A DNA stretch of 64,000 nucleotides, taken from positions 1,152,001-1,216,000 of the forward strand of contig OY970364.1 in NCBI GenBank assembly GCA_963718565.1, read 5' to 3'. The translations under genes were made by a program, and so were the position numbers. Positions within the stretch are counted from its first letter, which is position 1. The number at the start of each line of letters is the position of its first letter. Shown piece by piece: positions 1 to 64,000 of this stretch. This stretch comes from an uncultured Verrucomicrobiae bacterium. Lineage in GTDB: Bacteria > Chlamydiota > Chlamydiia > Chlamydiales > Rhabdochlamydiaceae. The notes under the pieces were generated by a model that did no database searches, had not been told where the DNA came from, and worked only from the letters and a program-made list of their open reading frames with translations.

Positions 1-9184: not shown

Positions 9185-10639
9185 ATGTTGCATTTCACCC
9201 CTTTTTCACTTGTCGCTATCACCTGCGCAGCTTTATCGTCTTCTCCACAAGCTTTTGCACAAGCAGAAAACAACGATAATTGTGTCTGTGCCTGTTGTTC
9301 AGCTGAACAGACCTCAAAGGCTTTTACCGCAGTAGCGAAAAAATCGATTCCAGCAGTCGTCTTTATCAAAGTGCAGAGCAATACTCCTGACCAAGATGAG
9401 AGCGGTTATCCTTATGGCTATCAAAATCCTTACGATTTCAACGCGGATGATTTTTTCCATCGTTTCTTTGGCATGCCTTATCGCGGCCAGCCCCAGAGGC
9501 CAGCCCCTCAGCTCAGCCAAGGTTCAGGCTTTTTGGCAAGCGCTGATGGCTACATCATGACGAATGCACACGTCGTTAAAGACGCGGATAAAATTACAGC
9601 TGTGCTCAATGACGGGCGTGAGATCGATGCGACTGTCGTCGGCTCTGATTCCCACACGGACATCGCTATCGTCAAAATCGAAGGGAAAGACTTTCCCTTT
9701 ATCAAACTAGGTGATTCCGATGAAATCGATGTTGGCGAATGGGTCATTGCTATCGGCAGCCCTTTCCAGCTTGAAGCCTCCGTAACGGTTGGCGTTGTCA
9801 GCGCAAAAGGAAGACAAAACTTACGTATCACCGACTATGAAGATTTTATTCAGACGGATGCCGCGATCAATCCGGGCAATTCAGGCGGCCCCTTGCTGAA
9901 CTTGAAAGGAGAAGTGATTGGAATTAATACAGCGATCGCCTCGCGCACCGGCGGGTATATGGGAATCGGCTTTGCGATCCCGAGCAATATGGTAAAGAAT
10001 ATCATGGCCCAAATCATCGACAAGGGGTCCGTAACACGTGGCTTCCTCGGTGTTTCCCTCCAACCTGTGGATAAGGATATCGCCGATGCTTTCAATTTGC
10101 CCAAACCAGAGGGAGCTCTTATTTCCGAGGTCATCAAAGACTCTCCTGCGGATAAGGCTGGCTTAAAACAAGGAGACATCATCCTAGAGTACAATAAAAT
10201 TCCGATCAAAGCCCTGCAAAGCTTCAGAAATGAGATTTCGCTGATGAATCCAGGGACAATGCTCGATTTGAAAATCAACCGCAAAGGCCAGACCCTTACC
10301 ATCCCTGTCACTCTTGGCACAGCGTCCGACAATATGGCAGCATGTGGTAATCTCATCCAAAAACTAGGGATGGAGATCGACACTCTCACTCCCGATCTTG
10401 CAAGACAGCTTGGGTTGACGCAGAAAGAAGAAGGTGTTGTGATTACTAAGATCAAACCAGGCTCTGCTGCGGCAGTAGCCGGCCTGCGTCCCGGCTTCCT
10501 CATTCAAGCCGTCAACCACAAAAAAGTCACGAATGTGAGCGAGTTCAACGACGCGCTCAGCCAACCGGAGAATAAGCGGATCCTTTTACTCGTGCGCCAA
10601 GGAAATATGACCCGATTCTATTCCATTAAGGTGGAATAG
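9185..10639 (+). CDS. htrA: DegP/HtrA serine protease with two PDZ domains
   Basis: Signal peptide, TNAHVV, DIAI, TDAAINPGNSGGPL. Confidence 0.97.
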   Translation: MLHFTPFSLVAITCAALSSSPQAFAQAENNDNCVCACCSAEQTSKAFTAVAKKSIPAVVFIKVQSNTPDQDESGYPYGYQNPYDFNADDFFHRFFGMPYRGQPQRPAPQLSQGSGFLASADGYIMTNAHVVKDADKITAVLNDGREIDATVVGSDSHTDIAIVKIEGKDFPFIKLGDSDEIDVGEWVIAIGSPFQLEASVTVGVVSAKGRQNLRITDYEDFIQTDAAINPGNSGGPLLNLKGEVIGINTAIASRTGGYMGIGFAIPSNMVKNIMAQIIDKGSVTRGFLGVSLQPVDKDIADAFNLPKPEGALISEVIKDSPADKAGLKQGDIILEYNKIPIKALQSFRNEISLMNPGTMLDLKINRKGQTLTIPVTLGTASDNMAACGNLIQKLGMEIDTLTPDLARQLGLTQKEEGVVITKIKPGSAAAVAGLRPGFLIQAVNHKKVTNVSEFNDALSQPENKRILLLVRQGNMTRFYSIKVE

Positions 10640-10640
10640 A

Positions 10641-10961
10641 GAGCCGCTTGCAAAAATGCACGTCGCATAAAATCGCCCTTTTGCCATCTTTTGACTTGGT
10701 GGCGGCTCCTCTACTTTCTCAAGTATGTCTTCGCCGCCGCCAACCGAACCCGCTGTGCGGGTTCTGTCAATAGATGCCAAAATCGTACGTCCTTAAAAAC
10801 TCATGGCAAAAGTTGAAGACCATTTTGATCCATGCCTGATTGAGATCGATAAATGCAAAGCCTGGCATGGATCCAAATGACATTCAGTGCTTGCCATAGG
10901 TTTTTGAGGACGTACCCAAAATCATCGATTTTCTGCTGGCGTGCATTTTTACAAGTGGCTC
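10641..10961. mobile_element. GAG-ended MITE (182 bp) carrying a nested 131-bp MITE
   Basis: TIR GAGCCGCTTGCAAAAATGCACG / CGTGCATTTTTACAAGTGGCTC, flanking TAGA duplication; internal sequence shared with 30912 and 45181 copies. Confidence 0.85.
10785..10915. mobile_element. 131-bp GTACGTCC MITE, copy 1
   Basis: GTACGTCCTTAAAAAC...GTTTTTGAGGACGTAC, 8-bp TSD CCAAAATC. Confidence 0.92.
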
Positions 10962-12400
10962 TAGAAATCAAAGCGCGCTCTTAACGTCAGGCCGTAAAAC
11001 GCAAGGCCGCCTTTTTCACGGACGTAGATTGGAAAATCTTTGTCGGTAAACTGTTCTGTTTGATTCTGGCCCCACCAGTATTGCGATTCGAAACCTGCGC
11101 TGAGTCCAGCATGCCATCGTTCTTTATTGAAATTGCGGTTCCAGGCAAGGCCGGCAACAACTTGAACCGTGGGACTGACGAGATTGAAATCACTATTCAA
11201 ATCAACGACCTTGGCTCCATCGAGTTGATGCTGCTGCTGTTCATTATCAAAATGACCGACAACAAGAGCAGCCGCTACATCGCCGAAGAAGCTAAAGCCA
11301 GCCCCAACCAACCAATTGGATTCCACACCGATCAGCGGCCCAGCTCCTTTAAAATCATTTTTGAAATGCGTGCGGAAAATCTGTCCTGCTGGAATAAATC
11401 CCCCCTCATAACGCATGTGGGCGCTCTGATCGATCCAGGCTCCTTTCAACCCAAAAAACGGCCGAAGTACGAGTGTCTTGGCAAGATAAAATGCTCTACT
11501 GATTTCGATATCGAGATTTTGAAACTCGATTTTCCAATGAGCACGAGCTTCCGCAACGCTAGGGCCTTGCGCACCAGCTCCTTCGAAAAGAAATAGCGGA
11601 TAAAACGACCCATGGACACTTTTGGAGCCATCGGGATTAAATCGAGTGTAATTGACGTACATTTCCCACCGGTCATAGGGCAGGTGCACACCTAACCCGA
11701 CGCGAAACCCGGATTGAAAATCGAATTCGACTTTTTTGGATGTGGCAAACTCCATCCCTTCTTGACGTGTTCTCCAATAGAGCCATTCTCCTGTGAAAAA
11801 GAAGTGCCCTCTAGGCGCTTGAAACCCTCCTCTTGGATAATAGGGAACCTCGGGCTCGCGTTCCTCTCGAACCTGCGGGCGTACTGGCTGGCTTTCTGTA
11901 GACGCATCACTAGAAAGGTCCAGCTGAGCGACGCGAGGAGATCTCAGAGAGTTATTCGTTTTGGTATAATGAGGGCGGTCAGAGGGAAGTTCAGCAGTCC
12001 TCTCATTTTTGACTTCAACAACTTCTTTTTTCTCCACTTTAGGATGCGTTTTGCTTGAAAACCATTGGTTCTTGATTCGAGGACTATTTTTTTTCTCATC
12101 TTCGCTTTTCACTTTTTCAGGAGTTCGACGCGCTCCAGCATATTGAGGTTTAAGCTTTTTAGGGGCCGTGTTTTCCGTATTTTCCGATGCAACTTTCTTC
12201 TGTTCTGATGTTGCAGGAGAACTTTTTGCAGGAAGGGCAATTCGACGGTTGGAGTCGGGAGACTCCGCTTTTTTATCTGTCGACACCACACTATCTTCTA
12301 TAAGCACCTCTTCGAACTCCTGATCCATCGCATCCGCAGAAAGAATACGATGAAAAGTAAGAGAAAATGCAGTCAATGAATAGAAAAACCTAAACGACAT
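10961..12400 (-). CDS. Lpg1974/MOMP-like outer membrane beta-barrel protein
   Basis: Signal peptide, GEWLYWR, FDFQSGFRVGLG, F.GAGP..G, GFESQYWW.QNQ, GLTLRARFDF terminus. Confidence 0.85.
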   Translation of the reverse strand: MSFRFFYSLTAFSLTFHRILSADAMDQEFEEVLIEDSVVSTDKKAESPDSNRRIALPAKSSPATSEQKKVASENTENTAPKKLKPQYAGARRTPEKVKSEDEKKNSPRIKNQWFSSKTHPKVEKKEVVEVKNERTAELPSDRPHYTKTNNSLRSPRVAQLDLSSDASTESQPVRPQVREEREPEVPYYPRGGFQAPRGHFFFTGEWLYWRTRQEGMEFATSKKVEFDFQSGFRVGLGVHLPYDRWEMYVNYTRFNPDGSKSVHGSFYPLFLFEGAGAQGPSVAEARAHWKIEFQNLDIEISRAFYLAKTLVLRPFFGLKGAWIDQSAHMRYEGGFIPAGQIFRTHFKNDFKGAGPLIGVESNWLVGAGFSFFGDVAAALVVGHFDNEQQQHQLDGAKVVDLNSDFNLVSPTVQVVAGLAWNRNFNKERWHAGLSAGFESQYWWGQNQTEQFTDKDFPIYVREKGGLAFYGLTLRARFDF

Positions 12401-12507
12401 CGGATCCCTCCAAAAAACGGACAAAGCGATGGAATAAAAGATGGATTTATAGCTCTAAGAATCTTTAAAGAAAAGAGGAAAGGGATTTATTTAGTGCCTT
12501 GTTAGGT

Positions 12508-12638
12508 GTACGTCCTTAAAAACTCATGGCAAAAGTTGAAGACCATTTGGATCCATGCCTGATTGAGATCGATAAATGCAAAGCCTGGCATGGATCCAAA
12601 TGACATTCAGTGCTTGCCACAGGTTTTTGAGGACGTAC
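12508..12638. mobile_element. 131-bp GTACGTCC MITE, copy 2
   Basis: Near-identical to 10785-10915; 11-bp flanking duplication CCTTGTTAGGT. Confidence 0.92.
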
Positions 12639-12848
12639 CCTTGTTAGGTACGTCTAAGTCTCCTTTTGATGGACCAACTTCGCAAAACTAATACATAACC
12701 TTTAATTTTAAAATTTAATTTATATATTAAATAAAATTAATAAATTACATTAATTGGTTTTAAAAAAATCACAAAATAAATTGAAGTTTTTATAAGATTT
12801 TAGTAAAATATATAGTGTTAATAAAAACAATAAATATGCGAGACAATT

Positions 12849-13823
12849 ATGTCAATAATACCAAACAATGCAAGTATAATAAATCAAAACTGTTATTATT
12901 ACTCCAATGGTTCTTACGAACGGAAGAATGCTACTTTTCTCGAGGAAAACTCGACTGTTGCTAAGACTGCAAATTTCCCTCGAAGTATTCATGGTCCAAT
13001 TCCAAGAGAAGAATTGAGGAAACTTGTTGAACATATCGATTTAGATTCCCCGGATTGGGAAAAAGAGATAAAAGAAGCTCTCGCAAATCAACAATTCGTA
13101 GTGGATGGAATCAATTCTGAATCTGAACAACAGCCGAATCAAATAGGAATGACCAAACAATCCTATATCCAAAGTTATTGCAATTGGACAACTGCGAGCA
13201 CTACTGCAATGCTTTTAACGACATTTTTTACCCCTGCAATCATTAAAAAATACTTACCTGGAGTGAGTGAAGCTTTACGATTACCCTCTTACCAAGAAAA
13301 CCAAAATATCGTTTCCTATTCTGGAATGGTATGGAAAAATAGCATAAATCACCTGAGCACTCAACTAACAGAAGCAGTTCCAGCCTACATTTCAGCCCCC
13401 GCTTTATCCTATATCGGCTATAAAGGCCTTGAAGCGCTAATCACCAGTGTTGTTCAGTATCCAGCCACTGATTATAGAACCTGGACCGCTCTCAATCTGC
13501 AGAAATATTTAGAGCAAGTTTATCCTAAATTAATCCCTGAGCAATATCAAAAGGATTCGGTCTTTTGTAAAATTACCAGTCCGGATGGTCGTCCCATTCG
13601 TTCTCCTTTTTACATCGATAAGCCTGAAGAAATGGGCAGGCTATATGAAGAACATGTTTTAAAGAACATATTAAATAATCAACAAAAATTAAACGGCAAG
13701 CTCGTTTGCCCTGCCGATGGAAAAACAGAAATCGAACTAGGAAATATGAAGAGAGACAATGCGCTTTCGGATAGAATTGAGCTTCGCTTACTTCTTCTCG
13801 ATACTCATCGATTTAAAGAATAA
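12849..13823 (+). CDS. Hypothetical protein with degenerate U-box-like C-terminus
   Basis: AT-rich ORF; DSVFCKIT...PIRSP...GRLYE...CP..G...L...D.AL..RIE. Confidence 0.55.
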   Translation: MSIIPNNASIINQNCYYYSNGSYERKNATFLEENSTVAKTANFPRSIHGPIPREELRKLVEHIDLDSPDWEKEIKEALANQQFVVDGINSESEQQPNQIGMTKQSYIQSYCNWTTASTTAMLLTTFFTPAIIKKYLPGVSEALRLPSYQENQNIVSYSGMVWKNSINHLSTQLTEAVPAYISAPALSYIGYKGLEALITSVVQYPATDYRTWTALNLQKYLEQVYPKLIPEQYQKDSVFCKITSPDGRPIRSPFYIDKPEEMGRLYEEHVLKNILNNQQKLNGKLVCPADGKTEIELGNMKRDNALSDRIELRLLLLDTHRFKE

Positions 13824-13824
13824 C

Positions 13825-13844
13825 GAGGGAATTGCAATTCCCTT
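13825..13844. repeat. 20-bp palindromic micro-element
   Basis: GAGGGAATTGCAATTCCCTT flanked by TAAC/TAAC. Confidence 0.85.
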
Positions 13845-13873
13845 TAACTGTATCAGAGCGCACTCTTATGCTC

Positions 13874-15022
13874 CTAAGAACTCTCCAGCAGAGCTCGAAA
13901 AGAGGGATCGTCGCGAAATGGATCAAAGATTTGGTTGGAAAGAACATCTTTCCTATTAGAAAGCCCTTCATTGATGGCTGTTTGCAGCCACCCCACGGTA
14001 GGAACGACTTGCTTTAGGTGGGCATGGGCATAAGCATTGCGCAGGGCAGTTTCTGCTGTCGGCCAATTTTGAAAGCAGGTTCCCGCAAGTTCGACAACGA
14101 GAAGAAAATCCTTTTGCTCAAAGGCAGATTTATGAAGTAAGCAGAGCGAATCTCCGCTGAGCTCTTCGCGTATGGACTTCAGCAATTCGTAGGATTCTTT
14201 CGAATCGCCTTTTTCATATTTTAAAAAAGCCATGTATTGAGTCGCAAGCTCGTAAATCATTCCCTTTTTTGCTTTGGCCCGGATGTCCTGACAAAGACGC
14301 AGGGCCTCTTCCTTATTACCCGTTTGAATGAGCTCTTCGATTTTTTCTAACTGCTCGCGCAAAGAATCATCACGATCATTTTCAGAGAGGTGCCGGGTAC
14401 GCCTGAATGTATCGTAGCTCTGAAATGCCAACAGAAAAAAAAGCGCACCGATCAAAAAAGCTTGAGTGAGGAAGAAAAAGAGGCTGATCGCAACAGCGAC
14501 GATCATACTAGTAAGAATCGCATATTTAAAGCCCTTGAGACCAAAAATTCCTTCCAAGATGACCCTTAACAATTGCCCTCCATCCAGAGGCAGCACTGGA
14601 AGAAGATTGACTACCGTCCAAAACAGATTGACAACACGAGTCAAAGAAAGGATCGATCCTGTCATCCCCTGAGAAAGCGCCGGAACTTGCAACAAAATCG
14701 TCGCTAGGATCGCGAGGAGAAACCCGAAAATCGGACCATTGAGAACGATAAAAAACTGCTTCCAAAAAGAAAGCGTTTTTCCATTGTGGCCACTGTGATA
14801 AGTGAGACCGCCTAAAGCGACAAGTTCGATGCGGGGATTCTGACCAAACATCAACGCTGTCAAAGCATGGCCAAATTCATGGAATAGAACCGACACAAAA
14901 ATGATCGCTACCCAAATCAACGTCCCTATGAAACTCATGCTGTTGATATAGCCGATTAATGCAGCAAAGATCCAAAACGTCGGATAGATGCTGATCGGGA
15001 TACGTCCAGAAAAATGAAGCAT
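13874..15022 (-). CDS. Site-2 protease (M50) family protein with TPR-like C-terminus
   Basis: HEFGH and NLLPVLPLDGG motifs; several TM segments. Confidence 0.92.
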   Translation of the reverse strand: MLHFSGRIPISIYPTFWIFAALIGYINSMSFIGTLIWVAIIFVSVLFHEFGHALTALMFGQNPRIELVALGGLTYHSGHNGKTLSFWKQFFIVLNGPIFGFLLAILATILLQVPALSQGMTGSILSLTRVVNLFWTVVNLLPVLPLDGGQLLRVILEGIFGLKGFKYAILTSMIVAVAISLFFFLTQAFLIGALFFLLAFQSYDTFRRTRHLSENDRDDSLREQLEKIEELIQTGNKEEALRLCQDIRAKAKKGMIYELATQYMAFLKYEKGDSKESYELLKSIREELSGDSLCLLHKSAFEQKDFLLVVELAGTCFQNWPTAETALRNAYAHAHLKQVVPTVGWLQTAINEGLSNRKDVLSNQIFDPFRDDPSFRALLESS

Positions 15023-15024
15023 GA

Positions 15025-15906
15025 TTAAGGTCTTCTTTTCATTGCTTTCAACATCGCTTCGCCCATCAGTGCAGGGGATTCCGTCACGGTAACGCCCGCC
15101 GCTTTAAGGGCGGCCATTTTACTTTTTGCATCTCCTTTTCCTCCAGAGATAATTGCGCCTGCATGCCCCATTCTTTTTCCTGCTGGAGCGGTCACTCCAG
15201 CGATAAATCCAACCACGGGTTTAGTGCAGTTGCCTTTGATCCATTCTGCCGCCTGCTCCTCCGCAATCCCCCCGATTTCTCCGATCATTAAAATTCCTTT
15301 GGTATCGGGATCCATTTCAAAGAGCTTCAGAACGTCAATAAAATGGGTTCCATTGAGCGGATCTCCGCCAATTCCTACACAGGAAGATTGCCCAAGCCCT
15401 AAAATCGTCGTTTGCCAGACAGCTTCATAAGTCAATGTCCCTGAACGAGATACGATTCCGATTTGCCCTCGTTTGTGAATGTAGCCTGGCATGATCCCGA
15501 TTTTGCATTCGTCGGGCGTAATGACTCCTGGGCAATTCGGCCCAATCAGCCGACTGCACTTACTGTCGCGCATCGTTTGACTGACCTCTAGCATATCGCG
15601 CACAGGAATCCCTTCTGTGATGCAAACGATTAAAGGAATGCCTGCATCTTCAGCCTCGATAATGGCATCCGCAGCATAGGGCGGCGGCACAAAAATCATC
15701 GTCGCGTCGCATAGCGTTGCTTTTCTCGCTTCTTCTACCGTGTCAAATACGGGCAGCCCTAAGACTTCTTGTCCCCCTTTTCCAGGTGTGACTCCACCCA
15801 CGAAATGCGTGCCATATAACATACATTGTTCTGTATGAAATTTCCCGGCCTGTCCAGTAATTCCCTGGGTAATCACTTTTGTCTTTTTGTGAACCAAGAT
15901 TGCCAT
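15025..15906 (-). CDS. sucD: Succinyl-CoA synthetase alpha subunit
   Basis: [28 protein letters not shown]. Confidence 0.98.
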
Positions 15907-15914
15907 CGCTTAAC

Positions 15915-17075
15915 CTATTTTAATTGCGCATACACTTTTTCTGCAGCTTCAGCGAGCCCATCGGCAGTGATGATCGGCAGTTTTGATTTCTCGAGCAACT
16001 TTTTACCTTGTTCTACATTTGTTCCTTCCATTCTCACAACAAGAGGAACTTTAATTCCCATGTCGGTGACTGCATCGATAATGCCTTCCGCAAGTGTGGC
16101 ACAATTCATAATGCCGCCAAAAATATTGACTAGAATGGCTTTAACTTTGGGATCGCTTAAAATAATTTTAAAGCCGGCAGCGACCTTTTCTTTGGAAGCT
16201 CCCCCGCCGACATCGAGAAAATTCGCGGGTATCCCCCCATAATATTTGATGATGTCCATCGTCGCCATCGCAAGCCCGGCGCCATTGACCATACACCCGA
16301 TATTCCCATCTAGAGCGATGTAAGCTAATTCGTGTTCTCTGGCTGCCACTTCGTTCTCAGTGTGCTGGGTATGATCGTAAAAAGAAGTGATCTCAGGCTG
16401 TCGAAAAAGTGCGTTATCATCAATCGACAACTTAGCATCCAATGCCCATAATTTTCCCTCTTTTGACTCGACAAGAGGGTTGATTTCCAAAAGCGATGCA
16501 TCTGTATCGATGAACGCTCTGGCCACCCCTTTTGCGATGTGAGCGCCCATTTTGGCCATTTCTTCCTTCCATCCCATAAATTTACATAGCTTGACTAACC
16601 GAAATCCCCTAACAACCCCATTGAGCTCAATAGGTAATTTCAAGATTTTATCGGGATGTTTGGCGGCAACTTCTTCAATTTCCATTCCTCCTTCAGGGGA
16701 AGCGATTAGGATGGGCACAGCATTCTCGCGGTCGATGACGGCGCCGAGGTAGTATTCTTTTTTTATGTCCAGCGGCTTAGAAATGAGAACTTTGTGGGCA
16801 ACCACCCCTAAAGGACCCGTTTGATTATTGACCATCTTCATGCCGATCAAACTCTCGGCAACTTTAGCAATTTCGTCGGGAGTCTTGGCAAATTTAACAC
16901 CGCCCGCTTTTCCGCGCCCGCCCGCATGGACTTGAATTTTGATGACGGCCTCATGAAGACCTAAGTGCCTAATGATCGTGTCCACATCGTGGCTTTTTGT
17001 CGCGACACCAAATGCAGGAATGGGGATGTTGTACCGTTTTAAAATTTCTTTAGCCTGGTATTCGTGAGTATTCAT
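15915..17075 (-). CDS. sucC: Succinyl-CoA synthetase beta subunit
   Basis: HEYQAK, GGRGKAGGV, NGAGLAMATMD, NIFGGI. Confidence 0.98.
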   Translation of the reverse strand: MNTHEYQAKEILKRYNIPIPAFGVATKSHDVDTIIRHLGLHEAVIKIQVHAGGRGKAGGVKFAKTPDEIAKVAESLIGMKMVNNQTGPLGVVAHKVLISKPLDIKKEYYLGAVIDRENAVPILIASPEGGMEIEEVAAKHPDKILKLPIELNGVVRGFRLVKLCKFMGWKEEMAKMGAHIAKGVARAFIDTDASLLEINPLVESKEGKLWALDAKLSIDDNALFRQPEITSFYDHTQHTENEVAAREHELAYIALDGNIGCMVNGAGLAMATMDIIKYYGGIPANFLDVGGGASKEKVAAGFKIILSDPKVKAILVNIFGGIMNCATLAEGIIDAVTDMGIKVPLVVRMEGTNVEQGKKLLEKSKLPIITADGLAEAAEKVYAQLK

Positions 17076-17139
17076 CACCTTCCTCTTATACCTTAATTTC
17101 CTTATCTGCTAGACTCGCCTTTTCCATCAATTCATTTTA

Positions 17140-17349
17140 TACCGAAACAACATGAAGAATCGGTTTTGGCTGCGCTGGACATCCCAGATTTTGAACCCGC
17201 CTGCATCGCGCAACTTGTTCAAGGCGCCTGCTTCCCTTACAAAAGAGCAATCGTGCTCTTTTGGAAGTGTCCGCAGCACCGCCGCTTCGCTGGTTCAAAC
17301 TCTAGGCGCCAGCTTTGCCAAAATCCCGATTCTTCATGTTGTTTCGGTA
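17140..17349. mobile_element. MITE, TACC(C/G)AAACAAC family
   Basis: Perfect TIR TACCGAAACAACATGAAGAATCGG, TA flanks. Confidence 0.9.
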
Positions 17350-17380
17350 TATTTCACTTTTGATAGGGAAATGGGCTCCC

Positions 17381-18316
17381 ATGTTTAATTTTCTTAAAAG
17401 CGGCTATGAAAAGATCAAAAATGCCCTCAGCAAAACGCGCTCCGCTCTTACTCAACGGATCCAAGCACTCTTCGGAAAACCCTGGAGTGAAGATACCTTT
17501 GATGAGCTGGAACAAATTCTGTTTGAAGCCGATCTCGGCACAAAATGCGCGGCATCTTTTGTCGAACATTTACGCTCACAGCTTCGCACAAAGCCGACCA
17601 ATGAGATTGGAGAGATCGTGAAAATTTTTCACGATTATACCTTGTCGATCTTAAATCAAACAAGCCACAAGGCACTCAAGCAACAGGATGCGGACAAGCC
17701 CTATGTTTATCTCATTGTGGGCGTCAACGGGAGCGGAAAAACGACCTCGATTGCTAAATTGGCAAAGCGGATGCAAAAAGAAGGAAAAACAGTCCTTCTG
17801 GCCGCTGGAGACACGTTTCGCGCTGCCGCAATCGAACAACTTTCCACTTGGGCTGGTCGTCTAGGCATCGAAATTGTGAAATCCAAGCCGGGGTCAGATC
17901 CTTCTGCTATTGCCTTTGATGCCCTGACAGCAGCAAAAGCTCGCGGTGCGGACGTGGTTTTCATCGACACTGCGGGACGATTGCAAAACAAGACGGATCT
18001 CATGAAAGAGCTCGAAAAGATCCGTCGAGTCTGCGGGAAGGTCGTTCCTACAGCTCCTCACGAGACCTTGCTCGTCCTGGACGCCACCACGGGCCAAAAT
18101 GCGATTGACCAAGCCCGGGTCTTTGACCAGGTCACCCCTCTCAATGGAATTATCTTAGCTAAACTCGACGGCTCGGCCAAAGGGGGAATCATTCTTTCCA
18201 TTTACCAAGAATTTGGGATCCCCGTTTTATGGGTAGGTGTAGGAGAAAAGATTGAAGATCTCGAACCTTTTGATCCTGCAGCCTACGCCGATTCTCTCTT
18301 TTCTTTGGATCAATAA
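17381..18316 (+). CDS. ftsY: SRP receptor FtsY
   Basis: GVNGSGKTT, DTFRAAA, DTAGR, KLDGSAKGG. Confidence 0.97.
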   Translation: MFNFLKSGYEKIKNALSKTRSALTQRIQALFGKPWSEDTFDELEQILFEADLGTKCAASFVEHLRSQLRTKPTNEIGEIVKIFHDYTLSILNQTSHKALKQQDADKPYVYLIVGVNGSGKTTSIAKLAKRMQKEGKTVLLAAGDTFRAAAIEQLSTWAGRLGIEIVKSKPGSDPSAIAFDALTAAKARGADVVFIDTAGRLQNKTDLMKELEKIRRVCGKVVPTAPHETLLVLDATTGQNAIDQARVFDQVTPLNGIILAKLDGSAKGGIILSIYQEFGIPVLWVGVGEKIEDLEPFDPAAYADSLFSLDQ

Positions 18317-18321
18317 CTCCG

Positions 18322-19020
18322 CTACCTAATTTCGAAACAGCAAGCTCCGACGATCTTCAGTGCTGGAGCCCCCCATTGAAAAGGGAAAACGATCTGTTCT
18401 TTTTTTCTCTTTAAAATGAGCTTTGCTTCCCCTCCATGAAGATCAACAGGAAGATCGATGATCGCTGTCAATTCCCCATACTCGTTGACTTGTTCTGTCT
18501 TAAGTAGAACCTGATTCTCTTGAGCTGCAAGAAACAGCTCTATTTCCTCATAGGCTTCTAGCTCTTCAACAGACAAGAGGAATTTCTCCCCTTTTTCGCC
18601 ACGCAGCTCCAAATTGAGTGTCACGCCATTTTTGGATCTTATTTCCAGAGGAAATGGGACGAGTTGAGTGCAATAGGCATCCTCCTCTGACCTCATCCAA
18701 AAGGTGAGCCTTTCCCCTCTTTTTGCTGGGCAAATCGCATAGATCTCATCTTTATAATCCTCGTCAGGACGGACAAGAACCAGATGCCCTTTCTTGTTAG
18801 AGAGATAATTAAATGTTTCTGTGTGGGTGCCATCAAAACTTTCAACAACGAGGCGATACTTTTTATTGGGAGGGAAATGCTCGGCGCGCAAGTGATAGCG
18901 ATGAAACTTCATCCCTTCCCATGTTCTCTCCCCCCAGTTCTTTTCACAATGCAATTCAGGTCCTGCGGCCCAGATTCCCTGCATCAACATCAAAGTGAAC
19001 AAAAAAAACTGCGTCCTCAT
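18322..19020 (-). CDS. Hypothetical exported protein
   Basis: 232-aa ORF with signal-peptide-like N-terminus and AGGAGAGG RBS. Confidence 0.75.
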   Translation of the reverse strand: MRTQFFLFTLMLMQGIWAAGPELHCEKNWGERTWEGMKFHRYHLRAEHFPPNKKYRLVVESFDGTHTETFNYLSNKKGHLVLVRPDEDYKDEIYAICPAKRGERLTFWMRSEEDAYCTQLVPFPLEIRSKNGVTLNLELRGEKGEKFLLSVEELEAYEEIELFLAAQENQVLLKTEQVNEYGELTAIIDLPVDLHGGEAKLILKRKKEQIVFPFQWGAPALKIVGACCFEIR

Positions 19021-19077
19021 GTCCTCTCCTTCTTTCTTCGCACCTTAGCAATCGCTACAATTGACGTCAAAGAAGCA

Positions 19078-19167
19078 TACCGCGCTCCGTCAGGTTTTGT
19101 AAATTTGGACTGGCTGCGGCTTTGCCTCGCTCTAGTCCAAATTCACAAAACCTTCCTGCGCGCGGTA
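19078..19167. mobile_element. TACCGCGC-ended palindromic element
   Basis: TACCGCGC...GCGCGGTA with internal stem GGTTTTGT(A/G)AATTTGGACT; fragments at 52529-52565 and 61099-61118. Confidence 0.75.
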
Positions 19168-19238
19168 CAGCAAAAAACGAGTTGTCATTCTTTTTTTAAT
19201 TTGACATATTGAACGCAAACGGGTCGTCATCCTAAAGT

Positions 19239-19859
19239 ATGAGAAAACCAATGTTGTTGAAAAAACGCATCTCCCTTTTTTCTCCTCGAGCGATCAGTGA
19301 AAGACACCACCGCAGCTTGCTCATCCAATTTATTCTATTTGAACTCTTCGAAGCTCATAAAGCCTTTTGTCGGAACGAAAATTGGGAAATCATCCTTTCC
19401 CTTCACCCGCGCCATTTTCCTTATGATTGGTCATCTGTTACCGGTTATCTCAACAAAGCCCAGGAGCACAGCATCCTGCTTAAAGATAGCTTTCCCGATC
19501 ACTCCAAATCCGTTAAACATTTCGATGCCCAACTGACAAAAACTTTAACATCTCTGTTCAAGAAAAAGAAAATCTCTTACGAACTGTTTGTTAAGTCACT
19601 GCAGATGATCTACCTTGCTTTTGAGCCACTCATCGCCACCTGTAGAGAAAATGAAAATCTCCTCCACTTTCTACTCAAAAATCACGACACGATCGACTCA
19701 ATCCTGCACAAAGGATATCTCCACGCATACCTCCTTAAAATCCACTCTTGCGACTTGGAAATCCTGGGAGAAAAAATGTGCGACCGGTATCATCAACGCG
19801 GTTTTTTTTCGCAGATCTCTGAATTTAAAATTTTGCTAACTGAACTTGCCCATGCCTGA
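19239..19859 (+). CDS. Hypothetical protein
   Basis: 206-aa ORF overlapping the next gene in an operon with priA. Confidence 0.75.
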   Translation: MRKPMLLKKRISLFSPRAISERHHRSLLIQFILFELFEAHKAFCRNENWEIILSLHPRHFPYDWSSVTGYLNKAQEHSILLKDSFPDHSKSVKHFDAQLTKTLTSLFKKKKISYELFVKSLQMIYLAFEPLIATCRENENLLHFLLKNHDTIDSILHKGYLHAYLLKIHSCDLEILGEKMCDRYHQRGFFSQISEFKILLTELAHA

Positions 19860-20586
19860 CCCTCTTCGCGATCTTATCCGGGACACACTCTCTTATCTGA
19901 AGAACCCTTTATTGCCCAGGCGCTCTCATTTTGCTAGCCCAGAAAATTGCGCCTTTTTTCAAAAGAATAAAGAGCTAGTGACAACACAAAATATCCAAGC
20001 CGCCACGCAGCCGCAAAGTTTTAAAGAAAAGACCACATCTGCCCAACCCAAGACACCCCCCACTAGAGAGCCACTTGCAGACAAACTCTCTGATTCAGCG
20101 CCAGCAGCACACTCCCCCATCCAAAAAACGCTTCAGCGAATTGCTCCCTCGTTAAAACTTCTTGATCAAATTCCCGATGATAGAGGAGCGACAAGAATTT
20201 CCAACGCTTGGAAAGAAAAAATTATCGATGCTGATGTTATCTTGCTCGTTTGTGATTCTCGTTCAGAAACCTTGGATTTTTTAAAAACGCTTGCCAAAGC
20301 CATTGATCAACGTTTGACCAAAGTAAAAATCTTGATGGCCGAAAAGCTGGAACGAGAAAAACGCTGGGACCTATTTTTTGAAAAAAATTCATTGCGTCTC
20401 ATCATTTCTTCGGATACTATCCAGAGACTGCCCGAGCTGATGCGTTTTTATAAAGCACTCCCCGCACAAGCTCAAATTTTTTTAGATCAAACGCCCCTTC
20501 TTGTTCTTTCCCCTGTCTCCACGTATCGATCTCTTGAGCATAAGGCGCTTCTTTGGAAAACGCTATGTCACATGCTCAAGAAGTAA
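19852..20586 (+). CDS. Hypothetical protein upstream of priA
   Basis: 244-aa ORF overlapping both neighbours. Confidence 0.75.
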   Translation: MPDPLRDLIRDTLSYLKNPLLPRRSHFASPENCAFFQKNKELVTTQNIQAATQPQSFKEKTTSAQPKTPPTREPLADKLSDSAPAAHSPIQKTLQRIAPSLKLLDQIPDDRGATRISNAWKEKIIDADVILLVCDSRSETLDFLKTLAKAIDQRLTKVKILMAEKLEREKRWDLFFEKNSLRLIISSDTIQRLPELMRFYKALPAQAQIFLDQTPLLVLSPVSTYRSLEHKALLWKTLCHMLKK

Positions 20587-22808
20587 CCCTTTTAGCAATT
20601 GCTGAAGTGATCCTCGACGATGCTTTAGACCGCCCGCTCGACTATCGTATCCCCATGGAACTGATGGAAAAAGTCCATGTCGGTTCACGGGTAAAAATTC
20701 CCGTGCGCACATCGCATCGACAAGGAACTGTTGTCGGAATTAAGGAACACAGTCTGTTAGCTAAGCTACAAGAAATTGCTGAGGTTTTTTCCGATAAAGC
20801 CTATATCACAGAAGAATTATTTCGTCTTGCGCAGTGGATTTCGGAATACTATTGCACTCCCTTACGCAAAGTTTTAAAAACCATCCTTCCCTCAAGTGTC
20901 AGGGGAAAGGCTAAAGCCAAAGAACAATTGCTGATCACGCCCGCGATATCGATCCCCCAACTCGCATCTGTGTGCGAGGAGTTGAGGAGAACCCATCCTA
21001 CACAAGCATTAGCCCTCGACACTGTTTTAAAATCTCCTAAAGGAATTTTACTGACAAGACTCTTAGAAACCGCGAAGATCTCACGCGGTCCTATTGAAAA
21101 CCTCATCAAAAAAAAAATCTTGTACTGTCAAAAAGTCCAGGTTGACCGCTCTCCTCTGAATGATGAAGAATATTTTCCAACAAAGCCCAAAAGATTAAAT
21201 GACGAACAGCAAGAGGCTTTAGAAAAGATTAAAATGAGTTTAGAGGGACAGCATTTTGAAGTGCGCCTCATCCATGGGGTGACAGGAAGTGGAAAAACGG
21301 AAATTTACTTGCAAGCGATAGAGTATGCTCTTCGCTTAAATAAAGGAGCATTATTTCTAGTTCCAGAAATTGCTCTTACCTCGCAAATGATTGAACGTTT
21401 GAAAAGTCGTTTTCAAGAAAAAATTGCTATCTTCCATTACCGGCTTTCCCAAGGAGAGCGCCACGATACCTGGCATCAAATCCGCAATGGCAAAGCGCCT
21501 ATCATCATTGGTGCTCGGTCTGCTATCTTTAGCCCATTGCAAAACCTGGGACTGATCATCGTCGATGAAGAACACGAAGCCTCCTATAAACAGTCGGATG
21601 AAGCTCCAGCTTATCATGCACGCGATGTGGCGGTCATGCGCGGCAAATTCGCTAACGCAACGGTCATTCTTGGAAGTGCAACGCCAAGCATGGAAAGTTA
21701 CTCCAATGCGAAAAAAGGCAAATACCAACTTAGCGTTTTAAAACATCGTGCGGATAGTGCAACAATGCCCAACGTCACCGTTGTGGACATGAGGGCTGAG
21801 TTTGCAAAAGTAAAGGGATTTACGCTCTTTTCCGACCAGCTGCTCGCAGCGATCAAACAGCGCATCGAGATGGGCGAACAGGCCATCCTTTTCTTAAACC
21901 GTCGCGGCTATCATACTGCACAAACATGTCGCAACTGCTTGCATACTTTACAATGTCCCAGCTGCGATGTGAATCTCACTTTCCACCTCGGCGACAATCT
22001 ACTGGCCTGCCACCTATGCGATCAGCGCCTCTCCCCACCTCCGCGCGAATGTCCTAAATGTAAAGCAGAGGGCAGCCTGAAATTCAAAGGAGCTGGGACA
22101 GAAATGGTGGAACGCGCTCTGCACGCTGTCCTACCTGAAGTCAGAACATTGAGGGTGGATGCGGATACGACACGCCATAAAGGGACTCATGAGCTTTTGT
22201 TCAAACGGTTCCGTGCAGGAAAAGCCGATGTCCTGATCGGCACGCAAATGATCGCCAAAGGACTGCATTTCCCTCAAGTCACACTCGCGGGAGTTCTTTA
22301 TGCCGACGGAAATCTGCAAATCCCCGATTTTCGCGCTTCTGAGACCGTCTTCCAATTGCTCACCCAAGTCGCTGGTAGATCGGGACGAGGCAATTTGACT
22401 GGAGAAGTCATCATCCAAACACAGATGCCCGATCACAGCATCATCGAACTTGCCAGAGAACAAGATTATGCCAGATTCTTTGAACAAGAAATTGCTGTAC
22501 GGGAACTTTTTCACTACCCTCCCTTTACTCATCTCATCAAATTCACTTTCAGCGGTAAAAGTGTAGAAACCGTTCGTCATGCTGCGGCATCTTTGCGCAA
22601 ACAATTGATCCGGCAACTGCCTCCCCACTTTACAATCCTGCCGATCGTCCCCTGCGGCTATGCGAGGGTCAAAGGAGACTTCCGCTTTCAATTTTTGATC
22701 AAAACAGAAAAATTAGGGCGCTTATCCCCTCTGATTCAGCCCCTGACCAAAAAAGAAAAGGATTACCGTCTTTTTATCGACATCGATCCTCTTTCGACCT
22801 TCTTTTAA
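20565..22808 (+). CDS. priA: Primosomal protein N'
   Basis: GVTGSGKT, DEEH, SATP, CxxC zinc motifs, QVAGRSGR. Confidence 0.97.
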   Translation: MSHAQEVTLLAIAEVILDDALDRPLDYRIPMELMEKVHVGSRVKIPVRTSHRQGTVVGIKEHSLLAKLQEIAEVFSDKAYITEELFRLAQWISEYYCTPLRKVLKTILPSSVRGKAKAKEQLLITPAISIPQLASVCEELRRTHPTQALALDTVLKSPKGILLTRLLETAKISRGPIENLIKKKILYCQKVQVDRSPLNDEEYFPTKPKRLNDEQQEALEKIKMSLEGQHFEVRLIHGVTGSGKTEIYLQAIEYALRLNKGALFLVPEIALTSQMIERLKSRFQEKIAIFHYRLSQGERHDTWHQIRNGKAPIIIGARSAIFSPLQNLGLIIVDEEHEASYKQSDEAPAYHARDVAVMRGKFANATVILGSATPSMESYSNAKKGKYQLSVLKHRADSATMPNVTVVDMRAEFAKVKGFTLFSDQLLAAIKQRIEMGEQAILFLNRRGYHTAQTCRNCLHTLQCPSCDVNLTFHLGDNLLACHLCDQRLSPPPRECPKCKAEGSLKFKGAGTEMVERALHAVLPEVRTLRVDADTTRHKGTHELLFKRFRAGKADVLIGTQMIAKGLHFPQVTLAGVLYADGNLQIPDFRASETVFQLLTQVAGRSGRGNLTGEVIIQTQMPDHSIIELAREQDYARFFEQEIAVRELFHYPPFTHLIKFTFSGKSVETVRHAAASLRKQLIRQLPPHFTILPIVPCGYARVKGDFRFQFLIKTEKLGRLSPLIQPLTKKEKDYRLFIDIDPLSTFF

Positions 22809-22894
22809 TTGCTTGTGCCCTGCACGGCTTGTGACGGTGTTTGACAAGATTTTTTTCATTCGATATAGAGTGCCATCAGTGATGGAGGGATGCA

Positions 22895-22981
22895 TTGTCG
22901 TTTGCTATTTTTGCAGGGATTCTTTCCATTTTCCTTCTGTTGTATTTATTTGTGACAATCGTTTGGCCGGAAAAGTTTTAA
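22895..22981 (+). CDS. kdpF: KdpF small subunit (absent from ORF track)
   Basis: GGAGG RBS, TTG start, MSFAIFAGILSIFLLLYLFVTIVWPEKF* with the KdpF-type YL...PEKF ending; just before kdpA. Confidence 0.8.
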   Translation: MSFAIFAGILSIFLLLYLFVTIVWPEKF

Positions 22982-22997
22982 AGGATCTGTCAATCTC

Positions 22998-24713
22998 ATG
23001 GAATATACTGACTGGCTGCAACTCACCTTCTTCCTGATCATCCTCACAGCTTTAGCAAAGCCGATGGGCCTTTATCTTTTTAAAGTGCTCGACCCTGAAG
23101 GAAAGACAGGACTTGAAATCGTTTTAAAACCTTTAGAAAAGTTCACTTATCGATGTTGTGGAATTGACTCCACCGCGGAACAGAACTGGAAGAAATATAG
23201 CGCCTCCCTCTTCATTTTTACTTTGTTCTGTTTCCTATTTACTTTTTTGATCTTATTCTTTCAAAGTCGCTTGCCCTTAAATCCGCAAAAAATGCCCTCA
23301 CTTGAACTCAGTGAAATTCTGAATGTCACGATCAGCTATATCACGAATACGAACTGGGAAAGCTATACTCCTGAACAGGACATGTCGTATTTTTCTACCT
23401 TATTCGCCCTCGTTGTACAAAATTTTTGTTCCGCCGGAGTTGGGATTTGCGTTGCTGCTGCTTTCGTGCGAGGTATTGCTAGCAACTCTTCAAAAAGCTT
23501 GGGCAATTTTTGGGTCGACATTGTCCGCATTTGTTATTACTTATTTCTTCCTTTGGGTTTGCTCTTTGCGGTGATCTTGATGTCAGAAGGAGTTCCGCAA
23601 AATTTCAAACCCTACACAAAAGCGCACACTGTCGACGGAGGAGAAGAACAACTGATCGTACAAGGTCCCATGGCCTCTTTTATGTCGGTCAAACTCTTGG
23701 GATCGAATGGGGGAAGTCCTACCTCGGCCGATTGCGCACATCCCTATGAAAATCCAACACCGCTGAGCAACTGGCTGCAAATCTTAAGCATTATGTTAAT
23801 TCCTGCGGGCCAAATCTATTATTTTGGAAAAAAAGTGTGCAATCAAAAACATGCTTGGTCCATTTACATTTTTATGGTTTTTCTGTTTCTCCTTGGGGTC
23901 TATTGTACAACTTACTTAGAATCCAGAGGAAATTTGCTTTTATCTCCGATGACCTTTGACTTAAGCCAAGGAAATATGGAAGGCAAAGAGCAGCGGTTTG
24001 GCATTTTGGGTTCCACATGCTTTTCCACAGCAACCACCGCGGTTTCCAACGGTTCCATGAATTCAGATCAGTGTTGTTTTTATCCATGGGCCCAAGGGAT
24101 TTTCCTGCAAAATATGCAGGTCGGAAATATTATTTTTGGGGGAGTAGGGTCAGGTCTATATAGCGTTATCCATTTAGTTTTGATCAGCACATTTATTGCA
24201 GCGCTCATTATTGGAAGATCACCCCAATATTTAGGAAAAAAAATTGAAGCTTTTGAAATGAAAATGACTATGCTGCCGGTCATGATTTACATTATTGGGA
24301 TTTTAGGATTCACTTCGCTCAGTTTTCTAACAGGCTGGGGAAACGCCCTCCCTTCAACAACAAAACCCCAGGGCTTTACAGCCATGTTATACGCAATGAC
24401 CTCGACAATGTCGAATACTGGAAGTGATTTTGACAATATTAACAAGGCCTCCCTCTATTACAACATGACAACATCGATGACCATGCTCGCTGGCAGGTAT
24501 CTCATTATCCTTCCCACTTTGGCCCTTGCTGGCGCTTTGGCGATGAAGAAGAAGAATCTGGAAGAAACCGCCTCGTTCTCTCTTTCAGGATTGACGTTCA
24601 TTCTCCTGATCATTGCCGTCTATTTGATCATCAATGCCCTTGGCTATCTTCCCGCGATTCTACTGGGACCTGTGTACGAACACCTTCTTTTCATGAACCG
24701 AATTGGGACTTAG
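22998..24713 (+). CDS. kdpA: K+-transporting ATPase subunit A
   Basis: TNTNW, GNFWVD, HPYENPT, GNMEGKE.RFG, GGVGSG. Confidence 0.95.
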   Translation: MEYTDWLQLTFFLIILTALAKPMGLYLFKVLDPEGKTGLEIVLKPLEKFTYRCCGIDSTAEQNWKKYSASLFIFTLFCFLFTFLILFFQSRLPLNPQKMPSLELSEILNVTISYITNTNWESYTPEQDMSYFSTLFALVVQNFCSAGVGICVAAAFVRGIASNSSKSLGNFWVDIVRICYYLFLPLGLLFAVILMSEGVPQNFKPYTKAHTVDGGEEQLIVQGPMASFMSVKLLGSNGGSPTSADCAHPYENPTPLSNWLQILSIMLIPAGQIYYFGKKVCNQKHAWSIYIFMVFLFLLGVYCTTYLESRGNLLLSPMTFDLSQGNMEGKEQRFGILGSTCFSTATTAVSNGSMNSDQCCFYPWAQGIFLQNMQVGNIIFGGVGSGLYSVIHLVLISTFIAALIIGRSPQYLGKKIEAFEMKMTMLPVMIYIIGILGFTSLSFLTGWGNALPSTTKPQGFTAMLYAMTSTMSNTGSDFDNINKASLYYNMTTSMTMLAGRYLIILPTLALAGALAMKKKNLEETASFSLSGLTFILLIIAVYLIINALGYLPAILLGPVYEHLLFMNRIGT

Positions 24714-24723
24714 AGTGTGTTAC

Positions 24724-26736
24724 ATGCAAAAAGCAAGCTCCCTTTTTTATCCCAGCGGAATTCTTTTAGGCATTTACCGAGGCTTTGCAAAACTCAACCC
24801 GTTTAAGTTGTATCGCAACCCCATTATCTTTATTACCGAAATAGGAGCAGTCCTCACTGGAGTTCAATTCTTTTTTGCCGAATCGGAAACAGGTAATTTT
24901 TCGATGCATGTTTCGATTTGGCTCTGGGCAACAGTACTCTTTGCTAATATCGCCGAAGCTCTTGCTGAGGTCCGAAGTCAGGCCAAAACAAGTCTTTTGC
25001 GCAAGTCTCGTTCGACAACTTTGGCCAATCTTTATGATCAAGAGGGAAATCTTAATGTTGTCAGCTACAAAGATTTAAAAAAAGGCGATCGGATTCTCGT
25101 GCGCAAAGACGAAACCATTCCCGCCGACGGAGAGATCATCTCGGGTTGTGCAACCATCGACGAGTCTGCCGTCACTGGGGAATCACAACCCATGATTCGG
25201 CGTGCGTTAACCCAGACTCGATATGTCAATGCGGGGACCAAAGTCATCTCTGATGAGATCGTCATCAAGGTTATGGCCAACCCAGGAGAGGGATTTATTG
25301 ACAAGATGATTGAATTTGTCGAGAGCTCCGAACGCAAAAAAACTCACAATGAGCTTGCTCTCACCATTCTCCTTTCAAGTGCGTGTGTGATTTTTTTGGT
25401 CATGGTCGTCACTTTTCAAATTTTCGGCATCTATTATAAGGCTCATCTCAGTATTACAATGCAGATCGCTCTACTCACATGTTTGATTCCAACGACAATT
25501 GGCGGGCTCTTGAACGCCATTACTATTGCCGGAATTAATCGGTTGATGAAAAAGAATGTGATTGCAAAAAGCGGACAGGCGATTGAAGCCGCTGGGGATA
25601 TTAACTTAATTCTTTTGGATAAGACAGGAACAATCACATATGGCAAACGTCTTGCGGTAGAAATGACAGCTGCCTTCTCTATCCCTGAGGAGGAATTTGC
25701 AAGGGGCTGTTATCTTTGCTCTTTTGGTGACGAGACTAAGGAAGGTCGGAGCATTCTTGAACTCGTAAAAAGTCGTTTTCCTTTTGCCTGCGTTCGCCCC
25801 AAGATAACCTATGATTTTTTTCCTTTTTCTGCGCAAACGCGCCTCAGTGGGATCGATATGGGAGAGGAAAAATTTCGCAAAGGGGCCCTCGATGCCATTG
25901 AACAATTTATCGAGAAAACAGCTCCATCTGAAATTCAAAGGCTCGTTCAAATGATTGCTGAAAAAGGGGATACACCTCTTATCGTCGCTGATGGGCAACG
26001 CATTCTTGGGGTCATCACTCTCAAAGACAAAATTAAACCTGGCTTGTCGACCCAATTTCAAGAGTTTAAATTACTGGGCGTAAAAACTGTGATGATCACT
26101 GGAGATAATCCCTTGACAGCTTCCGTCATTGCCAAAGAAATTCACGCTGATCATTTTTTAGCTTCTGCAAGCCCTGAACAAAAATTGCACTACTTAAGGC
26201 AAGAGCAGCTCGAAGGCCACATTGTCGCCATGACCGGCGATGGAATCAATGATGTCCCAGCTCTGGCACAAGCTAACCTTGGCATAGCAATGAATGAAGG
26301 AGCGCAAGCTGCAAAAGAGGCAGCCAACATGATCGATCTCGACTCGCATCCGAATAAAATCTTCGAAATTATTGAAATTGGCAAACAACTTTTAATGACA
26401 CGAGGCGCTTTGACTGCATTAAGCATCGGTAACGACCTTTCCAAATATTTCGTGCTTCTTCCCGCTCTGCTTATCCCTGTCTTCCCGGAATTTGAAAAAC
26501 TCAACTTTCTACACCTTAACTCTCCTCAGAGTACGATTCTTAGTGCTGTGATTTTCAATGCCCTTGCTCTGATCGTGTTAATGCCTTTGGCATTCAAAGG
26601 TGTGACATTAATTCCCGACAAGATAAATTCATTATTGAAGAAGCGGTTACTTGTGTATGGAGTTGGAGGAATCATTTTCCCATTGATAGGAATTAAAATG
26701 ATCGATCTGTTAATCAGTCAATGGATTGTTTTATGA
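24724..26736 (+). CDS. kdpB: K+-transporting ATPase subunit B
   Basis: TGES, CLIPTTIGGLL, DKTGT, TGDGIND, ND..KYF. Confidence 0.95.
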   Translation: MQKASSLFYPSGILLGIYRGFAKLNPFKLYRNPIIFITEIGAVLTGVQFFFAESETGNFSMHVSIWLWATVLFANIAEALAEVRSQAKTSLLRKSRSTTLANLYDQEGNLNVVSYKDLKKGDRILVRKDETIPADGEIISGCATIDESAVTGESQPMIRRALTQTRYVNAGTKVISDEIVIKVMANPGEGFIDKMIEFVESSERKKTHNELALTILLSSACVIFLVMVVTFQIFGIYYKAHLSITMQIALLTCLIPTTIGGLLNAITIAGINRLMKKNVIAKSGQAIEAAGDINLILLDKTGTITYGKRLAVEMTAAFSIPEEEFARGCYLCSFGDETKEGRSILELVKSRFPFACVRPKITYDFFPFSAQTRLSGIDMGEEKFRKGALDAIEQFIEKTAPSEIQRLVQMIAEKGDTPLIVADGQRILGVITLKDKIKPGLSTQFQEFKLLGVKTVMITGDNPLTASVIAKEIHADHFLASASPEQKLHYLRQEQLEGHIVAMTGDGINDVPALAQANLGIAMNEGAQAAKEAANMIDLDSHPNKIFEIIEIGKQLLMTRGALTALSIGNDLSKYFVLLPALLIPVFPEFEKLNFLHLNSPQSTILSAVIFNALALIVLMPLAFKGVTLIPDKINSLLKKRLLVYGVGGIIFPLIGIKMIDLLISQWIVL

Positions 26737-26740
26737 TATT

Positions 26741-26787
26741 GGGATGTCCAGCGCAGCCAAAAACCGATTCTTCATGTTGTTTCGGTA
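26741..26787. mobile_element. Single end of a TACCGAAACAAC MITE between kdpB and kdpC
   Basis: Reverse complement of the left end of 17140-17349. Confidence 0.8.
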
Positions 26788-26795
26788 TACTTAAA

Positions 26796-27386
26796 ATGTT
26801 TAAAAATGGACTTCTTCTCCTTGTGATCTTTACTCTTTTCTTTGGAGGGGTTTATCCTTTTGTCACTTTTCTCATTGGACGTATGCTATTTCCCTTTCAA
26901 ACAGGAGGAAGCCTTTTATTCCATCCCCAAAGCCAAACAATTATTGGCTCCAAGCTGATTGGTCAAAACTTTACCTCGCCGGTCTATTTTCATCCCCGTC
27001 CTTCATTGACCGATGGAGGACAATATAATGCCGCGAACTCCAAAGGGAGTAAATATGGAATCTTGTCAGAAACTCTCCTCCACGATGTTTTGTCACGAGC
27101 AGAAAAGTACAAAGAGCTCAATTCTTTAGCAGAAGGAATATGCATTCCTATCGATGCCGTTACAGCCTCGGCAAGTGGATTAGATCCGCACATCAGCATT
27201 TCCAATGCGCTTCTGCAAGCTCCCCGGGTAGCTAAAACTCGAGGCATTTCTGAGGACGAAGTCAATGGCTTGATCGAAAAATTTACAGAGCGTCCTTTTT
27301 TCGACCTCTTAGGAGAAACGCGAATTAACGTGCTCTTGCTCAATTTAGCTTTAGATCATGCTTTGATCGAAAAAGAAGAGGAATAA
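26796..27386 (+). CDS. kdpC: K+-transporting ATPase subunit C
   Basis: GSKLIGQ.F, YFHPRPS, DAVTASASGLDPHIS, INVLLLNLALD. Confidence 0.95.
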   Translation: MFKNGLLLLVIFTLFFGGVYPFVTFLIGRMLFPFQTGGSLLFHPQSQTIIGSKLIGQNFTSPVYFHPRPSLTDGGQYNAANSKGSKYGILSETLLHDVLSRAEKYKELNSLAEGICIPIDAVTASASGLDPHISISNALLQAPRVAKTRGISEDEVNGLIEKFTERPFFDLLGETRINVLLLNLALDHALIEKEEE

Positions 27387-27390
27387 AACA

Positions 27391-27468
27391 GAGGGAATTG
27401 CAAAACTCCTCGCCAGCAGAAAATCGATGATTTTGGCACCTGTTGCCAGAACCCGCACAGCGGGTTCG
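27391..27468. mobile_element. Half copy of GAGGG MITE
   Basis: GAGGGAATTGCAAAACTCCTCGCCAGC... is the reverse complement of the right half of 45181-45362. Confidence 0.85.
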
Positions 27469-27661
27469 AGGCAAGCGCAGTATTGCTGGTTGGGCCTCAG
27501 GATCTTCTATTGACTCCGAAGAGACAATGTCATTTTGCGCTCTTACAGGAGTGCGATCGATGAATCAGACCTTTCCACTGGAGCGCGCAGCAGAAGCCTA
27601 TGATCTGATGATGAAGGGAAAAGTCCGTTTTCGCGCCGTTCTCACAATGGAGAAGGGATAA
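27469..27661 (+). pseudogene. C-terminal remnant of a Zn-dependent alcohol dehydrogenase
   Basis: GKRSIAGWASG...FPLERAAEAYDLMMKGKVRFRAVL; the 5' part is replaced by the MITE half. Confidence 0.8.
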
Positions 27662-27765
27662 ATGTCCCTTTACTTATCTCTGTTTTTATTTTAAAATGAT
27701 GTCCCAATTTTCAGTATGAGATTTTTTTTCTGTTTAAAATTTTCAAACCTCCAAAAGGATTTGCC

Positions 27766-29076
27766 ATGTCTAAAGAGAGCGCTCAAAAAACGTTGGAAAG
27801 AAAAAAAGAGTTCGGTTCATTGCATGCGTGGGTAATCTGGCTTTTGAGCGCCTTATTTATGTTTTATAAATATGCCCTCGAAGTTTCTCCCAGCGTCATG
27901 ACCTCAACCCTAATGAGCACTTTCAAAATTTCCGGTGCATCCCTAGGAAACCTGGCAGCCTGTTATTTCTACGCTTATCTTTTGCTGCAAATTCCCGCAG
28001 GACTGCTCTTAGACAAAATTGGACCAAGAAAGGTGACAACACTTGCCATCGCCCTTTGCGCGGCAGGAAGTTTAATTTTTGCTAATGCGCATTCTTTATG
28101 GATTGCTGGAATTGGTCGTTTCATCACTGGAACTGGAGCCGCTTTTGCTGCTGTGAACTGTCTTAAGCTGATCGCTAACTGGTTTTCTATGAAACAATTC
28201 GCATTCATGACAGGTTTAATGATGACAGTAGCCATGCTCGGCGCTGTCGGTGGGCAAGCGCCTCTAGCTGCCTTCATCGATGCAATGGACTGGCGTTATG
28301 CAATGGAAATCATTGGGATCGCCGGCCTGGTTCTGGCTGGAATTTTTTGGATCGTTGTCCGCGATATTTCTCCTCATCATAAAAAAGAGCGCCATATCGT
28401 TTCTCAAAGCATTTCCTTTTTCGATAGCTTGAAAAGAGTTTTAAAAAACCCTCAAGCATGGTGGCTTTCAGCCTATAGCGGATTTGCCTTTGCCCCTGTA
28501 ATGATCTTCGGCGGACTGTGGGGGGTATCTTTCCTTTCTGAAGCTTTTGAAGTTTCACATAATATTTCCGCACAGGCCGTCTCATTGATTTTCATTGGAT
28601 TTGCCGTCGGCGCTCCTTTTTTTGGCTGGTTTTCAGATTGGTTAGGGAGACGCAAAGTCGTCATGTTCTGGGGGACGCTTCTGGCCCTGATCACAATCTC
28701 TGGGGTAATCTATACTCCTGGATTGACCCACACTTCGATCATCCTTCTCTTATTTCTTTTCGGCTTTGCCATTAGCAGCTTTCTGCTTTGTTTTACAATG
28801 ATCCGGGAAATCAGTTTGCCTATTTTGGCGGCAACAGCCATCGGTTTTATGAATGCCTTTGATGCTCTTTTCGGAGCGTTTTCGGATCCTCTGACAGGTA
28901 AATTCCTCGATTGGGGCTGGGATGGAAAACTTGTAGATGGAGCTAGAATTTTTTCAGTCCAAGCTTATAAGGCAGCCTTTTTGACTCTTCCAGCCTATTT
29001 GATGATTTCTCTGTTTACTTTACTGCGCATTAGGGAGACTTTTTGCAAACCCTCTTTTCCCACTCCACTGCCTTAG
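27766..29076 (+). CDS. MFS transporter
   Basis: GLLLDKIGPRK and GWFSDWLGRRK motif A; about 12 TM segments. Confidence 0.93.
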   Translation: MSKESAQKTLERKKEFGSLHAWVIWLLSALFMFYKYALEVSPSVMTSTLMSTFKISGASLGNLAACYFYAYLLLQIPAGLLLDKIGPRKVTTLAIALCAAGSLIFANAHSLWIAGIGRFITGTGAAFAAVNCLKLIANWFSMKQFAFMTGLMMTVAMLGAVGGQAPLAAFIDAMDWRYAMEIIGIAGLVLAGIFWIVVRDISPHHKKERHIVSQSISFFDSLKRVLKNPQAWWLSAYSGFAFAPVMIFGGLWGVSFLSEAFEVSHNISAQAVSLIFIGFAVGAPFFGWFSDWLGRRKVVMFWGTLLALITISGVIYTPGLTHTSIILLLFLFGFAISSFLLCFTMIREISLPILAATAIGFMNAFDALFGAFSDPLTGKFLDWGWDGKLVDGARIFSVQAYKAAFLTLPAYLMISLFTLLRIRETFCKPSFPTPLP

Positions 29077-29088
29077 AGGGCTCCATGA

Positions 29089-29219
29089 GTACGTCCTCAA
29101 AAACCTATGGCAAGCACTGAATGTCATTTGGATCCATGCCAGGCTTTGCATTTATCGATCTCAATCAGGCATGGATCCAAATGGTCTTCAACTTTTGCCA
29201 TGAGTTTTTAAGGACGTAC
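29089..29219. mobile_element. 131-bp GTACGTCC MITE, copy 3 (inverted)
   Basis: 8-bp TSD CTCCATGA; supplies the stop codon of 29208-30191. Confidence 0.92.
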
Positions 29220-30191
29220 CTCCATGACAGATTTCCATTTGTCCAAGTACTTAACCATGCCGGAAAAGCTTGAAGTATCGAGAATTTCCACAAGCGGGCC
29301 CCCAATGTGGGAAATTGCCGTCGTATTGATATGGAACTGTTGATAGCAATAAGTGTCCCAGTCGATGATTTGAGCACATGAGGAAAGGTACCCTCGATCG
29401 ATTAAGGCATTAAAAAACTTTTGCGGATCGTTCAATTCATTCTTCTCGTGGGTTTGAATCACAATCAATTGTAAATTGTCTCTAGGAAATTCAAGAAAAG
29501 GAGTGAGGTTCATCGCACGCGACATTCCTGAAATGATCCCATTTAAATAGGTAAAGCGAGAAGGCGTTTTGTCTTCAACAAGCAGATAGAGATGAGGATA
29601 GAGATGTCCCCGAGGCTCCTGATTGGTGAACAGGGGATTTTCAACTCGAAATCGACTAGAATGAGTCAAGACAAGTTTAGCTGTCGTTTTCCGTGAATCT
29701 CCAAGAGAGAGTTCAATCATTTTTCGGGAAGAATCAATGAAAACGCTTTCCAATTTTTGATGGAGAAGGACTGCATTGGAACGAGATTGAATCGCTGCTT
29801 GCAATCGCGATACAAGCTCATAACACCCATGGGAAAAATAATAGCCGTTTGCGCATTGAGAATGAGAATCCATTGCCTCTTGGTCAGGATGCAGCAAACA
29901 AAGAAATTTGCACCCAAAGTATTTTTGAAAAAACTCTTTTAGTCGAGGATCGGCACCGATCAAATGACAACCAAGATCGGCATTGGCAATTCCACAGATA
30001 TCAATACTCTTCCATGCGCCGCCGCATTTTTCATCAGCCTCTAAGATCAAGACACGCTCGTTCTTTGAGATGTGGTAGATCGCTTCCAACATTGAAATAG
30101 GGCTGGTGCCAACCACAGCAACATCATAGTCAGTGTGAACAGCAAACAGCAATCCCTTCAACAAAAGGAGAAGGACTAAAACAAAACGCAT
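29208..30191 (-). CDS. Exported protein with degenerate FAD/NAD-binding N-terminus
   Basis: YDVAVVGTSP...VLILEA...GGAW...DLGCH Rossmann-like pattern. Confidence 0.7.
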   Translation of the reverse strand: MRFVLVLLLLLKGLLFAVHTDYDVAVVGTSPISMLEAIYHISKNERVLILEADEKCGGAWKSIDICGIANADLGCHLIGADPRLKEFFQKYFGCKFLCLLHPDQEAMDSHSQCANGYYFSHGCYELVSRLQAAIQSRSNAVLLHQKLESVFIDSSRKMIELSLGDSRKTTAKLVLTHSSRFRVENPLFTNQEPRGHLYPHLYLLVEDKTPSRFTYLNGIISGMSRAMNLTPFLEFPRDNLQLIVIQTHEKNELNDPQKFFNALIDRGYLSSCAQIIDWDTYCYQQFHINTTAISHIGGPLVEILDTSSFSGMVKYLDKWKSVMEVRP

Positions 30192-30213
30192 TGTATGACT
30201 CCAGAGGGCGTTC

Positions 30214-30798
30214 TTAAGTCACTTTAAAATCCTTCCAATAGTTTAGATTGGCATTGGTCTCTTGATTAAAAGAGAGCGAAAAAAAAGTGTTTACAAGTTT
30301 GCGAAAGTCACTCCATGGCCTATCGCCATATCCATACACGGACAAGAGTGGATGAAAGCGCTTTTCTAAAGGGCTTCCGACCAGATATTTTCCCCAAACG
30401 AGCTGTTGGGTTTTTGAAAAAAGAGTAGCTCCGGCAAATAAACAAGCCCCCGCAATGAGAATAGGAATTCCAAGCGACATTCGAACAGCAGTGGATAAGG
30501 GTTGTGCAATAACACCAAGACCCTTAGAAATCTCCTCTACACTTATAGCAGCATTTGCACAAATTTGGACGACTAATTCCCCCGCTCTCACCGCGAAGAA
30601 GGGGGGGAAACCAAGTGCCATAGCTAGAGTGGATTTGGTTCCTTGCTCACATCCAGGAATTTTTAACTCCCGTTGTACATCCTGTGATGTCAAACGGTCG
30701 AGAAATATCTGTTGTCTTGCATTCACTCGACGCTCAATTGTACTTACCTGATTTGTAGAAAAGGTTGGAGATGGATGACGCGAACCAATTGGATGCAT
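30214..30798 (-). CDS. Hypothetical membrane-associated protein
   Basis: About 194-aa ORF with hydrophobic segments. Confidence 0.6.
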   Translation of the reverse strand: MHPIGSRHPSPTFSTNQVSTIERRVNARQQIFLDRLTSQDVQRELKIPGCEQGTKSTLAMALGFPPFFAVRAGELVVQICANAAISVEEISKGLGVIAQPLSTAVRMSLGIPILIAGACLFAGATLFSKTQQLVWGKYLVGSPLEKRFHPLLSVYGYGDRPWSDFRKLVNTFFSLSFNQETNANLNYWKDFKVT

Positions 30799-30903
30799 AA
30801 ATGACCTCAGGGTTGATTTTACCCGACCTAAGGTACCACAACACACAGATTAGTTTAAAAATAATCCTGTCAATTTTTCAGAAATCTGATATTGCATAGG
30901 GAT

Positions 30904-32166
30904 ATGCTTAAGAGGGAATTGCAAAACTTCTCGCCGCATAAAATCGCGCTTTTGGCACCTGTCGCCTTGGCGGCGGCTGCCTTCGGCCCCGGTTCGCTCC
31001 TTCGCTCACCTGCTTTGCACTGCGAAGGTTCCCCGGACCTTCTCGTGTCTTCGCAGCCACTTATCCAAGTATGCTTTCGCCGCCGCCAACCGAACCCGCT
31101 GTGCGGGTTCTGGCAACAGGAGCCAAAATCATCGATTTTCTACTGGCGAGGAGTTTTGCAACTCCCTCTTAAATGTTTCCTTTTTTCTTTGCTTGTTTAT
31201 CCAGGGCTGTTACGTGCGAGTGAACCGGAACAGGAAAAGAATACTTCACAGGAAATTGTACCCTGGTTCACTGGTCCATTAATCGCTCCTATTGGAGCTG
31301 TCATTCCCATTGGGCACTATTGCATTCAACCCTTTTTTGAGTTCAATACTGCGACGGGCATTTACAATCGTCATCGGCATGATGTTTCGACGCCGAATTT
31401 TTTTAACTTCATTGCTAGCGTTCAAGTCACAGTGGGAACTTTAGAATGGATGGATATTCAGATTACTCCTGAATTTCTTTACAATCATACTCACGCGGAT
31501 ACTCTGCCCAATCCTCATAGTGCATCCTCCTGGCGCTTGGGCGATCTGCCTTTAAATTTGGATTTCCAACTCGTGAGTATAGACAAATTTAAATATTTTC
31601 CAGGAATTAAATTCTCATTGACAGAGTCTTTTCCAACAGGAAAATATCAAAAGCTCAACCCTTTCAAACTACTCACAGATATTGGAGGCAGCGGGACTTT
31701 TGCGACAACAGGCAGTCTGGTCTTTTACAAAATCTATCACATTTCTGGGTTTCATTTTTTAAGCATGACAACAAGTCTGGGCTATACCTATCACACCCCT
31801 GTCCATGTAAGAGGCCTTAACTTTTACGGAGGAGGGCCTGGCTGCGCTGGAAAAGTATATCCTGGCAATTCCTTTGGAGCCATCGCAAGCTTTGAATTCA
31901 GCCTCGATCGACACTGGGCTTTAGCTTTAGACAATGTTTATGTCCATTTTGACAGGGATCGTTTTAAAGGAACCCCTGGATTCAGCGCCCCTTTAATTCC
32001 CGCTATCGTAGGAAGACCTTCTTCAGAATCACTCAGTTTCGCCCCAGCGATCGAATATAATTTTAATGAGAACTGGGGGATCATCGCCGGCGCATGGGTT
32101 TCTGCAATCGGACGAAACACGCTGGTCTTCCGCAATGCTCTTTTGAGTTTTGTTTACCAATATTAA
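30904..32166 (+). CDS. Outer membrane beta-barrel/transporter-like protein with in-frame MITE insertion
   Basis: PWFTGPLIAP, FPTGKYQ, APAIEYNF, aromatic C-terminus; native N-terminus MLKCFLFSLLVYPGLLRA is restored by removing 261 bp. Confidence 0.8.
   Translation: MLKRELQNFSPHKIALLAPVALAAAAFGPGSLLRSPALHCEGSPDLLVSSQPLIQVCFRRRQPNPLCGFWQQEPKSSIFYWRGVLQLPLKCFLFSLLVYPGLLRASEPEQEKNTSQEIVPWFTGPLIAPIGAVIPIGHYCIQPFFEFNTATGIYNRHRHDVSTPNFFNFIASVQVTVGTLEWMDIQITPEFLYNHTHADTLPNPHSASSWRLGDLPLNLDFQLVSIDKFKYFPGIKFSLTESFPTGKYQKLNPFKLLTDIGGSGTFATTGSLVFYKIYHISGFHFLSMTTSLGYTYHTPVHVRGLNFYGGGPGCAGKVYPGNSFGAIASFEFSLDRHWALALDNVYVHFDRDRFKGTPGFSAPLIPAIVGRPSSESLSFAPAIEYNFNENWGIIAGAWVSAIGRNTLVFRNALLSFVYQY
30912..31168. 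mobile_element. 257-bp GAGGG...CCCTC MITE
   Basis: TIR GAGGGAATTGCAAAACT / AGTTTTGCAACTCCCTC, TSD TTAA. Confidence 0.92.
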
Positions 32167-32173
32167 CCAAGCA

Positions 32174-32219
32174 TTTCCCGATGAAGAATTTTCCTAGAGG
32201 AAAATTCTTCATCGGGAAA
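32174..32219. repeat. About 45-bp palindromic repeat, copy 2
   Basis: Perfect stem TTTCCCGATGAAGAATTTTCCT / AGGAAAATTCTTCATCGGGAAA. Confidence 0.8.
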
Positions 32220-32288
32220 ATAAATTACCCCATTGAGTTTTTTATTGTTATAAAAAAAAGGTATTTGTAAATACAAACAGTAGGGTTA

Positions 32289-32308
32289 GAGGGAATTGCA
32301 ATTCCCTC
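32289..32308. repeat. 20-bp palindromic micro-element
   Basis: GAGGGAATTGCAATTCCCTC flanked by GTTA/GTTA. Confidence 0.9.
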
Positions 32309-32371
32309 GTTAGATTTTTGTGTTTTTGAAAATAACCGGCCCTTAAGGGCCGCGTTTCCACCGGAGGACGG

Positions 32372-32563
32372 ATGAAAAAATACTCATTGCTCGGCTTTCT
32401 CATTTTGTGCGCTTGCGGTGGCGGCCACTATCACGATGGCTATTATGATGATGGCTATTATGATGATCATCACCATCATCATCACGATCATGATCATGAT
32501 GAACATCACGGAGATCATGACGGTGATCACCATGAAGGAAGCCACGGCGGCGGACACCACTGA
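32372..32563 (+). CDS. Small His/Asp-rich lipoprotein
   Basis: GGAGG RBS, MKKYSLLGFLILCAC lipobox, poly-His tail. Confidence 0.75.
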   Translation: MKKYSLLGFLILCACGGGHYHDGYYDDGYYDDHHHHHHDHDHDEHHGDHDGDHHEGSHGGGHH

Positions 32564-32567
32564 AAAC

Positions 32568-33572
32568 TCAGCTGGTTTTATCCATTCGCCATTTAGCAAA
32601 TTGCTTAGCGTAGTAAGTGATGATAAAATCAGCGCCAGCTCTTCGAATGCCACGCAAAATCTCTAGGACAGCTTTCTTTTCATCTAGCCAACCTCTTTCA
32701 GCAGCAGCTTTGAGCATGGCAAATTCACCACTTGTATGGTAGGCTCCAAGAGGAACATAGGGATAAGCTTGTTTGACTCTGTAGATGACGTCAAGATAAG
32801 CATGAGCTGGCTTGACCATGAGCATGTCCGCTCCTTCTTCCACATCGAGATGGGCCTCGCGTAAAGCTTCCCGCGCATTGGCAGTATCCATTTGATGAGT
32901 GCTTCGATCGCCAAAACTTGGAGCTCCCTCTGCGGCAGCCCGAAAAGGTCCGTAGAGACACGAGTGATATTTCACTGAATAGCTAAGAATGGGGATCTGC
33001 TCAAAACCTGCTCCATCCAATCCTCGGCGGATCGCTGCAACCATCCCATCGATCATGCCGCTGGGCGCAACGACATCGACACCAGCTTGTGCATGGCTGA
33101 TGGCTTGCTTTACAAGCAATTCTAGTGTTTTATCGTTGTCAAGATCGACCTTCCCGGCTCTTGGGCTTAAATATCCGCAATGCCCATGATCGGTATATTC
33201 GCAAAAACAGAGATCGGAAAAAATCAGAAGATCAGGAGCAGCTTTTCGAATGGTTCTAATGGCCTCTTGAATGATCCCATTTTCATGGTAGGCATCTGAG
33301 CCCAGAGGATCTTTGTACGGCGGTATCCCAAATAATAAAACCGATCTCAGACCAAGATCGACAATCTCTTCAATTTCTTGAGGAAGACATGGAATCGGAA
33401 TGTGGAACAGCCCAGGCATGGTGTCAATAAGCTGTTTTTTGCCTTCATGCCCTTTAATAAAAAGCGGGAGAATGAGATTTTGAAGATCAATCTCAGTTTC
33501 CCGAATCAAATCCCGCAAAATAGGATGCTGTCTTAACCGTCTTAAACGTGAGAATGGGAATGTCGTCGTCAT
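32568..33572 (-). CDS. hemB: Porphobilinogen synthase
   Basis: DLCFCEYTDHGHCG, APSGMIDG, MLMVKPA. Confidence 0.97.
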   Translation of the reverse strand: MTTTFPFSRLRRLRQHPILRDLIRETEIDLQNLILPLFIKGHEGKKQLIDTMPGLFHIPIPCLPQEIEEIVDLGLRSVLLFGIPPYKDPLGSDAYHENGIIQEAIRTIRKAAPDLLIFSDLCFCEYTDHGHCGYLSPRAGKVDLDNDKTLELLVKQAISHAQAGVDVVAPSGMIDGMVAAIRRGLDGAGFEQIPILSYSVKYHSCLYGPFRAAAEGAPSFGDRSTHQMDTANAREALREAHLDVEEGADMLMVKPAHAYLDVIYRVKQAYPYVPLGAYHTSGEFAMLKAAAERGWLDEKKAVLEILRGIRRAGADFIITYYAKQFAKWRMDKTS

Positions 33573-34393
33573 CACTTGCCTTTATCCTCTAGAGGGAATT
33601 GCAATTCCCTCTCTACTTTATCGAGCTGAAGATTCACTTGAGCGATATAGAATTTTGATGTCCCTTCAAACCCTGAATCTGTCCCTAAGAAGATCCAGAG
33701 GCGGCCTTGAGAATCGCTTTGCGCGCGCAAGGGGATTCTATGACCTAGCTGTTTAGGACAATAACGGGAATCATAAGGATCTAGGGCCGGACTTTCCAAA
33801 TCGCCGATGACTAGAGCATTTTTTCCAGAGCTCGCTTGATTACCCTTGTCGACATTCAACAGATAATAGTCATTTAGAAGGACCTTTTTGGGCTCTTCGC
33901 AACTCGCACCAACTTTGAAAAATACGCTTTTCCCTGGAGACCCGCCAATTCCCACCGAAAACCCTGAGGAGACATTGCTTTCGATCCAAACAGAAAAAAT
34001 GAGATCATAAAAGGCATTGGGCTGCAAACCTTCAATTTGGCGCTTGGCAAACATAAAAAGATCATCACTATGGTTATTTCCTGTTAAGAAAAAACCTTTT
34101 GTGAGGTTTGTACTGGAAGTGCTGATCTCAACAGGAAGATTTTCCCATCCCCATGCGAGTTCGAAAAAACTCTCGCCACCTACAGGATAATCCGCAAACT
34201 CCCCCACCCATCCATGATTGCTGTTAGAGAAAGTAAACTCATTGACGATCTCTTGCGCCCCAAACAACGAAATCGACCTGATTAGGGAAATAACGATAAA
34301 TAGAGGGAATCGCAAAACTCCTCGCCAGCAGAAAATCGATGATTTTGGCACCTGTTGCCAGAACCCGCACAGCGGGTTCGGTTGACAGATCAT
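33572..34393 (-). CDS. Hypothetical exported protein with MITE-derived segments at both ends
   Basis: FADYP, GNNHSDDLFMF, GTDSGFEG core; N-terminal QPNPLCGFWQQ and C-terminal RELQFPLE are MITE-encoded. Confidence 0.75.
   Translation of the reverse strand: MICQPNPLCGFWQQVPKSSIFCWRGVLRFPLFIVISLIRSISLFGAQEIVNEFTFSNSNHGWVGEFADYPVGGESFFELAWGWENLPVEISTSSTNLTKGFFLTGNNHSDDLFMFAKRQIEGLQPNAFYDLIFSVWIESNVSSGFSVGIGGSPGKSVFFKVGASCEEPKKVLLNDYYLLNVDKGNQASSGKNALVIGDLESPALDPYDSRYCPKQLGHRIPLRAQSDSQGRLWIFLGTDSGFEGTSKFYIAQVNLQLDKVERELQFPLEDKGK
33592..33611. repeat. 20-bp palindromic micro-element inside a CDS
   Basis: GAGGGAATTGCAATTCCCTC flanked by TCTA/TCTA. Confidence 0.9.
34303..34384. mobile_element. Half copy of GAGGG MITE
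   Basis: Near-identical to 27391-27468. Confidence 0.85.
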
Positions 34394-34467
34394 GTCTTAT
34401 AACCTCTTCTATTCTCAGAAGAAATTAAAGAACGAAAAAACATTAAAGTCAATTAATGTCTATTGAC

Positions 34468-34540
34468 GGGGTTGTAAATAAAAGTGTTGAGGCTAGGCAT
34501 TGAAGTAATGCCTAGCCTCAACACTTTTATTTACAACCCC
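34468..34540. mobile_element. 73-bp hairpin MITE with GGGG ends
   Basis: GGGGTTGTAAATAAAAGTGTTGAGGCTAGGCATT perfect arm, 8-bp TSD CTATTGAC. Confidence 0.85.
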
Positions 34541-35029
34541 CTATTGACGAATCGTCACGATTTGAGCTCTCGTGATTTTGAGCAAATCATTAGGCGTAAT
34601 CCGAAATACGGCATAAGGCGTCCCCGCTGCCGCCCAAATCTCCTGATACGTCATTAAATCCTCGTCAATAAGTGGTTGATTATCAAGAGGATAGCCTAAA
34701 GGTGGAACTCCACCAATGGCGAACTTTGTATGCTCAGTGATGAAATCCGCATCTGGCTTCTCAATTCCTTCGCCAAGATATTCCACAATTTTCATTTCGT
34801 CGAGGCGATTTTTTCCACTCATAATCACGCAAATGGGTTGATGAGTTTTTTCGCCTTTGAATATCAAAGTCTTAGCAATCTGACCGACCTCACAGCCAAT
34901 CAGCTCGGCGGTTTCCTTGGATGTGCGCGTGAGTTGTTTAAACTCAATCACTTTAACTTCAAGATGATAATCTTGTAACAGATTTTGAATGCGTTGCGAA
35001 GAGTGCTTTAGATCTTTATTCATAAACAT
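34541..35029 (-). CDS. YbaK/EbsC family aminoacyl-tRNA deacylase
   Basis: GQIAKTLIF, IGGVPPLG, WAAAGTP. Confidence 0.92.
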   Translation of the reverse strand: MFMNKDLKHSSQRIQNLLQDYHLEVKVIEFKQLTRTSKETAELIGCEVGQIAKTLIFKGEKTHQPICVIMSGKNRLDEMKIVEYLGEGIEKPDADFITEHTKFAIGGVPPLGYPLDNQPLIDEDLMTYQEIWAAAGTPYAVFRITPNDLLKITRAQIVTIRQ

Positions 35030-35554
35030 CAGTCTTTTGTTTCTATCACCATACTATTATAATCGCTTTATTAAATAAATATTGTCAATTTTGTAATTAA
35101 TATAATTATAAAGTGGTTCCTTTTGTCTAGACCAAAAATCGAGAAATCTAAGCTAATCTCCTCTGTTGTTTAATCTAACTCCCAGGGCCCTATACAAAAG
35201 CCCACGGGTTTGCAAAGGGCAGTCAGCCCTTTGCTGGGGTTCAAGGGGCAAAGCCCCTTTCTTTTTCTTATGTCCCATAATACACCTCTGCTGGGGTTCG
35301 ATAATCGAGACCCTGATGGGGTCGCTTGTTGTTGTAAAACTCAAAGTACTTTTTCAGCCCCGATCGAACCTCTTTCATGCTCTCGTATCCTTTCGGGTAA
35401 ATTTCTTCATACTTCACGCTTCTCCACAGCCTCTCAATAAACACGTTATCAAGAGCTCGACCCTTCCCGTCCATACTGATTTTAATCCCATTCTCTTCAA
35501 GTTTCCCGGTGAATTGACTACTCGTAAACTGCACACCTTGATCAGTATTAAATA

Positions 35555-36733
35555 CTCACCTTACGCAAATCGGTAAAAATTTCTTGACAAGGCCTGTCTT
35601 TTTTTCGTAGTCTTGTTCAATTTTTTGGAGAAAAAATGAACAGACTACTCGATATCTATTCGGATTACTTGATTGCTCAGAATCAATATGCAACAGCAGT
35701 TGGTCTCTCAGATCTCTTAGAAGGCCGGATTAGTCATGACAAAATTACTAGATTTTTGAACAGCAATGAATTTTCATCCAAAGAGCTATGGGAATACATC
35801 AAGCCGGAAATTCGCAAGATTGAACAAGATGTAGGAGGAGTGCTTATTTTTGATGACACGATTGAAGAGAAGACCTACACGGACGAAAATGAGATTATTT
35901 GCTGGCATTACTCGCATGCCAAGGGAAGATGTGTGAAGGGGGTCAACCTTTTATCATGTCTTGCTCGCTACGGAGATATTGCCTTACCCATTGCTTATGA
36001 GCCTATTTATAAAGACGTGCTTTTTTGTGATGTCGCCAGCAAAAAAGTAAAAAGACAGTCTTCAGTCAGTAAAAATCAAATGTTTCGATCTATGATTGCC
36101 CAAGCTGTAACCAATAAGGTTAAATTTGACTATATATTGTCTGATAATTGGTTCGGAGCGAAAAAAAATATGGAGTTTATTCATTATGATATGAAAAAGA
36201 AGTTTGTAATTGGGATCAAAGCTAATCGATTGGTCGCTCTTTCTGAAGAGGACAGAAAAAATGGTCAGTACCAAAATCTAAATGCATTACCACTCAAGGA
36301 TGGAGAAAAAAGAATAGTCTGGCTAAAAGACATGTCTTTTTCTGTAGCACTCATTACAAAGATCTTCAAAAACGAAGACGGCTCTACAGGCACTCTATAC
36401 CTTGTTACAAATGACTTAGAAAGTAGTGCTGACCGAATCTACGAAATCTACCAAAAACGGTGGCGCATAGAAGAATATCACAAATCGATCAAGCAGAACG
36501 CTAGCCTTGAGAAATCGCCGACTAAGGTTCTGCGCTCTCAAAAGAACCATATTTTTGCATCAATCATCGCTTATTGCAAGTTGGAATTTCTCCGAACTCA
36601 AACTTTTTTGAATCATTTTGCTCTGAAATATCAATTACTGATGAAGGCAAATCGAATGGCATTTTTAGAACTTGAACGGCTGCGGTTCAGAACTGGTTGC
36701 GATATGGTTGGAGCCCATTTTGCGTAAGGTGAG
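35555..36733 (+). mobile_element. IS701-like insertion sequence
   Basis: 15-bp TIR CTCACCTTACGCAAA, 7-bp TSD TTAAATA. Confidence 0.9.
35636..36727 (+). CDS. IS701-like DDE transposase
   Basis: SHDKITRFL, LIFDDT, SDNWF, YQKRWRIEEYHKSIKQ. Confidence 0.9.
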   Translation: MNRLLDIYSDYLIAQNQYATAVGLSDLLEGRISHDKITRFLNSNEFSSKELWEYIKPEIRKIEQDVGGVLIFDDTIEEKTYTDENEIICWHYSHAKGRCVKGVNLLSCLARYGDIALPIAYEPIYKDVLFCDVASKKVKRQSSVSKNQMFRSMIAQAVTNKVKFDYILSDNWFGAKKNMEFIHYDMKKKFVIGIKANRLVALSEEDRKNGQYQNLNALPLKDGEKRIVWLKDMSFSVALITKIFKNEDGSTGTLYLVTNDLESSADRIYEIYQKRWRIEEYHKSIKQNASLEKSPTKVLRSQKNHIFASIIAYCKLEFLRTQTFLNHFALKYQLLMKANRMAFLELERLRFRTGCDMVGAHFA

Positions 36734-37725
36734 TTAAATATCTCAGGTCTTTTTTGCCAAAGACTCCTTTGCAATGCCTCCATGCAAAATTCTGTATCAA
36801 GCAGATTTGAGAGCTCCCACTCAATCACGTACCGACTATACCAGTCTATGATTGCAAACAGATATCCGAATCCTTTTGTTAATGGAATGTAAGTGATGTC
36901 AGCTGCCCAAGCTTGATCGGAACGATCAACAATTAGGCCCCTCAGTAAATACGGGAACTTTTTATGCTGTTTATTCCCAGCGCTCAGGTTCGGCTTTGGA
37001 TAGATCGCCTCTATCCCCATCACCTGCATCGCTGTTCGCACTTTTTTCTGTCCCACGACAAATCCTAGTTTTCTCATTGCCACTGTCATTCGACGCCTCC
37101 CATAATAGGGGGTTTCGAGGTACTGTTTGTCGATTGCGCACATGAGTCGCAAGTCTTCTTCACCAGGCTGCTGTGGCTCGTAGTACAATCCAGATCGACA
37201 TACTCCGAGGAGCTTACACTGTGCTCTTTGGGAAAATTTGATATCGTGAGGTTCAATGAGTGCCCGTTTTTCATTCAGGTCAAAGCCCCCAATTTTTTTT
37301 TAAGCCACTCGTTCTCCATCTTGAGTCTTCCAATCTGTTCGAACAGTTCGGCCTTTTCTTTGCCCTCTGCTGTATCCCTAGACCTCCTGGTCTTTACAAA
37401 AATCTGAGGTCCTGCCTCAATAAATTGTTTTTTCCATTCCGACAGAACTACGGGATGTACCCCCAACTCGCCAGCGAGTTGGGTTGCTGTCTTCTCACCC
37501 TTGAGCACTTCTAGTACTACTTTGAGCTTGAACTCCGGTGAATATTGTTTTTTTGTTTTGGCCATTTTGGCCTCCTCGCATTGGGAGGATATTAGCTTAG
37601 ACAGTGGTCTAAATTTTGGGGACCATTATATTAAGCTTTAATAAATGAATTAAAAAAATATTAATTATTAAAGCCTCAATTTTATAAAGAAGCGATTAAA
37701 AGTAAGAGCTTTAGAGAAGAAAGAT

Positions 37726-37755
37726 TGCCTAGCACTCTTAAGGAGTTGCTAGGCA
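37726..37755. terminator. Hairpin downstream of SWIB gene
   Basis: TGCCTAGCA-CTC...GAG-TTGCTAGGCA. Confidence 0.5.
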
Positions 37756-37770
37756 TTTCAAATCATTGGA

Positions 37771-38064
37771 TTATTTGATGTGTTTGCTGAGCAAGCCTGC
37801 AAGCTTGAGCATATCGACAGGTTTTTTGCCGATAACTTCAGACAATTTGTTATCTGGAACGATAAGGCGTCGATTTTTTGTGTCTTGACATTTGTGTGCT
37901 TTAATATAAGCCCATAATTTTTTAACAACCTGTGGGCGTGTCAAACTTTTTGAACCGACGACAGCTTGAAGTTCAGGCGACAGCGCATAGGTTTGTTGAC
38001 TCAACCCGGATTTCCTTTTAGCGCCGGTCTTTTTCTTAGCTGTTGTTTTTTTCTTTTTGGCCAT
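37771..38064 (-). CDS. SWIB/MDM2 domain protein
   Basis: LSPELQAVVG...RPQVVKKLWAYIK...QD.KNRR.I.PD with Lys-rich N-terminus. Confidence 0.92.
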   Translation of the reverse strand: MAKKKKTTAKKKTGAKRKSGLSQQTYALSPELQAVVGSKSLTRPQVVKKLWAYIKAHKCQDTKNRRLIVPDNKLSEVIGKKPVDMLKLAGLLSKHIK

Positions 38065-38184
38065 AAATAATTTCCCTCTTTCTTTTAAACAAGTTTTGGG
38101 GGAGATTGGATGCTCCTTTTCCAAATCTTCTAATCATGATGTAAAAGTTTTTCTGAATTCCAGCAAGATCATTTTTTAATTTTT

Positions 38185-38547
38185 TTATTCCCTAGCTAAA
38201 AATAAAGCTGTTTCTAGCGGCAGTTCTTTCACTAAAGCAGATACCTGTATGAACTCAAATTCGGTAACATCAGGAATCTGCTGCCCTTGCCCAACAAGCC
38301 TTTTAATTTTTTCCTTGTCGACAACTTCTTGCACTTTGACAGCATTGAATAGTTTTGCACTTTCTATGGAAGTGCGAATAGAAAGCCGTCGGACACGTCT
38401 CACAGAGTACTCTCCAACACGGATCGCTTTTGTTTCTTTGGGAATAAACTCCAGGATTTCTGAGACAAGATTTTTTTTCATTCTTTCTAATTCTTCGATT
38501 TTTTTCCCCAAATCCTTGTAAGCTGCAATTTTTTCTTCAAGTGTCAT
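38185..38547 (-). CDS. Hypothetical protein
   Basis: 120-aa ORF with AGGAGG RBS. Confidence 0.75.
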   Translation of the reverse strand: MTLEEKIAAYKDLGKKIEELERMKKNLVSEILEFIPKETKAIRVGEYSVRRVRRLSIRTSIESAKLFNAVKVQEVVDKEKIKRLVGQGQQIPDVTEFEFIQVSALVKELPLETALFLARE

Positions 38548-38628
38548 TGTCCTCCTATAAAATATTGACTTTTAAATTAAACAGTCTAAAATTGAGATTA
38601 ATTCTTTAGAAGAAAAACATTATCAAGT

Positions 38629-39481
38629 CCCGCTCTTCAAAACTTGATCAAACCTGATCATATATAACCAAATTATCAACTTTTGATCGAGGGCTATCAT
38701 GCCCTCGGTTTAATTTCCTGGTGCTGCAAATTACTTTGCTGTCTTGCCCCCACGGTGTCACATGTACACCATTAGGCAAAACACACCAGGCCCATCGCTT
38801 TTGGATAAAAGCGAGGTCTGAGCCAGACACTATAGAGGGTCTTTGATGCCTCCGGGTTGCCGGAATGGATAAATTCCCGCTTGAGTTCCAGGCTTTTTTC
38901 TAGCAGATGATTATAAAGCCAATTACAGATCCGCGATTGCCCATCGAGCTCAGAAATTGTTTGAGGGTCTGCTTCAATTCTCAGCTTAAGAACCAGATTC
39001 TCTTTAGACATTGGCGACCGCATTTTGAAGGTTGGCCAAAAGCTGTTTGTTCTTATGGCTTCTTGAACCATTTTGCTCAAGCAGTTGTTTTAGCCCACGT
39101 TTATTATAGTTCATCCCGGAACCGAGGTCTTTGGTTACCGAAAACACCCATCCTTTTGCAGAGCAGTAAATTTCTAACATATGGACTTGTCGTTGTAAAT
39201 CTTCTTTTTGATCATGACTCGAAACTCTTGCGTAGGCAACAGTTAGACGATCAGAGGTTTTATCTCCGCAATTAAATGGCTGTAACTGAGTGAGACTATA
39301 GCGGCGTTGGCCGCCCTGTGTGCGATGACAGAGAACGATTTCCTTTTGTCTTTCCCATCGGCGGAGTGTTTGTGGAGAAACTCCCAAACATTTTGCTGCT
39401 TCCTGAATGCTTAAAAACTTGTTCATTCTGATAATATATAATCAGGTTTGAATAAGTTCAAGGGATTCTGTTACAAGCCCC
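38629..39481 (-). mobile_element. Decayed IS607-family element (internally deleted tnpA; tnpB N-terminal fragment); ends approximate
   Basis: TnpA 39004-39426 with HTH, VAYARVSSHDQKEDL, DLGSGMNY, GSRSHKN; TnpB start at 39011 (LDGQSRICNWLYNHLL); shared end motif ATATAT.ATCAGGTTTGA..AAGTT. Confidence 0.85.
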
Positions 39482-39522
39482 GTCTCGAAAATTTCCAAAA
39501 ATTTCACCAATGAACAGAAGAA

Positions 39523-39651
39523 GATGCATTCCAGAAAGAGCAGGCAATCACCGCGACCAATAACCTTCACACAATTATTCCTCTTGTTATGGCCGCAGCG
39601 CCAATGATGGGCGGCTATCTCAATCACGCATTTGGATTCCGCTCAAACTGA
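39523..39651 (+). pseudogene. Internal fragment of a Bcr/CflA-type MFS transporter
   Basis: DAFQKEQAI...IIPLVMAAAPMMGGYLNHAFGFRSN* (motif C region). Confidence 0.55.
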
Positions 39652-39724
39652 TAACCGATTTAGAATCAAAGACTTCCAACGAATTTGAGATCGGAATCTT
39701 CCGATCTCAAATTCAAAAAGCCTA

Positions 39725-39844
39725 TTACAAGTGTTTGATATGGCTTGAGAGCCTATGAAGGTCGCGGCTTAATCTATCAATTCTTCTTGCGAGTACAGCT
39801 TTTTTTCGACGGAAACGTCTTGTTATCATCATTGTTTTTCTCAT
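39725..39844 (-). CDS. Small Arg-rich protein (39 aa, absent from ORF track)
   Basis: AGAGGA RBS, MRKTMMITRRFRRKKAVLARRIDRLSRDLHRLSSHIKHL*. Confidence 0.45.
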   Translation of the reverse strand: MRKTMMITRRFRRKKAVLARRIDRLSRDLHRLSSHIKHL

Positions 39845-40039
39845 ACATTCCTCTTATTTTACTCTTTCTGGGACGCCGATGGGGTTTCGACAAACCTCAC
39901 AACATTAATATACAATTTATGAAATTATTTTTAAATATAATGCGAATGTAAATAACAATTGCTATTTTCATAACAAACTAATATTCAACTTTAAATAATC
40001 CAAGAAATAAATTTTACAAGAAGCGATGGGCTCAGGTTA

Positions 40040-40942
40040 CTATCTGAAAAGACTTGCCAGAACTAGACTTTTTAAGTCTTTGTCAACGCCTGGGACGATC
40101 TGGACTATTTTAGAATTAGCTCCGATCACAAATAAGGTAGGATAGCCGGATACTCCAAACAGCTTGCGCAAAGCTCCGGATTTGTCTTCGACCCATTCAA
40201 TGTCCGAAGGATATTCTAGCGCTCCTTTGGGCAATATCGGGGCAATGTTGATGAAGCGACAAGCACTTTCCCTAATTTGCGGGATGATCGCACTCAGGGT
40301 CAATAGCTGTTCCTTGCAATGAGAACAATCTGGAGAAACAAAATTCACGATCATCCGCGAGTTCGCATCCATATTGCTGACAGTGCGTCCATCGGAAGTT
40401 CGCACCTTGAAGGCAGGTGCAGCATCTCCGATGTGTAGACTAGTAGCGCTGACGACAGGATTATTCTTAACGCTATACGCCATCAACGTGAGGTTTAGGC
40501 AGCTGAACAACGCCACGACGGACACAGGAGCAAACAAGAGAAGGCAGAGGCGTTCTCTGGCCGAAGAGTTGCTGACCCCACCGCTTATGGGTGGGGTTGT
40601 AACCCAAATCGTCCACATTAAGATGTTGCAGCCATGGCCGATCAAGCAAATCGTGCAGATGCGAGGAAAATCGATGTAGGTTAATGTCAAAGCGAGCAAA
40701 ACAGCCCAAATCAAGCCACCACGAGCCATCCGAGGTCCTGGGAGGCTTGGGAAAAGCAGTGAAAGGGCGATTAGTCCCGCAAAATAAGCGGCGCCAAAGA
40801 GGAGGAAGTAGGGGTTGCTAGCAGAGCATGTTTGGCAACTTAAGGCGTTAAATGATTTCGATGGTTCCGGCAGCTTTAAAAATAACGCAATCAGGGCAAC
40901 AAATCCTAAAATAGGGACAAAATAACAACGTATATATTTCAT
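40040..40942 (-). CDS. Membrane protein with VKOR-like Cys pairs fused to a thioredoxin/redoxin domain
   Basis: CQTC, CTIC in TM region; IGDAAPAF, CSHC, GYPTLFVI. Confidence 0.75.
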   Translation of the reverse strand: MKYIRCYFVPILGFVALIALFLKLPEPSKSFNALSCQTCSASNPYFLLFGAAYFAGLIALSLLFPSLPGPRMARGGLIWAVLLALTLTYIDFPRICTICLIGHGCNILMWTIWVTTPPISGGVSNSSARERLCLLLFAPVSVVALFSCLNLTLMAYSVKNNPVVSATSLHIGDAAPAFKVRTSDGRTVSNMDANSRMIVNFVSPDCSHCKEQLLTLSAIIPQIRESACRFINIAPILPKGALEYPSDIEWVEDKSGALRKLFGVSGYPTLFVIGANSKIVQIVPGVDKDLKSLVLASLFR

Positions 40943-41529
40943 GGTACGGTGGCCTGACACCATTTCATTGGGGATGTGCCTGGACCTAGCGCTTTTGCCA
41001 TAAAAATCCCACTGTCTTCACTCTCTTTGAGCGTGGCTCCCGACCAATATCCAGTCGCGCAGGTGGAAGTATCGCAATTGCCGCCAAGCGTCATCCACTC
41101 TCCCTCTGCACGTATCACATCGCAAAGGCAGATTGCTTTTTTGGGGTTTGATGGATCTACCGTACAGCGTTTGTTCAAACACCAAGTCCAAGGCGTCCCA
41201 CTAGGACACTTCATCCCTTTCTTTCCTTGGTTAGCTTGCTCCAAAGAAAATGCCGAATATAGAGTACGGATGCCATACTCATCGGTACTCGGTTGCAGAG
41301 TACTGCAAGGAACAGTGGACATACTCTTCCCTTGTTGAACATCGCAAACGCAGATGGCTTTCGTGGCATCGCCGGGCTCCGGAACGCAGATGGCAGAAGT
41401 ACACAGCGCGTATTGTTGATCGCAAATCTGCATATTATTATTGCTTCCCTGACTACATCCCATAACCACGATGAATGTGGCCGCAACTGGCATAATGCAA
41501 TAAAATAACAAGCGTTTTAATAAATCCAT
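40939..41529 (-). CDS. Cys-rich lipoprotein with internal repeat
   Basis: VMGC lipobox, 14 further Cys, KAIC.CDV twice; ATGA overlap with the next gene. Confidence 0.8.
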   Translation of the reverse strand: MDLLKRLLFYCIMPVAATFIVVMGCSQGSNNNMQICDQQYALCTSAICVPEPGDATKAICVCDVQQGKSMSTVPCSTLQPSTDEYGIRTLYSAFSLEQANQGKKGMKCPSGTPWTWCLNKRCTVDPSNPKKAICLCDVIRAEGEWMTLGGNCDTSTCATGYWSGATLKESEDSGIFMAKALGPGTSPMKWCQATVP

Positions 41530-41667
41530 AGTGCCATAAGAACTCGTCTCTCAACTCAAATTAGCGAAAAAGTTTTTTTCTGAATAGATGGAAAGATCTT
41601 TGTGTTGACTGTCGTATCGAAAATCTGTTAATTACCCATCTTGAGTTTTTTTATGTTTGGCACAAAT

Positions 41668-44193
41668 ATGAAGTCCGTGGCGATATTTTGTGTAATCATC
41701 ACTCTCTTCCTTACCGTTGTTTGTCCCAAAAAAGACAAAAAGATGGAAAGCTCTTTTCTAGAGTTTTCGGACTCTTCTTTAGCTTCTCTTGACACAAAAA
41801 TCCCATCTATTTTTCACAAAATTGCCGACGACACGTTGTACCTCTGCGCTGGCCTTGTCCTCGAACCTATTTCCTGTTTGGCCCGTTTAACGTGTGGGAT
41901 CAGCTTGATTTCTCCGTGGGCTTCTACAGTCGGGAACGAATTTCTCTTGTTTAGTCACCTGTGCTCCTCTTCGACACAGGATATCTTAAATCAGGTATTC
42001 CATGAGACTCCTTCATCCAACCAGCTCCCCTCATTCAAGGGGGTTCGTCCTTCTCATTCCTCCTGGTATCTTAACAAAGCACTTCTATCTCAAATCCCTG
42101 CTTTTTCAGACGAAGAAAAACAACTCCTCTTCTTCTTAGAAAAGCGCTGGCTTGCAAAAGTCACGGGTTTCTATCCTTTAATGGTGAATTGGGTTTGTCC
42201 TTGTTTTGGGATGTGTCTTCAAGTGCATCCCGAGACGACAAGTTCCTACTCGAGAAATCCAGCAAACAAATTCTCTCAGACCTACACGGATATTGTGAAT
42301 GACTGGAAACAGTCGCTGCCTCATCCTCAATACTATCCATTAATCTTGACTCGACCTTTTGATATTCAAAACTTCTTGCCCACTTGCCTCGAAGTTTTTA
42401 AAGAGGAAGATATTCAGACCACTGTGGAAAGAGTGGCATTACACATGCAATCGGCAGATGCAAAGCCAATTGTCGATTTGACGCGCGTTTTGCCAGAAAA
42501 TATTAAGAATCGGAAAGAATGGGTACGGATTTGGGAAGAATACCGCATCCATTTTTTGCAGCGATGCAAAGAGTACAATTTAGATCCTCATCGGATCATC
42601 TGCATACAAAGATTGCGTGGACAAGCCATTGGGGGCATACGCATTCTTCCTCTCTCCGGCCCATTTATAGACCAACTTGAATCTCATTTTCAGTATCTTT
42701 TAGAATGGGTCTCCACTTTCGGTCTTTCTGCTAACCGAATCGAGCTCGATCGATATTCCCTTGCTCCTGATCGTCCTATGATTGCCAAACCCTGCGTTTT
42801 ACCGGCTTCCATCGAATCCAAAAAGGAATTCCTTTCTACTCTGACTCAGTTTAGCCACAATTGGAAATCAAACCTTCCTCATGAAACTCTTTTAGTTAAA
42901 GGCATGTTACAAGTGCTTGAAGGGCTGTTAACATCTCTTACAGAAGAGAAATGGAATCAAATCATGCTCTCTCCTACGCGATCAATGCTTGTGCAGCTCA
43001 GCTTTTTGAAAATAAAAAAGCAATGGGAAATCTTGCTCCAAAACAAAAAGGGCCCTTACTTTTTCGACATCGTGGAACAAATTCATGCTGACCTATCCGC
43101 GCTTCTTGAAGTCCTTGCTCCTTTCTCAGCCGAAGATTTTCCTTCCATCTATAGAGAGATCTTGACAATCCCTGCAAATCTCCAACCTTTGACCTCTTGT
43201 GGAATTCACGCAGCCGGAATGACAAGCTTAACGGGAATTTTCAAAGCTGTAGAAAAGAGCATAGGCTCGTTTCCTCGAGTGCTTTATGGGGAGAATACTT
43301 ATTTCGAATGCATTAACGCCGCAGAACGGATTTCCAAGGCCACTCCTGTCGATCTATCAAGTGAAGAGGACTTGCGAGAGGCCGATCTGATTTTAAGCCA
43401 ATTCAATCCCGTTTTGAGAAGAATTGATTTTGAAATTGCGGAATACAAAGTGGAGAAAGTCTCTGAAACCTTGCGCAGAGTATTGAATACACGCAGAGAA
43501 AAACCATTCACTCTTGCTTTAGATTGCACGTTAGACTTTATCAATTCGTCTCGAGTCAGCGGGCTGCTTCAAGAGTTCCAACAAGAAATCGAAAAAGGTA
43601 TCCTCAATATCATCTGTTATCGAAGTGGTCTTAAGTTCGATATCTTTGGGATGGATAACTTCTGCGGCGCCCCGTTTTTTATGATCCATAATCAAGATCA
43701 GCAGTGGAGTTGTTTTGATCCGATCTTGAACGACCCGGCTCTTCAGACCGATCCCTTAAGCCTCAATTGGTTTTGTGTCGCTTATAAATACGCCGCTGAC
43801 CAATTAGAACTTTATCGGAAACAGATCTTTGATAATACGCGCGCCCTATTCCACAAAACCCCTAAGCGCATTCTCGATGTAAAAAGAGGAAATTATCGTG
43901 TTGTTCCTACTGAAGAAGATGCACACTTGTCTTTCATCGATATCAAGATCTTCGGTCCCTTCCACGCCATCCGCGGCGGAGTGTTAGCAGGGGGTTGCCT
44001 TTACCTCAAATGCATGGAAGGAGGCCACCCCATCTTTTATCGGCCAAGCTTAGGACTTTATCACCCTAACTTTTCGATGATCTTTTGCGAAAACTTCACC
44101 ACAATTCGCTTGACTGTAGGGTTGGACCCGGCCCAGATCGATCACTTGGCCAAAAGCATCGAAATCATCGATTCCCTCAACGGCAATCGTTGA
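41668..44193 (+). CDS. Large hypothetical protein with PLP-dependent transferase-like C-terminal half
   Basis: AGMTSL, YGENTYFE, LALDCT, RSGLKF, IRLTVGLD pattern. Confidence 0.6.
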   Translation: MKSVAIFCVIITLFLTVVCPKKDKKMESSFLEFSDSSLASLDTKIPSIFHKIADDTLYLCAGLVLEPISCLARLTCGISLISPWASTVGNEFLLFSHLCSSSTQDILNQVFHETPSSNQLPSFKGVRPSHSSWYLNKALLSQIPAFSDEEKQLLFFLEKRWLAKVTGFYPLMVNWVCPCFGMCLQVHPETTSSYSRNPANKFSQTYTDIVNDWKQSLPHPQYYPLILTRPFDIQNFLPTCLEVFKEEDIQTTVERVALHMQSADAKPIVDLTRVLPENIKNRKEWVRIWEEYRIHFLQRCKEYNLDPHRIICIQRLRGQAIGGIRILPLSGPFIDQLESHFQYLLEWVSTFGLSANRIELDRYSLAPDRPMIAKPCVLPASIESKKEFLSTLTQFSHNWKSNLPHETLLVKGMLQVLEGLLTSLTEEKWNQIMLSPTRSMLVQLSFLKIKKQWEILLQNKKGPYFFDIVEQIHADLSALLEVLAPFSAEDFPSIYREILTIPANLQPLTSCGIHAAGMTSLTGIFKAVEKSIGSFPRVLYGENTYFECINAAERISKATPVDLSSEEDLREADLILSQFNPVLRRIDFEIAEYKVEKVSETLRRVLNTRREKPFTLALDCTLDFINSSRVSGLLQEFQQEIEKGILNIICYRSGLKFDIFGMDNFCGAPFFMIHNQDQQWSCFDPILNDPALQTDPLSLNWFCVAYKYAADQLELYRKQIFDNTRALFHKTPKRILDVKRGNYRVVPTEEDAHLSFIDIKIFGPFHAIRGGVLAGGCLYLKCMEGGHPIFYRPSLGLYHPNFSMIFCENFTTIRLTVGLDPAQIDHLAKSIEIIDSLNGNR

Positions 44194-44243
44194 TGGTTAC
44201 GAAGATTTAACGCAAATCCATATAGGTCTCTTTCTTTAGGTCT

Positions 44244-45158
44244 TTACGCCGCTTTTTTTGTCGAGCGATAAATCTGAGCGATTTCTTTCGAAAACTCATC
44301 TAGAGTTGTCTTTCCTCTATGATCAGGGGTCAGCTGCTGCGAGGGAGCAATCTTCCCTTCATTGAAGGCTCTCCACATTTCCACCAGCAAGTGGGCAACT
44401 TGATGTTTCATCCCTGACTCGATCATCCTTTTCTCATGGGTTTCATAAGAAAGCTGTATATATTTCAAATCGGGCTTATCCATCGCCTTTCCAATAATTT
44501 TTGTCGCATCATCCATTGTTATTTCACGGGGTCCGATAAACTCAAAAACAGTGGACCCAGTAAATTTTAATGTATCGAGCAGCTCAGCTGCCTTGAGAGC
44601 GATGTCACGTGTGGCAACCATAGGGATAGCGAGTTCTCCTTTAAGGCTCATGGAGATATTCCCGGAGCTTTTAATACCCGGGAGCGTCCAAAGCAAGTTC
44701 TCCATAAAGAAAGCGGGACGAAAATGAAGAACGTTCACATTCGGAATTAAATTTAGCCTTTCTTCTTGCCGATGCAATTCTTTAATGGGACCTGTCCCAG
44801 AGGAAAGATGCGCGCCAATTGCGCTGAGATTTAAAACATGAGAAATTTTTGCTTTCGCAATGGCTTGAATAGTTGCTTCCGCCAGTTTATCTCGAAAAAC
44901 CTCCATATCGCCTGCGGTATACCCAGGAGGGATAAAGCTGAAAATCGCATGACATCCCTGAAACGCCTTGGTCAAAGAATTCACGTCCTCTGTGACATCT
45001 CCAGCAATAATTTCTGCACCCTTTGCTTTAAGCTCTTGAAGTTTATGCTCATCTTGTCCAAGTGCACGAACTTTGTGACCTTTTTTCAATAATTCTTCCG
45101 TTAAGTAGCGACCGATCTGGCCGGTAGCCCCCATAATTGCAAAAGTAGATTTTGCCAT
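44244..45158 (-). CDS. NmrA-family NAD(P)-binding protein
   Basis: MGATGQIG, RPAFFMEN, VATRDIA. Confidence 0.92.
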   Translation of the reverse strand: MAKSTFAIMGATGQIGRYLTEELLKKGHKVRALGQDEHKLQELKAKGAEIIAGDVTEDVNSLTKAFQGCHAIFSFIPPGYTAGDMEVFRDKLAEATIQAIAKAKISHVLNLSAIGAHLSSGTGPIKELHRQEERLNLIPNVNVLHFRPAFFMENLLWTLPGIKSSGNISMSLKGELAIPMVATRDIALKAAELLDTLKFTGSTVFEFIGPREITMDDATKIIGKAMDKPDLKYIQLSYETHEKRMIESGMKHQVAHLLVEMWRAFNEGKIAPSQQLTPDHRGKTTLDEFSKEIAQIYRSTKKAA

Positions 45159-45180
45159 TTTTTAATCCTCCATGAATATT

Positions 45181-45362
45181 GAGGGAATTGCCAAACTCTT
45201 CGCCGCATAAAATCGCGCTTTTGGCACCTGTCGCCTTGGCGGCGGATCTCCTACTTATCCAAGTATGCTTTCGCCGCCGCCAACCGAACCCGCTGTGCGA
45301 GTTCTGGCAACAGATGCCAAAATCATCGATTTTCTGCTGGCGAGGAGTTTTGCAATTCCCTC
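45181..45362. mobile_element. 182-bp GAGGG...CCCTC MITE
   Basis: TIR GAGGGAATTGC, TSD TATT. Confidence 0.92.
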
Positions 45363-45430
45363 TATTCTTTATATTTTTTATTTATAAAAATTTGCATTGG
45401 TTTGTCAATATTGTTTAGATATAGTGGTCG

Positions 45431-46663
45431 TTATTTCGACTCATATTTCCTGAAAAGTCTTTTTTTGTATCCGACTAGAAGAATAAGACAAGCGATAAAC
45501 ATCGACGCCCCTCCAATGAGATAAGGGCTGTCATAACTCAAATCCAATAAGGCTCCTCCCATAAAAGGAGTGGCAGCAAAAGCAAACGATTGCAATGCAA
45601 GGAATACGCCCAGAGTTTCTCCTTGTTGACTTTTTGTCGTAAGATTGGAAACAATTGCTGTCCCTACAGGGAAAATCAACGCGATCAAGAATTGTTGAAT
45701 AGAGATATTAAACCAGTAGGATGCAATGCTCGCATGGAAAAGGAGAAATAAGAATAATCCAAGCGCTGCGAGAGCAACAAATAAGATGGGCAAACCTTTG
45801 AATTGATTTACAATTGGCCGAATGAGCACTCCGCTACTGAGAACATAAACAGCAGATCCTAAAGCATAGAAGTTGCCGATTTGAGAAACGTTAAGCCCAT
45901 AATTCTTAATCCAAGTCACGGGGATAAATTCCCAATAGAAAGACCAGCCAAAGCAGAAGATAAAAAAGGCAGAAAAAATCACGCGGAATTTTTGCGCAAA
46001 AATCTTTTTCCAGAGATCACATAAGGGCGATGCAAGACGAGTAGATCCATATTTCCTTTCGGCAAGAGTCTCTGAAAAAAATAGGCAGATCAAAAGAAAG
46101 TTTAATAGAGCGGCAAAGATAGCAAAGATAAAAGGAACATCGAAACCATAGGCAGACAACCTCCCCCCTAGAAAAGGCCCCACAGCAAAACCCATTCCAT
46201 TTGCCATAGAGATCAATGCAAAGTTTTTTGCCTTTGCCGAAGATGAGCTCATATCGGCTACAGAAGAATTAATCACTGCAATATTGCCTGCTCCAGTACC
46301 CGTTACAATTCTTCCTAAGACCAGAAAAAAAAATGACTTCTGCAAAACTCCAAAAGCACTTAAAAGAGCGCCCAGAGCAATCGCAAATGTTGTGACTTGC
46401 AAGATGGGCTTGCGCCCTTTTCGATCGGAAAGCTCCCCAATACCAGGAGAACTAAAAAACTGTGCAATTGGGCAAGCAGAAAGCAAAACTCCTAGCCAAA
46501 ACCCGCGTAGAATATTGGAAGCAGGGCCTAAAAAAATCGAGTCGGAATGAAAAATCGAAGCTGCAAAAATGGGATAAACAAGACCATAGCTCATCCAATT
46601 TAGGAAGGCTCCAAAACAGAGAATAAAAAAGGACGTCTTTAAAAATTTCGGAGATTTGATCAT
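45431..46663 (-). CDS. MFS transporter (DHA1/TetA-like)
   Basis: GELSDRKGRKP, GRIVTG, GFAVGPFLGG. Confidence 0.9.
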   Translation of the reverse strand: MIKSPKFLKTSFFILCFGAFLNWMSYGLVYPIFAASIFHSDSIFLGPASNILRGFWLGVLLSACPIAQFFSSPGIGELSDRKGRKPILQVTTFAIALGALLSAFGVLQKSFFFLVLGRIVTGTGAGNIAVINSSVADMSSSSAKAKNFALISMANGMGFAVGPFLGGRLSAYGFDVPFIFAIFAALLNFLLICLFFSETLAERKYGSTRLASPLCDLWKKIFAQKFRVIFSAFFIFCFGWSFYWEFIPVTWIKNYGLNVSQIGNFYALGSAVYVLSSGVLIRPIVNQFKGLPILFVALAALGLFLFLLFHASIASYWFNISIQQFLIALIFPVGTAIVSNLTTKSQQGETLGVFLALQSFAFAATPFMGGALLDLSYDSPYLIGGASMFIACLILLVGYKKRLFRKYESK

Positions 46664-46774
46664 ATAGCCTTGCGACTTCCTCAATAAATAATCGATGAGT
46701 AAATTTTCTGACGAAAAAAAACAAATCAGATAAGTTTAGAAATGGTCGATTCAATTTTTTAAAAGAAGGAAAAT

Positions 46775-47284
46775 ATGAGAATTTTTATGTGTTTCAGTCT
46801 GCAAATCATAGGAGCTTTTTCTCTTTTTGCCGCCAACCCTAACAAGTCCCCCGAACCCTCCGATGCCAAAGCTTTAGGTAAAGAATTAATGAGCAATTTG
46901 CCTGGAATATTTTCTCTCGACAATGAAAATCAGGAAAAAATTGATAACTATGAAGTACCTGCGATTCGCAATGGAAATTGGATACTGACGACGCATCCGG
47001 TATCCCTTGTAGAGAGTTTTACCAAGGACACCCAGGCCATCGCGACGATCTTTGTTAAGGTAAACGAGGAATTTGTGCGTCTCTCAACAACAGAAGTCAA
47101 TGAAAAAGCTGGGACAAGTTTATCCCACTCTCATCCTGTCTATAAGCGGCTTTTAGGAGAGCTCCGCTACACAGGCATTGTTACCCTTTCCGGAAACAAA
47201 TATATGACCGATTATGATGTATTCCGTGACAGGCAAGGAAGAGTCGTAGGCGCTTACCTTGTCGGAATTCCAATTGAGCAATAA
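46775..47284 (+). CDS. Stand-alone exported Cache (Cache3/Cache2-like) domain protein
   Basis: ATIFV...EFVRLSTT...AGT.L...HPVY..LL...YTG...L.G..YMT.Y...D.QG.VVGA..VG. Confidence 0.7.
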   Translation: MRIFMCFSLQIIGAFSLFAANPNKSPEPSDAKALGKELMSNLPGIFSLDNENQEKIDNYEVPAIRNGNWILTTHPVSLVESFTKDTQAIATIFVKVNEEFVRLSTTEVNEKAGTSLSHSHPVYKRLLGELRYTGIVTLSGNKYMTDYDVFRDRQGRVVGAYLVGIPIEQ

Positions 47285-47389
47285 CAGCTTAAGAAACGTT
47301 CTCTAGGGAAGTCCTCTGCAGCGTTTGTGCGATGCAGGCAGGCTCAAATACAGCGGCTGCCCGACGTAAACAAAAATTAAATCTTGAGT

Positions 47390-47581
47390 TCATTTCGGTA
47401 TAAACAAACGTAAAATCACCCAAATCGCTGCTAACCCAATAAGAACGTAAATCATGTGCTGAAGCATGCGCATCGCAATAAAGACCCACATGATCATATT
47501 AAAATCTGCAATGCCGATAGTGCCCCAGTTCAAGCCACCGATCACGAGTAAAATAATTGCAATCCTATCTAAGATTTTCAT
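47390..47581 (-). CDS. DUF378 family small membrane protein
   Basis: LLVIGGLNWG.IG...FN, IYVLIGLAAIW. Confidence 0.85.
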   Translation of the reverse strand: MKILDRIAIILLVIGGLNWGTIGIADFNMIMWVFIAMRMLQHMIYVLIGLAAIWVILRLFIPK

Positions 47582-47629
47582 AATTCTCCACATCGCCACA
47601 ATCAATCACATATATAAAATTAAAACTCA

Positions 47630-47790
47630 GAGACGTCCATACTAATCGTTACCCACAGTCCATTCCCAGTATAGTCAGCAGTAGGCCCAAGCCCATGTGC
47701 CCATGAATGAGAGTTGAACAAAAGCTCTGACCCATCCTGAATAAACAGGACGAGTTCTTCGGACCAGCGAGCTTTTTCTAATACCGCTTC
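47630..47790 (-). pseudogene. IS4-family (Tn5-like) transposase fragment
   Basis: VLFIQDGSELLFNSH...GLGP...GNGL. Confidence 0.55.
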
Positions 47791-47879
47791 AGAGAACGTC
47801 TCTAAAATTTTGTAGACGTTTAAAAGTTTGACAGGTAAAGATCGTAAATATTTCAAAAAACCAACTCAAAAAGAGGTCT

Positions 47880-48941
47880 ATGGCAACATCAAACCTTACA
47901 TCAAAAGTACAATTTTGGACCTATCGGCTATCGACGATCCTCAAATCGTTCAAGACCCTATACACTCTGCCGCCTTCAAAAGTCGATGCTTTCATGAATT
48001 CCTATGTCATTTACGACCATGATTGGGTCAATGAGAAAGAGCTTGTTGAGAAATTTGGGCCTAATTATGTGGAAGAAGTTCAAAAAAAATTGGTCGATTA
48101 TTACTCGGTTCTCAATCACCTCTGCTCTATCGGCCAAGTGGAAAAAATGTACATTCCTCCAGCTATCGATCTCACATCCAGTATTATCGCTAATCAAAAA
48201 TTATTCGAGAAACTCATGTGTAAAGATTTAAGGCTGGCTCCCAGCCATAAAGTTCTCGACATCGGGTGCGGCAGAGGGCGCGTTGCTTGCCACATGGCTC
48301 AAATGTCAGGCGCGTATGTCGTTGGAATGAACATTGACCCCGATCAATTGGAGAGCGGTAAAAAATTTGCTTCAGGACATGGACTATCGCATCGTTGTTC
48401 ATTCCTTAAAGGGGATTTGAACGAGATTCCCTATTCTTTCCCCGATGCTTCTTTCGATCATATTTATGAAATCCAGTGCATCTTCAGCCTTTCAAAGGAT
48501 CTAGGTAAAACATTCAAAGAAGTCCACCGCCTCTTAAAGCCAGGAGGAAAATTTGCATGTCTCGAATGGGCAAGCCTGGACAAATTTGACCCAAAGAATT
48601 CTCATCATACGGAACTCATGAGAAGAATTAAACCTCTGATTGGAGCAATCGGCACCCATTCTGTCGATAATTGCATCCATCTTCTGAAACAGGCTGGATT
48701 TGAAATCATCAAGAATGAAAATGCAAGCGTAGGAGGCTATCAAGCTCCTCTGATCGAGAACGCCGATAAATTCTACACTCGTGTAAACCGATTGATCAAC
48801 CTCTTTGTCGCTTGCAAAATCCTGCCAGCCCATTTTAAAGTGCTTTTCGACCGCTTGACCAAAGATGGCGAAGCCTTTATTGAAGCAGACCGTCTCGGTC
48901 TTGTCACTACTAGCCATTACATCATCGCGCAAAAGAAATAG
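47880..48941 (+). CDS. Class I SAM-dependent methyltransferase (sterol-methyltransferase-like)
   Basis: VLDIGCGRG, FPDASFD, RLLKPGGKF. Confidence 0.85.
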   Translation: MATSNLTSKVQFWTYRLSTILKSFKTLYTLPPSKVDAFMNSYVIYDHDWVNEKELVEKFGPNYVEEVQKKLVDYYSVLNHLCSIGQVEKMYIPPAIDLTSSIIANQKLFEKLMCKDLRLAPSHKVLDIGCGRGRVACHMAQMSGAYVVGMNIDPDQLESGKKFASGHGLSHRCSFLKGDLNEIPYSFPDASFDHIYEIQCIFSLSKDLGKTFKEVHRLLKPGGKFACLEWASLDKFDPKNSHHTELMRRIKPLIGAIGTHSVDNCIHLLKQAGFEIIKNENASVGGYQAPLIENADKFYTRVNRLINLFVACKILPAHFKVLFDRLTKDGEAFIEADRLGLVTTSHYIIAQKK

Positions 48942-48947
48942 GGAATA

Positions 48948-48981
48948 GACCTCTTTCGAAACTTTAGTTTCGAAAGAGGTC
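48948..48981. repeat. Short palindrome with TA flanks
   Basis: GACCTCTTTCGAAAC-ttta-GTTTCGAAAGAGGTC just after the methyltransferase stop. Confidence 0.65.
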
Positions 48982-49045
48982 TACACTCATTATCACTCAA
49001 AAAACTCTCAAGGTAGCAGGAAGTGGCAGAGAAAAGCAAGAGAGG

Positions 49046-49213
49046 CAGGGCACAGGAAATTAAGAAGATTTTTTTAAATTCACTAAAAGTTTTTAAAGTG
49101 CTTCTTTTTCACATGTCGGGGACACGCAGTGCTTTGTCCCCGACATGTGAAAAAGAGACACTTTAAAAACCTTTACTAAGTTTAAAAAATTCTTCTTAAT
49201 TTCCTATACCCTG
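49046..49213. mobile_element. 168-bp palindromic MITE with ISAs1-type ends
   Basis: CAGGG...CCCTG ends, 10-bp TSD GCAAGAGAGG. Confidence 0.9.
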
Positions 49214-49296
49214 GCAAGAGAGGATTTCGCACTTGCAGCTATTGGTAAAAAGGATTTAAAATGGAAGGTCCTTTGAAAATTATCGCTTTGAACAAC

Positions 49297-50865
49297 ATGA
49301 CTGAGCCAGAGTATCATAGGCACGAAGAGTTTATTAATAGAACCCACAAGCTTGCAGAAGTACAAGCTTTGGGAATGGACCCTTATCCACCCCAGTTTTC
49401 TCCCAGTGCAACTTTTGGCGAGTTGACTTCTCAGTGGGAAGGCAAAGAACTAGGGCATAGCGAAGAAGCAGCTGAAGAAAAAACGGAGTCTGTAAAAGTT
49501 GCTGGCAGGCTTGTGCTTTTCCGTGCAATGGGTAAAAATGCCTTTGCCCATCTGCAAGATGAAACCGGCCGGATTCAGATCATGTTCAACCGCGATTTGA
49601 CCCAAGTCGAAGGGTTTCACCTCACTCCTGAGATGTCCCCGATTAAATGGATCGAAAAAAAAATTGACCTTGGCGACATTCTCGGCGTTGAAGGAAATCT
49701 CTTTCGCACACAAAAGGGAGAATTGACCGTTTTTGCAAAACGTGTCACATTGCTTTGCAAAACACTGCTTCCCTTGCCAGATAAACACAGTGGACTTGCC
49801 GATAAAGGAGTGCGTTATCGCAAACGTTGGCTTGACCTGATCGCTCATCCTGAAGTCGTGCATACGTTTCAAACGCGCTCGCGTATTCTTCAATGGGTTC
49901 GTCAATATTTTGAGCGGCTCGGCTTTATGGAAGTAGAAACACCTGTTTTGCAAAATGTCTATGGGGGAGCTCAGGCCAAGCCATTCATTACCAAACTCAA
50001 CGCCCTGGAACAAGAAATGTTTTTAAGGATCTCTCTTGAGATCCCTTTAAAAAAACTGATTGTCGGAGGCCTGCTCAAAGTTTTTGAAATGGGTAAAGTT
50101 TTCCGCAACGAGGGAATCGACCGAACTCATAATCCAGAGTTCACAGAGCTTGAAGCTTATGCTGCCTATTGGGATTACAACGACATGATGGTTTTGACCG
50201 AAAACTTATTCGAAGAGATCGCGATAAAGCTCTTTGGAACGACCAAACTCTCCTTTAAATCGGAAGAGGGCATTGAAAAAACCATCGATATAAAAGCCCC
50301 CTGGAAGCGCCTATCGATGAAAGAGAGCATCAAGCTCTACGCTAATCTTGATGTCGATCAGTTACATGTGGAACAAATGCGCAAAATTCTTCTTGATAAT
50401 GGCACAGTGGATCCCAAAGAAATCCACACAGCCACGCGAGGCCCTTTAATTGCATTACTCTTCGAAGAATTTGTCGAAGAGCATTTGATCCAACCCCATC
50501 ATATCATCGATCATCCCATTGAAACGACCCCCCTTTGCAAATTGCATCGCGATCCGCAATTGCGCCAGGAGCGTTTTGTCGAGCGATTTGAGACCTTTAT
50601 CCTAGGAGCAGAATTCTGCAATTCCTATACAGAACTCAATGATCCCGTTCTACAACGCAATCTTCTTGTCGAACAGGCGCAAAGGAAAGCTGCTGGCGAT
50701 GAAGAGGCCTCACCCCTCGATGAGGAGTTCATTGAAGCGATTTGTCAAGGCTTGCCTCCAACGGGCGGACTTGGGATCGGCATCGACCGACTCGTGATGC
50801 TCTTTACAGGGGTTCATTCCATCCGAGATATCCTTCTCTTTCCTCTGATGCGTCCTGGAGAATGA
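49297..50865 (+). CDS. lysS: Lysine--tRNA ligase (class II)
   Basis: FRNEGID..HNPEFT, GLGIGIDRL. Confidence 0.98.
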   Translation: MTEPEYHRHEEFINRTHKLAEVQALGMDPYPPQFSPSATFGELTSQWEGKELGHSEEAAEEKTESVKVAGRLVLFRAMGKNAFAHLQDETGRIQIMFNRDLTQVEGFHLTPEMSPIKWIEKKIDLGDILGVEGNLFRTQKGELTVFAKRVTLLCKTLLPLPDKHSGLADKGVRYRKRWLDLIAHPEVVHTFQTRSRILQWVRQYFERLGFMEVETPVLQNVYGGAQAKPFITKLNALEQEMFLRISLEIPLKKLIVGGLLKVFEMGKVFRNEGIDRTHNPEFTELEAYAAYWDYNDMMVLTENLFEEIAIKLFGTTKLSFKSEEGIEKTIDIKAPWKRLSMKESIKLYANLDVDQLHVEQMRKILLDNGTVDPKEIHTATRGPLIALLFEEFVEEHLIQPHHIIDHPIETTPLCKLHRDPQLRQERFVERFETFILGAEFCNSYTELNDPVLQRNLLVEQAQRKAAGDEEASPLDEEFIEAICQGLPPTGGLGIGIDRLVMLFTGVHSIRDILLFPLMRPGE

Positions 50866-50970
50866 CTCCTCGTTGACAACAACGATTACAACTTATTTAG
50901 AATGAGCATCTTGTGAAATTTGCACAAAATGCTTGATTAGTATAAAATGAAGTTAAACTTCGGTTTAGTC

Positions 50971-52140
50971 ATGTTTAAACGGCAAATTGCAGGAGAGCTT
51001 AAAAAAATAGCAAAGGATTATCCGGTTGTCACAGTCATCGGACCTCGACAATCTGGTAAAACGACTCTTGTTCAGGATGTATTTTCCAAAAAATCTTATG
51101 TAAACCTTGAAAATCCAGATACAAGGAAACTTGCTCTGGAAGATCCAAGGGGATTTTTAGAGCAACATCCTGAAGGTGCTATCCTAGATGAAATTCAACG
51201 AGCCCCCGAGCTGCTTTCCTATATCCAGACAATTGTAGATAAAAAAAACCAAAAAGGGCTTTTCATTCTTACCGGAAGCCATCAATGTGAGCTGCAGCAA
51301 GCAATTACCCAATCTTTAGCGGGCCGCACAGCACTTTTAACATTATTGCCCATGAGTATAGATGAACTGTTAAATGCAGGTTTTGACCTATCTCTAGATG
51401 ATATGTTACTTAAAGGGGGGTACCCTCGTATCTATAAAGATCGTTTAGACCCAACAAAAGCTTATCGAAACTACTTTCAGACTTATGTTGAGAGGGATCT
51501 CCGCCAATTAATTCATGTGAAAGATCTGGCGCAATTTGAAAGATTCATACGCATTTGCGCTGGAAGAATTGGACAAATCCTTAACCTAGAGGAAATTGGA
51601 GGGGAAGTAGGAGTTTCTTCTCATACGGTTAAGCATTGGATTTCGATGTTAGAAGCTTCTTTTATTGTTTTTCGTCTTCAGCCCTATTTTGATAATTTTG
51701 GTAAACGGATTATTAAAGCTCCTAAGCTATTTTTCACCGATGTTGGGCTTGCGACCTATTTGCTTGGAATTGAAAATACACTTCAAGTCAGCCGCGATCC
51801 CTTAAGAGGGCATCTTGTGGAAAACCTTGTAGTCCTCGAACTGATGAAATGGAGACTGAACCAGAGTCTAGATCCTCAACTTTATTATTATCGTGATGTC
51901 CAGAAAAATGAGGTAGATGTCATTTTTAAGAATGGGGCTGATTTAATTCCAATCGAGATTAAATCTTCGAAAACTTACAATTCAGAATTTTTAAAAAAAC
52001 TCCATTTCTTTCAGAGTCTTGCAAAAGATCGTGCACCCAGGGGATATCTCATCTATGCGGGTGAACAACAACAGGCCATTCAGAACATTTATCTTCTCAA
52101 TTATAGACGCGCTGTTCTTGCTGTTTCCTCGAAATCTTGA
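50971..52140 (+). CDS. AAA+ ATPase with DUF4143 domain
   Basis: GPRQSGKTT, LDEIQR, GGYP, PKLFFTDVG, EVD...PIEIK. Confidence 0.92.
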   Translation: MFKRQIAGELKKIAKDYPVVTVIGPRQSGKTTLVQDVFSKKSYVNLENPDTRKLALEDPRGFLEQHPEGAILDEIQRAPELLSYIQTIVDKKNQKGLFILTGSHQCELQQAITQSLAGRTALLTLLPMSIDELLNAGFDLSLDDMLLKGGYPRIYKDRLDPTKAYRNYFQTYVERDLRQLIHVKDLAQFERFIRICAGRIGQILNLEEIGGEVGVSSHTVKHWISMLEASFIVFRLQPYFDNFGKRIIKAPKLFFTDVGLATYLLGIENTLQVSRDPLRGHLVENLVVLELMKWRLNQSLDPQLYYYRDVQKNEVDVIFKNGADLIPIEIKSSKTYNSEFLKKLHFFQSLAKDRAPRGYLIYAGEQQQAIQNIYLLNYRRAVLAVSSKS

Positions 52141-52160
52141 TGGGAAAAGGGCGATTTTGG

Positions 52161-52288
52161 GTACGTCCTTAAAAACTTATGGCAAAAGTTGAAGACCATT
52201 TTGATCCATGCCAAACTTACCACTTATCGATCTTGATTGGGCACGGATCGAAATGGTCTTCAACTTTTGCCAGAGTCTTCAAGGAAGT
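52161..52288. mobile_element. Diverged GTACGTCC MITE
   Basis: Left end matches the 131-bp family; right end degenerate. Confidence 0.7.
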
Positions 52289-52982
52289 TAATGTACGTGC
52301 TACCAGTCAAGGTGTGGCCGGAGAGGCTGTTTGATAACGCTCATGAACAAATTGTGCTAAATCGATCGGATCCCATCGAAACCACCGACTCAAATACTCC
52401 CAAAAGCTCACGCCAAGTCTGGCGCATGTCTGCCTCAAGGTTTTTTAGACGGGCTCTGTGAGTCGACGCGAAAAGGGACCCGCCAATCGAGACGAAGTCC
52501 GGGCGGGAGTGAGCGCACGAACAGCCAATCAGGTTTTGTGAATTTGGACTAGAGCAAGGCAAAGCACAATCGAAAAATTTTTATATTAGACATAATGTTA
52601 GAGTAAAACAGAGATTGACAGTATATAAATAAATGTACTAATATAGATTACAGATAATAAAAAAATTGGAGAAAAAAATGAGTTTACAGTCTATCAATTA
52701 TCCTTACAAAGTCGCGGAACTAAATCAAAATTTTATTGATAGAATAAAAGGTTTAAAATCCAATGACATACGGGTAAATCTTTTTATTGGCAGATCGCCC
52801 TCAGGAAATGACTTGCCTTTGCCAATGTCGAGTGCAAAAGAAGTTTGGATTTCTTTATCTGTCGATCGCATTGATGAAAATGCTTTCCTCGACCCAAATC
52901 GCATTCATTTAATTCTTGACTGCAACGCATCCGATCAAATGCAAAAAATTCAAGGTCTATTTCGACTTGTCGTTATTGATCT

Positions 52983-54283
52983 CAGGGCCATTTAACTAAA
53001 AATTTTTGATACCAGATCAGCTAAGATGGCATAATAAATTCCTCAAATTTGGAGGACCTATTATGTCACGCCGTAAGCCAATCGACGCCACAATCCTAGA
53101 AGCTAGTAAGAATTTTGATGCCCGTGTATTCGCGGAAACCGTCAAGGGAGAGTTTGCAGATTTCCCTGATTATCGACGTAATCAAAAACGTGTCTTATAT
53201 CCAGTTTGGTATTTGACTCTTGTTATTCTCTGCGGATTCTTTTGTGGATGCAATACGATTGAGGAAATCGCTGAATATGTTTCTCTGCAGGAGGAGTGGT
53301 TTTCTTCTCTGCTAGGTGAGGAGCTCTCAGCACCTTCCCATGGAGCGCTCTGGTGGTTTTTAGTGAAAACACCCCCTGGTGCGCTCAAGCACTACTTGCA
53401 AAAATGGTTCAGCAAAATTCCTGCTTCATTGCGCGATCAGCTATTGGCGATCGATGGTAAACGGATGAAAGGCGCAAATTTCCTAGGCGGTGTCACACAC
53501 GTAGTGGAGCTATTCGCAGCGGAGGATCGATTATGTCTTGCCGTGGAAAAGGTCCCAAATAAAACAGTCGAAAAGAGCACGTTACCAATCATTTTGGAGC
53601 AAGTGAATGTAGAGGGGGCGATTATTTCAGGAGATGCACATTTCACCGTAGCCGAATCGGCAGAACAAATCGTTGATGCGAAGGCAGATTATCTGCTGGC
53701 TGTTAAGGACAACCAGCCAACGCTGTGCGCTGAAATGGAGAATTTTTTTGATCAAGCTCACGCAGTCGAATGGGAGGAAGTCCCCCATTCGTTTCACCAG
53801 GAAGTAGATAAAGGCCATGGTCGAATCGACATTCGAGAAGTACGAGTCGTCGAGGACCTGGACTGGTTGCCAAATGCGGGCAAATGGAAAAACTTAGTCT
53901 GTCTCATCGAAGTAAGGTCCACGAGGCAAAAACTTGGATCTACTGCCAATGAGGTATTTAGACGGCTATATATTTCGAGTCGTCGAGCATCTGCCAAAGA
54001 TTTTGCTAAATGGACCCGACAGCACTGGAGCATAGAAAACAAATGCCATTGGGTAGCTGATGTGATTTTTGAAGAGGATTATGCATTGACGGATAGAGGG
54101 AATAGTGCGGAGAACATGGGGTTGTTTCGACGTTTGGCTATGAACATGGCTGCAGTTGTAGATCCAGAAAGGGGGCTCGCCTCCGTAAGGCGCGCAGCAA
54201 CTTTCGGTGGTGGGTACTTAAAGGGAATTTTGGCAACATTTTTCTGTTCGAAAATGTCAAAACATTTTAGTTAAATGGCCCTG
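52983..54283 (+). mobile_element. ISAs1-family insertion sequence
   Basis: TIR CAGGGCCATTTAACTAAAA, 10-bp TSD TTATTGATCT. Confidence 0.95.
53063..54274 (+). CDS. ISAs1 transposase
   Basis: LAIDGK, GDA, LAVKDNQPTL, KGHGRI, R.HWSIEN..HW..DV.F.ED. Confidence 0.95.
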   Translation: MSRRKPIDATILEASKNFDARVFAETVKGEFADFPDYRRNQKRVLYPVWYLTLVILCGFFCGCNTIEEIAEYVSLQEEWFSSLLGEELSAPSHGALWWFLVKTPPGALKHYLQKWFSKIPASLRDQLLAIDGKRMKGANFLGGVTHVVELFAAEDRLCLAVEKVPNKTVEKSTLPIILEQVNVEGAIISGDAHFTVAESAEQIVDAKADYLLAVKDNQPTLCAEMENFFDQAHAVEWEEVPHSFHQEVDKGHGRIDIREVRVVEDLDWLPNAGKWKNLVCLIEVRSTRQKLGSTANEVFRRLYISSRRASAKDFAKWTRQHWSIENKCHWVADVIFEEDYALTDRGNSAENMGLFRRLAMNMAAVVDPERGLASVRRAATFGGGYLKGILATFFCSKMSKHFS

Positions 54284-54868
54284 TTATTGATCTTTCAACC
54301 ACTAAATTTTTCGATCTTGGCACATTGGAACTCATCAACCTGACTGTTGAGTCAGGAGGCAGTTTGATTCTTCCTAGTGAATTTCGAACGTTCACTCGTT
54401 ATAACCAAATAGAACCTCAATTTAAAACGGATCATTTTTCACTATCAGTACCTTGTACTAAAGAAAACCATTATAATGAAAAATTAAAAAAATGCCGGGA
54501 AAAATATTTCGAAAAATTATCTGGAAAAAAAGTTGAGAATTCTTCCACAGATGCTAACCTTGAATTAGTCATTAACTCCGATGATTATAGAACTTGGGCC
54601 AAGACGAAAACTTTTGCCAAAGGGGCAACTCCAAAAGACTGTGTCATTGAATATTTGCGCTTTTATGCAGGAAATTGTGGTATTCAGCCTCCATCCTATG
54701 AAGACGAAAAAAATAGTGCCCGAGAACAGACAAAAAGATCATTGCTTGAATCATTTGATCATGTTGAAATTTGCCATCAAAGCTATCCCTACCCTAATCG
54801 CTATGATAATAATGGCACAACTCCTAGCTTCTACTTTCATGCTTCAGGAAAAAAATGAACTGACACTC

Positions 54869-55132
54869 TTATCTTTTACCAGCACACTCCTTGAGAAGGC
54901 CTTGGACAAGTCGAAGACCATGGTCTGTCAGATACACGGCACTCCCTTCTCCTTTCTTGATGAAATTGGCCTGGGCAAGATCCCGCGCAATCACATCGGC
55001 TCCACGGTCGTTTTGACCAATGGCGCGACCAATCATAAACCGATCGACTTCTAATTGAATATCGCCAGATTGACATGCTAATTCATGAAGTTTTAAGAGA
55101 AAGAGTTCATCTTTGGTTGTTTTTTGGTTCAT
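54869..55132 (-). CDS. Small hypothetical protein (winged-helix-like)
   Basis: ATGA overlap with cysS; LAQANFIKK...VYLTDHG. Confidence 0.7.
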   Translation of the reverse strand: MNQKTTKDELFLLKLHELACQSGDIQLEVDRFMIGRAIGQNDRGADVIARDLAQANFIKKGEGSAVYLTDHGLRLVQGLLKECAGKR

Positions 55133-56583
55133 ATTCCCTTCTTTTTTAGTCTGACGCCATGCGGAGTATCTTCGATGATGTAACCTCGAGATTGGATAAG
55201 ATCTCGACATTCATCCGCTAATTTCCAGTTTTTTTCCACACGTGCGGTTTCTCTTTTTTTAAGTACTTCCTCAAGTTCCGGAAGCGCCGGTTCTTCAGGT
55301 TTTAATGGAAGCACTCCTAAAACTTGATCGATCTTAGCAAGAAAATCCATCACATCCTCTGCCTCAGAAATTCCGATTTTTCTCAGGTCACATAGCATGT
55401 TGACCTCGCGCACCATGTCGAAAATTGCAGCCAAAGCAGGCGAGATATTGAGGTCATCAGCCAAATGTGCCATAAATTGGTCCGTTGTCTTTTCTAAAAG
55501 AGGTAGAATGAATCCCCGATCTTTTTTCACATCGAGAGCTTCATGCGTTTTTTCGCGCCGAATATCCTGCAGGCGCAAAACAAAGTCAGAAAGCCGTGTT
55601 AGAGTCTGTGCTGCAGCATCAAGTCCTGCCAAAGTAAAGTTGAGCTGAGTGCGATAATGAGTCTGAAGCAACATGTAACGGACCTGCCCACCTGCATAGC
55701 CTTTGTTCATGAGATCGCGAAGAGTATAAAAATTCCCTAAACTCTTTGACATCTTCTTATGGTCGACGAGGAGATGTTCCACGTGAAGCCAATGTTTGAC
55801 AAAATTGCAAGAAGTATATCCTTCGGATTGAGCAATTTCATTTTCATGGTGTGGGAACATATTATCAACGCCACCGACATGGATATCGATTGTCTCTCCG
55901 AGCAGTTTCATTGCCATTGCGGAACATTCGATATGCCAACCGGGACGGCCTTTTCCAAATGGACTTTCCCAAAAAATATCACCATCGCGCACACGATCAT
56001 AGGCTTTCCAAAGGACAAAGTCGCTGATGTTTTCTTTGTCATACTCATCCGCAGCAACGCGTTTCGAAGCGCCCGCCTTCAATTCGTTTAAATGCAAATG
56101 AGAAAGCCTGCCGTAGGATGGAAATTTAGCAATTGCAAAATAGATGCTTCCGTCATGACCGCGATAAGCCAGACCTTTTTCAATGAGCCTCTGAGTGATT
56201 GTGATCATTTCAGGAATATAATCTGTTGCTTGCGGATAATGTTCGACGTGTTCGATGCCAAGAGCCTTTAAGTCTTCAAAAAAAGCATCTTTAAAGGGCT
56301 GTGTGAAAGCATCGAGGGATATCTTTTTTTCAAGAGCTCCCTTAATCGTCTTATCATCCACATCGGTGAGGTTCATCGCCTGCACGATCGAAAAGCCAAA
56401 AAGTTTTATCGCACGGCGCAGCAGATCTTCAAAGACATAAGTGCGAAAGTTGCCGATATGTGCAAAATGATACACAGTAGGACCGCAAGTATACATGCGA
56501 ATGGTTCGGCCATCTGAAGGGCGGATCTCTTCTTTTTCTCGACTTTCTGTATTGTAAAGTTTTAATTTTCTTCCCTGTATCAT
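55129..56583 (-). CDS. cysS: Cysteine--tRNA ligase
   Basis: CGPTVY, HIGN, PGWHIECS, KMSKS. Confidence 0.98.
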   Translation of the reverse strand: MIQGRKLKLYNTESREKEEIRPSDGRTIRMYTCGPTVYHFAHIGNFRTYVFEDLLRRAIKLFGFSIVQAMNLTDVDDKTIKGALEKKISLDAFTQPFKDAFFEDLKALGIEHVEHYPQATDYIPEMITITQRLIEKGLAYRGHDGSIYFAIAKFPSYGRLSHLHLNELKAGASKRVAADEYDKENISDFVLWKAYDRVRDGDIFWESPFGKGRPGWHIECSAMAMKLLGETIDIHVGGVDNMFPHHENEIAQSEGYTSCNFVKHWLHVEHLLVDHKKMSKSLGNFYTLRDLMNKGYAGGQVRYMLLQTHYRTQLNFTLAGLDAAAQTLTRLSDFVLRLQDIRREKTHEALDVKKDRGFILPLLEKTTDQFMAHLADDLNISPALAAIFDMVREVNMLCDLRKIGISEAEDVMDFLAKIDQVLGVLPLKPEEPALPELEEVLKKRETARVEKNWKLADECRDLIQSRGYIIEDTPHGVRLKKKGI

Positions 56584-56590
56584 TTGAATT

Positions 56591-59293
56591 CTACTCAGCT
56601 AATTCGTCTAAGAGACGATAATGCGTTTTACCTGTGCCGGTCAAGGGAATCTGATCAAGAGTGCGCACCTCGGAAATCTTGACGATCCTTCCCATCCCAC
56701 TACTTTTAAGCGCTGAATTGACATCTTCTTTAGAAATGGCAAAGATCGTATACAAGATAATCACTGGCTTTTCCGTTTCTTTTTCACGCACGCTGACTGC
56801 TAGCGCAGGTCCCTCTTCATGCCCCGTGATCCAACGTCTTTCTCGAGCAAGGTGCATGAGCTCATCCTCGATCCCGCCTAAGCTGATCATTTCGCCTCCA
56901 ATTTTTATAAATCGCTTTAGACGTCCCGACAAGATCAAATGCCCCTCTTCACTTAAAAGTCCGCGATCTCCGGATGCATACCAACGTTGATTATTGATGG
57001 TGACAAATGGGTCACGTGGATTCCCTAAATAGCCGTTGAAGACGTTGGGACCCGCAATGCATACCTCTCCTTCCTGCCCAGGGGGAAGCGATTGAAGAGA
57101 AGCTGAATCCATGATCATCAGATCTACGCCAAGAAGCGGTTTGCCTACTCCTCTATGCGGCTCGCCAAGGCGATCAATTGTCACAACTGGACTACATTCG
57201 GTAATCCCATATCCTTCCAGAAACTGTACCTTAGGTAAATGCTCCTTTGCATAATCGAAGAGCTCTTGCGGAGTCTTTTCCGCACCTGAGACGATGATGT
57301 GTAAAGAGTGCAACTGCTCGGGCTTAGACACACGAAAAATTGCTTTAATAAAACTCGGGGCGCAGCAGAACAATGTCGGTTTCCACTCAGCGATCTCCCG
57401 AGCCAGGCCATGGCTGTCATTGGGATTCGGCGAAAAATAAACCCGCATTCCAATTAAAAGTGGGTACAGTCCGGTGACTGAAAAACCAAAAGAATGAAAC
57501 GGCGGTAGAGTGCCAAGAAGAATCTCTTCTGGAAGCAGAGGGACTGTTGCGAGGCAAGCGCGCTGATTGCTGAGTAGATTAAAATGAGAAAGAGGAACAC
57601 CCTTGGGAAGGGCCTCGGTTCCGCTTGTAAATAAGATCACTGCAGGGTCGGAAGAGGAAATCTGGTGAAGATGTAATCTCTTTAATAAACTTCTCAGAGA
57701 TATCATGCTTAATGCAAGGGCACGAAGCTTGTCTCCGAAACTCACACTTTTGCGGACATCTTCGAGAAAAAGGAACATCTCTTCAATTTTTCCCAGTTCG
57801 TCATTTTCTAATCGATCGAGGAAACGCGAAGAGGTAATCACTACCTTAAGTTCGGTAAGATCTGCTGCATGGTCGAGCGCTTTGACGCCTGATGTCCAAT
57901 TTATCATCACAGGCACTTTTCCAGAAAAAAGAACTGCGAGAATAACCAAATATGCTCCTGAGGTGGAGGGTAGCATGATTCCAATATGCTTGCCGGGTAA
58001 TTTTCTAAATTTATCCGAAAGTAAAAGAACGGCTAATTTCAATTTTCGATACGTGAGTGGTCCAGATAAAGCATCGCAACAAGCAATTAAGGACCTATTG
58101 CGATCTACACTGTGCAAAAACGCCTCCTGAACTGTTTTTCCCGATGGAAGTTCAAGAGGAAGGCGTTTTTCTTCAGGCCAAGCATATTTTCGCTCCGCGG
58201 CTACGGATTCTTCATCTTCGCGTCCTCGTTTATAGCCAGCTGCTGCCTGTAATACATCTTCGACCGTATGCAAATCTCCCGGCAATAAATTGCTGATGGC
58301 ATAGCGTTCGTCCAAAAACAGATAAAGATTGGCGACGTCGAGTGAATCTAAGCCTAAATCATGAGAAAGGTGCATTTTGCGCTCGATTTTCTCTGCGGGT
58401 CTTCCGCAAAAGGATGCTAAATGCGAAAAAACTTCTTCCTGAATTTTTTTAGGAACAGAACGTTCTTCTATTGGCTGTGGCTGGCTTGTTGGAATGTAAA
58501 CCTTAGGCAGTTCTTTTTTCCAAAAAGCATAAGAAACAAGTTTGAGCGGCTCAGGGCCTTTTTCTGGATAACGATTGTACCAATCTTCCAAAGACTTATT
58601 AAATTCAAGACGAGAACCTTGAAAAGGAAAATCAGCAGGAGGAGGTTCCGCTTCGACGATCACATCCCGTTTTGGCGCAAAGAAGATTCCATTTTTAAGC
58701 AAGATTTTCACACATTCCCAAAGAACTTTGCCAAAATCTGGGGAAGCGCCTGTCAATGCGCGCGAGAATTTGCTCCCCCAAAGCCCTGTTGTCCGAATCA
58801 ACACGAGATTTACTTCAGGGCAAACTTGCAGTAAGTGATGGACAAAGGAAGCACCTCCAATCAGCTCCATCCCTGTCTGTTTAAGGCGCCCAGAAGGGTA
58901 GATCAAAAAGTTTTTTTTGTTTTTTAATTCGTCAATGACTTGATTCAACTGTTTTTCCACTTTCTTGCCGCGCCATTTGTTAGCCATGGCGTCCATAGTC
59001 GGTAAAGGCATTGCTTTGACCATGTCCATGAAAAAACGAAATCCTTTCAGATGGTAAAAATGTTCCACAACAAGAGGTCTGGGGCGGAATGTGCGCCAGA
59101 GGATCATTTCTAGAAGGATAGGATCGATTTCTGCGGGATGGTTAGGCAAAAAAACGATGCCCCCAGAACGTTTAAATGAATCAAGGGTCAGTTTATCTAT
59201 TCCTTTGACAACCAACCGGTATCTTAGAGCCACAACGAGGCGGACAAGCCAGAATATCAGATACAGTCCTGCAGTGGTCACTTTTTCTCTCAT
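56591..59293 (-). CDS. aas: Aas-like acyltransferase / ACP / acyl-ACP synthetase fusion
   Basis: NHPAEID acyltransferase, DLGLDSLD carrier site, FTSGTEALPKGV and EGYGITE adenylation motifs. Confidence 0.88.
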   Translation of the reverse strand: MREKVTTAGLYLIFWLVRLVVALRYRLVVKGIDKLTLDSFKRSGGIVFLPNHPAEIDPILLEMILWRTFRPRPLVVEHFYHLKGFRFFMDMVKAMPLPTMDAMANKWRGKKVEKQLNQVIDELKNKKNFLIYPSGRLKQTGMELIGGASFVHHLLQVCPEVNLVLIRTTGLWGSKFSRALTGASPDFGKVLWECVKILLKNGIFFAPKRDVIVEAEPPPADFPFQGSRLEFNKSLEDWYNRYPEKGPEPLKLVSYAFWKKELPKVYIPTSQPQPIEERSVPKKIQEEVFSHLASFCGRPAEKIERKMHLSHDLGLDSLDVANLYLFLDERYAISNLLPGDLHTVEDVLQAAAGYKRGREDEESVAAERKYAWPEEKRLPLELPSGKTVQEAFLHSVDRNRSLIACCDALSGPLTYRKLKLAVLLLSDKFRKLPGKHIGIMLPSTSGAYLVILAVLFSGKVPVMINWTSGVKALDHAADLTELKVVITSSRFLDRLENDELGKIEEMFLFLEDVRKSVSFGDKLRALALSMISLRSLLKRLHLHQISSSDPAVILFTSGTEALPKGVPLSHFNLLSNQRACLATVPLLPEEILLGTLPPFHSFGFSVTGLYPLLIGMRVYFSPNPNDSHGLAREIAEWKPTLFCCAPSFIKAIFRVSKPEQLHSLHIIVSGAEKTPQELFDYAKEHLPKVQFLEGYGITECSPVVTIDRLGEPHRGVGKPLLGVDLMIMDSASLQSLPPGQEGEVCIAGPNVFNGYLGNPRDPFVTINNQRWYASGDRGLLSEEGHLILSGRLKRFIKIGGEMISLGGIEDELMHLARERRWITGHEEGPALAVSVREKETEKPVIILYTIFAISKEDVNSALKSSGMGRIVKISEVRTLDQIPLTGTGKTHYRLLDELAE

Positions 59294-59985
59294 CAGCAAC
59301 ACCTTTTTAAGACGTATTTTAAAATAAAGCAAAAATCTATTCCAGCAAGAACTATAGTATAACTAGCACGCATGACTTATAAGCAAGATGTAATTATAGG
59401 TCATAAATACAGTTTGACATAATAATTCCACAGATGTAATAATGAGCTTTAATTAGACTTTGTTTATAATCGTGAAAAAAAATCGAACAACCTCGGGTTT
59501 TTCTGAAAAATCTTTTTCCGTCGCCTTTGAACAGATAGCCACACTTCTGCGCTCAGAGGTAAAATGGAAGGATAGATTTACCCAAGTCTTCTCCCCCAGT
59601 TCTTTACCTGCGTCTTTTACTCACTGTTTTAAACAAATTGCTAAACTCCTTCGCTCAGAGCTCCTATCTTCAAAAAAGCCTTCAAAACGAAAGACCACTC
59701 GGTTTATACCGAAATGAACTCAAGGTTTGTATCGGATACAGGAATAAAGGGTTGTTAACGATTTATAACCTCCGCGGCTCTGCGTCTTTGCGTTGATCCC
59801 CTGCCGACTGTGTTCGTACAGGCGTTACAGGGGGCTAAAAAAACCAATTTTTGAAGTTTCTTCAGTATATTAAGAAATAATTAAGATTAAAATTAAGAAA
59901 TAAAACTTATTCCGTTAAATCTTTGAATTTTTATAATCACGAGACACAAAGAAGTTCTTGTTCTTTTTTAAAATCAGGAGGAATT

Positions 59986-60240
59986 ATGATTGAAAGAGCT
60001 GCGGGTCAGCAACCTGCAAAACCTGTCACACCACCTACCCAGCCTGCGCGAGTAGATACAGGAGAGATGCCTCAGGAGTTAGTACATGTCACTAAAGATA
60101 TTCAAAATTTCATAGACCGAAAGGGACATAGCTTGCTTGGAGCGGGAACACCCCATGAATACTCTAACCGACCTATTGGAGACTTAAACAGAGTATCTCG
60201 ATTCATCTCGAGTGTCATTGTGCACAATAAGAAACCTTGA
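59986..60240 (+). CDS. Small hypothetical protein
   Basis: AGGAGG RBS, Pro-rich N-terminus. Confidence 0.55.
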   Translation: MIERAAGQQPAKPVTPPTQPARVDTGEMPQELVHVTKDIQNFIDRKGHSLLGAGTPHEYSNRPIGDLNRVSRFISSVIVHNKKP

Positions 60241-60260
60241 CCCGGATAGAGAAAACACTA

Positions 60261-64000: not shown

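Follow-up and report, generated by a model that had tools for sequence, protein, structure and literature searches.

The window analysed here, a 64-kb stretch of DNA, carries three copies of the 20-bp palindrome GAGGGAATTGCAATTCCCTC, at positions 13825 (with T as its last base), 32289 and 33592, against an average of 0.00 matches over 100 shuffles. They lie between direct repeats of 4 bp, TAAC, GTTA and TCTA, respectively, which confirms the arrangement described in a first, sequence-only reading of the window. The first copy with its TAAC repeats (13821..13848) follows ORF 12849..13823 on the plus strand, the left TAAC containing the stop codon TAA of this ORF, and lies within the spacer of about 50 bp ahead of the convergent ORF 13874..15022 on the minus strand. 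The second copy (32285..32312, exact, with GTTA) lies between the convergent ORFs 30892..32166 (+) and 32568..33575 (-). A simple scan scored this copy as terminator-like, a score that is no evidence of function. The third copy (33588..33615, exact, with TCTA) belongs to the reading frame of ORF 33572..34393 (-), where it lies in the C-terminal tail within the last 14 codons, and is 17 bp upstream of the GTG start (33575) of the next ORF. Read from the sequence, all frames of the 20-mer are free of stop codons. The window also holds two members of a GAGGG-ended family of palindromic MITEs, one of 257 bp with TTAA duplications at 30912..31168 and one of 182 bp with TATT duplications at 45181..45362. 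The former as single-stranded DNA, and likewise the latter, are predicted to fold into almost full-length hairpins, with -77.8 kcal/mol and a z value of -10.8 for the 257-bp element and -60.9 kcal/mol and a z value of -12.4 for the 182-bp element.

ORF 33572..34393 (-) is listed with 273 aa and ends in ..DKVERELQFPLEDKGK, the tail being ..QLDKVE-RELQFPLE-DKGK before the stop codon. The listed N-terminus is translated from MITE DNA; therefore, the actual start probably lies further inside the ORF. The eight residues RELQFPLE, which had been ascribed to the insertion, are indeed missing from the orthologue in the genus genome G004, which ends in ..QLNDAED and a stop codon. Within the genus, empty counterparts were also found for inserts elsewhere in the genome that contains the window (G000, 2.28 Mb). 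In a TruA-like protein, the eight residues are missing from 11 of 11 orthologues examined, and the DNA of the site is a clean empty site, with a single GGAA in G004 against GGAA-20mer-GGAA in G000. The insert of an RluD-like protein is missing from all 11 orthologues examined, the gap being 7 residues and not 8. That of a secretin is missing from 9/9, eight of which begin directly with the signal peptide. An orthologue of a 358-aa ORF carrying an insert was looked for in the genus and none was found, and the alignment of intergenic copies with empty sites in relatives failed, as the sequences were too diverged. The relatives compared at scar sites are 68-85% identical and empty.

The genome-wide count suggested in the earlier reading yielded 14 exact matches to the 20-mer, 19 with up to one mismatch, 22 with up to two and 25 with up to three. 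Among these 25 hits, the one at 2052013 is the start of a 182-bp MITE, and those at 422975 and 1793288 have a junction of another class. Twenty-base elements with at most two mismatches in each 13-nt end were counted, giving n = 22. All four flanking bases match in 14 of the 22 and three of four in 5, and two copies have inverted instead of direct flanks. A full match is expected by chance at about 0.004 per site, i.e. in about 0.1 cases by our own arithmetic, and a control in which the flanks were shifted by 4 bases yielded 0.

A palindrome of this kind might bind a dimeric regulator or serve as a structural element resembling REPs, in both cases without descent from a transposon. The perfect 20-bp symmetry, the terminator-like scores of two window copies in the simple scan and the location of the 20-mers mostly outside long ORFs across the genome agree with this explanation. 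However, duplications flank most copies, the sequence is identical to MITE ends, orthologous sites are empty, and the copies occupy settings as different as ORFs, the gap between convergent genes and the sequence following a stop codon. To our knowledge, REPs have not been described as making target duplications. REP elements are extragenic palindromes of 20-40 bp (PMC3733652) and, in what that source tells of them, resemble the 20-mers in size, palindromic shape and mostly intergenic location. They differ, as far as described there, in not being the ends of a larger MITE, whereas the elements here have duplications and copies also in ORFs. The earlier reading had named a lack of duplications together with a strict promoter location as the mark of a transcription factor operator; in fact, duplications are the rule and the sites are not confined to promoters. 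Hence a regulatory or structural origin appears extremely improbable.

Comparison with the family ends bears out the proposal that the 20-mer equals both MITE termini joined at TTGCAA. It consists of the outer 10 bases of both arms (13 with the overlap), and the ends are perfectly identical to the family termini in 14 of the 22 20-mers. The GAGGG family comprises size classes near 56, 71, 182 and 257 bp, together with shortened forms of 47 to 80 bp, which form a gradation and are mostly palindromic. Its target duplications follow T-W-W-A, with T at position 1 in 52 and A at position 4 in 45 of 70 elements, and the bias in the 20-mers is the same as in the parent MITEs. Judging from the many near-identical copies with duplications in the genome, the family has clearly been mobile in the past.

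The only direct repeats of at least 4 nt common to both 32-nt arms are AATT, TTGCAA, GAGG and CCTC, and TTGCAA is the longest with 6 bp. Deletion between the copies of each repeat predicts a product, and three of the four products were found with duplications, namely the 20-mer from TTGCAA and two mirror-image 21-mers from GAGG and CCTC. The AATT product, a 14-mer, was absent. The one-armed 21-mers with perfect duplications number 13, with the right arm kept in 9 and the left arm in 4. In addition, four 22-mers, one 19-mer and one 15-mer were found. The control with shifted flanks yielded 0 for these products as well. In the one-armed scars only 4-5 nt of one end are left and the duplications are still present. 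Such scars must therefore be in-place deletions, as they cannot be two-ended transposons, which makes deletion in situ the best reading of the micro-elements. Paralogous flanks were seen only in one tandem duplication, which carries the same 21-mer twice.

Based on these sequence comparisons, we propose with a probability of about 0.68 that the 20-mers are in-place deletion remnants of full GAGGG MITEs, formed by hairpin-aided slippage between the TTGCAA copies. A full element, which would have preceded each scar, would insert at the site and create the 4-bp T-W-W-A duplication. TTGCAA occupies bases 8-13 of each inverted arm and, because it is its own reverse complement, forms a 6-bp direct repeat across the element. 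During replication, the near-perfect hairpin would extrude and the growing strand would slip between the TTGCAA copies by copy-choice. Everything between them would be lost, leaving GAGGGAA-TTGCAA-TTCCCTC with both duplications. The predicted scar of 20 bp plus one extra 4-bp duplication amounts to 24 bp, frame-neutral and stop-free. It may persist because it is too short to be unstable, within genes as an 8-residue insert. The earlier proposal that deletion at TTGCAA leaves a fixed, frame-neutral 24-bp scar is thus supported by the longest shared repeat, the GAGG and CCTC scars and the empty orthologues. Inside long open frames there are 4 of the 22 20-mers and none of 19 scars with a length other than 24 bp, a contrast that is not statistically significant. 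Points that speak against the model are the missing AATT product, the two copies with inverted flanks, the 7-residue gap in the RluD-like orthologues, the lack of the 20-mer in the relatives searched and the failure to find a full and a collapsed allele at one site.

The deletion might instead depend on a transposase that cuts the element out, followed by repair through interrupted copying from the sister chromosome or through microhomology annealing at TTGCAA or GAGG/CCTC. Internally deleted P, Ac/Ds and mariner elements of eukaryotes are the analogue. This route would give the same products as slippage, as it keeps the duplications and places the junctions at the only microhomologies that the arms share, and the mobility of the family agrees with it. 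However, if the element were cut cleanly at its ends, 10-17 nt of arm would not stay behind, and bacteria are not known to keep footprints at donor sites as a rule. Moreover, neither a transposase for GAGGG ends nor a Ku domain was found in the genome. The Ku search (PF02735) gave 0 matches in G000 and was positive in the Bacillus subtilis control, which argues against end-joining footprints. The excision footprints of eukaryotic cut-and-paste transposons (Tc1/mariner, P and hAT) result from transposase cuts and end joining, and they too are short palindromic remnants of both ends between target duplications. Here, in contrast, Ku domain and partner transposase were not found and the one-armed products point to slippage between repeats. 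We therefore consider a transposase-dependent scar unlikely. Slippage is probably the deletion route rather than break repair, two processes which the sequence alone cannot separate.

The search for a partner transposase turned up several candidates in the genome that were rejected. A 1740-bp unit bounded by GAGGG is not an autonomous element and consists of a 113-bp relative, an ISAs1-type insertion and an IS630-type remnant. A short HTH ORF beside one GAGGG end is part of an IS630-type element ending in GGGTATA, full relatives of which in genome G068 have TATACT ends. One DDE_Tnp_1 element has ACTCACC ends and 5-bp duplications, DDE_Tnp_1 hits occurring singly lack GAGGG ends in their vicinity, and pairs of GAGGG at distances of 0.8-3 kb simply enclose host genes. 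Altogether, the ISAs1-type, IS630-type and other DDE elements of the genome have ends and duplications unlike those of the GAGGG family, and PF13586, PF05598 and PF13359 gave no match in the genome. The SbcD C-terminal domain (SbcD_C) was not found in the genome either, a weak indication from one domain only.

The earlier reading had also raised the alternative of an extremely small mobile unit, in which the 20-mer would be moved in trans via its outer 10 bases as the smallest MITE and make its own 4-bp duplication on arrival. The 22 copies share one exact structure at different sites with their own duplications, and arrival of a 24-bp unit in frame would explain copies in conserved genes with no disrupted intermediate. 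The 20-mer also occurs in some lineages and is absent from others having the parent family. It was found in other species, at 28 loci of a metagenome scan (about 23 distinct sites, 19 with perfect duplications) and at 4 loci of a genome scan. No match with up to one mismatch was obtained in 40 relatives, including G008 and G009. The latter two have about 80 hits each to the first 17 nt of the arm, so that at the ratio of G000 a few scars would be expected there.

Against a mobile 20-mer, one-armed 21-mers with duplications are just as common and show that micro-elements of this kind arise by deletion in place. The 20-mers have 0.50 mismatches per 20 terminal nt, compared with 0.15 and 0.22 in the abundant long classes, and perfect duplications in 14/22, compared with 22/27 in the 182-bp class and 16/23 in the class of about 257 bp. 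Higher divergence and a smaller share of perfect duplications are more easily reconciled with end products than with a unit that has recently begun to spread. Of an arm of at least 21 nt, no more than 10 nt (13 with the overlap) are left, and from general transpososome geometry a 20-bp duplex could hardly place both ends at bonds 4 bp apart. In addition, no partner transposase was found, and three long family members also lie inside long open frames, so an in-frame precursor is possible. Mobility of the 20-mer itself is accordingly judged very unlikely. If true, it would be the smallest transposable DNA known, with 10-bp ends, inserting as a stop-free 24-bp unit in frame and thereby placing inserts of 8 residues straight into conserved genes of environmental chlamydiae.

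In the Tn10 work of d'Alencon et al., a small palindromic remnant is reportedly left together with both target duplications. Nearly precise excision of Tn10 is a deletion between short direct repeats in the inverted IS10 ends (PMC12524634, on d'Alencon et al.). As far as that source covers the process, it resembles the proposed collapse of the GAGGG MITEs in having endpoints in short direct repeats owed to the inversion of the arms, kept duplications, a small palindromic remnant and a proposed hairpin-helped copy-choice slippage. It differs, within the same account, in being a laboratory reversion event, whereas here the collapse would have occurred naturally and repeatedly, at dozens of MITE sites in the chromosome, with a 6-bp repeat and a stop-free scar of 24 bp tolerated inside genes. 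The Rickettsia palindromic elements (RPE) of about 150 bp add tens of residues to proteins (PMC10969869). Similar to the GAGGG family, they are described in that source as mobile palindromic repeats. They belong to an obligate intracellular bacterium, lie in the reading frame of unrelated genes and supply extra peptide segments. In contrast, the unit here is a collapsed 20-bp remnant adding 8 residues, and its parent family has clear 4-bp duplications. A literature search gave nothing on chlamydial MITEs or bacterial MITE micro-scars, and, among the papers searched, none combining 'miniature inverted-repeat' and 'Rhabdochlamydia'.

If the 20-mers are deletion remnants, they mark the end of the life cycle of gene-invading palindromic elements in environmental chlamydiae. 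Such elements would decay not only by point mutation but also by collapsing into micro-scars of fixed form, at a small number of microhomologies that can be predicted. As the commonest scar is frame-neutral and stop-free, a disruptive insertion could become a harmless 8-residue insert, as exemplified by the pseudouridine synthases and the secretin signal peptide. The scars would be easy markers of past insertions and would record in nature the slippage driven by hairpins, in a genome in which neither Ku nor the SbcD C-terminal domain was found. For annotation, short peptides such as RELQFPL or GNCNS within proteins of chlamydiae are better interpreted as transposon scars.

Concerning alleles, the earlier reading had suggested looking for empty, full and collapsed states at orthologous sites. 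The empty state was found as described above; a full MITE in one genome or strain with a 20-mer at the same site in another was not found, and none of the 20-mer loci of the metagenome and genome scans lies at a site where G000 has a family member. In four soil runs with a near-identical strain at low depth, neither a joint nor an indel was reported for the sites 32289 and 33592, and none of the contigs listed spans them. With the loose pattern GAGGG-N(0-40)-CCTC, the counts in five relatives were near the control except in G008 (156 vs 102).

The 20-bp palindrome GAGGGAATTGCAATTCCCTC (the 20-mer) lies in the window at 13825 (last base T), 32289 and 33592, with the same 4 bp directly on both sides (TAAC, GTTA and TCTA, respectively), and gave no match in 100 dinucleotide-preserving shuffles of the window, confirming the sequence-only reading that each copy carries its own target duplication. 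The copy at 13825 directly follows a stop codon, which its left duplication includes, and that at 32289 is located between convergent genes. A genome-wide count, which that reading had proposed as a check, was made on the single contig of 2,284,058 bp (43.6% G+C), of which the window covers bases 1152001-1216000. Exact copies number 14, and allowing one, two or three mismatches raises the count to 19, 22 and 25, respectively. Of these 25, one is no more than the beginning of a 182-bp element, and two fall into another junction class. Among the 22 elements of twenty bases whose ends are recognisable, 14 have perfect 4-bp direct flanks, against about 0.1 expected by chance according to our arithmetic, and three of the four bases match in five more; control flanks offset by four bases gave no perfect match. 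A 5-bp repeat, TTCAA, flanks one exact 20-mer.

The same 13-nt ends bound non-coding elements of recurring sizes (47-56, 70-72, 182 and 257-259 bp) in the GAGGG family of palindromic MITEs, the arm of which is GAGGGAATTGCAAAACTCCTCGCC. The 182-bp class has 23 copies and the 257-259-bp class 18, and most members of the family carry perfect 4-bp duplications, with a T-W-W-A pattern (first T in 52 of 70, last A in 45 of 70). Folded as single-stranded DNA, the 182-bp and 257-bp copies of the window form almost full-length hairpins of -60.9 kcal/mol (z -12.4) and -77.8 kcal/mol (z -10.8), respectively. The shortened forms of 47-80 bp are still mostly palindromic and look like intermediate central deletions. 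Genome-wide, length plus 4 is divisible by 3 in 50 of the 70 members with perfect duplications, a count driven by the 20-, 182- and 257-bp classes.

The 20-mer is exactly what results when the seven outermost bases of each arm are joined through a single TTGCAA. Listing the direct repeats of at least 4 nt between both 32-nt arms of one perfect 182-bp copy yielded four: AATT, TTGCAA, GAGG and CCTC. Deletion between the two copies of a repeat would give a 14-mer for AATT, the 20-mer for TTGCAA and, for GAGG and CCTC, a mirror-image pair of 21-mers that each retain one whole arm. The 14-mer was not found in the genome. Besides the 14 perfectly flanked 20-mers, the genome contains 13 21-mers with perfect 4-bp duplications, nine retaining the right arm and four the left, as well as four 22-mers, one 19-mer and one 15-mer. 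The one-armed 21-mers keep just 4-5 bases of one end and therefore cannot be two-ended transposons, and are nonetheless flanked by duplications at either end. This allows no origin other than full insertions whose interior was lost later; these 21-mers are the key result of this analysis. The same deletion process acting at TTGCAA explains the 20-mer, which is the commonest class because this repeat is the longest one shared. The main interpretation of the sequence-only reading, a MITE collapsed at TTGCAA, is thus supported, and the 20-mer appears as a stereotyped deletion scar. An identical 21-mer scar with a TATC duplication is present at genome positions 408782 and 409781, 1 kb apart in both units of a tandemly duplicated segment, so that the scar is older than the duplication.

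The process that we favour as the one that would make the 20-mer and the other scars is copy-choice slippage across the extruded hairpin, because the junctions coincide exactly with direct repeats common to both arms, fixed transposase cuts would hardly account for one-armed products, and searches of the genome found neither a Ku domain match nor a transposase having GAGGG ends. Breaks induced by a transposase and followed by interrupted repair predict the same products, and the two routes cannot be told apart by sequence alone. Copy-choice slippage has been proposed for the nearly precise excision of Tn10 (d'Alencon et al., as cited in PMC12524634), and the 20-mer scar represents a natural, recurrent form of this long-known laboratory phenomenon. 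The SbcD C-terminal domain was likewise not found in the genome, an absence that may perhaps help to explain its tolerance of hundreds of long palindromes.

Empty orthologous sites within the genus confirm 20-mers in four genes as insertions. In the TruA-like gene, ..AAT GGAA-20mer-GGAA TGC.. is read as ..SLN-GRGNCNSP-GMLPKEI, while 11 of 11 orthologues examined show ..SLNGMLPKEI or similar, and GGAA occurs only once at the site of the relative G004. The insert of the RluD-like gene, directly before the conserved RPGIVHRLDKDTSG, is absent in 11 of 11 orthologues examined, with a gap of seven residues rather than eight. In the secretin gene, the element follows codon 2 (M-T-RELQFSLT-KKW...) and is absent in nine of nine orthologues examined, eight of which begin directly at the signal peptide and one of which is ambiguous. 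As had been claimed, the 33592 copy adds RELQFPLE to a protein; these residues lie close to the end of the ORF 33572..34393 (-) and are missing from the G004 orthologue, the C-terminus of which reads ..QLNDAED. The scar also proved frame-neutral as predicted, since the 20-mer with one duplication adds 24 bp and the 20-mer itself is free of stop codons in every frame (E-G-I-A-I-P, R-E-L-Q-F-P or G-N-C-N-S-L), the other strand reading the same because of the palindrome. Long open frames hold 4 of 22 20-mers versus 0 of 19 scars of other lengths, which is the direction expected if genes tolerate only the frame-neutral scar, although the contrast is not significant. The scar gains modest interest from this neutrality and from its marking of past insertions in conserved genes. 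Long open frames also contain three long copies of the family. Two ORFs of the mechanical listing, 30892..32166 (+) and 33572..34393 (-), start within MITE DNA (window 30892-31170 and 34303-34393), with N-termini such as ..PNPLCGFWQQ..SSIF.WRGVL, and their true starts are probably internal.

Two 20-mers have reverse-complement instead of direct flanks, at genome positions 998869 (CCAG/CTGG) and 1426097 (TGTA/TACA). The latter is the RluD copy, where the flanks lengthen the palindrome to a perfect 32 bp inside the gene. A hairpin-templated switch copying one flank onto the other would possibly account for both, in one step each.

The 20-mer was not found in 40 of 40 relatives searched, while the first 17 nt of the arm matched in 18 of 18 genus genomes, with about 80 matches each in two. 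Four other chlamydial genomes have one copy each, the genomes with the exact 20-mer being named Simkaniaceae, Waddliaceae and Chlamydiae MAGs. Metagenomes contain it at 28 loci, which represent about 23 distinct sites, 19 of them with perfect duplications. No site with both full and collapsed alleles was found among the relatives, which are just 68-85% identical with sites empty or unalignable; public soil runs contained a near-identical strain at low depth only and showed nothing at the sites covered. The patchy distribution could reflect the age of the MITE burst in each lineage. It would also be expected if the 20-mer were itself a lineage-specific mobile unit, but the 21-mers show that in-place deletion yields such micro-elements, just 10-13 nt are left per arm, and a 20-bp duplex would, we infer, hardly be able to set both ends 4 bp apart on the target, making a mobile 20-mer very improbable. 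Terminal mismatches per 20 nt are 0.50 in the 20-mers versus 0.15 in the 182-bp and 0.22 in the ~257-bp class, in small numbers, and perfect duplications are rarer in the 20-mers than in both classes. This divergence, small numbers considered, is more in line with end products of decay than with a unit spreading now.

Other repeats were also observed. The ~57 bp at window 32321-32378 with the GC hairpin CGGCCCTTAAGGGCCG belong to another dispersed repeat family, with many 90-95% identical copies in six same-genus genomes (G001-G004, G012 and G013). Another genome of the genus, G008, has its own mini forms of the GAGGG family (loci L050-L053; 34 and ~54-60 bp) with a different inner sequence, one of the four inspected having a clear 4-bp duplication. 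A 113-bp class (10 copies, e.g. genome 320392-320504), with one GAGGG end, GAGCGAATTGCGAG at the other, arms of ~45 nt and no clear 4-bp duplication, is related to, yet distinct from, the family. The ISAs1-type element at window 53006-54274 (PF13808 and PF01609; ends CAGGGCCATTTAAC, duplications of 9-11 bp) is one of 13 genome copies, 11 of them full-length and identical, and a copy elsewhere lies within a 113-bp relative of the family. A copy of a DDE_Tnp_1 element, bounded by ACTCACCTTACGCAAA and with duplications of 5 bp, occupies window 35588-36724; the genome has eight full copies of this element.

Follow-up and report, generated by a model that had tools for sequence, protein, structure and literature searches.

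Rickettsia palindromic elements (RPEs; Ogata et al. 2000, 2002, cited here through a review, PMC10969869) are repeats of about 150 bp, of which R. conorii carries 44 copies, nearly half of them located in ORFs and in frame. The same review presents ERIC, QMITE1 and the Anabaena MITEs (miniature transposable elements with inverted repeats) as ORF-carrying or fusing elements (PMC10969869). QMITE1 of Coxiella burnetii, with a length of 300-400 bp and 2-3-nt repeats of variable sequence, encodes basic peptides (PMC5896051). Chlamydiae are not mentioned in the review (PMC10969869), and in the open-access literature we found neither a description of a chlamydial MITE nor anything joining Rickettsia palindromic elements with the signal peptide. 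An RPE-like MITE family is apparently undescribed for chlamydiae.

The family presented here resembles RPEs, as that review portrays them, in being made of short hairpin repeats of a bacterium of the obligate-intracellular type that lie in frame in unrelated genes (17-18 of 92 copies here), each copy adding a conserved peptide. It differs from them in belonging to another phylum, in having clear inverted repeats and a 4-bp duplication, in using three frames that are sorted by peptide character, and in its marked preference for the region that separates the start codon from the signal-peptide core. Since the family was seen in only one chlamydia-like genus among 41 genomes, we treat it as an analogue of RPEs, compared by description, and do not file it as an RPE. 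With QMITE1 it shares the condition of a MITE of an intracellular bacterium, the short direct repeats of variable sequence, the basic peptides and the overlap with annotated genes but, whereas the overlaps with functional genes are C-terminal (gene 3' ends) in QMITE1, they are N-terminal or internal and in frame here (PMC5896051). Like intragenic ERIC and the Anabaena MITEs it shows open frames and in-frame fusions with its hosts, although those elements have other hosts and unrelated sequences, and the part of the review that deals with them describes no sorting of frames by protein location (PMC10969869).

The stretch of DNA analysed, hereafter the window, comprises 64,000 nucleotides (positions 1152001-1216000) of a genome that consists of one contig of 2,284,058 bp with 43.6% G+C. 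In this genome the TLC nucleotide transporter family is matched five times, in four cases over the full length, and there is a MOMP-like porin with nearest Atlas clusters mostly from Chlamydiota, features that fit a chlamydia-like member of the PVC group. Chlam_OMP6 (PF03504) was unmatched in the genome and equally unmatched in control genomes. The gene on which we focus starts at an ATG (30904-30906) within an open ORF of the plus strand (30892..32166) and encodes 420 aa from that ATG. Between two TTAA tetranucleotides it carries a 257-bp element that begins with GAGGGAATTGCAAAAC and ends with the reverse complement of GAGGGAATTGCAAAAC. Its features (positions in the window) are as follows.

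30904..32166, plus strand: host gene, outer-membrane-barrel-like according to its nearest Atlas clusters, one of three paralogues in the genome
30908..30911, unstranded: left target duplication TTAA, across codons 2-3, read from the sequence
30912..31168, plus strand: MITE copy of 257 bp in frame A (see below), adding 86-87 residues, 93-98% identical to other full-length copies
30912..30935, plus strand: left terminal inverted repeat (GAGGGAATTGCAAAAC...), read from the sequence
30979..31058, plus strand: inner 80-bp module, element positions 68-147, absent from the 182-bp form and known from 11 solo loci
31145..31168, plus strand: right terminal inverted repeat, read from the sequence
31156..31158, plus strand: in-frame TTG within the right repeat, 2 nt past AGGAG, a candidate restart codon with poor spacing
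31169..31172, unstranded: right target duplication TTAA, read from the sequence
31168..31218, plus strand: original signal-peptide-like stretch LKCFLFSLLVYPGLLRA, displaced to 88 residues from the start, matched by signal-like N-termini of related loci at the same position

The sequence-only reading had placed a 257-bp element in codons 2-3 of an outer-membrane protein, ahead of its signal peptide, and this layout is confirmed: the element plus one TTAA measures 257+4 = 261 bp, that is, 87 codons without a stop in the host frame, and its excision in silico together with one TTAA restores ATG CTT AAA TGT..., translated as MLKCFLFSLLVYPGLLRA/SEPEQ, a signal-peptide-like start. The duplication that it gave as TTAA holds for this copy, while that of the family is variable (T-W-W-A). 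As to the identity of the host, the nearest Atlas clusters are PF13557-type outer-membrane transporters (0.98-0.99) but the protein had no match in Pfam or NCBIfam, and we use outer-membrane-barrel-like as a provisional label taken from leads, namely the nearest clusters only. Two paralogues (38-40% identity) exist in the genome. Moreover, eight loci related to the window gene lack the insert and have signal-like N-termini, with an alignment that holds on both flanks, and the open frame of the window host extends over 433 aa as compared with 321-358 aa in the best-matching related loci, which have no insert.

In folding calculations the window copy gives a single long hairpin (-135.2 kcal/mol, z = -12.4), equalled by 0 of 200 shuffles. 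It begins 5 nt past the ATG, and a predicted structure of -135 kcal/mol near the start codon could depress initiation. Rfam searches matched nothing inside the element at E values up to 1, and a promoter/terminator scan of 30650-31300 detected none. In metagenomes of four soil runs, contig X3 (31132-31437) bridges the right junction and one contig skips 30978-31059, which corresponds to the 182-bp form; none of the short contigs from these runs crosses the whole element or presents an empty site. A search among RNA runs returned none that contains the locus. When the window peptide was compared with 5.8 billion proteins, six matches were obtained, all from this contig, where the gene caller reads through the insert.

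A BLAST search with the element yielded 354 HSPs at 138 loci of the genome. For a strict census, both ends had to show no more than two mismatches to a 13-mer, at a spacing of 18-420 bp and with 4-bp flanks differing by one mismatch at most. This disclosed 92 bounded copies of 20-335 bp, with identical flanks in 70, and the left ends with a right end 18-420 bp downstream amounted to 119. A looser end criterion (3 mismatches) was dropped because it added false elements that were ordinary coding sequence. By size, the bounded copies were distributed as 19 of 20 bp, 23 of 182 bp, 7 of 257 bp, 7 of 258 bp (the commonest long form), 3 of 259 bp and 33 of other sizes. The 4-bp target duplication (consensus T-W-W-A) lies in an AT-rich context (70% A+T), the terminal inverted repeats span about 16-24 bp, and the full-length copies (257-259 bp) are 93-98% identical to each other. 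The long forms consist of the 182-bp form plus a module of ~75 bp common to another repeat family and, because this inner module also occurs inside that other family, they can be regarded as chimeras; the 11 solo loci of the 80-bp module in this genome (e.g. 731156, 2234179) have their own conserved flanks, and the module is present in relatives too. The 20-bp copies are perfect palindromes, GAGGGAATTGCAATTCCCTC, with 4-bp duplications of their own, and would derive from a deletion of the whole MITE body between the palindromic TTGCAA of both end repeats. Of the 19 present across the genome, two lie in the reading frame of host genes, namely TruA and one coding for a hypothetical protein. Within the genus, 14 of the 18 other genomes gave DNA matches, as against none of 22 genomes representing the 22 other genera searched, so that, within the 41 genomes covered, the family is confined to one chlamydia-like genus.

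Besides the 257-bp copy, the window holds the following members of the family.

45181..45362, plus strand: 182-bp copy, TATT duplication on both sides, outside any long ORF, with the same frame open (sequence and census)
10641..10961, plus strand: older 321-bp copy with GAGCC-type ends, TAGA duplication on both sides and a nested 131-bp repeat (sequence)
13825..13844, unstranded: 20-bp palindromic mini-copy, TAAC left and right
32289..32308, unstranded: 20-bp palindromic mini-copy, GTTA duplication
33592..33611, unstranded: 20-bp mini-copy with TCTA duplication, in the frame of ORF 33572-34393 and six codons ahead of its stop
34301..34384, minus strand: truncated copy (right part) in frame A, at the start of ORF 33572-34393
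27390..27468, minus strand: truncated copy (right part)

Without its nested repeat (10785-10915, with an 8-bp duplication), the copy at 10641-10961 measures 182 bp, and the same frame contains one stop. The description of these copies in the sequence-only reading (182 bp and open at 45181, 182 bp plus a nested element and one stop at 10641, and 20-bp copies) proved correct. Some other features of the window are worth recording. ORF 33572-34393 (minus strand) takes its first ~30 residues from the truncated MITE and continues directly with a hydrophobic segment. A palindromic repeat family distinct from the MITE (~131 bp, 8-bp duplication) is found at 10785-10915, 12508-12640, 29089-29221 and 52161-52293. 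ORF 32372-32563 (plus strand) encodes 63 residues with a lipoprotein-like start and a long tail rich in His, Asp and Gly (HHHHHHDHDHDEHH...), and its product may be a metal-binding lipoprotein.

No partner insertion sequence (IS) with MITE-type ends (GAGGGAATTGCAAAAC or GAGCCAATTGCAAAAC) was found in this genome: there are seven end pairs at 421-3000 bp, none of which encloses a transposase of its own (one holds a nested ISAs1-like IS), and the four IS types of the genome all have ends unlike those of the MITE. IS5-type insertion sequences produce 4-bp AT-rich target duplications, and in this respect they are like the MITE. An IS of 2074 bp that contains an open frame of 630 aa, located at genome positions 1467590-1469663 and about 15 other sites, also makes 4-bp duplications like those of the MITE (TTAA, CTAG, TTAT), but its ends (CCCAAGTTCGC...) are unrelated. 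The ISAs1-like IS (1301 bp, ends CAGGGCCATTTAAC, 10-bp duplication) is found at 52983-54283 of the window (genome 1204983-1206283) and at 12 other sites; ten transposase genes among these 13 copies are 100% identical over their full length and the element looks currently active. Finally, at 35109-37630 an IS of ~1182 bp (ends ACTCACCTTACGCAAA) lies inside another of ~1350 bp, each of them being represented by 8-10 near-identical copies in the genome.

We then considered the lengths of the copies with regard to their location. The length plus 4, modulo 3, was 0 in 64 of the 92 copies, 1 in 15 and 2 in 13, and outside the 20, 182 and 257 bp classes the three remainders stood at 15:15:13. Therefore, the family as a whole is not frame-preserving. 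To call the location, each copy was removed in silico and the longest stop-to-stop frame across the site was taken. By this procedure, 44 copies had no frame of at least 120 codons over the site, 9 were upstream of any start codon in frame, 11 were within 15 codons of the stop, and 28 were inside a long frame and past a possible start. These 28 were curated by hand, and the in-gene and exported calls rest partly on our reading of the N-termini. Twenty of them were stop-free multiples of three and eight were not; five of these eight closed copies lie upstream of an evident true start (in a PRPP-synthetase-like, a PurM-like, a DEAD-box, a ribosomal S12 and a membrane protein frame), and the remaining three are in doubtful frames of 120-192 codons. 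Two open copies were set aside, one at genome position 2417, in a frame without a Pfam match, and one at 922454, with a likely start downstream. The in-gene copies are then 18, or 17 if that in PBP4, for which a TTG downstream of the insert may be the native start, is left out, and they add from 8 to 87 residues to their hosts.

The sequence-only reading had held that the length of every complete copy in the window, duplication included, is divisible by three, and had proposed comparing coding with intergenic copies. When this comparison was made, the rule held for all 17-18 in-gene copies and failed as a property of the family, 28 of the 92 copies breaking it: multiples of three were 18/18 in genes versus 46/74 elsewhere (Fisher p = 6e-4) and, for copies of at least 100 bp, 16/16 versus 18/41 (p = 4e-5). 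Dropping PBP4 changed these values to p = 1e-3 (all copies) and 8e-5 (at least 100 bp). The sizes one or two bases apart were distributed in the same way, since 7/7 of the 257-bp copies were in genes as against 0/10 of those of 258/259 bp (p = 5e-5). Six of the 257-bp copies carry the same three indels with respect to the 258-bp consensus and thus represent one lineage; the seventh attains 257 bp through a different third indel. Furthermore, the long in-gene copies were stop-free in 16/16 cases (p = 1.5e-5), and as the 182-bp form has three of its six frames open, about half would be stop-free by chance. The proposal of that reading, an RPE-like family inserted in frame, was thus sustained genome-wide at the DNA level, with all in-gene copies in real genes being stop-free multiples of three and with orthologues that lack the insert (see below).

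It could be argued that all this is a coincidence of descent, the main size classes just happening to be multiples of three and a GC-rich element having open frames anyway, with no signal of selection. Indeed, 49 of the 64 copies whose length is a multiple of three belong to the 20, 182 and 257 bp classes, and the number of open frames is within reach of that in shuffled sequences: the window copy has 2/6 frames open, as many as in 21% of 5000 dinucleotide shuffles (P = 0.21), the corresponding value for the 182-bp copy being P = 0.04. Nevertheless, the differences separating the in-gene copies from the rest (p = 4e-5 to 1e-3), the distribution of the 257-bp versus the 258/259-bp copies and the uniformly stop-free long copies make this explanation highly improbable. 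The shuffles give no support to an evolution of the element towards extra open frames or coding neutrality, its open-frame counts not being clearly above theirs. Since the multiple-of-three rule applies only in genes, the results point to selection after insertion and not to a frame-aware mechanism. The in-gene 182-bp copies were slightly nearer the consensus than the others (median of 3 versus 5 differences; p = 0.03) and, the copies being young, it may be that part of the insertions are slightly deleterious and have still to be purged.

Of the 18 hosts, 14 have Pfam domains. Those with the insert at an exported N-terminus are the window gene, a second exported protein with no family match, the MOMP-like porin, an FKBP, an SBP_bac_3 protein, a gluconolactonase-like protein, PBP4, a MORN lipoprotein and two glycosyltransferases. 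The cytoplasmic hosts are an OppF-like ABC ATPase, MutY, an RluA-like protein, a TsaB-like protein, isochorismate synthase and a SET-domain protein, with the insert inside or near the start, plus TruA (8 residues added) and the hypothetical protein, which carry 20-bp copies. The orthologues of the ABC ATPase, MutY and RluA in five related species lack the insert and the sequence is kept on both sides of it, the inserts being placed at stretches of variable sequence or length between conserved blocks. Solved OppF and DppF chains align to the ABC ATPase host only from query residue 106-109 on, and the structure models, built from 6-sequence alignments, were poor (mean pLDDT of 41.9 for the RluA-like protein and 40.7 for the ABC ATPase).

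Several hosts allow a comparison with close relatives. The MOMP-like porin of the closest relative sampled (G004) is 83% identical and has no insert. The gluconolactonase-like gene, on the other hand, bears an open insert at the same site in this genome and in G004, where the copy is of the 182-type form. The end repeats of the two inserts differ compensatorily (GAGGGAATTG/CAATTCCCTC in this genome, locus L021, versus GAGCCGATTG/CAATTGGCTC in G004, locus L046), which suggests replacement or gene conversion by the own subfamily of each species. In the MORN lipoprotein the insert is present in this genome and in G004 in opposite orientation, and a glycosyltransferase has different N-terminal insertion sites in this genome and in another relative (G001).

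These data bear on whether the insertions simply damage their hosts, so that the window gene, possibly along with further N-terminal cases, would be functionally dead or poorly exported and would persist only thanks to a recent date of insertion and to paralogues that make up for the loss. The similarity of the full-length copies indicates that they are young, the two paralogues of the window gene could cover its loss, and export or initiation could be blocked by an extension of 87 residues together with a strong hairpin near the start. However, none of the 17-18 in-gene hosts has a stop or a frameshift, the two hosts aligned for this purpose (ABC ATPase and RluA) retain the residues that are invariant in the five relatives, and the gluconolactonase-like gene keeps its N-terminal insert open in two species. 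Dead genes need no preservation of the frame, yet it is preserved in all of them, and we consider this possibility quite unlikely.

The peptides encoded by the three frames in use have the following characteristics.

Frame A: peptide start RELQNSSPHKIALLVPVALAAALLLIQVCFRRRQ..., maximum 19-residue mean hydropathy 2.67, pI 10.8
Frame B: peptide start GNCKT..., maximum 19-residue hydropathy 0.01, pI 10.6
Frame C: peptide start GNCKT..., maximum 19-residue hydropathy 0.38, pI 9.7

With "exported" meaning our reading of hydrophobic N-termini, frame A was at exported N-termini in 8/8 cases and frames B/C in 2/8, the other six being cytoplasmic (p = 0.0035; 0.0056 without PBP4). For the N-terminal copies in frame A, translation could conceivably restart at the TTG of the right repeat (AGGAG-TT-TTG) and yield MQ(F/L)P followed by the native signal peptide; the 60-87 residues encoded by the insert would then go untranslated, and it would be a coincidence that the frame upstream is open. 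Such an in-frame TTG exists in all eight copies of this kind, the resulting N-termini resemble normal signal peptides, and frame A is stop-free in most copies in any case. Against this, the TTG is only 2 nt past AGGAG and sits in the stem of a long hairpin, and the eight copies in frames B/C, with no start codon in their repeat, would be left unexplained. Moreover, the length modulo 3 would be irrelevant for a restart, yet all three long frame-A copies are of 257 bp while 10/17 long copies are of 258/259 bp, a weak point with n = 3. On balance, we find a restart unlikely.

The sorting of frames could also be taken to mean that the element is a host-shaped, coding-competent module, with the membrane-helix-like frame used only ahead of signal peptides and the basic frames as linkers in enzymes, so that repeated hits in a gene would reflect a role. 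We regard this as doubtful. Were it true, the helix-like frame could give N-terminally extended or anchored envelope proteins, or altered targeting, each burst of copies would add variety to the envelope proteins of an intracellular bacterium, and the genes hit repeatedly in different species, namely those for the gluconolactonase-like protein, the MORN lipoprotein and the glycosyltransferase, would bear witness to that role and not just to permissive sites.

We believe, with a probability of roughly three in four, that this is a MITE of one genus whose in-gene copies are in-frame, stop-free survivors of selection that would be translated together with their hosts. The element is a non-autonomous transposon, with inverted repeats, a 4-bp duplication and a body forming one hairpin, that lands at AT-rich sites, often at the 5' ends of genes. 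Insertions breaking the frame of needed genes would be removed by selection, and the copies found in genes would be those that passed it and would be made as part of the host protein. In cytoplasmic enzymes, these would be the basic and hydrophilic frames B and C at stretches of variable length. In exported proteins, the insert would come after the start codon and ahead of the hydrophobic signal-peptide core and would be cleaved off with the signal peptide, which would explain why inserts are most frequent at the N-termini of envelope proteins. By its layout, the window copy is such an N-terminal case, with 87 codons predicted to be added after codon 2 of an outer-membrane-barrel-like protein.

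This survivor interpretation would extend to a chlamydia-like lineage the behaviour of selfish DNA inside genes known in Rickettsia. One genome offers here a natural experiment with lengths that are one base apart, the 257-bp form being only in genes and those of 258/259 bp never. For annotation, it means that genes with inserts of this kind should not be labelled as pseudogenes or given wrong starts. It also suggests, as a general rule, that the stretch from the start codon to the signal core is the most permissive site for in-frame insertion in a compact genome, and that the hydrophobicity of the peptide may decide which proteins carry which frame.
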